A DNA stretch of 64,000 bases from Tricharina praecox. Its lineage: Eukaryota. Position 1 is the stretch's first letter. Each line of letters begins with the position of its first letter. This document shows, one piece after another, positions 1 through 64,000 of the stretch. Position numbers and translations under genes: made by a program. The notes under the pieces were generated by a model. That model did no database searches. It saw only the letters and a list, made by a program, of their open reading frames with translations, and had not been told where the DNA came from. Location: positions 62,001 through 126,000 of the forward strand of contig NW_026250424.1 in assembly GCF_024521635.1 (NCBI RefSeq), in the 5' to 3' direction.

Positions 1-955
1 ATCGCCGTCACATCTGCTTCCGCTGCATCTGGCTGGAAGAACATCGCCTCTAGCGATCTTCGCTGCTCGAAAAGCGCTACGAGTGACTCTGGCCGGATGC
101 CTGTGCCAGCCATACAGAAGTAGTGTACCAGTCCAATCGATGCGTTCGCCCCGGAAACCCGATCACCTTAGAGTACCGTGCCTACGGTATGTACTGCACC
201 CAAATCTACGCGTTCTTATTCTTCTCTTAACTCTCCACTCTCCACTCTATCGACCTCGACCTCGCCCTCGACCTCGTCAACGTACAGTAATCAATCTACT
301 ATACGGCAACCCGGTTTGCAAGAGGGTGTGACGTTTTCTCGGTCAGCTTGCGCCAGTCAGCGACTTCCGTTAACTTATGGCCTAGTCGAAATGGCTCGGA
401 GGAATGACGCGGGGGGTGAGGATGGGGTCGGGTGTGTGCAGTGGTGCGCGGAACAAGGTCCCGAGATCTCTCTCAACAGGCGGCTGTGGGGGGGCTACCG
501 GGAGCGGATCGCGTTTTCCTAGGGTTTCTTCTTCTTCTTCGTCTTCGAGAATGTTTTGACCGCAGCGAGTGAGGGGATCACGGACTGTGAATAGTAGAGT
601 AGAAGGCAGTGAACGGCGGATGTGGACAGACGCGAGAGGTCACTGCCTAGTGCCCAGTGCCTCTTTCTCTTCCTCTCCCTCCTCCCACCACCACCACCAC
701 CACCCACCCCCCTCCCAACCCCCATACGCATGGATCGTCGAATTGCTGGTGGTTAAAGATATTTCCCCTCTTTAGCTCGTCGTCCGATCCGGACTACTGA
801 GGTGCCACTAGTCATTGATGCGGGCGGGCTGCCCCACAATTGCGTCGCCCTTGCGCTGGAAGGGATCATCCGTGCAACACGAACGTGTCGAGACTCGAGA
901 CTTGTCGTGGCTGGGATTTCAGCTCTGGGACGGGATCTCCCGTGTCTACAAGGAG

Positions 956-995
956 TCAAATTCAAAGTCAAAGTCAAAGTCAAAGTCAAAGTCAA
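956..995. repeat. (GTCAAA)n hexanucleotide microsatellite
   Basis: Direct tandem repeats visible in sequence. Confidence 0.9.
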
Positions 996-1222
996 GGTTG
1001 AGTGCACATCTCATCTCATCCCCAGCTCGAGCTCGAGCTCGGATGTTGTCTAGAGGAGCGTGAAAACCCGCGGCAAATCAGGAACCGCGCCCATCTTCGT
1101 TCAGCATACAAGGTCAAAGGGGCGTTGTAAGATTCGGTGCAGTTCCCCGTCTGATCTTGGTGGAGGAAGCGCTCTCACCGCGAGTGACGCCGCCATTGAC
1201 GGTGCGAGCTTGCTCTACTCTA

Positions 1223-1800
1223 TGGTTGGGGACACCTAAAATAGGAGTGAGAAAATGCCCGACTCCATCCCCGGTTTAACTCAACCACAACACCCAGTAA
1301 AATTAAAAGAGCTCTATAGCATGATAGAGGAAGGGTTAAAGTAGGGCGCTATAGAAGCGAAATAAAAATACAAAGCGTGGTGAATTAATTTAAGCGGGTT
1401 GAAAAAAACTGATTTGTATGGGGAGGATTTTGGAATGTCGCAAATAATAGCATGCACTGAGGCTCTAGCGCTCTTTTAACTTCCTAAAACGGTAATACGA
1501 GTGACGGATGATGAGCCTTATTCGAGCCTTGGCGCTAGTTGATCCTTGCTCACCCTAACTGAGCTCGCGCATGAGTGCTATTCGACTTGGACCTCCTCAG
1601 AACACACGCGAATAGGTCAAAAATGGGGGCCATACGGCCCAAAAATCTTCACAATTACGAAAATTACTTGCTCTGTATTCGAAAAATTGCCTGCGACGCA
1701 CTTATTAACCCTCATTTTTGGTGTAGACACTATAGTCACTCGTGATTTATCAGCCAAAATGAGTGTCGTAATTCACTCCGGTTATAGGCGTCCCCAACCA
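1223..1800. mobile_element. MITE (non-autonomous TIR element), TA-flanked
   Basis: 1221-1250 TATGGTTGGGGACACCTAAAATAGGAGTGA matches the reverse complement of 1773-1802 at 26/30. TA on both outer ends (1221-22, 1801-02). AT-rich interior with no transposase ORF. Confidence 0.8.
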
Positions 1801-2662
1801 TACATCAGTACCGATCATCGCCGCCGTCCCGGTGTCATATGCGAACCGGGAGCGGCATGTCACGCTCGCTACATATGTATGGCGGAGATAGATCCGTTGG
1901 GGTATCCTCGAATACGGTATATATCACATGAATCTAGAGGCGGAGCCGTAAAGGAGTTTGCCGCCCCCGTACTCTATGTACTCAAGTACATACTCCACAT
2001 AGGTATCGGAAGACCGGTCCCTGCTTAAAGGGTTCCTATAGTTAGTACGTAATACGGGATAGACAAATGTCTTACCATTGAGATGATCCAGCTCAGGGAC
2101 CTCCGCCGACGACTCCACAGACGGCTCCACAGACGACTCCACAGACGACTCGACGGACGACTAGAGTACACGGCGGAGAGACTGTACACATACGGCAGTA
2201 TGCGAAAAGGGAATTTCGAATGTAGGTACACCGTATTCGTTCACAGAGCGCGAGTATCTTCCAGCCAGAGGAATCCAGCCAGTAATACGAGACGATACGA
2301 GATAGAGCACACCACATACATAATAGAACTCCACAATATTTACATGGGCATCTGCATGCAGGTCCAGTGGGGAACAAGCAATAGTTAGGGGCGTACCAGT
2401 TCTATCTAGCTAATGGGGTTGGTCGGCAGAGGACTCCACGACGCGGAGCCTTCACGATGCAGTTAGCAGACTCCGCGAGCACTCCTACCCCAAGTTTGCT
2501 CCGCACTGCGACCAACTTGGCGTTCCTCGGACGAGGAGAAAAAAGCAACTCTTGTCGTTCAGGCTTCGGGGCCAGAACTTTACACCCAACAGAGTGTGCA
2601 CCCCATACAAGGTGGTGTATGTATACCCGCAGATCTTGCTTCCGTTCCAGCATTCCCGTGTA

Positions 2663-3174
2663 TGGTGCCGGACGCTTTAACGGGCAAGCGAGGGACAAAA
2701 AATGACCCTCACCGCCGACCGCTACTCCTCGCCACCACAACAAAAGAATTTATTTTGAAACCGTAGAATGGTAGAGTAGTATGTTTAGAACGGTTCTACG
2801 GTTTCAAAATTAAATTATCGATGGTTGGTGGAGAGGAGTAGGGCTTGAAAAGTCGGGTATTTTGTATGAGGGGGTGTGCCATTGGACATACGCTAGACCT
2901 ATAACCATCTTAGTGCAAAGTGAGTGATAATTAATGAGTAACCCAAGTAACATATACAAACGGAAAAAAAAGTGGATCTACAAGAGCACGGCTGGAGTGG
3001 CGGTGAGTAGGACAACAGGACGAATCATAAATTAAGTCAATCGAGCAAAAACTGGTTGAAATATTGGTTTACCACCAAAGGTTTTTGCGAGGTCATATTT
3101 TCGCACTCGATTTCTTGGCGGCCCACCTCCATTGGACATGCCAAGACGCTAGCCCGTTAAAGTGTCCGGCACCA
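2663..3174. mobile_element. MITE with internal palindrome, TA-flanked
   Basis: 2661-2690 TATGGTGCCGGACGCTTTAACGGGCAAGCG matches the reverse complement of 3147-3176 at 28/30 including TA. Internal perfect 17-bp inverted repeat at 2752-2768/2794-2810. Confidence 0.85.
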
Positions 3175-5335
3175 TAGAATATGTAGGTACCAACTCTAGA
3201 TACATACAACTTCCATCCTCCACAATCTGCAGCATTCAGGAGGCGGGTGCCATACACATGTACCTATTCTGCTGCGCCCGTGCATGACGGGCGGGAGCTA
3301 GAAGTTTAGAACTGGTCCAAGAACCCGAGCCTGGTAAGATGGAGGATGGTGGATGGAGGATGGATATGGCACTACCTGGTATGAGTTACTCTGCATGCAC
3401 ATCTCGAAGAACATGCGCGCCGTTTACCGGACCCCCCCGATTCCATGGTGGACTCTAGAGCATATGTAAGTAGAGCACCTACCTACCGATGAAGACTGCG
3501 TCTGTGCTCCCCAGGAGGTTTGGAGGATGCGGAAATTCGGCACGTATCATGTGAAATGTATCAACACATGTATTGTACTTGTACATACCGATACGAAGCT
3601 CCTACGGATCTATGTATGTGTGCACAAGTACTCTATCACTCTGCTATAGGTAGGTTGGGGTGTCTATGTACACAATAGAGCATTTTGCATGTCATGAGAT
3701 GAGCCCACGTGGAACAACGAAGCTAGGTAGCCCAAGGACCTTAAGAATGTGCAGGACGGGTACTACTCTAGTGTATATATCATAGATGTGTAGAGTATGC
3801 AGTCGGTGAGAGGACTCTGGCTAGATGTTTGCGCCCGTAGAACATATCTCCTATATACCCGTCCCACGGCCACACACCCGTTGTCACTCCCTGGTTTTCC
3901 GGAATCCAGTTGTCTTCTCGAAGCGCATGCAGTACCAGTGCCGCCTCGCACCCTCCATTCAAATTTCAGCATCCAGTTATGTAATGTAATGTTTCGGCGC
4001 ACCACTCCGAGAATGGCTGCTGGACAGGTGGGTAAGAAGTACCTATACAAGAGCTTTTATGTATGCATAGAAACAACTCCACCGCCGCCGAGGCGCCCCC
4101 GCGATGTCGGTAATTATATGGAAAGTGATATGTATGGAAGGCAAACAGAAGCCCCTTCAACCGAGACATCGTCAACCCCAACCCCAACCCCAACCACAAC
4201 CACAACCACAAAAAGCGAGTCGGATGGATGGATGGATCATGAATGGATGAATTATACATAGATGGATGGATGCACCAACTCATGCGCGCGGCGGTGACTA
4301 GGACATTAGTTACCGTATTCGCCATCCATCCATCCATCCATCCTCGAGTCCGCGACCCAAGGTAGAGACCAACCTCCGATCATCCGATCCGATTCACATA
4401 CTTACATTATACATACATTATACATACATTATACATGCATATATGCATATATAGATGCATAACTACAGCCAAAGTCTTCATCCGAGCTCGAGCACGAGCT
4501 CGGTGGGTGATCTTCACCGCCATTCGCACATAGTTAGTCTCAGTCTCGGATGCTTTGTAATGCCTGCATTCCGCGGCGTCTCCGAGTCGGCGGCAGCACG
4601 TACGATCACTCACTGCCATCACTCACCGCCTGCGCTCACCGCCAGTGCTCACCGCTCGTCGTCTACGGACGGACGTACGGGGAGGGCGGATGGACGCCCT
4701 CCCTCCCGGGAATTGGTAATGCTGGTATAAAGTATGCATACTTATGTAGATGATTGACCGGACTTTACGGAGCTGGACTTTACGGAGCTCGGCACACAAA
4801 TGAAGCCCCGGGGCCGCCGACGGGGGAGGGGGGGGGGGGCAGAGCGGGTGAGTATATACGAGTACATATCCGCGATGGCCAGCTTTAGGTGATATGGCGT
4901 GCGAGTAACCGTATACCGGTAGTTACGTGAGTCGTCTTACCGGCTCATTCCCGTTGCGTGCTGAACGTATGTATCATGGATATTACTCGCACATAGCCGT
5001 GCGACACATTGCCGGCTGAGGCTGTTTTCATACCTTCCAAGTCCCCAGGTGTTTTAGGAATCGTCGGCTTGGGGAAAACTTATGGCAGCTGCCATGACGC
5101 ATACTGGAATTTGGTTCACACAGTCACTTGGCGAGCAGTCGGGCACGGAATGAGAGTGAATGAAACTGCGGTAAGGGAGGAGCAAGTGCAAGTGCACATT
5201 GTCTGAGTTCTGAACCATCCACTGAACTGATCCATTCGCCGGTGCTTCGAATCCTTTGTAAATAACTCCATTCACCTCCATCTACTCTAGCCAACCAATA
5301 TCGTCTACACCGGGTATCACTCCACGTCTCTCATC

Positions 5336-6749
5336 TCAATACAGCGTATTAACCCTCCTCTCACCGAGCACGCCACCGACCCTCTCGGCCTCCCACCTCT
5401 TCCTACGGACCAGTATCGCCAAAGGCACATCCTCATCCTCGTCCTCGACCTCCTCATCGACGCCATAATCCGCGAGTCTCTCCCCATCCTCATTCCTCCA
5501 GCCGTCGTCATCATCGTCGCCGTCCCCATCCCCGTCCCCGTCCCGAACCAGAATACTATCCTCCATCGGCGCGATGCTCTCAACGCTCATGATGCCATAA
5601 TTCGGAATGCGCGTGGGCGGCGCCCTGACGGGGCCCCTCTCCCAGCGCTTCAGGTCCTGCGCCTGTCTTCGGCGGAAGGCGCCCACATCCATTTCTCCGG
5701 GGTCCTGAAGGATACTGACGATGCCGCTCCTCTCGAGCTGCATCTTCTCGGGGTCCTTAGGTGGCCAGACTAGATCCGGATTTTCAAAGCCGTTGACCTC
5801 CCACTCCAGGCCGGCCACCAACCCTCCCCTGACTCCGGGCACGGGTTTCCGCGCGCCGACTGTGGGCGACCGCGCGAGCGGGTTGAACCACAAGGGAAGG
5901 AAGAACTGGTACCCGAACGCCGCGACGAGGTTCTCCCAGATCCCAACGTCGTAGGGGAAGACCTGGGTGGCGACGTTGCCGCGGCGCACGGCGGCAGCGT
6001 GTCGGCTGTGCTCCCACGTTTCGATCGTGGTATACCCCGTCGCCGTCTGCTGCAGCGTCTTGAGCGAGAGCGCGAGCAGCGCGAGCCACAGCGGGAAATC
6101 GATTAGCAGCAGTGCAGCCAGGAGGAGGAGCTGGCTGGTTGAGTGTGGCGAGTAGTAGGATGGCAGGTCCCGCGCTACCCATACCGCGTACGCCCGCGAG
6201 ATGAGGGATAGCAGCAGGTAGAACGTCGTGCTAGTCGCGTAGAAGAGAAAACGCAGGAAGTGTGGGGTGTTGCGGTAGCCGATGCAGGATGCCGTCCACG
6301 GGCAGTGGTGGTCCATCTTCAGGATGCAGCTACACTCCGCCCATCAATGATCAGCTCCCTGCCTCCCATCCATCATCCCCTCTACGACCGATGGGTGAGA
6401 TTTACCGTTTGCATGTTTTACAGTGATGGGTCCTAGCAGGCTTATACCTCTCGCAGCGCTTACACCATCTGGCATGTGTGGCGACCAGACGGCGCTGTTC
6501 AGCGCGTCCACGGCCATCCTCAGCATCTTCAACAACGGGCGGGACCCATTCCTTGGGCGGCGAGCCGGGATCGGTAAAGATTGAGCGCGCGTAGGTGATC
6601 CAGATGCAAGCTACGGCGGCGTTGAAGAGGATGTGCTGGTTGCGTGTCCAGTACGGTGACAGCAGGTAGATTTGTGACGGGTAGGCTAGGAAGGCGATCA
6701 GCAGGACGACGCCGGTGACGGCGAGGTGGGACAGCTTCGGGTCGAGCAT
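5336..6749 (-). CDS. PFA4: DHHC palmitoyltransferase, Pfa4-like (2 exons; intron 6405-6330)
   Basis: Splicing GTAAAT..TAG joins WCKRCERYKPARTHHCKTCKR to CILKMDHHCPWTASCIG. TM helices, TTIE motif, FPYDVG.WEN motif, acidic C-terminus. Confidence 0.9.
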
Positions 6750-7196
6750 TGCATCGTTGGCGGCGCGGCTTTGGGGACGGCGGAGCTGGGAGCTGGCTGC
6801 TGGTGACGTGGTTCATGGGCCGGGTAAAAGAGTCACTGGACTAGGCGGCGGAAAGGTGATGGACATTGCTGCGCGTTCGCACCACTGCTTTCAGGTCTCT
6901 TTCAGGTCTTCTTCATGAGGATACAACTATAGTCCAATTCAACTCATCAACATCGAGAGACGCGATAAAAACAGGAAAAAAAAACATAGCAACACAGCGC
7001 AGCAGCAAGAGCAGCATCGCTAAAAATCTAAGCAAAAGAAGAATTCCCCTCCCCACAAAACCACTAGGAAATCCAAACAAACTCCCAATAGGGACGACCA
7101 AGCAACGGAATAGAATAGATATGTATATGTAATCCAGCACGCGGTGCCCAAAAAAACGAAAAGCGAAAAGCGAATAAGTATCAAATCTAAGCAAGT

Positions 7197-10100
7197 CTAC
7201 CACTCATCCTCATCGTCGTCCTTCTTCGACATGCGCACCTGCCGTTGCTTCAACTATGCAATCATCAGTATCCACTTTCATAATGCGGGAATGGGATCAA
7301 CTTACAGCCTCGGCCAACCCGCCTGCAAAACTGTCTCCACTCGTACTCGCCCCCGAGCTGCCGGTAGCACTGTTCCGATCTGGCGTTCCGGCAACACCGG
7401 GCCGCTTCGGCGGCGCCGGGGGCTTATTCGGTCTCTTGGGTGGCGGTGGTGCAGCCTTCTTCGGGGGCGGGGCGACTTCCTCCAGGTACTCGCTTGGTGC
7501 CCATCCTTGCGCGTTGGAGTCGAGCCGTTTGACCAGCCACCAGCCGTTATCGTTCTTCTGGAGGAGCGCTACCACATCGCCGAAAGCCACCGATAATTCT
7601 TGGCTGGTGGAGCCGACGAAATCGAATTTGGCTTTGCACATTGGGTCAGCCGAAGGCGGGGGAGCTTCGACAGGTGGAGGTGGAGGTGGCGGTGGTGGCC
7701 GCGTCGAGGCTGTTGAGGGTGTCCGTGCGTGTGACGCCACTGCTGCCGTGACTGTCGGCGCGACGGGTTTCCGGACAGGCGTAGCGTGAGATGTCGCTGG
7801 TGCCGGACGAACAGCGACGTTGGCGATTGGTTGAGGGGTAGGTCGCTGTTCCTGGGGCAGCGGTCGTGCAGCGGCCGGCCGACTGTTCCCTGCTCCACCT
7901 TTGGGCCCACCTGGTCGTAGTAGCTTGCCGGTGGTGATCGGTTTCGCCGGCTGTTGCTTACCCTTCGGCGTGGGTTTACTGGTAGAGTTCGGCGGTTCAC
8001 CGGGTCCAACGTGAATGGTCGAAGACTTGTAGAGGTCGTCCCGGGGGACCGTGGGATCTTTCTTAGACTTGACGATCGCCTTCTTGCCTGGCTTCTTCGA
8101 GTACTCAATTGTAGGATTGATCCGAATCTCGATGCCAGCCTTGAGGATGATGTTCAACTGAGTGATGAGCTCAGTCTTGAATACACAAGAGATCAGGGGA
8201 TCAGGCGCCTGAGGAGATCCAATTCCCAGGCAGAACCAATCGTCGCGGAGGTTGGTCATACCGATGAACTTGATGGCGCCTATAGGAATATTGTGTTCCG
8301 CGGTAATGGACAGTTGGCCGTTGACCACAGCCTGAGAGATAACATAGAAAGCGCGGTTCGTCAAGATGAGTACCCGAGGACTGGGCTTACTACTGCGGCC
8401 CAACTTTGAAATGAGAAGCTCGCCTCTGCAGCTAAAGACCACATTTTCTGCCGCGCTGATACCGGTAGTGTTCTTGAGCATTTCACCGGGGCCACCCCTA
8501 TTGCCGGCCCCAAGGTAATCGCCCATGAACCGTCGGCTTCCCAAGAGACTCATTCTTCTCCGCTCCTTCTTGCCGCTGAGCTGCCTATGCCCTTGATCTC
8601 GCAGCTTCAAGAATTCCTCTCCACCGCGCTTCTTCCTCCATGCCCGTTGGATCCTGGTGGCACACTCGGCACGGTACCGCAGATAGTTCCTCCACGCACG
8701 CTGGATGCGGGTCGCCATGTTGTGCCAGTACCGATCTCTCATGGTCTCAAGCGCAAAAAGTGTCTCGGGGGTCTTGATGAACGCCTTCGTGACACCCATC
8801 TGCCATTCATCCTTCGGGATGCTTGTGTCCTTCAGGATCTGCAAGACACCGGACTTGGAATCGCCAGTCCACGTGAAATCTCCAGCATAACTGGTTTTGG
8901 GCGAGAGCAGATAAAAGCGCTCAATGAACTTCTCGAATGACTGTCTGTAGGCGAATCCAGCACGACGGATTCGCACGTTCTCCTGGAGACCGAGGTACTT
9001 GATCTGATGCAGGACTGCCGGAACGTCGTACTCGGTGGGACTCTTATTCTGATTGGGCTTGATGGTGCGGATGTACGACGGCTGAGCCTTCATGAGGGTC
9101 TGCACGAGGTCATTGGCGGAAACCTTGATCTTGTCACCGGCGGTTGGCGGCCGTCGCTTGTTGTCCCTGTCGATCTGCTGCGGGAAGAGGGTTTTGATGA
9201 AAGGGTTCGCACTCGCTGCCACAAGCTCAAGGATATCCTTGAGCAGCTGATCCCTATTCTTCTCGGTCATACCCGGAACACTGTAGTGCACGTCACCGGC
9301 GTAGTGCTTGATCACGAACTGGCCCGACCGATTCTCAAAGTGCTTGTGATCTCCGAGCCTATTCAGTCCCTGGACGAACGCTCCGTCGGCGGAGGATGGA
9401 TCCGCATGTCCCGTGGCGCAGGCATCATTGAGTGCAGCGAAGACACCCGGTGGTCGCTTCTCCTCGATCAGGTCGCACACAACTTTGTTGTCGAAGTACT
9501 TGATCGGCGTCCATTTGATCTGTTCTCGCTCGTACTCCTCCTGCTCGGTCCTGAGGGTGAGCTGAATGAAGATCTGCTGGAGCTTCTCGTTGACGTAGTT
9601 GATGCACAGCTGCTCGAACGAGTTGGTATCGAAGATCTCGAATCCGTAGATATCAAGGATTCCAATCGAGTTCGCTACAATGCCACCCTGCGTCTGCATA
9701 GCCAGGTTCACGCGATCCACAATCCACTCGAAGAGGTTGTTGTAGATGGCCTTGGCGAGTGCATCGCGGACGGAACTCGCCTGCGCTGGATTCAACGGCA
9801 CCTCGTAGACACTTCCCCTCCGTCCGCCATGACTCGTCTCCATGATCCTCAACGTGAGCGCCCTGTTCACAGCCGCGCCGTCGACCTCGAGTAGGTATGC
9901 GACAAAGTCTGTAACCGAAGGATCGACAATTGCACCTTTGCCGTTGTCGTCCTCGGCGAATTGGATGTTCCCCAGCCACAGGATGGTGGACAGCATCCGG
10001 AAGATCTGGTCCTGCTCTTGCTGCGATAATCCAATGATTTGCATCGCCTGCAGGGTCTCCTGGAAATCCACCACGTCGTCGATCCCCGGTACCTGCATAC

Positions 10101-11172
10101 AGCCGGATTTGGAGGTGTAGACGTAAGACTCGGGTCCCTGAATGCCAAACAGTTCTACCGCGCGTCAGCGACCCATCACACCCGTAGAAAATCGCCCTTG
10201 CAACCAACCTCGGTGCTGTTGGCTAGCAGCCTTCGCGAACTGGTAAAAGATGTGGAAATTCCTCTCTTCCCGAATCTGTCCCACAACCCTATTCTTCTCC
10301 AGCAGGTAATTGGTGATATTGGCACCAACAGGCTCTCCTTGCGAGTTGAACTGGATCTCGAGGTACTTTCCGTGCCGACTCGAATTGTTATTTCTGAGCG
10401 TTTTCGCGCACCCGAAGGATTCCAGCAGCGGATTGGTCGCAAGAACCATGTCCTTGATCTGCTGAATCGTCGACGACGAGGTCGACGAGGCCGCCGCGAT
10501 GTACTGCATTATCCGCTTCGCCGCCTCGGTCTTTCCGGCTCCAGATTCACCACTGCTATCCATCAGCATCCCATGAACACACCACCACCGCCAAAGGGGC
10601 CGACATACCTGATGATGATACACTGGTTCTCTTTGTATCCGTTCATATTGTAATACGAGCTCTCGGCAACTGCAAAGACATGCGGCGACATCTCCAGCCG
10701 ATTCTTCCCTCGATAACTCGCCAGAACCTCATCCGTATAAATTCCGAGATCACGGAACGGATTGACCGAGATCAACACATGGCCGATATACGTCTGCGAG
10801 CGACACACACCGTCAGCCACACCCTCCTATGCATGCATCCACCGCTCACGCTCTCCCTCTCCCGGGCAGACATACGTAGATCTCCTTGTTCTCGAACCGC
10901 TTCTTGAGGTTCTCGTTGATCGCCTCGTTGGTGATCTTTGAGATGAGCGTGAGATCCGACACGCCGACCTCCTTCTTCTTGGTGGATTCGAACGCGGCCT
11001 TGCGCACTCCCGAGGACTTTCCCGACGGTGCCGCACTCGCGAAGTCGGCGTCTTTCGCGGCGCCCTTTTTGCGCCCGGCGCGTTTTGTGACACCCTGTTG
11101 CTACATGAGCGGGGGGACGGGGACGGGGGCGGGGAGGGGGAAATGGAGGTCTAAGGGGCGGGTGGGTACCAT
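7197..11172 (-). CDS. myoA: Class I myosin (motor, IQ, TH1, SH3, acidic tail); 6 exons
   Basis: ATG-only first exon at 11172-11170. Introns 11169-11095, 10875-10794, 10608-10553, ~10208-10155 and ~7303-7254. Motifs GESGAGKT P-loop, [22 protein letters not shown]3 (AKFDF..GWW..APSEYL), terminal DDDEDEW*. Confidence 0.97.
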
Positions 11173-11854
11173 GTGGAAAGAGGTTTATCGCGGTGCTGAA
11201 GGTGTGGTTGCGTTTTTTGTTCCGTAAATGCGGGGTGTTGCTTGCTTGCTCTAGCCTTCACTGCTGTTGTTGTGGAGGTGGAGGTGTGATCGCGTCCGAT
11301 CGAGTCTGTGCGATGGATGGGGGGGATGGTGGAGATGATTGACAATGGTGACTGGAAGGGTGAGTTGGAGCTCAAGCAGCACCGGTTTCCTATATGGGAT
11401 TAGCGGTTACGTGGAGGCTCTGGTGCTGGCTGGCTGGGATGTTGGCGGGTGGCAGTTGCTTGTTTGGCGTGCTTGCTAAAACGCCGAGAGGATTACGTAC
11501 GCTTGGAGGCAAAAGAGGATGGAGGTGACGAATGGGGCATTGCTGTGGCATGGAGAGGCGTAATGAGGATATGACGGTGATAGCCTGGGCGTTTTGCTTG
11601 GAATTTACATTGAATATTGGGGGCCTTGCTTGGAATTTTCAATGAAGATTGCGGGTCGTACTGGTAATGGTGTACCTGGACACTCTCGGGTAAGACGGGA
11701 TAGCATCATTCCGATCACTCGGAAGCTAAGAAAACGGTGCCTGAATATAGTCGAGCTTTCCTGACACCGCCTTCAGCTCATCTATAACCCTCAATGTCTC
11801 ATCTACTTCGTCTATAAGCAAAACTTTTGTCTACCTTCGTCTCACGCTCTTCCA

Positions 11855-13696
11855 TCACCGCCTTTCCTTGTCCTCCCTTTCCTCCCTCAAGCACCTTGAG
11901 CACATACAAGCGCCGCCCAGGCACCCCATCATCCACTCCCTACGCTCCTTGTATGGCAGAGAGTTGTCACAGTAGCAGCTCATCAGCTCCTGTCCTTCCC
12001 TTACGGCGATGCCACTGTCATCTTTACCCACGCCCCAGAACCTCATGATTCCCGCGCACTCCCAGCGGACGCTGGGTTCGCAGTCGTGGTTGACGAGCGA
12101 GTAGAGGGTGTGTGCCGCCGCCGCCTCTGTTTCTCCGTGCGCATTCAGCCGGCCGCTGGCGGTCCCGCGGAACTTGGCGATGAGCGTGTTGACGACCCAT
12201 GTATCCCACCAGTCTGGTCGAGACACCTCCGTAGAGAGCGATGTGTGCTTCCCAGAGAAAACATCGATTCCCAGCGCCTCAAGGATGCCAATGACACCAC
12301 GGACATTCTCCTCCCAGCCCCAGCCGATCCGGAGCTCCAGCACCTCGACGGGCGGCACGCCATATAGGTACTTGGTCTCCTCAAGCTCGAGTGGGTGCAC
12401 TCCCTGAGTGAGCGCCATGGCAAAAGCCTTCATCATCAGCAAGGCGTAGACTGCACCGCCAGGCTGCGAGGACTTGGCAATTTGCAGTTCTGATTGCTGG
12501 AGTGCTGCGCGGTGGATCAGTGCGATGGGGCGACAGCAGAGTGCGGGGTGGTACTTGGTCATTGCCATATCCCGACAGTGCGCCGAGCACCATACCGGGA
12601 CGACCGCCTCGATTCCCTCCGCTTCCGCGTCGGCGCAAAGATCGCATGTGAATGTTTCCGCTGAGATGACAACCTCCTCCTCCACCTTCCTCTCCTCCTT
12701 CTCCTTCTCCTCGCTGGTCCCCGCGTCACCGGGCAGCTTCAACACCAACTTCGGCCTGCTCGGCAATACCTCCTTCCTCCACCGGCACCCACAGTATTCG
12801 CACAGGCCGCCCTCCACCGGATCCGTCACGACCGTGAGCACGCTCTCCTCGCGCATACAAATCTCGCCGGCCTTGATATCCCTCTTCGCAAACACGCCCA
12901 AGTGCTTCGTCACACCGAGTACCTCGGCGGTCTCGCTCAGAAGCGGCAGGTTAACCACCCTCACCTCGACGCAATCCGAGCTTCCAGGCACCACACACTC
13001 ATTCAGGTGCATGACGGTCTCGGCCGAGAACCTATCGGGTTCGTGGGAGTTCCATGGATATACCAGCCTCCTCGCGCGACCACCCTTCCCCTCTGCCATG
13101 GACTCTACCGCCTCGAGCACATCGCGGAACCCCCGTTCCTCGGGGAACCGTCGCATCCCGAGCCGCGCATACTCGCCGGCCTGTTTGCCACAGCCGACCT
13201 CCTTCAGCGCTGTGGCCAGCAGTAGCAGCGATTCCTCCTCCAGCTGCCCCAAAAGGGTCTCAACATCACCCCCCTCCTCCTCCGCCACCACCGCGCGAAG
13301 GTGGAGCACCGCCTGGGTAGCCGCGTGGAACTCTTCCGCATCTGTTCTTCCTTCCTCCTCCCCCTCCTCCCCCTCCTCCCCCTCCTCCTCCTCCTCTGCT
13401 TCATCATCCTCATCCTCATCCACCTCACCCTCACCCTCCTCTTCCTCACCCCCCCTTCCCGGCGCCTCCAACGAGAGCTCCTCCTCTTCGCTATAGCCCC
13501 TCACATAGTCCGTCAAGAGCACAGCGCGGTACGCATCTCCGGCAGCGAGGTCGGGGTATTTCTGCGCGAGGTATGCGCGAGCGCGCTCGAGGTAGAGCGT
13601 GGGATCGTACGCGCCCGTGCCGTAGGCTAGCTGTTTGGTGAGCTCGGCGAGAGCATTCTTCGAGGTGGGGGAGGGTGCGGACGAGATGACGGTCAT
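11855..13696 (-). CDS. SET-domain protein (SMYD/Set5-like putative lysine methyltransferase) with N-terminal TPR-like helix
   Basis: Single long ORF with first ATG at 13696. GVFAKRDIKAGE (SET-N), inserted Cys cluster (CEYC..CDLC..WCSAHC), NHDCEPS, ELMSCYCD, post-SET CMCSRC. Confidence 0.85.
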   Translation of the reverse strand: MTVISSAPSPTSKNALAELTKQLAYGTGAYDPTLYLERARAYLAQKYPDLAAGDAYRAVLLTDYVRGYSEEEELSLEAPGRGGEEEEGEGEVDEDEDDEAEEEEEGEEGEEGEEEGRTDAEEFHAATQAVLHLRAVVAEEEGGDVETLLGQLEEESLLLLATALKEVGCGKQAGEYARLGMRRFPEERGFRDVLEAVESMAEGKGGRARRLVYPWNSHEPDRFSAETVMHLNECVVPGSSDCVEVRVVNLPLLSETAEVLGVTKHLGVFAKRDIKAGEICMREESVLTVVTDPVEGGLCEYCGCRWRKEVLPSRPKLVLKLPGDAGTSEEKEKEERKVEEEVVISAETFTCDLCADAEAEGIEAVVPVWCSAHCRDMAMTKYHPALCCRPIALIHRAALQQSELQIAKSSQPGGAVYALLMMKAFAMALTQGVHPLELEETKYLYGVPPVEVLELRIGWGWEENVRGVIGILEALGIDVFSGKHTSLSTEVSRPDWWDTWVVNTLIAKFRGTASGRLNAHGETEAAAAHTLYSLVNHDCEPSVRWECAGIMRFWGVGKDDSGIAVREGQELMSCYCDNSLPYKERREWMMGCLGGACMCSRCLREEREDKERR

Positions 13697-15114
13697 GGCG
13701 GGGTTGGCTGCTGTGTGCACTCTGGACTCTGGAGGGATAGTGTAGGAGAGAATTAGATGCGGATCGGTTCGTGGAACGTGAGATTACTTCGAGCGCTAAG
13801 TAGTGCCGTGCGACCAGGCTTTATGTAGAGTAGAGTAACTACACACATGGGACTGCGCTGCCAGACTCCATTCAAGCTTGAGTGGCCATTCTCTCCCGGT
13901 GGGCTGGATTCTTGGAATGCTATCAACTCTTATTCTATCCCACTCCGTCTGATGGACTCGAATCATTTTTTTCGTATGGTAGAGTATTAATTGCTCGCGC
14001 GACCCGAGTAAGTAAAAAAGCATCTGGATCATGGCAACACTGTACAGGTATGCATACGTACACCGACTCCCATCCACCGTCCAACCCGCCCTCGACCAGT
14101 ACGCAACGGCTCCCGAGTCCCCAGTCCCCAGTCCCCGTGGCCTCCGCCCTACCTAGTCATTTCCAAAGAAGCTATGTAGGAAAAGCCAGTATCAACTCCC
14201 GAGCCCCCATTCCGCCTCGGCCGCTGTCGCCTCCCCTCATCAGGAGGAGTCATGGATGGGTGTGTGAGAACCCTCGAATCCAGGACTTCCGCCTCTCCAG
14301 CCTGCGGTTCGTCCGCTCAAAGCTCCAATCTCGCAGCGCTCACTGCCCCTTGGCTCGCCATTAAGCACCCCGCACCCCGCACGCCGAGTGATACACTATG
14401 CAACCGCAACCAATGGCTCCATCGTGATTCGTGAAGCAGCACTTACTGTCCTCTACTCTAAAGAATCTGTGGCTTGGGAGAGCGGGCTTGGAATCGGTTG
14501 TGGAGGTGGAGGTGGAGGTGGAGGTGGAGTACCTATCCCGCAAGACGATAGAGAAGGTACATAGGTAGTGCTTGCGGGGTTTGGGGCACACATGAGCACA
14601 ATATGATATTGTAGACACCGATGTAGGTAGAGTATCGAGCGGCGATGTAGTGGAATGTATAGTAGAATGTATAGTAGGAATACGGTACGTGTTATGCTTT
14701 TGCTAGATCGCTAGTTCGTACTCGTCGAATACATGTGCTGTCACTCGTTCAACGAGCGATCTCTCACGAGTCAAGCTTCAGTATTTAATTCTTCGTCCTT
14801 CCCATCCTTCTTTCCTATCCTTCTCTCCCACCATCTCTCCTCCCATCTCTCTCACCATCTCCTCTTCTCATCTCACGAGCTCACCACCTGCGACCCACAA
14901 CATATTCAATCTTCTGCAATGTTCGAATTGAAATCGAACCAACTCACCCACTCGCTACAGTAAGCCACCCGATTATATAATCCTTCTTCTCAAATTGTGT
15001 TGACACATACCTCTGGAAAATCAAGAGAAAATGTCTCTAAGAACCAGAAGCGCTACACGACCTAGAAGAAGCTCAACAATCGCGGCAAAGGCTACCGTCA
15101 AGAAGACCGCCGAG

Positions 15115-15177
15115 AAGAAGAAGAAGAAGAAGAAGAAGAAGAAGAAGAAGAAGAAGAAGAAGAAGAAGAAGAAGAAG
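15115..15177. repeat. (AAG)21 microsatellite
   Basis: Perfect trinucleotide run inside cassette copy A, read as poly-Lys. Confidence 0.95.
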
Positions 15178-15568
15178 GCTGCCGCAAAGCCCAAGGGCAT
15201 TAGCAAGCGCGCGCCTTCGCCCCCGCTCCCCCGCCTCCTCCGGCCGCAGCCTTCGTCCCCGCTCCCACCCGGCACCACCAGGTGCACGGTAGAGTACACC
15301 TGGCTTTCGGCAAGAACAGCTAGTATAGTAAAGCTGTCGCAGCCACGGCAGAGACCCATTCCAGGGTAAACGGAAAAGCGAGACAATAACAACCTGCAGC
15401 TATCAAGGACACCTCTGCATGCGCAGGCGGCGTACGACAGTGAAACGATGATCAGGCAAGTATGCATAGAAAAGATAATTGCGAGCTAGAAGAAGAAAGA
15501 AAAGACCATGACTAGGGAAAGGGTATTGATTGACGAAAAGACCATGGATGGGGTAATGGTGGTGGGCA

Positions 15569-15687
15569 AGGCAAAGACGGTGGACAAGGCAAAGGCGGTG
15601 GACAGGGCAAAGGCGGTGGACAGGGCAAAGGCGGTGGACAGGGCAAAGGCGGTGGACAGGGCAAAGGCGGTGGACAGGGCAAAGGCA
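15569..15687. repeat. 18-bp minisatellite GGCAAAGGCGGTGGACAG, about 6 units
   Basis: Tandem units visible; absent from the other two cassette copies. Confidence 0.9.
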
Positions 15688-17728
15688 GCCGATGACTCGG
15701 CCATCTCCGCACTCAAGTCGAGCCTGGTGGTGTGCCGTGGTGTGCCGTAGTGCACACAGAGGTGTCTAGTAAGCTGCAACGCCACGGGTTCCGCAACGAG
15801 GTTTTCCATCGGGTTGAGATGCCCGGTGAGATGCCCGGCGGCATCAAGATGCACATAGAGGTCCCGGACACCTTAGGCTTCCTAGAGTAGCCGTTGGCCC
15901 GATGAGCTGAGGTGTCGCGCCCCCCGGGGGGCTTTACGTGGGAGGGTTACGTGGGAGAGTGGGAGAGTGGGAGAGGAAAGGGCGCGCGGCCGAGCTGCTT
16001 CGCTGCTTTGCGAGGTTACAACGACGATTAAGTAACGGTATGCCGGAGCTGGAGGGGAGGGGGGGGGGGGGGTGCGGTGGGTGGAGCTGGGGGTGGGGTC
16101 GTCTTTTTTTTTCTGTTTTTTTCTTCTTTTCTTCTTTTTCTTCTTTTCCAATCATAATCTTCAAAATAAACGATCAACCACTACCTTCTCTTTCTCCTCT
16201 TTTCCCACGTATGTTCTCCATCTCTCGACCAACCACCTTCCAGCCCGAAGGCTGCAGAGGCATTAGCGAATTACGAGCCCTCGCAAATGCCAAAAACGGC
16301 GAGGCAGCTTTTCGTCCACTGGCTGGCTGGCTGGCTGGCTGGCTGGTGCAGCAGTTTCCTGTCCCGTCTTCAGCTGGCAGGATCTTGAGGCCTGGCTGGA
16401 CCATCTACTCTACTTTGCGAACGGCAAGGTCATCGGCTGCGGCATAGCTTGGCCTAGGTATCCGTCAGCCTTCTCGATTTATTTCCAGCAACGCCTTTGC
16501 GTGGCCACTGGCCGGACCGCAGAGTGCCGAGTGACCTACAGTGACCTACAGTGACCCCGTAACCCCGTAATAGGGCCCACGCAACGAATGGCGACCAGAG
16601 TGGAGCAGCAGCTACAGTGAAGCAGCATCTAGGGATCTGTGGCTGGAAGAGCAGGCTGGAAGAAGAAGTACATGCATCTTACCTGCTAGGCACCTAATGT
16701 ATGTATGCCTAAGTCCCAAGGCTAGACCGCATAGCTATTACGCATGGCCAGACTGGATGGCCACCTATTATGGATCGCTATGGACACTTGACACTTGTTT
16801 CCCCATTCACCCTGCACGTATCTACCGAAACACAAGCCTAGAAAGGAACAGTCACGAGTGAGCTTGGAAGAACAATCACCGCCCAAAGCCAAAGCCAGCC
16901 AGACGTCGGCCGGCCGCAACCTGCAGATTCAGATTCACATTCACATCCCCATTCCCATTCCCATTCCCATTCCCATTCCCATCCCCATCCAGACTCGTCA
17001 CTGCATGGCCAGTATGGCTACATAATATACCAATTGTGTATTATCGCTCAGTGATCGCTGTGAATGCTTATGTATTTCTCCATTCACCCCGCCCCCAGCA
17101 CACCTACACCAGCACCTGCACATATATTTCTCTCCACCTCCGCCCACCTTGCTCACTCACACCCCATATCACCCATCACACCCCATCATCAAGCAGCTAA
17201 AAACTAACATTATTTTACATCGTCCCCCATAGCCCCATCCCCCCCCCCCCCCCCCCTCTGCAGTCAAACGAACGTTAAAGATAGAGTAAGTATGCTCGCA
17301 GCTCCGCTCAGCGCTCGCAGCCAGCAGCAGCCCGTAGCAGCCTATAGGCTGTAGGCTGTAGGTATATGCTATGTGTAGAAAGATCGAAAGATCGCGAAGA
17401 AAAAACGAGAGATATGTATAAAAAAAACGCCCGTCTGTCCACTCAAGTCAAGCCAAGTCCAAGCAGAAAAAAGCACACCTCTAACTACCAATACCAGTAA
17501 CAAGTACATACCTAATCAATATAAACCTCAGTAAAAAGAGTCGAGTCCAGTAACAAACGCTGAAAAGCAACAACCAACAACCAAATCATGCTCCGAAACA
17601 CCAAGGAAGAAAAGATTCCCAACATCCTATCCTCCAAACGCAGCAATCAAAAGAAAAAGAAACGCCTTGAACAGATCGGCTCCAAACGACAAACGACAAT
17701 CGGCCAATCGACAAACGACAGACCAAGC

Positions 17729-20700
17729 TTATGTCCTGTGTTTATGTCCCCCCTGCCTCACCTCCACCACCGTCTCCTTCCTTGTCTCCACCACCTTCTC
17801 CACTAGCAACGTCTCCTTCCTCGTCTCCACTTGCACCTCCACCTGCTTCCCTTTCCCCACCCCCTTCCCCTTATCCTTCTCTTCCCCCTCTTCTTTCCCC
17901 TCCCTCTCCCCCTTATCCTTCCCCTCTTCTTTATCTTCCCCCTTCCCCACCCCCACCTCCTCCCCCTCCCCCTCTTTCTCCTCCTCCTCCCCCTCCTTCC
18001 CCTTATCTTGCTCCTTCAACCCCTCACAAAGCGTCTTCTCCAACCCCCTAAAATTAACCGGCTTAACCATGAACGAATCAACACCCGCAGAGAAAGCCTC
18101 TCTCTGATCGCTAGCCGTATCCAGTCCCGTAAGCGCAACAATAAAGCTTCTCTTCTGCTTCTTCGCCGTCTTCGCCTCCTCGTCCGTCTGCTGCTGCTGC
18201 TCGGCTAAGTACCGTCGAATCTCGCGCGTGGACTCGATGCCGGACATGATTGGCATTTCTATTTGTTGTTAGTCGTTGCTCAGTAGTGGGGAGGGGGGGA
18301 AAGGGGGGGGGGGGGGACAAACGCAGGTCCATCAGGATAATATCGTAGCCGCCGTCCTTCGCCTTGACCTTTTCGAGGGCCTCGAGGCCATCGACGGCGG
18401 TATCGAATGGGTAGCCGTTCTTGCGCAGGAACGTGACGAGGAGCATGAGGTTGATCCTGTTATCCTCGACCGCGAGGACGCTCGGTTTCGTTGGTGCGGG
18501 TGCGGGTGTGGTGTCTGCAGTGGTTGCGGTGGTGATGGTGGTGGTGGTGGTGGTGGGGAGGGTGAGAGTTCCCGTCGTCGTCGACGGCAGCGCAGGCGTG
18601 CGCTTCAGCGGGGGAAGCGCGATGCGCCCGGATACCGAGCCGATGGAGGACGACGAGGACGAGGTGTCGCTGGCGGCGTTGCGGCGCGGCGCCTGCCAGC
18701 GCGTGACCTTGGTGCCGAAGAAGCTGTCGATGGCGGTAGCGGAGGGCGGGGTCGACGGGGCGTTGCTGGACGAGACGGAGGCGGACTCAGACTCGTTGGC
18801 GACGTCGTCGTCCTCCTCGTCGCTGTAGGCTGAGAACTCCTCGTTCGCGGTGTCGTACTCTGAGCTATTATCCTGCCGCCGCATCTCGTCGAGGCAGAAG
18901 GCGAGGGCGCGCGCGAACTTCTTTGGGCCGCACGGCTTGCGCACGAAGGTCGAGACGCGGCCGGCGAAGCGCGAGGCGCCGCCATCGACGGGCGGGTGGC
19001 TGCAGAGGACTATGACGGGTGCGTTGCCGGCGCCGAGCTCGCGCAGCACGTCGTCCTCGCCCTCGCCCTCGTTCGCGATGATGATGTCCACGTCGTCGAG
19101 ACTGCGCGACTCGTCGTCGTGGATCTTCATGCCGAAATGCACCGTGACGTACCGCTCGATCGAGTTGCGCAGGAAGTTGGCCGCGTCCGCCATCGGACAC
19201 GGCGCTTGCGTCCGCAGGAACGTCTGGAAGCCCACCATGCGGATCTTCATTCCCGCCGCGAGACTGCGCACGTCGAGCGCATCGTCGACGCGCTCCGACG
19301 GGCTGAGGTTCAGCGTGAGCGGAACCACCCGGTGGATCAGAGGTACCGACACCGTCACCTTCGTGCCCTTACCGACTTGGCTCTTGACGTCGATCTTGCC
19401 GTCCATCACGTCGATGATCTGGCGCACAATGCTCATTCCCAGGCCCGCACCCGCAGCGAGCGGATTCTGCTGGCTGAACGGGGTGAACAACTTGGTCTTG
19501 AGGAACTCCCTGCTGATTCCCTTTCCGGAGTCGGAGACGGACAGTTTCACCATCGCGCGCTTGTTCCCCTGTGCGTCTGGCGCCATGTCCTCGGCGCGCA
19601 GCCGCACACGGACCCAGCCAGACTCGGTGTACTTCATGGCGTTGCCCGCGATGTTGTTGATGACCCGCTTCAGCGCCGCCGGATGCGCATAGAACACCCA
19701 TCCGTCGTCGCGGTGGTCGATATCGATGATGACTGTGATCTGGCTCCCATCCTCTCTCGACACGATACCCGACAGCGGCGGGTCACCTGCGGCGCGCGCA
19801 GTGGACTGTTGAAACTCGGAGCCCAGACACACGCCCTCGACGATATCCTGCACGAGGCCGGATAGATCGATGTCGGACTTCTGGTTGTTGACCGTCTTCT
19901 CGATCTGAACTCGATCGTCGTTATCGTCCAGATGCGCGATGCTACGCCGGGCTAGACGGATATCCTTCTCCAGAAGGGAATTGAGCTTCTGGAAGTCGAG
20001 GACGTGGTTGATGGTGTCGAGTAGCGTTGTGCCGCAGGACACTATCGTTTCCACGAACGACCGTTGATACGGATCGACATTGCTCTCGGCTAGGAACTGG
20101 GCGCTGGCCAGGATTCCATGGAGAGGACTGCGGAGCTCGTGCGAGATGCTGGAAATAAACTCGCCCTTTGCTTTGTCGGCTGCGAGATACCCGCATCAGT
20201 ATATAACATTCGAGCCACAAAATGCATGGAGAAAAAAACACACCATTGAAGATAGTCAACCTCGTAGATTCCGCCATGATACAGTTCGCGACGGCAGTGA
20301 CAAAGCTCCCCTCGACATCACCGCTGAAAGTCTTCGTCGCACTAGTAGTCCAAGCAAAACAGACGGCAAACAATTTATGGTTCGGATCGAACAGGGGCAC
20401 GAGGATGATACTCTTGGCACCTGGCAGAAACCGCTGTAGGATGGAGTCCGTCTGCGTATCGTCCGCCTTCTGACTGCGGACTTCGCGCCTCCACTCCTCG
20501 CTGTCGTCGACCAGCGCCACGATCCGCCCCTGCTCATTCTCCTCCACGAGCTTGTTCAGTATCTCCTCGTTGAGCTCCGCCACGTCGAAGCCGAGGTCCT
20601 CGATGTTGTGGGAGCCGCCAGAATCGTTCGAGGAGCCGTTCGACGTTGCGTAGCCCAGGATGCCGCTGCGCCGCCGACACGCCCGGGGGCGCTCCGCGCG

Positions 20701-22343
20701 CGTCGCCTGCTCCGCTTCCTTGTCCGTCGAGATATGCGCCAGCCCGCAGCTGTTGGGCTTGTCGCACGCCTCGGGCCCGAAGAAGCCCTCAAGGTCGCCG
20801 TCCAGGAATACTACGTCGGCGTCGATCGAGCTGCGGATCAGCGTCGCGGCTCGGTAGAACATGGAGCGGAACTGCGGCTCGAACGACGACGTCTTTTCGT
20901 ACGCGGACTGGCGGCGGCAGGCTTGCTCCGATGAGCCCGAACATGACTGCGCTGATGAGCATGCGCCGTCGAAGTAGTGGCTGCCCTCTAGCTTGCCGTT
21001 GAAGTACGACGACGACGACGTCGATGCGGGCGGGGTCAGCAGCGTGTCAGATTGTCGGTATGCCGAGTGGGTTTCCGGGGACGGCGAAGGCAGCGGCCGC
21101 GGCATCGTCGAGGGAAACGTCATCGTGTCCATCAGGGACAGTTCCGTGACGTGCTCGGTGTTGGATGGGTTCATGCACAGCAATGGGTACTGCGGTATGC
21201 GTTTGCCAGCATCGTCCTTAGCACCGGTACCGGCGCCGGCAGCGACTGGCAGATTCGTAGTTCCCGACCGCTGGTGCGTGTCGACATCTGCATTCCGCTC
21301 GCGCATCATCTCGGCAAACTTCCGCTGCTGGAACATCAGTCGCTTGCGCTCGACCATCTTCTTCCTCTCGAGCTCCTTGAGTCTCCTCGCCTCGAGTTCC
21401 TTCCTTTCCAGCAGCCTGCCGTCCCGTCGCTCCGTCATCTCGATGCCCTCGCCGGGCAAGAACCCCTCGGCGATGAAGCGCGACAGCCCCATCTCCATAG
21501 CCCTGCTCTTCTGCAGATCCTTCTTCCCCTGCTTCGTTTCCAGGTAGTTCATGACGATATCGCTCATGCCCGACAGCGTGATCTTCTGGTCCTCGGTCAG
21601 CCCGTCCGGCTTCGGGTGCTCGTCGAACACGCACAGCGTTCCGATCGAGACGCCGTTCGGCGTGCGCAGCGGCGCGGCACAGTAGTAGCGCTTGTGCGGC
21701 CAGCCGGTGACGAACGGGGCATCGCGGTACACGGGATGTTCCGCGAGATCGTTGACCTCGTAGATAAACTCCTGGTCCGCGTCGGGCGAGGGGATCAGGC
21801 CGATCGTCAGCTCGCACAGCGTGCCGCCGCTCGGCATCACGGTGCCGCAGCCGAGCCACAGCTGGTCGCCGGGATCGTGCGTGTGCGGCGAGTTCAGCGA
21901 CAGGCTCTGCGTGGACTCGGCGATGAGGTAGGATTTGCTCGCGCTGGCCACGGTGATCATTGCGCGGCGGCAGTTGAGGATGCGTGCGGTCAGGTTCGTG
22001 AAGCATACCAGCACGGGGTCGTACGAGGCGACGGAGGTGAGCGGCGAGGACTCGGGCAGCGGGCCCAGCGCGCTGGTTCGAGGCGCCTCGGCCGTCGGTG
22101 TGTCTACATCGGGCCGGAAATATCTGTGTGGGGCGGGGAACAAATCGAGTTCGCGCCAGTAAGCCAACCATTCGTTGCACTGCCGTTTGGGGGGGGAAGG
22201 ACCACGAAGAAATCCCGCCACCGCGAAACACAAAAGACGTGTGCGAGGCTTTCTCACTTGAATACCTCACGAATCCGCAGCGAGCGATGCGAGTCTCCCA
22301 GATAGCCCTCCTCCGGCGATGATGACGGGAACGGCGGTGACAT
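17729..22343 (-). CDS. Hybrid sensor histidine kinase (GAF-HisKA-HATPase-REC); 4 exons
   Basis: ATG 22343. Intron 22257-22124 gives RIREVFKYFRPD. GAF (YYCAAPLRTPNGVSIGTLCVFD), H-box SISHELRSPLHGIL, N-box NIAGNAMKYT, G boxes DSGKG and GAGLGMSI, receiver VEDNRIN..MDLQMPIMSG..KP after splicing. Confidence 0.93.
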
Positions 22344-23762
22344 GGCCACGGCAACCAGTGTGTTGCGTTCTCGAAGTTGAGGTCGCCAGTTCTGCTACGC
22401 ACCGATTGTGTCGTCTCGTGCGAGTTTTTTTTGCCGTGTGTCGTGTATAGTATCCGCTCCAGTACGGTCTGTTTTTCCGCTCCGGTGTGTTTTTCGGGAG
22501 GTGGATCGTTTAAAGCGATCTACGGCACGGGCGACAGATGAGGCGAGACGGAGTGTCGGAGGGGTTGTCAGACGGGGTGCAGCAGGAGCCGTGTGTTGTA
22601 GTGCCGTGCGGTGGTGCTGGGGGGTGGTGGTGGTGGTGGTGGTGGACAGTCGATCCGGGTTACTCGAGGAGTTCCTTTCTCGGGGCAGTAAGTGTGTAGT
22701 ATGTAACCGCAGACGTGTGAAGATGCTTGGTATGCTGTGTATAGTATGGAGGATGGGAGGCGCGTGTGGGTGTGTGTGATCTATGTGTGGTGTGTTGCTG
22801 GCTGGCTGGAGAGACAGAAGGAGAAGAGAAGAAAGAGAGGTTTTCCGTGATCGTCCCGCCACCTCGATCGATATTCGTTCACTACGGCAGAGCACTCTAC
22901 TTTCTATGCACGGTCCGCAAAACCGGATGTCATCCCCAGGATTGTGGCTTTTCCTTCGCAGCAGCAGCGAGCGAGTAACTATTCTGCTATGTACCCGCCG
23001 TTCGTCGCCCTACCCTGATGATGGAGTGCAATGCAGCACCCAGAGCATGTAATTCGGGGGTGGAGTGGTGGCTGTCATGGATGAGCGAGCGATCCCTCCC
23101 TCCCCACCACTGGAACGGCGGAGAGTTCTCCTCCCCGCGCGCGCCCCCTCGCCCTTCCCGTCCGGTAACACTCACACAAATACGAAGGGGACAACCAAGT
23201 GCTCTAGACGGACGGACGGATCGCCAAACAGACCCAACACGGGGGGGCGAACCACCTGAACCGCCTGAACCACACGAACCACACGAACCACCTCCATCGT
23301 CCAAAGTCCACAGAACGAACCGGCCGGCCACCAAAACAGAGTAGATGGAGTGCAGTCGAATTCTGCATGGCGTAGCCAGTACCGCATCGAGCCAAGGCAG
23401 CCAGGAAGCCAGGAAGCCAGCCAGAAGAGAGACATCCATCTCGCTCGTTGGCCGTGCGTTCGTACTCCATGTAGGTGAGCACCGTGGTGCAAAGTCCACC
23501 TGGAACTTAAACCCGTCTCCGGGTGTCTTGGTTGCAGCGAACCACAACTATGCCTGGACCATCATGGGGCTAGTCAATTAGAGGAGCAATCTCGGATGCT
23601 CTCCACTCTCCTCATGGTGGTGGTGTGAAGACTTTGATGTTTGCGCCTTCGGAGAAAGCCGCAGCCCAGGGCGGATCTTGCACTTTCGTCGGACCCGCAG
23701 CCCCAGCAGGGCACTTCTATCATACACAGCATATGTGGAATCCAGATTCTATGGATGTATGC

Positions 23763-23849
23763 GCGGTCTGCGGTTCGCTCTGCGGTCTGCGGTCTGCGGT
23801 CTGCGGTCTGCGGTCTGCGGTCTGCGGTCTGCGGTCTGCGGTCTGCGGT
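23763..23849. repeat. (GCGGTCT)n heptanucleotide tandem repeat
   Basis: About 12 near-perfect units. Confidence 0.9.
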
Positions 23850-24037
23850 TCGCTCTGCGCTCTGCGGTCGCAGTCCAGAAACAAATAAATCCGATCTTGC
23901 ATGCCATCCACCCCTCCCACCACCCACCACCCTTAACACCGGGCCCGGGTCTTTCTAATCGCAGGTCGTGCTCCCCCACCCCCGGCCAAGCCGAAGCGGA
24001 GCCAGGATAGGGCCCCCACACACCCACACACTCACTA

Positions 24038-24321
24038 GAGAGGACGGACAGTACTCGGAGACGGGTCCAAGTCGAATGCCAAGAGATTGGCGGCCTAGCG
24101 CTTGCTTGGAAACGGTCTAGCGCAACATATAAAGGCCTAGCGTGAGTGTTCTGTGACTCAGGTTAGTCAGCTTTGCGCGTTGAAGCTCTAACTTTATTTG
24201 TCGGGAAAAAAGAAAACCCATCAAAAAAAGAAACAACGAAAGAAAAAACAATTATCCCTAAACTCCTCTCCTAGCGCGTCTGGGCATTCGGGACCCGTCT
24301 CCGAGTACTGTCCGTCCTCTC
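24038..24321. mobile_element. MITE, 284 bp, perfect 31-bp TIRs, TA target duplication
   Basis: 24036-24068 TAGAGAGGACGGACAGTACTCGGAGACGGGTCC is the exact reverse complement of 24291-24323. Confidence 0.92.
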
Positions 24322-26134
24322 TATATACTAATCCATGAAGACCGGCGAATCACAATCTGTTCTTGTTGCTCACCCTTTCGAATCGGAATAATTCACAGAT
24401 GAACTAATCATGATATGTAAACAACTAGGCCAGAGTCGGTCGTGTCGTGTTTAAGCATCGTATGAGGTCGAGTCTCAACAAGAGAGACTGATAGATACAA
24501 GATAAACTACTCTACCTACACGGGCCACCTTTCTCTACTACTCTATGACATCGACGAAGGTGTAAGGGAGGGAGGGAGGGAGGGAGGGTGTCACGGATTT
24601 CAGCCACAGAATTGCAGCAGTGCAATGGTAGAATGGCAGGTAGCACTGCAGCACTGCTCTGCTCAGACCCTTCCCCCCTGATTCCCTGAGGAATTCCCGC
24701 AGGAAAGGAAAGGGGTGTGCATACGATATGAAGGCATGGTACCAGAGTAACCGACTCCTCCATCGGAAATCTTGCAGAGTTACACGAGGAAGCCCGTGCG
24801 GAGGAGCTTCTTTCGACGGCCGGGGACGAAGACGGCCCCGTTAAGCTCAAGAGCCACTCAACGAAGACATTCGCCTCCCCGGTTCGGTTCGCACGCAAGC
24901 TAACAAGCACAAGCAGCCGAAGTGCGGGCGGGGCGGGGTGGGCAAAGACATGTCCACTTGCCGCGCCGATGTTTACTATACTTTACCCCGGGTTTCCTTC
25001 AGGCTTCGGGGCGAGGCGAGGAGGTTCAGGTTCATCCGGATCAAGCCCCAGGTACTTTCCAAATAGGTAGAGTACCTCTACCGCACGGACTGCGGTAGTT
25101 GAGAGTCAAAAGCCATCGCCATCGCCGACGTTGAAGTGATGGGATTCGGGATCCAATCACACTCTGCGTCTGAGCATCAGCATCATCATCATCACATCCC
25201 CGCTCGAACACCTGCCCACACAACCAACCGGTACATACGGCCGCGGGCCGCTTTGACGGATACTCTTCCGAGATAGGTACTCTTCCGATACTTGGTTATG
25301 TACCTAGAGTACGTGCTGCTGGCCCCCAGAGTCCCCGACAATGCGGAGAAGGCGAGCCATATCAAGTATATACAGCACCTATGTACCTAGCCTTCGTCTC
25401 CGCCTCCTCCATCTCCATCTCCATCTCCGAGGAGTGTGTGGCCCACTCACCCACCGGTGATGGTTACAGTTACACGGTGCGCACTCTGCCGCCATGGCAC
25501 AGAGCACACGCTTATCCAGGTTTACCGCATGCCTACCGCACTCTACCCACACATGCGTGCCCGTCTCTTGGCGATCGATCAAATGTCGCACATACACGCG
25601 GAAGCACCTTGATAGAGTACGCAAGCTGCCGAATGAACCTAAAAGACCGGCTATTAACCTGGCTACCTACTACCTAGACGCCCCGCGTGGTGGAGTGGTG
25701 GAGTGGATGTGGTGGAGGCGAAGCACTCCATGGCCGGCGATCGAAGCTCTGTACCTAGAAGGCTGAAGCTGAACGCACACGCCCTGCGTGGTGGAGGCGA
25801 AGCAATGATGTTCATCGCCGAGACGAGACGAGACGATGGTTGAGATGGCCAGGACGATGGCCGCGATCCTGAGAGCGTGCGAGAATCGATCGTATGCAGG
25901 ATGTATGTAGAGTTCATACACGGGCCCTTTTCATGAGCTGCTGCTGCTTCTGCTGCAAGGTGAGATTCGGAACGAAAGATGAAAAACAAGAAGAAGAAGG
26001 AAAGAAACTCGAAAGAAACTCGATCGTTCAGCTCGTCGCCTCCTCGTCCTCGTCCTCGTCCTCCTGTCCGATGTCTATCACTTTCCTTCCTTCTTCTTCA
26101 AAAAGCAAACTGGAAACTGGAGTCTGACTCCAAG

Positions 26135-26194
26135 GAAGAAGAAGAAGAAGAAGAAGAAGAAGAAGAAGAAGAAGAAGAAGAAGAAGAAGAAGAA
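26135..26194. repeat. (GAA)20 microsatellite
   Basis: Perfect run. Confidence 0.95.
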
Positions 26195-29100
26195 GACACA
26201 TCGGTACGGATATATCCACATATCCACATATCCACATCCAGCAACCACAAGCAGCAATCACAAGCAGGATCCGCGCGATATAATTCCTTCTTCTTCGCCT
26301 CCGCTTCTCCTTCTCCTTCTTCTCCTACGCCTCCACCTTTGCCTCGCCGCCGCCGTCATCGTCGTCGTCCGATCATGCAATTGGGTTATTGGACCCTTAC
26401 TCTATAGTAGAGTACCTACCCTTCAAAGTTCAGCCGGCACCTCTCGCCTCAAACCTTCCTTCCACATCCCATCGCTTCCCGTCGCTTCCCCGCCCCTCCC
26501 CCTCCCCCTCCCCAATGCCCCCCAATGCGCAGCGAAACATGCCGTTTCGAAAGAAAAAGTGTAGATCGTGTCTACGCATCGCGGGTGGCGAAAACTTATC
26601 ATATCTAGTTATTGCCGCGATATAACTAGAGTATGTATAGTATAGGTTGTATAGGTTGTATAGGTACATCGCAACGCAACTGCCGGTGTCACGTTTGTAA
26701 TTGCATGCGCAGAAACACCCCCACAGCCCCCAGATTCCCAGAATCGACCGTAGAATGGCCCAGACAAACAGCTGGACTGGCTGACCTGGCTGGCTGGCTG
26801 GCTGGCTGGCTGTTTCGAACTCTCGATCGGTTGAATTCAAGCCACTTAGTCAGCCGGTCAGCTGCGCTGTTTTTATGCCAGTGTTTATGGCAGTGGTAAC
26901 TACAGCAGGGGCAGCCACCTCCAGATATGTAATCGCAGGTAGATATGCACACGCACACGCGTATGATATCAGCGTAGAAAGCTCCGCGCAGAAAGCTCGA
27001 GGCGCTGTTTATGTTTCTGTTTCTGTTTCTCTTTCTGTTTCGTCAGCTCCAGCCTCCAGCCCCCAACATCCAGTCTCCAACAGAAGTAATCAGCCACCGA
27101 ACCGACAAGCGACGGCGGGCTGGCCAGTCGGTCGGTCGGTAGGTAGGTCGGGGAACACTGCGTACTCCATGTGTGTATGATAGTAGGTATATAGAGCAGT
27201 ATTATGCGTGCACACATCTTACACGCCCGGATATATGTACGGATAGCATAATCGCATATATGTGGAGTATCTATGAGGCTTGAACAGACTTCCGAAACAC
27301 CCTATCCACCCTATCCTTTTCCGATTGCCCGGTTCCAAACCTAGTATCTATAGAGACAGGTAAACACCATGCGGTATGTAGACACCCGTTTCGCTTCGCG
27401 GGCGGGCTGATGGCCGGGGCGAGGGCGAGCTACCTCTACTCTACTCCAGAGTAGGGAGTTCGTCGGTAAAGATCCATACCGTACTCTACATACCTCATAT
27501 GTATTATGCATATAGGAATATGAGCCTTCATCTCCGAAGCCCATTTTTGGGAGGAAGTTGACGTGTGTGTGTGTGCGTGTGTGTGTGTGATCGCTCACTG
27601 CCGGTACTAGTACTCTACTCTATGCAATATGTATATGTATAATACTGACATCCGCCGGCTTGCTTACTCCCTTCGGCTTCGGCCGAAAGTTTAAAAATCC
27701 AAGTCCAAAGTGCCCCTATCTACATACACACTCGTATTCGCTGTGGCGCTTTGAGGCTCCGCAGAGCAGCGCTCCGTGGTAGGTAAGTATTCGGATCGTC
27801 ATCCGTTCGCTGCGCAGAGATATGTACTGGTGTCCGACATATAGCAGAGTGATAACTACCTGGCAGTGGGCGAAGCCGGGTTTCGAGAAGATTTCCCGGT
27901 GAATAAAGCCGGGCGGATGGATCATGGTCTGCGATTCGGTACATACATACGGTATTGCGGTATTCAAGTTTGGTCCTGATGCACTGGAGTGGACTCGGAG
28001 TGGTGTACGCCATTCGCTAGAGGCATAATAATGGTGGTAATGGTCATTGACTCATTGGTGGTGGCGGGCGGTAACATGGTCGAGTGGTCGAGTGGTGATG
28101 GGCATCGAATTGAGGGCGACATGGTTGATGGGCATGGTGGATGGGCATGGTGAACCAAGAATTCAAAGCACCACCTCTCTCCACTCGAGAGTCCTCAGTC
28201 GACAAAGCCACACGCCATCATGACCTGTCACTCTACGCGTGCTCTTTCAACTTCGAGCCTTAATTATTAGTGCTTACAATTGTCGCCCCTTCCCCCCACT
28301 TTTTTTTCGCGCTATGCTTATACTTTACGCCTGCCAAACTGCTATATGTAACTAGCACAGTAGAACGGTACAATTGGACAGACAAGGAAGGAAGGAAGGA
28401 AGGAAGGGTCCCTCCCTCCTCCTTGCCTGCTACTCTAGTTCGTACCGTACCGCTGCCCTTGCAGACTCGCCATATCGCCCCCCTCGCAATCCCGCCCGAA
28501 AGTCACCCCGGACTACGCAGCACTATAACTAGTGACGCACGCCAAGCGCGGCGACGACAAAGCATGAATAATCATCCATCATCCATCATCCATCATCCAT
28601 CGTCCATCATCCATCGTCGACCATCCACCATCCACCGGCCGCGGTCCGGCTTCCGAATGACGCATGGTTATTAGATACTCTAAAGCACGGGGCGGGCCCG
28701 GGTTTTTACGGTGCCGTGCCGCGCCGAAGCCGCGGAGTAACGGACCCACGGAGAGCGGAGAGCGGAGAGCGGAGAGCGTTTCGGCGGGTATGTAGGTAGG
28801 ATGTAGGTATGATGCGGCGCCCGGATCCGCGTCGGCTGGCGGAATTGGCTGGGCACTGGGCACTGGGCACTGGGCACTGGGTACACAGTGGGTGCGCGCT
28901 CGCTCGCTCGGTTCCTTGCGTGCTGCGTGCTGCGTGCAGTACAACTGTAATCCGGCACATGCGGGCGGGCTCGATGGCGATGGCGATGGTACGATGGCAC
29001 GATGGTTGGTGTGCTGTGTATGGTAGGTATCATAGCTACTCTACCTAGGGCGTCGCGATGGCTTTGTACCACGCTCCACCACCGATTCAGCGAATGAATG

Positions 29101-30264
29101 CTTGTGCACCAACGACTGCGGGAATGTCGCCTGAGAACAACATTGAACATTGTATCTATAGTATGAGGTAGGTAGCCGCCCACGCCGAGCACTGCACTGG
29201 CACCAGCGTTTTCGATCACACCCCGCTGCCGGACCGTACTAGATTGTATGCTCGCGGATAAGTACCGTACACTCCTACAATGTAGGTACGTGTCGACATC
29301 ACCACGGTAGTTATGTCCGAGTGCTTCACAATACCTCGGTCGTGAAACACCCACCAGCCGCTCGTCTGCGATCGCCGGGTCTATGTACATACTTTGATAA
29401 GTTTCTTTACTGTGCTCGGAAACCAGGTACATAGCCGCTCGTGAAACAACAGTCCCTTTTGCGCTAGATAAAGCCGTGGTGCTGCGCGATGATGCTCTAC
29501 CTACCGTACTACTGTAGCAGGTATGTATATACCATGTTCTTCACCAGCGGATATCCAGCCGTGGACGTTAGCCCACCCGCCTCGGCCCGGAAGCGTGAAG
29601 CCCACGTTCGGGGAGCGGGGGACGCCTCAGCATGACCAATCACTCCAGTCTCTGGCTTTGTGGTGTTCGAGTATGTAAGCATTCGGTGCGGTGGGAGCAG
29701 CCAGGACTACTACGTGGTAACTAAGCCCGATACGATTGCCCAGCAATCACATCACTGCTACATACTTGTTATACTCTAGACCGCTCCTGGTGTCGGGCTC
29801 TCTTTCCCGTTGGCCTGTGGGAATAGGTATGTAGACAGCCGTGTTGCGGATTCACCGCAGGTCACTCGGAACTCTGCAGTCTACGGATTGGATTGTCGTA
29901 TCAAATCGTTGAGAGATTCGGTCGTGCTCTGGATCGGGCGTAGAGGCCGTCTCGCAGCAGCTGCGTTGGTGGTTGCCGAGGCATTAGGCTGGCAACGTGG
30001 TGCGGCAACGATCGTCGGCCGACTCATTGTGGCTGCGCCCGGTGCCGTTTAGAGAAGCGATTGTTGGAATATTTCGATTGTGTGGGCACATGTGATATGG
30101 TTACTTACTTCAAAGGGAGATCAAGTGACGAGTCAGTCACAAAATTGAGCCGTCTGGCGTGTGGCGTATGGAATAATTTTTAGGGTCCGCAAATTTACAT
30201 GTGCTGTTAAAGAGCGAGTGATATATAATGTTTCAGTGCTACACCACCGTGAAGGTTGCTGGTT

Positions 30265-32500
30265 CCGGCCGACATAGAACTTCCGATGTTGACCCCACCG
30301 CTCGTAACGAAGAGGGTCCGGCAGGCCTCAAGATCCCGCCAGCTGAAGACAGGACAGGACACTGCATCACCAGCCAGCCAGCCAACATCTCCCCCATCGC
30401 ACCCTCCTCCCGTTCCGCCACAACGCCGTTCTGCCACAACGCCGTACCGTCACTTAATCGTCGTCGTAACCTCGCAAAGCAGCGAAGCAGCGAGGCTGCG
30501 CGCCCTCTCCTCTCCCACTCCCCCACGTAACCCTCCCAGCCCCCTGGGGGGGGCGCGACACCTCAGCTCCTCGGGCCAACCGAGAATGCCCAAGGTGTCC
30601 GGGACCTCAATGTGCATCTTGATACCGGGCATCTCACCCCGACGGAAACCTCGTTTCGGAACGCGTAGCGTTGCAGTTTACCGGACGCCTCCGGGCACAC
30701 CAAGGCACACCACGGCACACCACCAGGCTTGACTTGAGCGTGGAGATGAATGCGTTTTCGGCGCGGAGATGGTAGGTGTACCTGGTGGTGCCGGGGATGA
30801 AGGCTGGAGCAGGAAGGGGGGGGGGGGGGGGTCATCAATTTTATTTCGCATCTATGAGCCTTTGTAGACTACGGCGAACACCAACTACACAACCAACCCT
30901 ACTCCGTCCGCGAGACTAGCTATGCGGCTCTCCCTATTGCCCTACTGGCCCCATCGGTGGTTACCACTCCTCCCCACCATCCTCCTCAACTCCTCCCACC
31001 TCCTCCTCCCAACGTTTCGGTTCGTCTTCCTCCCCAGAGGCAGATTCATCTCCTCTTCCTTCCCATTTTTTCTCCCTGGCCCTTCTTCCCACATCGGCCG
31101 CCTCCAGAAATTCCAGAACTGCTGCTGTGCACCTCCCATCCGCAAATAAATCTGCGATTCGAAAACGCTCTCGTCCACGCTTTGTTTGTATGTAGCCGGA
31201 CTACTTTCCATAGTTGCTTTCTGTTGCTCCCGCCAGCCATGCGGTACACACTTTGAACAGATTTTCGCGTGATTGGGAGGCTCCAGGTACTTTGGAGCAC
31301 CACCTGCACTAGTCATTCGATTGGCTTCCAATTCGTTTCAGATATGGTGCAGTAAGGGCTTGCACTGTCTTCAGCTGCCGCCTTGGGGGTGGCCTTCGCG
31401 GCGATTCGGGTGCTTCTTCGCGGCCGTGAGGCGCTTCTGGTTCTGGGCGCCATTGTCTCTTGATTTTCCAGGTGTGTTAACATAATTAGAGAAGAAGGTT
31501 TATCGATCGGGTGGCTTACTGTTGGAGTGGGCGAGTTGGTCCGATTTGAATTCGAAAATTGTAGAAGAGTGGATATTTTGTCGGTCGCGGGTGTTGAGGT
31601 CGTGAGATGAGATAAGATGGTGGAGTAGATGGTGGAGTAGATGGTGGAGAGATAGTGGAGAGATGATGGGAGAGAAGGATGGGAAGGACGGACAATTAAA
31701 TAAAGTACTAGGTCAAAAGTTTTCGTACGATGGCCGTTTTACACCAAAAATGCCCATTTTTAAGTAACCAAGACCCACCCTTCACGTGGCGGAAAAAAAT
31801 CGAGTCTTTCATAAAAGCTTTAATATCGCAAGTTGCATCACATATAAGAAGTCTGACGGGGTTTGCTTCGGATCGGTGGCGCATGGTGCGGTGTTGTGCA
31901 CGGGTTGGAGAGTGATTTCGGATTTTGCATGGGGCCCCCATACAAAATGATTGCGTGACAACCAGTTTCAACACCAACTTCTCTCCCATACGGCATTACT
32001 CGACCACCACCAGTTAGAATTATGTGCCGATTTCAATCGAGGTTCTCAACTTGATTTAGAAGACTTTCTGATAGCCCACATATTTTTATACCACCTTATG
32101 GTTGCTGTATCTATGGCGGGAAATGACCTGCATCGGTGAAAGGGAAATCCGCTAAGCCACCCTATTTCGCATAAAATAATCCTCCTGGCGAGCTGAAAAT
32201 CTTATTGAAGCTTTATTAGTATATATTCATGATATATGCCAATTATTGGTACTCTCTTAAGTGTGGTTGTTGTGTTATAGAGATATATGTCTGTGGGGTG
32301 GTGGCGCTTTTGGGGAGGTGTACGAAAACTTTTGACCTGGTATTTTACTTACGCGTGACTCATGAGAGCTCGCTCGTTGTACGAGTGACACTATATGCAT
32401 TCGACGAGTACGAACTAAAACTATGTCAGTGTCTACAATTTTATATCATGCTCACGTGTGCCCAAAACCCTGCAAGCACTACACTATGTACTCTATGATA
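30265..32500 (-). repeat. Dispersed gene-like repeat cassette, copy B (inverted, interrupted)
   Basis: Reverse complement aligns to copies A and C. ATG 31453 opens MAPRTRSASRPRRSTRIAAKATPK. Interrupted by the MITE at 31708-32340 and an unrelated segment at ~30830-31370. Confidence 0.85.
31708..32340. mobile_element. MITE, 633 bp, 21-bp TIRs, TA target duplication (Tc1/mariner-type signature)
   Basis: CTAGGTCAAAAGTTTTCGTAC (31708-31728) vs reverse complement CCAGGTCAAAAGTTTTCGTAC (32320-32340). TA at 31706-07 and 32341-42. Cassette homology resumes on both sides. Confidence 0.92.
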
Positions 32501-35095
32501 TGCAGAGAAGACTGACTGCGTGGCACTCGTCTCCAGCTCTGTCACCTCATCGATCGGCATCCGCGGGCGCCTTGTGCCTTGCGCGCCTTGCGCAAGCGAA
32601 AGACGCGTGGGGGCAATCCCGGTATGTACTCTACGTCTACGCTCGAGATCGTCAAACACGGCGGCGGGGGAAACGTCTTCACTCCAACCACTATTGCGTG
32701 GTAATTGTAATAGAGATATCGATCAATACTCCTCGGCGAGACTTTTGTTTCTCGAGGCGAAACCCTTGGCGGGGAGAACTTAGAAGTATGGATTACCGCC
32801 AGAAACTCCTGTTTATGAAACAGTCTACCGGACCAGGGATGGGCTTCGATGTGTGCTCACTGCCCGGGGCCGGTCATGGAAGGGAGAGTATTGCTTGTGC
32901 TGTGCACTGTGATTCGTCATTTCCTTCTTCTGTTCGGGGGAGGGCATGAGTGGTGGCACCAATTGTTGAGACTCGAGCCATGGAAGAATCGGCCTCTTTC
33001 GTTCATTTACACGTCGATTCCGCTTCGGTTTTCTCTAGTATCTACATACCTGTTCGATTGGACTTCAGGCGTTTGAATTTTGACTGTAGCGAGGAGTACT
33101 CGGCAAGATCTTGAATTGACTCTTGAGGCTGCAGAGGAGCCGACGATGCACCCACGTAGTCCTAGGGAACGAGAGAGGAATAAGGGGGAGAAGAGAGCCC
33201 AGCGGTCAGGTGGGAGCAGGTGGTACTGAGGATCAGGCGTTGAGTCCGTCCTCATCATACCCGCCACGGTAATGTTCAAAAGCCATCTCGTCTTCTGTCT
33301 CGATGTAGCTCGATTCCGCGCGGTGACTCAGTCTCCACCCACCTTCCAATGATACCAAGAGACTTCGATGCCTTTGGGGATATCTCTACCGCTTTTATAT
33401 TCCCGGCTTGAGTCTTGACTGTCTTAGATCCCGCCACTTCGGTTTCGGGATCCTCACGGGCACCTACTCTACATACCGGTATGGCTTGTGTTTGGCGGGT
33501 ACATACAAGGTACGAGACCGATTTTGCACTCAGCTTACCCAGCCCCGTGGGTACATACATCTTGTAAGTTATTTCTCGGTGCCTCGGGACCCGGCCGGAG
33601 GTGGAACGACCGGGATGTATTACCCTCTACAGTTCTCTAGAGGGTGGAGGCCGGGGGGCGCCGCCGCAGCAGCAGTAGACTCGGGACGACAGTTTACATT
33701 TCATCTTAGTACCCTGCCTACAGCGCTTCTGTATTGGCCGGCCTCATTCCTCATTCCTCGTGGGTCGGGCTCCTTCTTGCCCGCAGGCTGCAGCTGTCAG
33801 CCCTGGGAAAGCCATCGCGCCCTCGAGCGGCTAGCCAACCGGAGAAACCCACCGATCCGGAGCCCGAGAGCGATACCATAGTCATCCTACACGCCTCGCA
33901 GCCGGCCATGTCCGTCTGACACTGTCGTCACAGCAACGAGTATGTAGCAGTCGGTCGCAGTGATCTTGAGGCCTCATACCGATATTTTTGAACAGGTCGC
34001 TCAGACTGAGGCTGTAGTACCGTAATCGCCTGACTACCGTAGCGGATTGCTTCCGCCAGCACGGTGCCGCGACTCGCAGTGTGAGATGTCACGATGAAGA
34101 CATCGATATTCTGATCGCCGTACTCTACTCTACCTACTCTACTATGCACAGATGGTTATGGATGACCACCGCACCCACGCGCTCGGAGTTGCCACTCTCG
34201 CGGCCGCCGGTAGTACTGTACCACGCAGTGCCACGCAGTACAACCTCTATCTCGAACGGCAAACCCATCCCCATCCCCATCCCCATCCCGATTCCCCATG
34301 TCCATCCCAATCCCAATCCCAATCCTGGCATCACATCCGGCCCGAACGGGGGGCCGCAGGGGGGCGGGGCCACGGAGTTTCCACCCCCTCCCCCTGCCCT
34401 GTCGCACCGTGTGTAACGGCGCCAACCAGCCGGGATCAGATGGAATTTCCTGTTTCCCCTCAAAACTCCGGGGACCGGGGGCTCGAGGTGACACAGCTGT
34501 GAAACTCCGGACAATTCCGCCGGATAGAGTAGAGTAGAGTAGAGTACGGTAGCAAAGGCCAATTTGGGCCTTTTATTCCTTTCGTCGGTGCGAGCAGCGA
34601 TAGAGAGAGAGGGCCGGGCGGAGACCGAATCTGCGGCCTGTGGTCGGGACAGCGGCAGAGACGGATGAGGCGATGTCACTGCCATGGTCCAATAAGGTCG
34701 AATGCAAAGAAGGGGATACATAAAACATGAAGTGACACCTAATCCCTGAGCCCGACCCGATCCCGTACAGATCTCCGCGTGCGTAACTAGGGAGGGAAGA
34801 ACGGCAGTACGTCACAGCCACTCGTGTCCCAACGATCGTTGACTCCTTTCGGCACGCATCGCAGTGCAGTGCACTGCACTGCAGAGGCCGAGGCAAGAGC
34901 AGCGAAACTTGACATCTGATCTGACGGTAGGGTTGGTGATAGGAGGACTCAGGAGGTGACGGATGGCATCTGCAGTCGTGCGGACGAGAGTATATATCCC
35001 CCCATTACTCGGCCCAATAGCTGTACTGTAGATATCATACCTCAACAATACGGAAACCCAACAAACCACGAAGAGAGGAAAGAACCCCAACGCAA

Positions 35096-38000
35096 ATGGA
35101 CGAACTGACCAACAAGCTCGCCAACCTCGAGACCGAGGATGTCTCCAGCCGCGACAACTCCGTTCACTCAACCCCGTCGAAGACGGTACCCACGCCCTCG
35201 CCGATCCCGGGGCCGCCCGGGCTCCCCATCCTCGGGAACCTCACGGACCTCGACCCAGAGGTGCCATTGACGACGTTCATGCGGCTGGCGGACACGTACG
35301 GGCCGGTATTCTCACTGCAGCTCGGCGGCGGGCCGAAGCGGGTCTTCATCAACTCCGTCGAGCTGCTGGAGGAGGTGTGCGACGAGAAGCGCTTCGGCAA
35401 GATCGTGACCGGCGCGCTGGAGCAGCTGCGAAGCGGCGTGGGCGCAGGATTGTTCACTGCCCACACAGACGAGAAGGAGTGGGGTATCGCTCATAGGATC
35501 CTCATGCCCGCGTTTGGCCCGCTGGCTATCAGGGAGATGTTTGATGGTTTGTTGTTGTCCCCGTAAGCTGTGGACGGGGGAACGGAAGCTTATTGCAGGG
35601 TGTAGATATGCACGATATTGCCTCGCAGATGGTTATGAAGTGGGCGCGGTACGGCCCCGAGCACCGCATTCTGGCGACGGACGACTTCACGCGGCTGACG
35701 CTGGACACGCTATCGCTGTGCACCATGGGCTACCGGTTCAACTCGTTCTACACCAGCGATATGCACCCGTTCGTCGACGCCATGGTCGACTACCTCGTCG
35801 AGTCCGGACGGAGAGCGAACCGGCCCAAGCTGGCGAGCTTTCTCATGCGCGGGACGAACCAAAAGTACGCCGCCGATGTGAAGCTGATGCGCGATGTGGC
35901 CAGTGGCGTCGTCAAGACGAGGAGGGAGAATCCAACGCAGAAGAAGGACCTGCTGAATGCTATGATAAACGGAAGAGATCCGAAGACGGGCGAGGGGCTG
36001 GAAGATGAGTTGATTTATAGCCAAATGTAATCCATGCCCCTTCACATCTCTCGGTGTCATCACCATGCTGACGGCGACTCGCAGGATCACTTTCCTGATT
36101 GCCGGCCACGAAACCACATCAGGGCTATTATCCTTCGTCTTCTGCAACCTCCTGCAGCACAGCTCGGCCTACAGGGCCGCACAGAAGGAAGTCGACGACG
36201 TCTGCGGAAAAGGCCCGATCACAGCCGATCACCTGCCAAAGTTGAAATACATCTCAGCGGTCCTCCGTGAAACTCTGCGATTGAACCCCACCGCTCCACT
36301 ATTCTCTACGACCCTGAATTCCAATCAGGACCAAGACTCGGCGACTCTCGGAAACGGCAGATATGCCCTCGAAAAGGGACAAGCCATCATTGCCGTGCTG
36401 CCGAATATCCACCGTGATCCGAAGGTGTACGGCGAAGACGCGGATGTGTTCAAGCCAGAAAGGGTATACATCTCCCACTGCTCCCCTGCAGTAGACTGCG
36501 CCATCACATCACTAACAGGTAGCAGATGCTCGACGAAGAATTCGAAAAACTCCCCGCGGCCGCCTGGAAGCCGTTCGGAAACGGCATGCGCGGCTGCATC
36601 GGCCGGCCCTTTGCGTGGCAGGAGTCCCTACTAGTAGTGGCCCTGCTCCTGCAGCACTTCAACTTCGCCCTCGACGATCCTAACTACAAGCTGCAGCTGA
36701 AGCAGACACTCACTATCAAGCCAAAAGACTTCTATATGCGCGCGACCCTTCGCGACGGCATCGACGCCACCAAGCTCGAAAGAACCATGGCCGGCAGCAG
36801 CGCCACAGCGACGACAGAGGGAATCGCGAAGCCCGGGGAGGAGAAGGCAGCGGCAGCGGCAGCAGACAAGGACAAGCCGGCGCGAAAACCAATGTCGATC
36901 TTCTACGGCTCCAACACGGGCACGTGCGAAGCACTGGCGCAACGGCTTTCGACCAGCGCCGCTTCGCACGGCTTTGATGCAGCGATAGCAACTATGGATT
37001 CCGCGAACGGGAAGCTGCCGAAGGACCGGCCTGTTGTGTTCATCACCGCATCGTACGAGGGGCAGCCGCCGGATAACGCGACACACTTCATGGAATGGCT
37101 GCAGTCCCTTACCGGGGATGAAGCGGCGGGGACGAGTTTCGCCGTGTTTGGGTGTGGCCACCGCGACTGGAGGTCGACGTACCAGCGCATCCCGACGCTG
37201 GTCGACGAGCTGCTGCTCGCTCGCGGCGCCACCAGGGTCACCCCGAAGGGAGAGGCCGATGCGTCCCAGGGGGACATCTTCACCGAGTTCGACAATTGGG
37301 AAGATGCACAGCTCTGGCCGACGGTCACGGAACGCTTCGGTGGAAAGCCTGTGGCAACTGACGAGGCTACTACGTCGACTGTCTTGGTCGAGATTTCGTT
37401 TAAGAAACGCTCATCTAACCTGCGTATGGATGTGCGGGAAGCTCGAGTGACCGCTGCACACTGCCTCACCGCTCCAGGAGAGCCAGAGAAACGTCACCTC
37501 GAGATTGAACTCCCGAGCGACATGCCCTACCGCGCAGGAGACTACCTTGCCATCCTCCCCGTCAACCCTCGGGAGACCATCAACCGCGTGATGAAGCGCT
37601 TCCAGCTGCCATGGGACGCACACCTGCACATCTCGTCCACCGCGCCCACCGTCCTGCCCACCGACAGCGAGATCTCAGCGCACGACATCCTCGCCACCTA
37701 CGTGGAGCTCTCCCAGCCCGCGACCAAGAAAAACGTGCTCGCGCTCGCCGCCGCCGCAGACAGTGACCAACCCTCGATCAAGGCGTCACTCGAAGCCCTC
37801 GCCAGCACCTCCTTCCACGCCGAAATCACCCTGAAGCGCACCTCACCACTCGACCTCCTCGAGCGCTACCCCACACTCCTCTTCCCGCTCGGCGACTTCC
37901 TCAGCATGCTCCCGCCGATGCGCATGCGGCAATACAGCATCTCCTCCTCGCCGCTGACCAACCCGTCGCAGTGCACACTAACCTACAGCGTCCTCGACGC

Positions 38001-38613
38001 CGCCAGCAGCTCCTCCCCACCGCACCGCCACATCGGCGTAGCAACCACCTACCTCTCCACGCTCTCGCCGGGCAACGTCCTCCAAGTCTCCGTGCGCTCC
38101 TCCGCGCACTCCTTCCACCTGCCGCTGAACCTCGCCACGACGCCGATAGTAATGGTCTGCGCCGGCTCGGGTCTCGCGCCGTTCCGCGGGTTCGTGCAAG
38201 AGCGAGCGACGCAGCTTGCGGCGGGCCGGCAGCTCGCGCGCGCGCTGCTTTTTGTCGGCTGTAGGTACCACGATAGGGACAGACTGTATGCGGACGAGCT
38301 CAAGGAGTGGGAGAAGGCTGGTGCTATCGAGGTACACTATGCGTTCTCGAGAGAGCCCGAGTTGGCGGAGGGGTGTAAATATGTTCAGGATCGCATGCGG
38401 AAAGACGTGGACATGCTCATGGAGACGTGGGATGCGGGCGCGAAGGTGTTTGTGTGTGGTGGGGCAAGGGTAGGTGAAGAGGTCTCGAAGGTGTGTAAAG
38501 AAGCGTATAGGGAGAGAATGCGCGGGAAGGGAGAGGAGAAGACCGAGGACCAGGCGGAGGAGTGGTTCGCCGCGCTCAGGAATGAGAGGTTTGCTACGGA
38601 TGTTTTTGATTAG
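35096..38613 (+). CDS. CYP505: Bifunctional cytochrome P450/NADPH-P450 reductase (CYP505, P450foxy/BM3-like fatty-acid hydroxylase); 4 exons
   Basis: AGHETT I-helix, ETLR, PER, heme motif FGNGMRGCIG, FMN loop YGSNTGT, RQYSISS, GSGLAPFRGF, C-terminal DVFD*. Three GT-AG introns restore the frame. Confidence 0.96.
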
Positions 38614-39674
38614 CTTGGGGCCAGCGAACCATAGTCAGGTTTTGGAATGTCTTTAGCTGCAGAATGAAGTTAGGGTTCGACAGTACAGACTGTGTGCTTC
38701 CTGTGCATGTCGAGCGGGATATCGTTGAGGCAATGTGCTACACACACACAGTCGCCACACTGTGGCTGAACACAAGACGTTCACAGCGAAGCACTCACTG
38801 CCGAATCATGACTCCTTCGTTGACAGATCATTGCGTCTTCGAAGGTTCCCATCCGTATTGGCTCTGGACGCGAGTACTCAGCAGCCTCTTCTGTCGTGAA
38901 TGTAATCCCAAAAGAAAGAAAGAGGGCACTTGCACATACCTACGTCACCAACGTCCGCCAACCAAATCTTACACACAATGTGCAATACCTACCGGTCGAT
39001 GTGCACGCACGCTGTGAGTGGCTGCCACCGGTCATGAGAAGATGAGCGGTTGCGGTTGCGGTTGTGGTTGTGGTTGTAGATGTCGGTAGGTTGTGGAATG
39101 AACATGTTGTATGTAGGAGCTGGAAGGACTTGAAGGAGGCCGGAAGGAGGCGAGAACTCCGGCCACCTCGGCACTGCGACCCCACACTCGTAAATTTGGT
39201 TCGTTGTGGTGTGCATCTACTAGCGATCACTATCTACGATCAGATGCGGAGAGATTGAGCTGCGGAGAGCTTATACACATCCGAGCATTGCAGAAGCCGT
39301 TGGCCAAGGAGATATCATTCTTCTCTACGAGCTTCCCTTCGCATGCTGGCTGTAGGCTGCAGCATCGTCGTCGTTTTTGCAAGGTGAGGGGCCCCCATCT
39401 TAGCACGATGGTCGGTGGCAATCGAGCGGGGAGCGGGAAGGGGCAGCGGACATATGTACTGCGGTCCGCAATCTTTATTTGGAAGTCACTCGTGACTTGT
39501 CTCCTTACCTCTGATGTCGCGTCCCTGACGCCGTTTTGACGACGTCCGTGCGGATCGTGACGTCAATGCATACCGACAGGCTTGCTATATAAACGACGAC
39601 GAGCCTGTCCGAATTCCTTCTCCCTCCCATCTGGAACCATACGCACTTTACACACAACGACTTTCTACATCATC

Positions 39675-40493
39675 ATGCCTCGCGCCAAACATCCCACCGC
39701 CGCCCCCGCCGCCGCCGCTCCCGCTCCCCCTCCTGCGCACGAGGAAGCCGAAGCCGAAGCCGAAGACGCCACCAACTCTGGCTACGCCAGCACGTCGAGC
39801 TGTGGCGGCGGCAGCAGCTACGACATCACAACGCACGCGTTCGCGCTGCCCAGCGGGGCGAGCTGGGGCGATGCAAGTTGGGTGCGGATCCGGCACGATG
39901 ACTTTCCGTTCTGGGACGAGGCGACGGGCGAGCCGCTGGCAAGGAATCAGCAGAACTTTCCGAATACCATCTGGGTCGACGCTAACGAGGAGGAGCGCGA
40001 GGAGGCGGAGTGGGCGGAGTGGGCGGAGAGGACGGAGTGGGTGAGGGAGAGGGATAGGGAGAGGGAGTGGGTCAAGGAGAGGGAGAAGGACGGTAAAAAG
40101 GGAAAGGGGAAGGGGAGGGGGAGGGGGCCCGGCGAGGGCGATGATGAGGATGAGGGTGAGGTGGTGGGCTTGGATGAGGGCATGGGCGAGGGCGAGGACG
40201 AGGAGGGGGAGGACGTCGAGAAGAACGATACAACCGCCCCGCCGCCGAAGAAACGAGCCAGGATCAAGAAAGAACCAGTCCAGAAGAAGAGCGCACCGAA
40301 GCCCAAGCCGGCGCTCAAATCAAAGCCGGTACCGAGGCCCAAGCCGCCGCCGAAATCAAAACCGGCGCCCAAGTCCAAGCCCAGCATTGCCGACAGTACG
40401 CCGAGGTCTGTTATTGCGAAGGGGAAAAGGGTGGCCGCCAAACCCAAGGCGGGAGAACCGGCGAAGGTGGCAACTTCGCAGTCGGTGGGTTAG
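39675..40493 (+). CDS. Hypothetical low-complexity protein (acidic middle, Lys/Pro-rich C-terminus with NLS-like PPPKKRAR)
   Basis: Intronless ORF from ATG 39675 (MPRAKHP). TATATAA at ~39586. GC-rich coding-like composition. Confidence 0.65.
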   Translation: MPRAKHPTAAPAAAAPAPPPAHEEAEAEAEDATNSGYASTSSCGGGSSYDITTHAFALPSGASWGDASWVRIRHDDFPFWDEATGEPLARNQQNFPNTIWVDANEEEREEAEWAEWAERTEWVRERDREREWVKEREKDGKKGKGKGRGRGPGEGDDEDEGEVVGLDEGMGEGEDEEGEDVEKNDTTAPPPKKRARIKKEPVQKKSAPKPKPALKSKPVPRPKPPPKSKPAPKSKPSIADSTPRSVIAKGKRVAAKPKAGEPAKVATSQSVG

Positions 40494-40797
40494 TTTTGCG
40501 GATGTCCTGTTGCTGTATCATTGTAGTGCCCGACCTTGCTGTCCGTCCGGACTTTACTGTTTCTTCTGGACCTTGCGGTTTCTTGCAGGTTTTGCTGTTA
40601 CTTTCGGACCTTACTATTACTTTCGGACCTCACTGTTGCTTTCTGACCTTGATCATTTCATACTTAGTATACTTTTCGCTTTGATGGACAGCATGTAAAG
40701 ATGCATGAAGGTTTTCGAGTTGGGATTGAGCTAGGAGTGGCAGTTGTACCAAATTTAGGTCTTAGCATTTTGCGGAAGTGTATGAAAACTCCTTGTT

Positions 40798-42427
40798 TCA
40801 GCGAGACATCGCTCCATATTTTTCCACCCAGCTCACGTATTTCTCACGGCTCGACCTCATCTCGCCGTACGGCCACCGGCCCTTCTCGCTCATATCGACT
40901 CTGCACCCCTGCTCCATCCACATCTTGAACGTCTCGACCGCATCTTCGGGGAACCAATGCTGCCGTCCCTCCGCCTTCCTACACCTGCGTTCCATGTACT
41001 CGTACACCTCCTTTGCCGTCGTCTTCGCCCGCTCGTAGCAGCTCAGGTCCAAGTGCCTTTCCACGAATCCGGCGCCGACCTGGTACCGCCGCTCCTCGGG
41101 CACCCAGTACGGATTGGCAAAGAGCGCGGCTATGTCGGTGGCCCACGTAGGGTTCGTCGCGATCAGGCGCGGCGGGTGCGGGGTGAAGCCGTGAGGACGC
41201 AGGTGGGGGACGGGGCAGTCTGGTGCCGCCGCGGGAATGTGCGACGGGACGCAGTCACAGTTGCGGCTCCAGCGAGTAGTTCCGAGTGACCTATTCAGCC
41301 AGTCGACGCCGCGCGCGGGCACCGGGCGTGTGCTCCCGTCCGGAGACATCTCGATCGGCCCCGTGTCGAGGTAGCGCAGCGCGTATGGAAGGGCGCTCCC
41401 GAACGCCGCCAGCTCGATCGGCCCCGTGTCGTGGCGCAGCGCGCATTCAAGGGCCCAGCCGCCCCGGCTCACGGGCAGCGGCCGGTGGATCCGTCGCCGG
41501 CACTCGGCGAGCTTCGTGTACTCGAGCACGCCCGTGTACGTTTGTAGCTTCGCCTGCACCGTGGTGAGGTAGGCGGTGATCTGCGCACGCATCACGGTGA
41601 GAGTCGCGCCAGGTGATGGGAGTGATAGGAGGTGCAGGAGGTGGAGGAGCTGCCACTCTGGCGACGAGGGGTCCGCGGCGTGAGGCGAGTTCTGCACGTT
41701 CGTGAGAAATGCACGCTCCGGAACACAGCACGTCGACATGCAGTCACAGCTCGCGGTCGTCTCGGGCAGATAGTCCAGCAATACCCCTCTACGCCAGGAG
41801 TACACGGGATTACAGAAGTCGAACATGAGGATAGCGATCATCACCCTCGCCCGAAGCGGCAGTGCGTCTGGAGCCCATACGCAAGGGTTACCGTACATAC
41901 CCTGCACATCGCCGGGTGCGAGTGATGCGCCGACGACAGCAAACGGCACACCCTCGCCCGCCAGCATCGCGGCGAAACCGACTTGTCTAGCGCCGGGAGC
42001 GCCCACAACCGTACCAAATGTGCGGTGCTTGCTGATCCGCCACATAGTTGGATCGTAGTCCTGCAACAGGACTATGTCGAGGTACTGCGCGGCCTGGGCG
42101 TAGTGTTCGCGGCTGCAGCGGAAGTTGATCTCGGCGAGGTCGGGCTGCAGGGTGGGAGGTCAGTCAAAGCGTCATACGGCCACGGAAACCACGCCTACAT
42201 ACCAGCAACTGGAATTCAGCCCTACCTAAGAGCGCGGGATTGACGAAATGCTCCAGCGGAATCCGATATCCGTCACCATCCTCGACCGCGTTGACGATGC
42301 TAACCTGCGTTGTCGTTAGGAAGCGGCCGATGCACGGTGGATCCGCAGTTGGACCCGCCGCGATGTCGTGGTCGTGGTCTTGTACCGCAGAGCGCGGGAA
42401 GGTGCGGTCGCAAGCCATTAGCGTCAT
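40798..42427 (-). CDS. Hypothetical protein, ~520 aa, 2 exons (intron 42202-42145)
   Basis: GTATGT..CTGAC..CAG intron joins ORF 42427-42203 in frame to the long ORF ending at 40798. Globular, motif-like sequence (DFCNPVYSWRRGVL). Confidence 0.7.
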
Positions 42428-42884
42428 CTTCAGTCGTTAGAGAGTCAATTTCTGTAGCAGTTGCAGCGTGCAGTGCGTGTGCTGTGGTGAAAGTCGAATC
42501 GGAATCGGATGTGGGAGCTGGTTGTTTATGTGCCGTGGTTTGCGAGGGTCCCGTTGAACGAAAGGATCGAACCCAACTTGGAGCATGAGGATGTGCCCTG
42601 GAGATTCAAGCCGAGTGAGCAGGATCACTTCAAAATGAATTAGGGCTTCGCAGCTTGGAAGGGTTTGGAAGCGATTGGGGGAAATGATGGTGGAGGACCA
42701 GGACATGATATATCACTCTCACCACAAAGGCACTAGTGTATTTTGTGACACTCTACATCACTCGCTCCATGACGGCACGTGTAAATTTGTGGTCCCTAAA
42801 AAAATTGTTCAATACGCCAGACGACTCAATTTCGTGACTGACTCAATAACCCTTAAAAGTATTTAATAGCTGCGAGACAGCTTC

Positions 42885-44230
42885 AGAGTTCCGAGTGGCC
42901 TACAGTGACCTCGCAACAGGGCCCACGCCACGAATGGCTTCCATCGTGAAGTATCTACGGAATCTGTAGCTTGGGGGTGCGGACTTGAAACCTGTTGGGG
43001 AGGTGGAGGTGGAGGTGGAGCACCTATCCCGCAAGACGATAGAGTACATAGTGATTGCGGGGTTTGGGGCACACATGAGCACGATATAATGTAGCCCCAT
43101 CGAATGGCGCTGCAGTGACATATATTAGGAATACGGTACATGTTATGCTTGCACTGGATCGCTACTTCGTACTCGTCGAATCCATATGGTGTCACTCGTA
43201 CAACGAGCGATCTCTCATGAGTCAAGCTTCAGTCTTCGTCCTTCCCATCGTTCTTTCCTATCCTTCTCTCCCACCATCTCTCCTACCATCTCTCTCACCA
43301 TCTCCTCTTCTTAGCTCACGAGCTCACCACCTGCGACCAACAACATCTCTACACTTCAGCAAATTTCCGAAACTAAATCGAACTCAGCCACTCGCTTCAG
43401 TAAGTCACCCGATCGATATTCCATCTTCTCTAATTGTGTTGACACCTTTGGAAAATCAAGAGAAAATGGCTCCAAGAACCTGAAGCTCCACATGGCCGAG
43501 AAGAAGTCCAAGAATCGCGGCAAAGGCAACCGCCAATAAGACCGCCGAGAAGAAGAAGCCGGCGCCCAAGATGGCTGCCGCAAAGCCCAAGGGCATTATC
43601 GAGCGCGCCCCGAAGAAGCCTGCCCCCAAGAAGCCTGCCCCCAAGAAGCCTGCCGACAAAAAGTCGGCGCCCGCCGCAGTCCCCGCTCCCCTGCCGCCTC
43701 CCCCGCCGTCTTCGCCCTCACCCCGGCACCACCAGGTACACGTACCATCTCCCCGCCAATGACTCGGTCATCCATGCACTCAAGGAGTGCCCGGAGCCGT
43801 CGGGCAAGTTTGAACGCTACGCGTTCCGCAACGAGGTCTTCCGTCGGGTGAGATGCCCGGTGGCATCAAGATGCACATCGAGGTGCCCGGCACCTTGAGC
43901 TTCTTCAGTTGACCTGAGGAGCTGAGGTGTCGGGCCCTGGCTGGGAGACTTACGTCGGAGAGGAAAGGGTGCGCGGCATCGTCGCTTTGCATGTCTACAA
44001 CTAAGTGACGGTTGGGGAGAGTGAGGAGAGCGAGAAGGAGGAGGAGGAGAAGCTGTCGCGGAGAGAAGAGGAATGGGTTGAGTAGTGGGCAGCAACGTTG
44101 GTGCGAACCAACGTTGGCGGGTATGGCGGGGTCGTCTTTTTTTTTCTTCTTTTTTTTTCTTCTTTTCTTTTTTCGATCATAATCTTCAAAATAAACGATC
44201 AACTACTATCTCCTCTTTCTCCTTTGTCTA
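42885..44230 (+). repeat. Dispersed gene-like repeat cassette, copy C (least interrupted; nonsense codon and frameshift)
   Basis: ATG 43466, TGA at codon 6 (AGA in A and B), then PRRSPRIAAKATANKTAEKKKPAPK..KKPAPKKPAPKK. 3' block ATCATAATCTTCAAAATAAACGATCAAC is shared with copy A. Confidence 0.85.
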
Positions 44231-47200
44231 TTCTCTTCATCAAAATTCACGAGTATTAGGGGTTGAGGACAAGATTCCATGTAGTGGTGGCCGAGTATGT
44301 TCACGGAAAGACGTGAAAACCACGCCAATTTGTACTTCTGCATCGAAACTGGACTTTATACCAACATCAAAAAATGAAGTCAATGGATGAAGTGCTTCCC
44401 CAATACCTGGAGAAACTACCTATCTGACGAGTCAAAATCTTGCTGGTTAAATTTCGGTGGTGATCATGGGTCGCGGAAAGACAAGCATTTTTGAGGCGAT
44501 TTCGGAACTCCAGCGCGCTACGATCCATAGGATACTACTTTTGCTCCATTAGGGCGGCGGACTTCCCGCCGCGTCACACACCGACGGCGGAGATGGGAAG
44601 CGCCTTTAGCCGCGACCGGTAGTTAGGGCGAGCCGAAGCTGGCGGCTGTGCGAAGCCCCGGCGGCGGCTGGGCCGTTGGGAGGCAGCCTTGGTGACACCG
44701 CGACTATTACTCTACATGGCTCCTGCGGTTTGCGCCGCTACTTAGCCAAGCAAAGACCCTCATTCCACCATGATGCTTATGGAGGGTCGGATTTACGGCC
44801 TTCAAACCGGCCATCTTCCGTTCCGGCCCGTTCGAAGGACATCCCCGGATACATAGTGTTGAATGGACCTGCGATAGGTACCATGTTAATCCGCATCCCC
44901 GATGTGAGAGGTCGACCCTCGGGCCGCCACGCAAGGATGCTCGTACATATATAAAGTACATAGGCACGCAGAGACTTGTCGAAATGAGCAGCCGATTCCG
45001 GCTCGGCCTCAGATCACATACATATGCATAGTAGGTACCTAGTTGGGGTCTGGCAGGGTGATATTCGTTTTGCGTACAGCGGCAACTTCCAGCCATCGTA
45101 GCTCACCGCCTGGATGATCTGTGCACACCTTAAATCGTTCACTCGAACTCCGTAAGGATCATGGGGCTTATGCCGAACAAAGCACGTCGAGATATGCTTG
45201 GCGAGTTCTTTTCCTACCTAGTGGCTCGATTCGATGTATGATAGTAGATATAGTACCCAGCACACCGTGGAAGCAACTGCCTCATCTCATGATCGGTCCA
45301 TAGTAACGGTCTCGGAAGCCGCGTGGACTGCGGACCGTTGCCTTCCAGCCAAGATGGGTCGCACTGCGACAATGTGGATATGCGGTCCCGCCCAATCCAT
45401 TCAGACTGGTACCAAACAGAGCATGCCAAGGCATCCACGGCTTTGTTTTGCTCCGAGTGCATGGCTGCGGTTCAATTCGTTGTTCTTTTTTCTTGGCTCA
45501 ATATCCAGCCTTACGCGCCGTTGGAAGCCACATGGACCCGGTTTCTAGCCTATGTACTAGCACATACATGCAACGGTGCTCTCCTCACGCCCGGGACGAG
45601 ACTCGGGAACTGCAGATTGCGCTGGGTCTCCACCGAATGGTATGATACGGCATGCACTGAGAATTTCGCCGACGACAGGGAGGTAGACGTGTTAGTGTGG
45701 GCCGGAAACTGCGGGTCCCGGAAGAGGGGGCATATGTACATAGGAGAATATATAAGAAAGGCGAGCATTAAAGGTACCTTTGCAGGCCCGTGCTCGGAGG
45801 AATAATCTAGAAGGCGGGCTGCTTGAAAGAGTAGGTATATACCTGGTACTATAGTTGGTACCGACGTGCATTTGGCCTAGGACTCGAGGCATGTGTCCGA
45901 AACGGCCCGCCTCGTGTGCAGGGAAAACTTATGACCGGGCTGAGACCATGACACTGGCGAACACCAAGGGGCTTTTGGCTCATCTTATGTAGGGGTTCCA
46001 GAGTTCGCCGACCCGCAGTTCATATGCATAAACCTTCCGCTTTGCTGTCTTCGAGCCGGGATACTGTAGTTACGGTAGCTTATAAACTGGAAAGTGGTCT
46101 AGGCGTAAAGAGCTCGCAAGGTACGTTCCGATTTCTCTGATACCCACCACGGCAAAGGAGTTTATCCCTCGCTTTTTTTCCCTCCCGATCTGCTGTTCGA
46201 TTCGGAGTGGTCATATGTAGTGGTTCCATCGGCTGCCGTAGATCATATGATAACTAGAACCTGGCCGTTGAACGGCCCTCTTCACCAGCTATAGCGCCTC
46301 AGGTACTTCCGGAGATTACACACAAAAAAACCACGCATCATGCACCCATGCATAGTGTCACATAGGTAGGGTACCGTGGGTAAGACTTGACCCGGGGGCG
46401 CTCAGCCCTATGTACAGCACAATCTGTGTATGGTCCTGCAATATCTTGGCGTGGTTTCGCGGAACCAGTAGGCACCGGGTATACATCAATACCTATTATA
46501 GATATGTGCGCGGTAACTACTCCCTTGGCAGGTTCTGGAGGTGGATAAACACTGCATTTGCCGGTTCTGGGGGTAGTAACCGGCGGATAACTGAACATAC
46601 GCGCAATCGCTGCATGTGGTATTGGAAGGAAAAGAGGCGCGGATTTGACAGGTAGCCCTAGAAAGGATCGTTGTACTCTACGTAAGATGGTCGTACTAAC
46701 TACCGGTATTCGAGGGGCGGCGATGGCCGGCTGATCCTCGGTGCACGATGGCTACGACGTACTCCGAAAAGCCCGCAATCTCACCGAATCTCCGACTGGT
46801 TTATTTGCCAGCAGCTTGTCCCTACCATCTACCCAGGTAGTACCACCGATATCCACCCTCGAGCCGGATAATCTGCACACGCCAGACGCCAGCGATCGGC
46901 CATTAGGGGTAATCAAAGTGCGGTGGTTCGCTAGCTCGGTGACTTTTTAGCGTGCTGATTTTGGCCAATGAGGACGAGGGCACTGTGATTCCCTTAGTTG
47001 GGTTTGTCGGTGGGTTTGTCGGTGGGAGTGACCGTTGGCGGCGCGGCCACGAGTCTGTAGCGACGACATGCAAAAAGAAAATCTCCTCCGAATCGTCACT
47101 ACCACCGAGTCGCTGTTTGGTTCTCAGATGTAATGCGTAATGTGCTTAGGCGTTGCAGTACCCGTGCTCTCTTCTGTGTACAAGGCATTGAGGCAGTACT

Positions 47201-47386
47201 ACGGAGTATTTTGTACTGCGGGTTGGACAAAAGAGGAAGTCGTGACCATCTAGGCCGCCCAAAATACTAGCTGTGGTGGGCACGACTTTTGGTGTGTGGC
47301 GCCATTCGATTACACCCTCCCCTGTGGCGTTGTTTCGTACAGATCAGTGCAAAGGACAGAGCAGAGTTTTTTTTATACACACCGCC

Positions 47387-47934
47387 TGTAACGGCACGGT
47401 CGAGCAAGGCTCCAGGTAGCGAAGCCGGGCGGGGAATCGGATACTGGGTTCGGCAGAAGCAACATGGGTTCGGAGGACAAGGCAAGGCAGGGCTCAGTGC
47501 AGACGGGAACTGAGAACAGAGGCAGGGACAAGGACTACGGCGCAGACGGCAGCCGAGGTAAGGTCAGAGGTAACAGTGATTGAATTAACAAGTTGTTGCG
47601 TGAAGAACTAAATACAGAGGGGCAATGGCCCGTTTATATAGAAAATCCTCCACTTCTTCCCGCAACCTGACAGTGACCGTGGGCGTGTGCCAGACCCTGA
47701 GAAATCCACCTTGTCAGTACCCCGCTTCTGTGACTCATACCCTGCGCAGCCGCACTACCCCTGCTTCCTTCACACCGCCCCAATCCCCTGCGGCTCATTA
47801 CTGCACTATCCCTGCTCCCTGCACACAGCCCCAAATCCTCTGCAGCTCATCCTTGCACTGCCGGTACACTGCCTCTCAACTCTCCCGATCCTTGCGCCGA
47901 CCCTCCCTTCGTCATTCCGTCGCGAGCCGTGACA
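47387..47934 (-). mobile_element. 3' LTR of an older Ty3/gypsy element
   Basis: TGTAACGG...CCGTGACA termini. Polypurine tract (AGGAGGGA on minus strand) adjacent at 47939-47946, next to the chromodomain remnant. Confidence 0.85.
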
Positions 47935-47982
47935 GTAATCCCTCCTAAGGCTCGAGTTCCCACGAGAGCAAGTTCGACTGGT

Positions 47983-49135
47983 TCAGGCTGCATGGGGTAT
48001 CGTCGATGGAAGTCGTCCACAGCTTGTACCTCGGTAAGGTTCTCCTCTGGTTCCCACGTTGGTGCCGTGTAGCCCCTCTATTTCACCAGGTGTAATAAAG
48101 TACACTGGGAAAGTACTATACCACTTGACCAAAAGGTATTTTGATGGCTGAAGGCCATCATCCCAGTAGCTACTTAAGGCCAGGATTTCTGAACTGTGAC
48201 ACCAGGTACTGGAGTTTGCCCCTGAGGTTCCGGCTGTCGAGAACCTCTTCAACCTCCCATTCTTTTTGGTCGTCCACCATTACCGGAAGTGGTGGCGGTG
48301 GAATTTGTCCAGGGAAGGGATCGTCAGCGGAGGCATGAAGGAGGGATACAGGAAATGTTCGGTGCTTCTGAACGGTGTCTGGGATGTCCAATTCGTAGAC
48401 ATGGGTTTGGATTGTCCGAATCACGCGGTAGGGACCATGGTGTTTGTTTTCCAGCTTGCGACTGGGCCTCTCGGTGCGCCAGTTCCGACCATCCACCCAT
48501 ACCATGCCGCCTGGTTGGAAGGCTGGCGCACGGGTTCGGTGTCGGTCGGAGTCGTCCTGTTGCCGTGCCTGGGCGTACCGCATCTGGCTGCGGGCGACGC
48601 CGTAGGTTTGATGTAACCGTTCCGCTGCACTCTGAGCTTAATGTTCCTCCTTGTTGTCAACACGGATATCCAGCTCAAAGTCACACCGTGGGTGGTATTC
48701 TAGGTTAGCGAAGGATGGGGACAGGGTAGCCGTGTTGGAGACCTGGTTGTTGCCAGCGAATTCGACCAAGAACAAGTAGCCGGCCCAGTCATCCTGGAGG
48801 TAGCTGACGTACGCGCGGAGGGGCTGTTCCATGACGGCGTTCATACGTTCAGTTTGGCCGTCAGTCTAGGGGTGGAAGGCAGTCGACAGGCGTGGCTCGA
48901 TCTTGAGACAGAGCATAAGTGCTTCCAGAATCTCGAGGCAAACTGGGGACCCCAATCCGAGACGATGGTTTCTGGCCACCCGTGGTACCTGAAGATCCGG
49001 TCTCAGAACAGCTCTGCCAGTCCTTCCGAGGTGATGGCCGTGGTACATGGCAGGAGATGGCGTTGCTGGGTCAGTCGGTCAACAAAAACATAGATGGCGT
49101 CAAACCCCTTTGAGTCCGATAGGCCAGTGACAAAG
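47983..49135 (-). pseudogene. Decayed Ty3/gypsy integrase-chromodomain remnant
   Basis: [65 protein letters not shown], with frameshifts and stops. Confidence 0.92.
48091..48201. mobile_element. 111-bp solo LTR (TGT...ACA) with 5-bp TSD CCAGG
   Basis: CCAGG at 48086-90 and 48202-06. Removing it restores the chromodomain QYLVK*RGYTAPTWEPEENL. Confidence 0.88.
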
Positions 49136-49825
49136 TGTGAGACTGGGACGGGTTTGTGTCGTCGGAGTCTATAGTAAAGTCGAGGATAGAATAAAAGTCA
49201 GGCATTTCGATAATTCACAACGGAATAATCTTAAGGGTGTTTGTTCGATGGCTTTGTTCGGTGCCATGATTGTAGTTTGTTCGGTTGCCCGCTCGGTTCG
49301 ACTTATAGTCGTCCCGATCCTCAGCACGTGATTCCTCTAGAGTGCGGCCTAACGTAGCTCCGTTGCTTCCTTTGCATCGGAGTTCCGCGGCCTAGCCTTG
49401 AGTCGTCGTCAGCTCTCTTCGGATAGTCTTCTCGACTAGGCAGGTGGTAAACACCACGCGCCCAAGATAGATCGGAGTTTCCGAGCAATTATCTCCCTCA
49501 TGCGCCGGCAGAGTTCTTCGCTCGAAGTTGTCTGCCCCCATCGGTCGATGTTCGATTCTCTCGTCATAACAGTTTTTTCCTGGATCGGAGTTCCTACTGC
49601 GGGGCCCTATGATCGGAGATCTCAAAGTCCTCTGGACTGTTATCCCGATCTCCCGCATCTCCGATCACTGTCTAGACTCTGGAATCCGTTTGCTCCCTCC
49701 TTCCTATCTTGTCCTTGATCGCTTCTAACTATCCTTTCGGCTCGCAACTCTATTCTAATCACCCGAACTATCTAATCACATCTCTTGCGACCGTCGTGAC
49801 CTCCGATACCTATCGGGGTGTCACA
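49136..49825 (-). repeat. 3' LTR of the young element
   Basis: About 11 differences from 55815-56504 by manual count. Confidence 0.95.
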
Positions 49826-49965
49826 CCATCTCCCCTCCCACGAGGCTTCGGCCCGAAGCACCCAAGTCCTCGCCTTTATCCTAATTTTGATAACTGGATG
49901 AAGTCCTCCATCCCCTTCATCCTACTACCTGCCCGAGTTCGAGAAAACCACATGGGAAAAAACTC

Positions 49966-52900
49966 TTACTCATCTGTGAGCCGGTAGTCCCTCGGCGCAT
50001 CGGGATTTTTGCGATGAAACTCGCGTAGCTTTTGCCGACCGCCTACTGAGAAGTTGTCGAATGGCTCGTTCGTCCAGTCCCGTCGTTCGGGGTAGTTGAG
50101 CCATTTGACGAGGTAGAGCACTCGTCGACCTTTCTTCGAGCTGCCCATAACCTCATCGACGTCGTATTCTTCGTTGCCTTCCACATCATCGGCCTCTCGT
50201 AAGATTTGAGAGGGATCCGGTGGTGCTCGGGTGCCAGCTCGGAACGGTTCAACGAGCGAGACGTGAAAGACATTATGAATCTTCCACTTCCTTGGCAGAG
50301 TGAGCTTGACAGCGAGCGGCGATACGATCTTCTCGATTTGGAAGGGACCATGGTTCTTGTGGTCCAACTTCCGCGAGGGTCGGCGGGTTTGAATGTTCCG
50401 CCCATTGAGCATTACCAAGTCTCCTACTTGATAAGCCGGTGCCTCCTGACGATGTTGATCTGCATACTTGCGCATTCGTTCGCGCGTTCGTTCGAGGGTC
50501 TTGATGTTTTCCTCGTGGACTGTATGCATCCAGTGAGCGTAGACCTTGCTGGCGGGGTTGAGAGAATTTGCCGCAGCAGGGTTTGTCGCCGACGGGTGGT
50601 ATCCGAAATTCGCATAGAAGGGCGACATTCCGGTTGCCGATGTAACCGAGTTGTTGTAGGCAAACTCAGCCATCGGTAGGAGATTCACCCAATCGTTCTG
50701 TTCGTAGTTGACGAAGGAGCGGAGGTATGCTTCGATCGTCTGGTTGAGGCGTTCGGTTTGTCCATCCGTCTGTGGGTGGAACGCTGTTGACATCCGGGGC
50801 TTAATGCCTAGCAGCCGGATGAATTCTTTCCATGTACCCGAGGTAAACCGTGAGTCTCGGTCCGACACTATGTCTGCTGGTAATCCGTGAAAGCGCCATA
50901 TCTCGCGGGCAAAAATCTTCGCGAGATCCTCGGCTATCTTTCCATCCTTAGGTAGGGGGATGAAATGCGCCATCTTGGTGAAGCGGTCGACGACCACCCA
51001 TAGCTGGTCGCATCCGTTGGATTCCGGTAGGTCGGTAATGAAGTCCATGGCTATTGATTGCCATGGGGTGTATGGTAACTCGAGGGGATTGAGTAGTCCA
51101 TACGGCTGGTGCCTTGTTGCTTTGTCCTTCTGACACTGCGCGCAACTCCGGACGAAGTCTATAATCTGCTCGTCCATCTTTGGCCACCAGAAATTGCGTC
51201 GGATAAGTTCGATAGTCTTGTCCTGGCCCATATGCCCCGCGACTTTCGTATCGTGTTCCGACTCGAGGATGTGTCTGACGAGTTCCTTGTCGTCTGGTAC
51301 CCATAGCCTTTCTTTCCTATACAGGCACCCCTCTTCCATCCTCAAAATCCTGGCCTTTCGACCCATCCTGCCGGAGTCCCTACTCTCGGCGGCCAGTTCC
51401 CAGGCCTTTCGGCCCTCCGACTCAGTGTCCTTCTGAGCCGCGTCCTCGTTCGTGTCCTTGATGCTGCTCAGAGCCTCCTGATACCCAGCATCTTCCTTTC
51501 CTGCCTTCCTGACCCAACCCAGAAATTCTTCATTCCACTTTGGCACGGGGATTGATTGTAGCCGAGTTGACGAAACCAGGAACACGGTGCTTTCGCCTCC
51601 GGTGCTGATTGATGAAACTCTCGAATCGTCGCCTGCAAAGTGTGATTTATGCAGGATCGTCGTAATCGGCTGATCTTCACCCCCCCCTTTTTCAGGGCGG
51701 TACTCCGGGCGCCTGGATAATGCGTCAGGCTTGCCGTTCTGGCTGCCGGGCCGGTAGTAGATTTTGAAGTCGATGCCAGCGAGTTCTTGTGCCCATCTCG
51801 CCTGCCGTCGATTGAGTACTTTCGTGGTTGTGAAGTACTCAAGGTTCTGGTGGTCGCTGTACACCTGGATCTGGTGTTTTGCTCCCTCAAGGTATTGCCG
51901 CCAGCGTTTGAAAGAGTCTACTATCGCGAGTAGTTCCTTATCGTGAATCTCAAAGTTGATTTCGGCTGGGGTAAACTTTCTTGAGTGGAACGCAACTGGG
52001 TGTAACTTCCCATCCTCTGTCCTTTGAGACAGGACCGCGCCCAACGCGAAGTCCGAAGCGTCGGATTCCAGCACGACAGGTAATTCTGGGTTGAAGTGCT
52101 CGAGAATCGGTGCCGTGGTGAACCTAGACTTCAGCTCCTCGAAGGCCAGTTCCATCTCCGCTGTCCATCTCCAATCCTTCCCTTTTTCTTTTGTGCTCTC
52201 GGTCAAGGGTCTCGTGATCTTTGAGAAATCCTTGATGAAGCGCCTGTAAAAATTGGCGAACCCAAGAAAGGCTTGTACTTCCTTCAGGGACCGCGGCGCC
52301 TCCCACGAGAGCACAGATTCCACCTTGTCCTTAGCCATCTCAATTCCATCTTGGGATATCACGTATCCTAGGAACTCGACTCTCCCTGTCGACCAGACAC
52401 ACTTCTCTGGTGAGATTGCCAACTTATTTTCTTCCAACCTCCTTAGTACCTCGATGACTATCTTGTCATGCTCCTCGTGCGTCTTCGCATAGATGAGGAG
52501 GTCATCGATGTACGCGACCAGTCCCAGGTCCAACATATCCCGAAATATGTGGTTAATCATGTCCTGAAACGTCGCTGGAGCGTTGGTCAGCCCAAACGGC
52601 ATGACCAAAAACTCAAACAGTCCGTATCGACAGCGGAAAGCCGTCTTCCACTCGTCACCTTCCTTGATGCGGATAAGGTGATAGCCATTCTTCAGATCAA
52701 TCTTGGTGAAGACTTTCGCACCCCTGACTCGGTCTTGCAACTCTGCCATGATCGGGAGTGGGTAGCGATTGGCTACGGTAATCTTGTTGATACCGCGATA
52801 GTCGACACACAATCGGAGACCCCTGCCGTGCGCCTTTGGTACAAATAATATCAGCGCCCCGGCTGGTGATTTGGATCTTCGAATCTTGCCTGTCTGGAGC

Positions 52901-53775
52901 ATCTCCTTGAGCCACTCCCTGAGGGCCTCAAGTTCTTTCTCTGACAGGGCATAGATAGGACCCCATGGAGGAGTCTCTCCTTCCTTGAGATCGATTGCGT
53001 GGTCGTAGGACTTGTGGTCGGGAAGCTTATCGGCTGCTTCCTTGCTCATGATGTTGGCATATCGTCTGAACTTCTCCGGAAGCAGATTCATGGGTGGATC
53101 TGATTCCGGCCCAGCTGAGACGTATCCAATAATGCGAGCCTCCGAATTGTGAATGACAGACGTGTCAAGTTCCATCGGAAAGCTGGTTGCTTGTTACAAG
53201 GTGCATTGTTCCTTGCATCGGGTGCTGGTGAAGCGAATTTTCTGTGCTTCATTCTTCCACAACCCTGTCGGTTCATGCTTAGCCATCCACCAATACGGGA
53301 GGTAGGCATCGCAGTCGTCCAAGGGAGCCACTTCGAAGGTTTTGTTGGTGTAGTGCCTCCGGTGTTGAAGGAGCATCGGCATTGTATAATATTCCCCGGC
53401 TCCTTCCACTATGGTTCCGTGGAAGTCCTTGATTTCCACCGGCTTGGGTCGTTGAATGAGGGGCAACCCAAGTTCTCGTGCAAGGCTTCGTTTGATGATC
53501 GGAATGGCACATCCTGTGTCAAGGAGTACTCGGATCCGTCGTCGCTTGTGCTCAGACCAGAGGAGCATCATTTCTATGATTGGTCGTGGTCCGCTGACAG
53601 GTTTTGGGGGCTCACACCCTGAGGCGCTCGGCGCGGTTGGACTCGTAGAAATAGGTCGGTCCGTCCGTCTTCGCTTATCTCTGGATTCGCTGTCGATATC
53701 CTGAGGCCGTGGTCTCTTCGTTCCGCAAACATATACACCTGGCCGTCCAGTCTGCGGAGTGCTGGGGCCGCTCAA
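49966..53775 (-). CDS. pol: Pol polyprotein (protease, RT, RNase H, integrase, chromodomain) with one in-frame TAA at 53194-53196
   Basis: LLDTGC protease, RLCVDYRG and YIDD RT, SDASD RNase H, HHCC zinc finger, SDRD and GQTER integrase, GPF motif, YLVKW chromodomain. Confidence 0.95.
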
Positions 53776-55775
53776 AAATCCTCCGGCTCACTCTCATTCC
53801 CTTCCCAGAATGGAGGCGCCTCCGTCATTGCTTCATCCTCCACCACAACCGCCGCAGCCTTGTGTTGCTTGGACCTCGGTCGAGTGGGTTCGGCATCCTG
53901 GGTGTCCCGCTTTCTCTTTGTCACGGATGACACCTTTGGACTTTCGGGGAGTTCGGTACCCGCGACTGTTTTTCTGGCGTAGCATTGGAAGGTTCGGTGG
54001 CCGTCTCGTCCGCAACGCCAACAGTCGCACTTGGATGCTTTGTGGGCATCGATCTCCTTCTGGGGAACCCCTACCAGAGCCTCCTTTGCTCCTGCGTAGA
54101 TGTCCCCTTCCCTTGTCCTTCCCTTCCTGACTCCTGTTGCTTCCTTGGCTTTTCGGCCCTCCGGGGACTCCCCGCTTTCCTTGCGGCCCCCGGGGTCTCT
54201 TCCCTTTCCTTGGCCCTGCCGGCCGTTGCCAGGTCCCTTCCGGTCGCCGCCGGAACCCTGGCTACCCGATCCCCCTTTCCTCATTGCCCTTGCCTTTTTC
54301 AGCGCGTCCCGTCGTTCCACATGGTTGCCAGCCCTGAGCACCGTTTCCAGGAAGTCTTCATCGTCTTCGTAGGGTTCGGTGTGCTGGTTGAAGCACATAT
54401 CCACGATGTCGGTAGTCATGGCCTGGTTGACTATGTCTTGTAGCGGTTCGCCGGTGGCGCGAGCGATCATGTTGAGCGATTGGAAGGAGGTCATGTAAGC
54501 CTGAATGTCTCCTTTGTATTCGAGGGCCCACATCCTTCTTAATGCGTTCGCTCCTTCCTGCGTGTCGCGGTACGCCTCCTTGAGTGCCTCTTGGTACGCC
54601 TGCCAGGTATCTTCCAAGTGTAGCTGTCTCAGGCTTTTTCGACGGGCCTGATGCCATTCTGCCGCTGTCCCTTCCAGTCGGGATCCCACCCACGCTATCT
54701 TCTGCTGCTCATTTGTCTCTGGGTGGAACTCAAGATATTCTTCAACTGAGTCCCACCATGGACGGAAGGCTGTTCTTTGCTTGCCATCGAACGGCTTGGG
54801 CTCTTTCATTTTAAGCTTGATGGCCCTCGGGTTCGATGCGGAGACGGCAGCAGCGATGATCCGAGCGAAGCGACTCTCTTCGTCTTCGTCGTCTTCTCTT
54901 GGTAGCGGAGCGTGTCGGTGACGGGGCGGCGAACGACGCGGCAAGGGGATGGAATCGTCATCATCCGATGGTTCCTCATCCGAGGGATCACCTCCAAGGT
55001 TAGTCACCGGACGTCTTGGGGGTGGAGGAGGAGGGGACATTCCTGCACCTGCCGGAGTTTCCCTTGTTGCTGACCTTTCTGCCCGCGATCCTCCTCTTGG
55101 GGTAGTGTTTACCCACTCCGGGGCCTTTTCCTTCGCCTTCCCTGTCCTTACCTCTACAGCCTTCAATTTTTTCTCCGCTCGAGCGATTTTTTCCTTGATT
55201 CGCTGTTGCTCCTTGTAGAGGTATTCTGCCTTCTCTTCCTGTTTCCCTGCCCAAATTTCCACGTTGCGGTTGTACACCGCTTGCTCCCTGCGTTGTTCGA
55301 CTTGCGCCGTTTCGAGGAACACGATGGCGTCTTGTAGCCGAGCGTTTGCGACGCTTTGCAACTCGCGGTTGTCTTCGTCTTTCTGGTTACGTTCTCGAAT
55401 GACTGCCCATACGTCGCTGCTCAGGGCGTGCGTCGCGTTCGCTACCGTTGACAGCTCGGTTCGAAGCCATTCTGCATTCATTTCGGCATTGTGAGCGTAG
55501 AGGTTGTACACATACTTGACCCCATCGCAGAGTTGTTCGTAGTTCCTTCTGATTTCCTGCTTTCGGGAGTCCTCTTCGTTGAACTTCTGATCGCATGCTT
55601 GGTAAAGCTGGCGCAGGTCTCTTTGTGCCGTTTGGTATTGGTGGTTCATCAGCCTGAGCCAGGCTGCCGGGTTTCGTACTTCGACGGTTTCGGATGCTTG
55701 CGGGATGCTAACGAGCGCATTGCTCAGGGTCTGAGGAAGTTCGAGGCGGAGCATGTCGAGGTTTGAGGAGGACAT
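53772..55775 (-). CDS. gag: Gag protein
   Basis: 667-aa ORF following the 5' LTR. PKPFDG..W capsid-like region and CX2CX4HX4C knuckle CWRCGRDGHRTFQC. Confidence 0.93.
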   Translation of the reverse strand: MSSSNLDMLRLELPQTLSNALVSIPQASETVEVRNPAAWLRLMNHQYQTAQRDLRQLYQACDQKFNEEDSRKQEIRRNYEQLCDGVKYVYNLYAHNAEMNAEWLRTELSTVANATHALSSDVWAVIRERNQKDEDNRELQSVANARLQDAIVFLETAQVEQRREQAVYNRNVEIWAGKQEEKAEYLYKEQQRIKEKIARAEKKLKAVEVRTGKAKEKAPEWVNTTPRGGSRAERSATRETPAGAGMSPPPPPPRRPVTNLGGDPSDEEPSDDDDSIPLPRRSPPRHRHAPLPREDDEDEESRFARIIAAAVSASNPRAIKLKMKEPKPFDGKQRTAFRPWWDSVEEYLEFHPETNEQQKIAWVGSRLEGTAAEWHQARRKSLRQLHLEDTWQAYQEALKEAYRDTQEGANALRRMWALEYKGDIQAYMTSFQSLNMIARATGEPLQDIVNQAMTTDIVDMCFNQHTEPYEDDEDFLETVLRAGNHVERRDALKKARAMRKGGSGSQGSGGDRKGPGNGRQGQGKGRDPGGRKESGESPEGRKAKEATGVRKGRTREGDIYAGAKEALVGVPQKEIDAHKASKCDCWRCGRDGHRTFQCYARKTVAGTELPESPKVSSVTKRKRDTQDAEPTRPRSKQHKAAAVVVEDEAMTEAPPFWEGNESEPEDF

Positions 55776-55814
55776 TTTCGATAGAAATCGGTGACTGTAA
55801 CCTTAAGATTATAG

Positions 55815-56504
55815 TGTGAGACTGGGACGGGTTTGTGTCGTCGGAGTCTATAGTAAAATCGAGGATAGAATAAAAGTCAGGGATTTCGATAATTCACAAC
55901 GGAATAATCTTAAGGGTGTTTGTTCGATGGCTTTGTTCGGTGCGATGATTGTAGTTTGTTCGGTTGCCCGCTCGGTTCGACTTATAGTCGTCCCGATCCT
56001 CAGCACGTGATTCCTCTAGAGTGCGGCCTAACGTAGCTCCGTTGCTTCCTTTGCATCGGAGTTCCGCGGCCTAGCCTTGAGTCGTCGTCAGCTCTCTTCG
56101 GATAGTCTTCTCGACTAGGCAGGTGGTAAACACCACGCGCCCAAGATAGATCGGAGTTTCCGAGCAATTATCTCCCTCATGCGCCGGCAGAGTTCTTCGC
56201 TCGAAGTTGTCTGCCCCCATCGGTCGATGTTCGATTCTCTCGTCATAACAGTTTTTCCCTGGATCGGAGTTCCTACTGCGGGGCCCTATGAACGGAGATC
56301 TCAAAGTCCTCTGGACTGTTATCCCGATCTCCCGCATCTCCGATCACTGTCTAGACTCTGGAATCCGTTTGCTCCCTCCTTCCTATCTTGTCCTCGATCG
56401 CTTCTAACTATCCTTTCGGCTCGCAACTCTATTCTAATCACCCGAATTATCTAATCACATCTCTTGCGACCGTCGTGTCCTCCGATAGCTATCGGAGTGA
56501 CACA
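55815..56504 (-). repeat. 5' LTR of the young element
   Basis: Direct repeat of 49136-49825. Confidence 0.95.
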
Positions 56505-56807
56505 CACACGCCCATGGTCATTTTCAGGTTGTGGAAAAAAGTGGAGGATTTTCTATATAAACGGACCATTGCCCCTCTGTATTTAGTTCTTCACGCAACA
56601 ACTTGTTAATCCAACAACCGTTACCTCTGTCCCTGCCTCGGCTGCCGCCTGTGCCGTAGTCCTTATCCCTGCCTCTGTTCTCAGTTGCCGTTTCCACTGA
56701 GGTCTGCCTTGCCTTGTCCTCTGCACCTTTCTTGCCTCTGCCGAAACTAGTACTTGATCACCCGCCCGGCTTCGCTACCTGGAGCCTTGCTGGACCGTAA
56801 CGTTACA
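56505..56807 (+). mobile_element. Partial LTR of the older family, inverted relative to 47387-47934
   Basis: Reverse complement aligns to 47387-47690 (e.g. TTAACAAGTTGTTGCGTGAAGAACTAAATACAGAGGGGCAATGG). Ends CGTTACA. Confidence 0.9.
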
Positions 56808-58378
56808 ATTGGGGTGTCACAATCTGTTACCCTGAACCTGCACTTGAACCCGAACTTAAGCCCAAGCTGTTTCTGCCAAACTCGCTACTTGGAGCCCAAC
56901 CTGACTGTGTCCAGTTACATTGTGCATGAGTGCATGTTATGTGAAGTTTGACACCACCACAACATGTGTTCTCCTAGTAGCACAAGGTCACCCGAGCACT
57001 CTTTCCTGAATATTGGCTTGGATCCGCAATATCAGGTATGTTGTGAGGTGTTGTGTCAGAAATATACAACATCCGGGACCTACCCACTCCGGCGTGACTT
57101 TTTTGTGCAAATCGAACAGCCAGCAAAGTGACTTCCAGCACGGCCAATTTTCTCGCAGGTATTTGGTGCTACCCCAAACCCGCAATTGATTTCAGGCAGT
57201 GGCGGCAGGAATGCTGTGCAGCAAGATGTGAGGATAAGGGATATCCAGTGGTTAGGATGACTTCTTAACGTATGTCTTGGAAAAAGGAAAGTTAACATGA
57301 GAGGGAATTCCAAAATAAAGAAGAGGAGAAAAAAGATGCGAGAGGCAAGGTGGGACAGAGAAGGTTTTTGTCGGCAACCCTACTGAGGCCTACTTTACGC
57401 TTAAGAAAAGAGTATGTCCTTTGCCGCCAGGGGTAGGTTGCCTAGATTCAATCATCAATGAGGTTACATAGAGTAGTATCTTCAGTGTCCACAACGACAT
57501 CGCATTCACCCGTCCCGCCCACGACATCTCGGCCGGTATTTTTTCTTTCTCTTTGCTGAAACGCCACAAAATCTACATCCCACCTCTGGCGTAGGTACTC
57601 TATCGATAAGAGCACGGATTTCATCTATTGATCGCCTCGGAGGTTCGGACACAATTACTGGGCTACAAGTAGGTACCTGCGAGTATCTTTCGAGTACCAA
57701 GGAGCAGTGTATCCAACCTGGTATTCCGTGCACTAGAGGTGGTTTACGTGCACGGGCCACGGAATCTGTAGGGCACCATCATGGTCGTTCTACATAGGTA
57801 CCTTCATTGAGGGATTGTTGCGGTGTATTCGAATAATCCTGCCAAAGAGAATCCTCTAGGTATCTGTGTTCTCAAGGGACTATTAGCTTACTTGTATCGA
57901 CTGGTATTCTGGAGGGGGTTTGTTTCTCGATGAGTCAAGTTTGCATCGTAGTTATACCTTACACACGAGCAGCGATCCTGAGGAGTCGTCCGTGGCCCCG
58001 ACGACCAAGGAGAATTTTTCGCAGCCATGCGCGACGTAGGGCTACAGGCGAGCGCGAATCACGTAAGAGACACCGGTAGGCGCGACACAATGGGTGATCG
58101 TCGTTACCTAAGGATTGTTTTTGGAACCGCACCAAGTCGGTTTGCAGAGTCATAATTCGACCGATGATTGGAATTCTGACCGCATGCTTTTGGGCATCGT
58201 GTTTAAACCCTTTCGAGCCTTTCCCATCCAAGACTATTGGCTGCGATGCTCGCTGCCTGAAAGAAGGGACGGCTGAGATGGCTTGGCCGTTCTTTTGCGC
58301 CATCGATAAAGTCCCATTCTCCTCTGACTCAAGAAACCTCACCGACCCTATTGCGTGTATCGATCGCGGCGACAGACA

Positions 58379-60228
58379 ATGGACGAACCACTCCTCCGCC
58401 CGGCCACAACGACGGCGACGGCGACGCCTCGCGGACTCGTCATTCCAGCAGCCCTCACATTCCTCCTCGCACTGTTCGTGGTGCGGTACGTGGTAGGGGA
58501 GAGTAAGCGGGTAAGACCAGCCCCTTTGCACCACTGGACCAAGCAGGGAAAAGACGAATCTCAATGACCTTCCTTTAGGTCCGTTTCGTCGATGGCCGAA
58601 AGTGTCAAGACCCGCCGATGCGCCAGGAACCGTTCTACACGTTCGGCCTTCGTGGACAGCTCCGAACGGTCAGAGCGTCGCTTGCGCAGGGTCTACCCCC
58701 GCGCATGGTCCGCGCCTGCGATGAGCTCGGCGACACTTGGGGCTACAAGCTGTTCGGCACCCGGACTATTATCACACGTGATCCCCGGAACATCCAGGCA
58801 ATGCTGGCGACGCAGTTTGACGGTACGTTCGTTCGTTCGACGCATGCGGTGCGGTGCCGTGTAGGGCGCGGCGTGCTAAATTTCATGCAGATTACAAGCT
58901 GGCGACGGATCGCGATGCTATGCATCAGCTTTTGGGCACCAAGGGAATCTTCACACAGAACGGTCAAGGCTGGAAGAACAGCCGTGCTCTGCTCCGCCCC
59001 AACTTCGACAGAGCGCAAGTGGCGGAACTCGATAGGCTCGAGCTCTTCTTCGAGCAGATGCACCGGAGGATTGAGGCCGTGGCCGGAGAGAATCGATGCG
59101 TCGAGATGCAGGAGCTGTACAAGAAGCTCACAATGGATTCCTCTTCGGATTTTCTGGTCGGCAGTCCCGTCGGCTCGCTTTTCCCCGATGCGGACGATAA
59201 GGGTGGGGTGTCGTCGCAGACGTTCTCCGAGGCTTTCGATGTAGCTGAGGTCACCATTGCGACACGATGGGCGCTCAGTAACCTCTACTGGCTCTATAGC
59301 CCTAAGCGATTCAGGGTTGCGTGTGCGGCTGTTCGTGGAATGATCCGAGGTTATGTGGTCGAGTCGCTTCAGGTGCGAGCCGAAAAGAAGAAGGGACAGA
59401 ATCGCTACGTGTTCTTGGATGCCCTGGCCGACACTACTCAGGAGCCACAGGTTCTTCAGGATCAGGTGCTCAGCGTCTTGCTCGCCGGCCGCGATACCAC
59501 ATCCGCGTTGCTATCTTGGACTACGCTCTGCCTCTCGAGACACCCAGCGGTGCAGAACAAGCTGCGTGCGGCGATCGCAGCCACTGTTGGAGTTGGGGCT
59601 TCCGCAAAGATCCCCACCCAAGAAGAGCTGAGAAGTATCACTTATCTCAAGTGGGTTCTGAACGAAGGTGATCAAACCCCCCACCGCCGTCGCTGTCGTG
59701 CCTTCGCATCTAACAGAAACAGTCCTCCGTTGTTATCCGCCACTGCACGCAAACACCCGCTGCGCTCGAGTCCCCACCACCCTGCCGTACGGCGGAGGCC
59801 TCGACGGCAACAGTCCCATCTCGCTCATGCCCAACGAGAAAGTCGTGTACTCCTCCTTCTGTTTGCAGCGTCGCAAGGACCTCTACGGCGAAGATGCGGA
59901 TGAGTTTAGACCCGAGCGGTGGGGAGAAGAAAAGATACGGAAAATTGGATGGGCTTATATTCCGTTCAATGGAGGTCCTCGCACCTGTCTTGGCCGTAAG
60001 TGGTCCCGCCGCTCCGTGTTTCTCCTACTTACACCCGACGCATCCGCTCACTGACTATGGTTTTGCAAAGAGCAATTGGCTTTGACCCACGCTTCTTACT
60101 TCCTCACGAGGCTACTGCAGACGTACGACGTGCTCGAAGAGGACCCGGAGTTTGAGGGCCTAGACATCAAGTACGACAGCAAGATCAATATGTCTTCCGG
60201 GCGTGGTGTCCACGTGAAGCTCGCGTAG
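58379..60228 (+). CDS. Cytochrome P450, CYP52 clan (alkane/fatty-acid hydroxylase-like); 5 exons
   Basis: N-terminal TM, DPRNIQAMLATQF, SRALLRPNF, AGRDTT, EVLR, FRPERW, heme motif FNGGPRTCLGQ. Four introns restore the frame; TAG at 60226-28. Confidence 0.93.
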
Positions 60229-60276
60229 GAAGAATACCTACATACAGTTTGTATGGAGTACATATGTACCTACAGT

Positions 60277-60328
60277 TCGCATAGAGTACCTACAGTCTGT
60301 ATAGAGTACCTACAGTCCGAATAGAGTA
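60277..60328. repeat. 20-bp tandem repeat TACCTACAGTnnnnATAGAG, about 2.5-3 units
   Basis: Visible downstream of the P450 stop codon. Confidence 0.75.
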
Positions 60329-61162
60329 ATCTGAATGTGGGGTATGAGGGGTATACCGAAGGAAATATATGTCGCAACTGTCAACCGAACGGAGTTATTT
60401 CCTTGGAAGTTCGTCAGATCCGTGCGTGCTTCTAACCGAGTGATGATGAGTGAGTACTGCCTTCCATCCGGGCCCGCCATCATGGTAACGACCCAATTCC
60501 ACCCCCTCCACATCAACCCCGAAAGGCCGAACCGTTCCCGGAAGTTCCGGAAACACCGCCGCGGTACTTCAATTCAGCTGGAATGTGGAGGAGCATGTGC
60601 CTGGGATGTTTAGGCGGAATTGACAGCTGCCTGGTCACGGTATTAGCCGCGCATAATCCCGTGAGCGAGCGAAAACAATGGGTAAGTGGTTACGGGTTTT
60701 GAGTAGAGTATGGAGTCGGACTAGCGGCTATTGCCCTTCCACGGTGCTAAGGAAAGAAGCAGAACCCCCGCAACGCCCATACAGGGCCCTACGACGCGTG
60801 GCGACTACTATACCGTATGGAATTCTCCGAAAGTACGGGGTGCAGATGCATCTATCTCATCTTATGACAGCTGCGGTAGTACCTACTCTACTCTAGTCTA
60901 CAGCTCGCCATTAGCATCAGACGGTCCATGCTGTAGGTATAGTATCGTCATACGATGGGTATGTTACCAACTTACCACCTATATAAACGGCCACGACCTC
61001 ACTCCGTTTCCGTTTTCTTTTTCTCCACTCCTCAGCCAGCTCAGCGCCTTCACTTCCGATTTACATTCTTTCCAATACTTACATTCATTCTTTCACAGCG
61101 AGTCTGTTCATTCATTCGGTCGTCTCAAAACACCTAGAACTTCACCTGCAACGCATAACAAT

Positions 61163-62414
61163 ATGCGTCTCGTATTCCTCTTCATCTCCCTGCCCGCCCT
61201 GGCACTCGCCCAGGTGACGGGCTCCGCACCCGGTTTCGCAACCGGTACTACCGGTGGAGGCAGTGCTACGCCGCAGTACCCCGCCAGCATCGCCGAGTAC
61301 GCCCTCCATCCATCTCGCATTTTCCAAAGGGCACGATTACTGACAATGGGTGAAACAGGCTCAAGTCCTGGCTCGCGGACTCGACCGCCCGTGTGATCAT
61401 GCTGAACAAGGAGTACAACTTCCTGACGTCGGCGGGCACGACCACCGCGACCGGTTGCCGTCCCAGCTCCAACACCTGCCCCAACGCGGGCGGGCAGGAC
61501 GCCATCAACGGCGCCAACTGGTGCACCAGCGGCGGCTATCCGAGTGTCTCGGTCACCTACGACACCGCGGCCCTGACCCCGCTCGTCGTCAACAGCAACA
61601 AGTCGCTCGTCGGCGTCGGCAGCGCCGGTGTCATCCGCGGTATCGGTCTCAGGATGGCAAACGGCGTCCAGAACGTCATCGTCCAGAACGTTCACATCAC
61701 CCAGCTCAACCCGCAGTACATCTGGGGTGGTGATGCGATCACCCTCGTCGGCACTGACAAGATCTGGATCGACCACTGCAAGGTAACCACCCCCGCTCCT
61801 CCTCCCCCGCTGTCCTAGCTAACAAGAAAACATAGTTCTCCCTCATCGGTCGCCAGATGATTGTCACCGGCTACGACGCGGCCAAGCGCGTCTCGATCAC
61901 CAACAACGAGTTCGACGGGCAGACCTCGTGGTCCGCCACCTGCAACGGCCAGCACTACTGGACCCTCCTCTTCCTCGGCGCCGCGGACAAGATCACGATG
62001 GCCGGCAACTACCTGCACCACGTCTCCGGACGCGCGCCCAAGGTCGGCGGCAGCGGCGACATCACCTTGCACGCGGTCAACAACTACTTCTACAACATTG
62101 GCGGGCACTCGTTCGACGTGTCTACCGGCGGCAACGTGCTGATGGAGGGTAACGTGTTCGAGTCCGTCACGACTCCCATCACCACCGCTAGCAAGACCGG
62201 TGGTGGAACTATCTACAACGCTGGAGGATCCACCTGCTCCACTTACATCGGTCGCTCTTGCCAGGCGAACTCCGTCTCCAGCTCTGGTACCTTCGATGGT
62301 TATGGAAGCACCTCCGCCATGGCCGGCTTCTCCGGCTACACCGTACACCCTGCTGTGGCCGCTAGCGGTGTCAAGGCCAGTGTTGTCTCCAACGCCGGTA
62401 TTGGAAAGATCTAA
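61163..62414 (+). CDS. Secreted pectin lyase (polysaccharide lyase family 1); 3 exons
   Basis: Signal peptide MRLVFLFISLPALALA, GFATGTTGGG, SNKSLVG, WGGDAITL, IWIDH, SGRAPK. TATATAA at ~60980. Confidence 0.93.
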
Positions 62415-62984
62415 GCGATCGTGGCTTCGAGTGGAGGAAAAAGGGGGGGCGGGGGTGATGGTGAGGGGGGGAGGTGTAAGCGAGAGAGTTGTGCAGTGGT
62501 TGTATGTATCTAGTTGAAGGAGGTGGAGGAATAGGAGTTGAAGGCGGAGGCGGAGGAGGGGAATAGCCCACTGAGTGGGCATAATCCATTATCCATCTAT
62601 ATTCGCGCACTTATCGCACTTATCGCACTTATCGCTTGCAAGTTGCAAATTGTAATCTCTACCTCTACCGAGGGACAAAAAAACCTTACCATACCCGCGG
62701 GCCCGATCTTCCGGTCATTCGCAGATATAGCATATAGTGTACTGTATATATGCAGAATCTCAATCTGTGCCATGGTGCGATAGTGAACAGTGCACACCGC
62801 ATCGTCGAAGAAAGGTACAAGAGGTCCAGGATCGGGGAAACGGAAAGTGTACATACTTTTGCATACCCCGCCGCGGACCCGCGGCCGAGTACCGAGTACC
62901 GGATGATGATGCAGCCTTTATCATATCTTCTCACCCGGGGTATCCATCTTTTTTTTGAGTTTTTGCTTTACGGCTCATGCGAAG

Positions 62985-63480
62985 TTGGTCGCTGACACGA
63001 GCTATTCACCTTCATCGCGGCAATAGAGAGGATATCCCTCCCTCACCCCCAGGTTGGGATATTTCATTATGGCATCATCTTGATGGGTCGAATACTTTAT
63101 GGTGCGACAACAGAGGACGAAAACGTAGGCAGTGAACAGTATAGTCATACCACCCGACTCTTATGTGCTGAGCCAAATGGGACGGACGGCTACCCACTAT
63201 ACGGTGCATACTTAGGTAACATGAGAACTTGAGTCAGTAAGTATATTAGTTGGTCGCCGACAGCCTGGCACGAGCCATTCATCCCGGGTTGGGATACCGT
63301 AAATATTCCATTTTTTTGATTCTGGATGGGTCGAATCGAATGCTTTATGGTGCAACGAGTCACGACAAAAGACAATAGACGAATACGAAAACGCAGTGGA
63401 CAGTGTCGTATAGTCCTATGTACGAGCTGCACAGGCGAACGACTACCTACGGTGCATAGTTAATATGAGGAATTGAGTGG
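62985..63480. repeat. Diverged tandem duplication, ~250-bp unit
   Basis: Collinear shared blocks TTGGTCGC, GGTTGGGATA, GATGGGTCGAAT, CTTTATGGTGC, ACGAAAACG, TATAGTC and TACGGTGCATA occur twice. Confidence 0.75.
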
Positions 63481-64000
63481 ATATGAAGCCTCCGCAGCTC
63501 CAAGGCGAAACCCGCAGAACACGTACTTTCGCAACAGCGCGATTGAGGCACAACGAGTGATACACGAGTATACCTACTATATTCAACATCCATGAGTCCA
63601 AGCATTCCGCACCTCGATTCCTCTTCCCCTGTCTCGCCCATCATGCCCGTCAATTCAATTCGTAAACATACATCACACATACGTTAAATACACCCCCCCT
63701 CCCCCCGCCCCCTCAGCTGACTACATCCCAACATCTCAAGCCCGCACCCGCACGCAATCCAGTCCAACGCCCGCACAATCACAATCACAATCACCATTTC
63801 CTCAACCCAGTTACCAACCAGTTACCAACCATCCAAGCAATCAACCATCCATCTATCCAAAAAAGTAGGAAAATTATGTATGGCTGAAGCCGCCAATCCT
63901 AGTCAAAAAAGGAAATGGAAAGGAAGAGCAAATCGCACGCAATCCTTGCGCCATAGTATCACCCTCGAACCGTAGAGATGAATAAAACCCTCCCCCCACC

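Follow-up and report, generated by a model that had tools for sequence, protein, structure and literature searches.

The 64,000-nucleotide window analyzed here, the whole stretch of DNA from the cup fungus Tricharina praecox to which all coordinates refer, holds three related gene-bearing cassettes among unrelated genes. The question raised by this locus is whether the gene spread as a mobile element or was multiplied locally as DNA, and whether it encodes, or once encoded, a protein.

Organization of the cassette copies

Copies A, B, and C shared ordered blocks with 73-98% identity and BLAST E-values down to 1e-173 in the 64-kb window (3e-173 for A/C, 4e-85 for A/B, and 9e-60 for B/C). The repeat search of the window yielded ten ungapped direct blocks for the A/C pair (D5-D14, 77-98% identity) and twelve inverted blocks for A/B or B/C (I1-I12, 76-92% identity). 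In the three-way alignment, all three copies showed one order of blocks: first a conserved upstream block, then the pyrimidine repeats, the GTAAG donor, a shared sequence leading up to the ATG, and the N-terminal codons. The GTAAG donor was found at 14960 in A, 31519 in B (reverse strand), and 43400 in C, and the ATG after the shared context at 15031, 31453 (reverse strand), and 43466, respectively. The first 28 N-terminal codons were common to A, B, and C, and the terminal stop codon stood at the same place in each. A Lys/Pro/Ala-rich tract and a T-rich 3′ block with AATAAA were present in A and C only. The repeat search, BLAST, and alignment thus bore out the preliminary description of three block-ordered copies, including its assignment of the last two features to A and C.

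The extent of the cassette differed among the copies. Copy A (14384..16445, forward strand; repeat search, BLAST, and alignment) comprised a 5′ block termed S, the promoter, a putative intron, a broken ORF, the 3′ block, and a downstream tail, W (16332..16406, forward strand), which BLAST found to be common to A and B with 89% identity. Copy B (29838..32603, reverse strand) was followed by W (30311-30384), a block termed X (30130-30231), and an S stub (29838-29881); its 5′ homology was weak above 32496, reaching about 32603. Copy C (42748..44227, forward strand) began with X (42748-42844) and S (42881-42951), continued through the promoter, the broken ORF, and the 3′ block, and ended before W.

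The recurrence of S downstream of A (16508-16689) and B (29838-29881) had been missed in the preliminary description. The first of these is a stub, A′ (16508..16689, forward strand), which lies directly 3′ of copy A as the start of a further unit. A and B are therefore flanked by S at either end, X-S precedes C, and the recurrence of S and X around the copies indicates units without clean boundaries. Homology faded at a different point in each copy, and the ends were too blurred to define a target-site duplication.

A putative 5′UTR intron was read from the sequence of copy A (14960..15025, forward strand), with a GTAAG donor and an AG acceptor just 5′ of the ATG, and is conserved in the alignment; the corresponding putative introns are at 31459-31519 (reverse strand) in B and at 43400..43460 (forward strand) in C, the latter from sequence and alignment. 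Since the copies include about 600 nt upstream of the gene as well as the putative intron, they are not processed retrocopies, and the alignment agrees with the earlier proposal that a whole gene was copied at the DNA level.

Damage in the window copies

Every copy in the window is broken, as had been proposed. Copy A begins with an N-terminal ORF of 112 codons (15031..15366, forward strand) that contains the basic start, an (AAG)n poly-Lys stretch, and a Pro-rich linker, followed by a stop. It is disrupted by frameshifts and by a copy-specific insertion of about 400 nt (15290..15690, forward strand) carrying eight copies of an 18-nt minisatellite (15501-15698). The C-terminal segment (15691..16035, forward strand) lies in three frames up to the stop common to all copies, and the T-rich 3′ block (16092..16198, forward strand) has AATAAA at 16165-16170.

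Copy B was broken by an insertion in its promoter, replacement of the Lys-rich tract, and frameshifts. Its N-terminal ORF runs for 46 codons to a stop (31316..31453, reverse strand), an unrelated segment of about 550 nt (30830..31380, reverse strand) takes the place of the Lys/Pro/Ala tract, and the C-terminal segment (30450..30831, reverse strand) lies in three frames up to the shared stop at 30450-30452. The promoter insertion is a 655-nt MITE (31697..32351) with 32-nt terminal inverted repeats (31697-31728 and 32320-32351, 91% identity), which was also missed earlier. A TA duplication was read by eye at this MITE.

In the reading frame of copy C (43466..44008, forward strand), codon 6 is a TGA (43481-43483), a second TGA replaces a Trp codon at 43910-43912, and the frame shifts twice before the shared stop at 44006-44008; its T-rich 3′ block (44125..44223, forward strand) has AATAAA at 44190-44195. 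The annotated gene model of copy C is KAI5846838.1 (P0001), an exact match to the window. This model spans the stops and frameshifts by invented introns, which makes copy C a pseudogene and corrects the annotation of the KAI5846838.1 locus accordingly.

A fourth copy and coding constraint

A profile search of 1,835,955,588 protein representatives returned five matches at E<=0.001, of which only P0001 and its paralogue P0002 (KAI5846846.1) were credible. Both credible family models are from T. praecox and from one contig, eight accession numbers apart. P0002 as the query matched only itself, and two metagenome contig scans found no family member. The protein databases undercount the family, since copies A and B were absent from the searched collection. 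On these searches the gene is known only from T. praecox, and with coding constraint and paralogues in one genome it fits a duplicated, species-restricted family.

P0002 has an unbroken 142-codon frame on the same 676,897-nt contig as copy C, and the P450 gene at 58.8 kb of the window (KAI5846839.1) is on that contig as well. Since KAI5846846.1 is seven gene models beyond this P450 gene, we infer that the fourth copy lies outside the window, just to its right. The window itself does not encode P0002; in tblastn its two best matches there lay in copy C, with identities of 77% and 51%. The 142-residue P0002 frame is tiled by fragments of A, B, and C, and P0002 is a candidate for the working gene of the family. 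The true frame, set by copy A and P0002, showed that an 'RCP' motif noted previously was an out-of-frame reading.

Differences between the copies were distributed over codon positions 1:2:3 as 39:14:60 in all in-frame blocks, and as 23, 8, and 29 in the first 28 codons. The codon-position skew over all in-frame blocks, together with the intact paralogue P0002, indicates a real coding gene. In-frame indels were also seen: a 3-nt alignment gap in copy B, and deletions of 3, 3, and 15 nt in other contigs. Identity was 82-90% in the upstream non-coding part versus 71-83% in the N-terminal coding part. The copies carried no RIP signature (transitions:transversions, 107:102), and the cassette had no Rfam or tRNA match.

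The family protein

The product is about 140-200 residues long, with an extremely basic, Lys/Pro/Ala-rich N-terminal half and a short, family-specific C-terminal part. P0002 as a whole has a pI of 10.3, and its residues 1-60 have a pI of 11.8. Neither P0002 nor P0001 matched any Pfam family at E<=10, including linker histone H1 (PF00538) and HMGN (PF01101), and the copy A ORF gave low-complexity matches below threshold only. The family protein had no PDB match and no confident fold match. AlphaFold2 gave a pLDDT of 49 without and 57 with an alignment, the Atlas model had a pLDDT of 0.49, and the predicted models contained one short helix and no globular winged-helix domain. These models suggest that the protein is probably unstructured. 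Its charge and composition alone would be consistent with a nuclear, nucleic-acid- or chromatin-associated role.

Searches for a mobile element

The inverted-repeat search of the window found no terminal inverted repeats at the cassette ends of A, B, or C. The earlier statement that such repeats were lacking therefore holds for the cassette ends and fails for the MITE inside copy B. A Pfam scan of 43 window ORFs detected no transposase near the copies, in agreement with the preliminary description, and no Rep or helicase domain, the exception being two gypsy elements at 47-57 kb. An LTR element or solo LTR was considered, as S flanks A and B, but was rejected because the interior is a small gene with no gag/pol by Pfam; the cassette was also without similarity to the LTR-like repeats of the window's gypsy elements. 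Helitron termini (5′ TC, and 3′ CTRR with a subterminal hairpin, between A and T) were not recognized either: the S left ends in C, A′, and the S stub of B (B′) share no TC start preceded by A, and the right ends are undefinable from three decayed copies, which makes the 3′ part of this comparison weak.

Contig depths in run X1, which contains the locus, summed to 7-29 over the cassette versus 8.66 in the left flank, a ratio to the flank of about 3.3 at the highest; this is a rough measure and not a copy number. Of the 37 aligned contigs in this run, 28 had less than 99% identity, 20 of those less than 90%, and they are not assignable to single loci. With low contig depth and only two family models on one contig, the proposed high-copy selfish or mobile family is unsupported. 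A simple local duplication, which the preliminary description had named as a finding that would overturn its proposal, comes close to the result, but the local copies number at least four with a stub, not three.

Origin of the copies

The locus is probably, if by no means surely, explained by a species-restricted gene family that was amplified locally at the DNA level and now consists mostly of pseudogenes. The unit is about 1.5 kb long, with its own promoter, a putative 61-66-nt 5′UTR intron, and a poly(A) signal, and DNA-level copying over short distances would have amplified the gene. Each copy spans slightly more than one unit in a phase of its own, which makes a head-to-tail pair or array of units the probable template; ectopic, repair-type duplication would be the likeliest route. 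At least four loci and a stub would thus extend over about 70-85 kb of the 677-kb contig, and the window copies have since decayed via stops, frameshifts, the MITE, the minisatellite, and the replaced segment. As it stands, this would be a tidy case of species-restricted gene birth, local multiplication, and loss. Two observations count against it. The copies lie in three separate intergenic regions among unrelated genes (SET, histidine kinase, and P450-reductase) and in both orientations, which is expected of a mobile unit and not of a simple tandem duplication; and upstream conservation that equals or exceeds that of the coding part is unusual for decaying pseudogenes.

Both observations would suit a non-autonomous mobile unit, either a captured gene or one spread in a circular or rolling-circle form, making local hops with insertions of slightly more than one unit: the genes separating the copies are conserved as well as unrelated, S flanks A and B and X-S precedes C as if from a head-to-tail or circular template, and the clustering fits local hopping. 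We nevertheless regard this reading as unlikely. The cassette ends carry no terminal inverted repeats, the copies yield neither shared sharp termini nor a definable target-site duplication, the S left ends lack the Helitron 5′ dinucleotide following A, and the 43 scanned window ORFs include no Rep, helicase, or transposase beyond the gypsy elements. Copy number is roughly estimated at about 3-4, both annotated members are on one contig, and the codon-position differences indicate selection on the protein, as in a host gene. A bolder version has only a slim chance of being correct: a new transposase-free selfish unit with its own promoter and a chromatin-directed basic protein, which would spread nearby via a head-to-tail or circular intermediate, with the upstream block serving both copying and transcription and S on both sides. 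An origin of the differently phased, more-than-one-unit copies in a circular or rolling-circle intermediate, if established, would mean short-range movement of a whole gene without a transposase.

It is likewise improbable that one ancestral tandem array was scattered by inversions or rearrangements with breakpoints inside it. The partial next unit 3′ of A and B, the inversion of B relative to A and C, and the position of every known copy on one short chromosome stretch fit such an array. However, conserved single-copy genes separate each copy from the next, an arrangement that would take several independent rearrangements. Stub A′ and the B 5′ end were also tested as halves of one split unit and were not complementary, since the weak homology of B up to about 32603 overlaps the content of A′. 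The idea of a non-coding repeat, regulatory or structural DNA with an accidental shared ORF, is very hard to credit. It would accommodate three broken window copies, an upstream block that is the best conserved part, and the failure to find a family, a fold, or a homologue in another species, but it conflicts with differences strongly skewed from codon position 2 towards position 3, several in-frame indels, a stop position common to all copies, the unbroken P0002 frame, and the negative Rfam and tRNA searches.

Comparison with known systems

Like H1 tails and HMGN, the protein has a region rich in Lys, Pro, and Ala that is strongly basic and probably disordered. It differs from linker histone H1 in having no globular H1 domain and from HMGN in having no HMG14/17 profile match, although it carries a short Arg/Ser-rich N-terminal motif that may resemble the HMGN nucleosome-binding core.

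As in Helitron captures and Pack-MULEs, the cassette gene was copied as DNA with its promoter and intron to new intergenic sites, and no transposase is encoded. Gene captures by these elements are typically gene fragments, whereas the cassette holds a whole gene under past coding constraint, at low copy number, and without recognized Helitron termini, terminal inverted repeats, or target-site duplication. Among the multicopy selfish gene families of fungi are wtf of Schizosaccharomyces pombe and Spok of Podospora. The cassette gene is similarly small and lineage-restricted, with dispersed copies, many pseudogenes, and a promoter per copy; unlike these families, it has no meiotic-drive evidence and no LTRs flanking its copies, and it shows no sequence similarity to either family, with no Pfam match and only two T. 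praecox models in the profile search.

The locus departs from orphan families with local segmental duplication in that its copies are non-adjacent, with unrelated genes between them and both orientations represented, and in that each holds slightly more than one unit, with the phase differing from copy to copy. It shares with these orphan families a distribution in one species, a small, fast-evolving, and probably disordered protein, and clustered paralogues with their own promoter and intron, most of them decayed and one intact.

Organization of the cassette copies

The preliminary description placed three copies of a small basic-protein gene cassette in the window, and all three were recovered by a repeat search and BLAST: copy A at 14384-16445 (plus strand), copy B at 29838-32603 (minus strand) and copy C at 42748-44227 (plus strand). 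The repeat search of the window paired A with C in 10 ungapped direct blocks (77-98% identity) and B with A or C in 12 inverted blocks (76-92% identity), and short-word BLAST joined these into colinear series (E=3e-173 for A/C, 4e-85 for A/B and 9e-60 for B/C). A three-way alignment demonstrated an identical block order: the 5' block S is followed by a GGAGGT microsatellite, a well conserved upstream block, a pyrimidine repeat tract, a GTAAG donor 61-66 nt ahead of an AG that closely precedes the ATG, and the ORF; a T-rich block with AATAAA comes last, in A and C only. The ATG is at 15031 in A, at 31453 on the minus strand in B and at 43466 in C. The first 28 codons aligned without gaps across the three copies, which diverged by 14.6% over 1436 ungapped positions.

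The best-conserved part of the cassette was non-coding, about 250-330 nt upstream of the ATG (14700-14783, 32346-32417 and 43150-43236), with 35 positions identical in A, B and C and a short imperfect palindrome inside. Metagenome contigs scanned with this 35-base pattern gave no matches.

Coding evidence and a probably intact paralogue

When A, B and C were compared, differences at codon positions 1/2/3 numbered 23/8/29 in the first 28 codons and 39/14/60 in all definable in-frame blocks, both being pairwise and hence non-independent counts; the three later blocks were picked for a good protein reading and are biased, while the N-terminal block is free of that selection.

A profile of the in-frame C-terminal fragments of A, B and C (alignment A1; the poorer alignment A2 was left out) was searched against 1,835,955,588 protein representatives. 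Five proteins were retrieved at E≤0.001, two of them credible: the copy C gene model, KAI5846838.1, and P0002 (KAI5846846.1), a T. praecox protein of 142 residues (E=7e-23). P0003 and P0004 were spurious: each is a long protein with internal repeats, and the matches, in 9 and 8 short stretches respectively, covered only 27-32 profile positions. P0005 (2121 aa), matched in 5 stretches to 36 profile positions, was dropped as spurious on the match table alone. P0002 reads in a single unbroken frame that spans the shared N-terminus to the C-terminal segment, and fragments of A, B and C tiled it. The real frame was therefore settled, and an 'RCP' motif read earlier in the C-terminal region turned out to be out of frame. 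The P0002 coding sequence was absent from the window. With P0002 as query, a word-based search of 78-249-residue proteins matched only the query, and none of its 589 pattern matches in metagenome contigs was confirmed. The sole close match to the frame of copy C was its gene model KAI5846838.1, a 93-residue T. praecox 'hypothetical protein', with two exons 100% identical (43571-43627 and 43927-44001) and its middle part at 43722-43859.

P0002 had a pI of 10.3, and its residues 1-60, which include 18 Lys+Arg and 12 Pro, a pI of 11.8. Pfam gave no match at E≤10, the best PDB match had E=1.1, and Atlas returned no usable feature match or neighbour, with all structure rows at TM<0.35. The Atlas model had a pLDDT of 0.49; AlphaFold2 reached 49 for the single sequence and 57 once the paralogue alignment was supplied, predicting a single helix at residues 82-92. 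The product had been described as histone-H1-like, which holds for its composition but, given the Pfam result and the lack of a confident fold, not beyond. Judged from composition, DNA or chromatin binding by the putative basic product is a reasonable guess.

Decay of the copies

Copy C has a TGA at codon 6, a stop at the position of a Trp codon in A and B, and two frameshifts, one before the C-terminal segment and one within it. Its gene model, KAI5846838.1 (43466-44008), begins at an internal Met and bypasses a frameshift and a stop by two introns; it most likely annotates a pseudogene. Copy A is interrupted by an insertion of about 400 nt in which an 18-nt minisatellite occurs 8 times. Copy A also has two in-frame stops, additional frameshifts and an (AAG)n run (15106-15177) whose translation would give some 24 lysines in a row. 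A second long (AAG)n run is present at 26136-26196, inside the unrelated ORF 25983-26561. In copy B, an unrelated segment of about 550 nt stands instead of the K/P/A tract, frameshifts are present, and the promoter holds a 655-nt MITE (31697-32351) with 32-nt terminal inverted repeats (91% complementary) and, as read by eye, an apparent TA target duplication at its ends; the window has no second copy of this MITE. The final stop codon is at the same place in A, B and C. RIP was ruled out as the cause of decay by the ratio of transitions to transversions (107 vs 102) and by dinucleotide indices.

Fourth locus and copy number

The models KAI5846838.1 (copy C), KAI5846839.1 (a P450 at 58.8-59.9 kb) and KAI5846846.1 (P0002) are on the same contig of 676,897 nt. 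Since the accession order runs from copy C to the P450, numbering rises rightward and the P0002 locus is 7 gene models past the P450; we infer that this fourth locus lies some 10-25 kb beyond the window end.

Protein databases undercount the family because the A and B ORFs are missing from the collection. A genome-wide hint came only from run X1, which contains 82% of the sampled words of the stretch, and 37 of its contigs were placed at a likeness of at least 80% (9 at ≥99%, 2 at 95-99%, 6 at 90-95% and 20 below 90%). Summed contig depth, which is not a copy number, was 7-29 over the cassette compared to 8.66 in the left flank. This depth leaves room for roughly three or four copies, a number that A, B and C together with the P0002 locus already make up.

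Just right of copy C, at 44424-44534, the summed depth of run X1 was 27 compared to about 9 nearby, and three contigs diverged from the window after 44534; a further short repeat family may be present here. Run X4, whose RNA nature is a guess, gave an exact 235-nt contig at 43962-44196 ending at a branch point of other contigs, and it was set aside as evidence for expression, a poly(A) site or an intron.

Genomic surroundings

The window carries ordinary fungal genes, including myosin-I, a SET-domain gene, a hybrid histidine kinase, a P450-reductase fusion, a P450 and a DHHC palmitoyltransferase; each of A, B and C sits in a different one of the intergenic regions that separate these genes. 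The gene at 35021-38613 is a self-sufficient P450-reductase fusion, in which co-directional flavodoxin, FAD- and NAD-binding domains come after the cytochrome P450 domains. The minus strand carries, at 49134-56505, a full-length and probably young Ty3/gypsy retrotransposon with 693-nt LTRs of 98.4% identity. RT, RNase H, integrase and chromodomain are encoded by its long open frames, gag (53772-55802) and pol (49966-53193). An inverted 303-nt repeat pair (47387-47689 and 56505-56807, 87.5%) adjoins the right LTR of this young element, and together with a gypsy integrase-SH3 fragment at 48173-48637 suggests an older element disrupted at this site.

Among the papers listed as mentioning T. praecox and a genome, titles and abstract openings contained nothing on the cassette locus, and the locus-tag prefix did not occur in the searched literature.

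Mode of copying

Block S was repeated right after copy A (16508-16689), forming A', the stub of a further unit, and again after copy B (29838-29881). Another edge block, X, was found after B (30130-30231) and before C (42748-42844), and the tail block W after A and B; W is absent after C, which ends at about 44227. No homology was found deeper into the flanks. From this recurrence of S, X and W at the copy edges it follows that the copies each cover a little over one unit and differ in phase. What was copied appears to have been a head-to-tail pair or array of units, or else a circle. A tandem array scattered by inversions would predict that A' and the 5' end of B are complementary halves of one split unit; they were not, because homology in B continues weakly to about 32603, and this pairing was rejected.

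Spread of the cassette as a mobile element or through circles has a low probability. The ends of A, B and C showed no inverted repeats and no definable target-site duplication, and the 43 ORFs scanned (15 + 28) held no transposase, Rep/helicase or recombinase domains apart from those of the gypsy elements (47-57 kb), and the LTRs of these elements are unlike the cassette. A SINE-type unit was ruled out by the lack of Rfam matches (gathering thresholds) and of tRNA or tmRNA matches. The mobile or circle-mediated reading was kept because of two features: differently phased copies of slightly over one unit occupy three separate intergenic regions in both orientations, and conservation of the non-coding upstream sequence (82-90% identity) equals or exceeds that of the N-terminal coding portion (71-83%).

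The high-copy mobile family proposed in the preliminary description is unsupported. The cassette is best read as a gene family restricted to one species, whose members arose by short-range duplication at the DNA level and have mostly decayed, with one probably intact member next door to the window.
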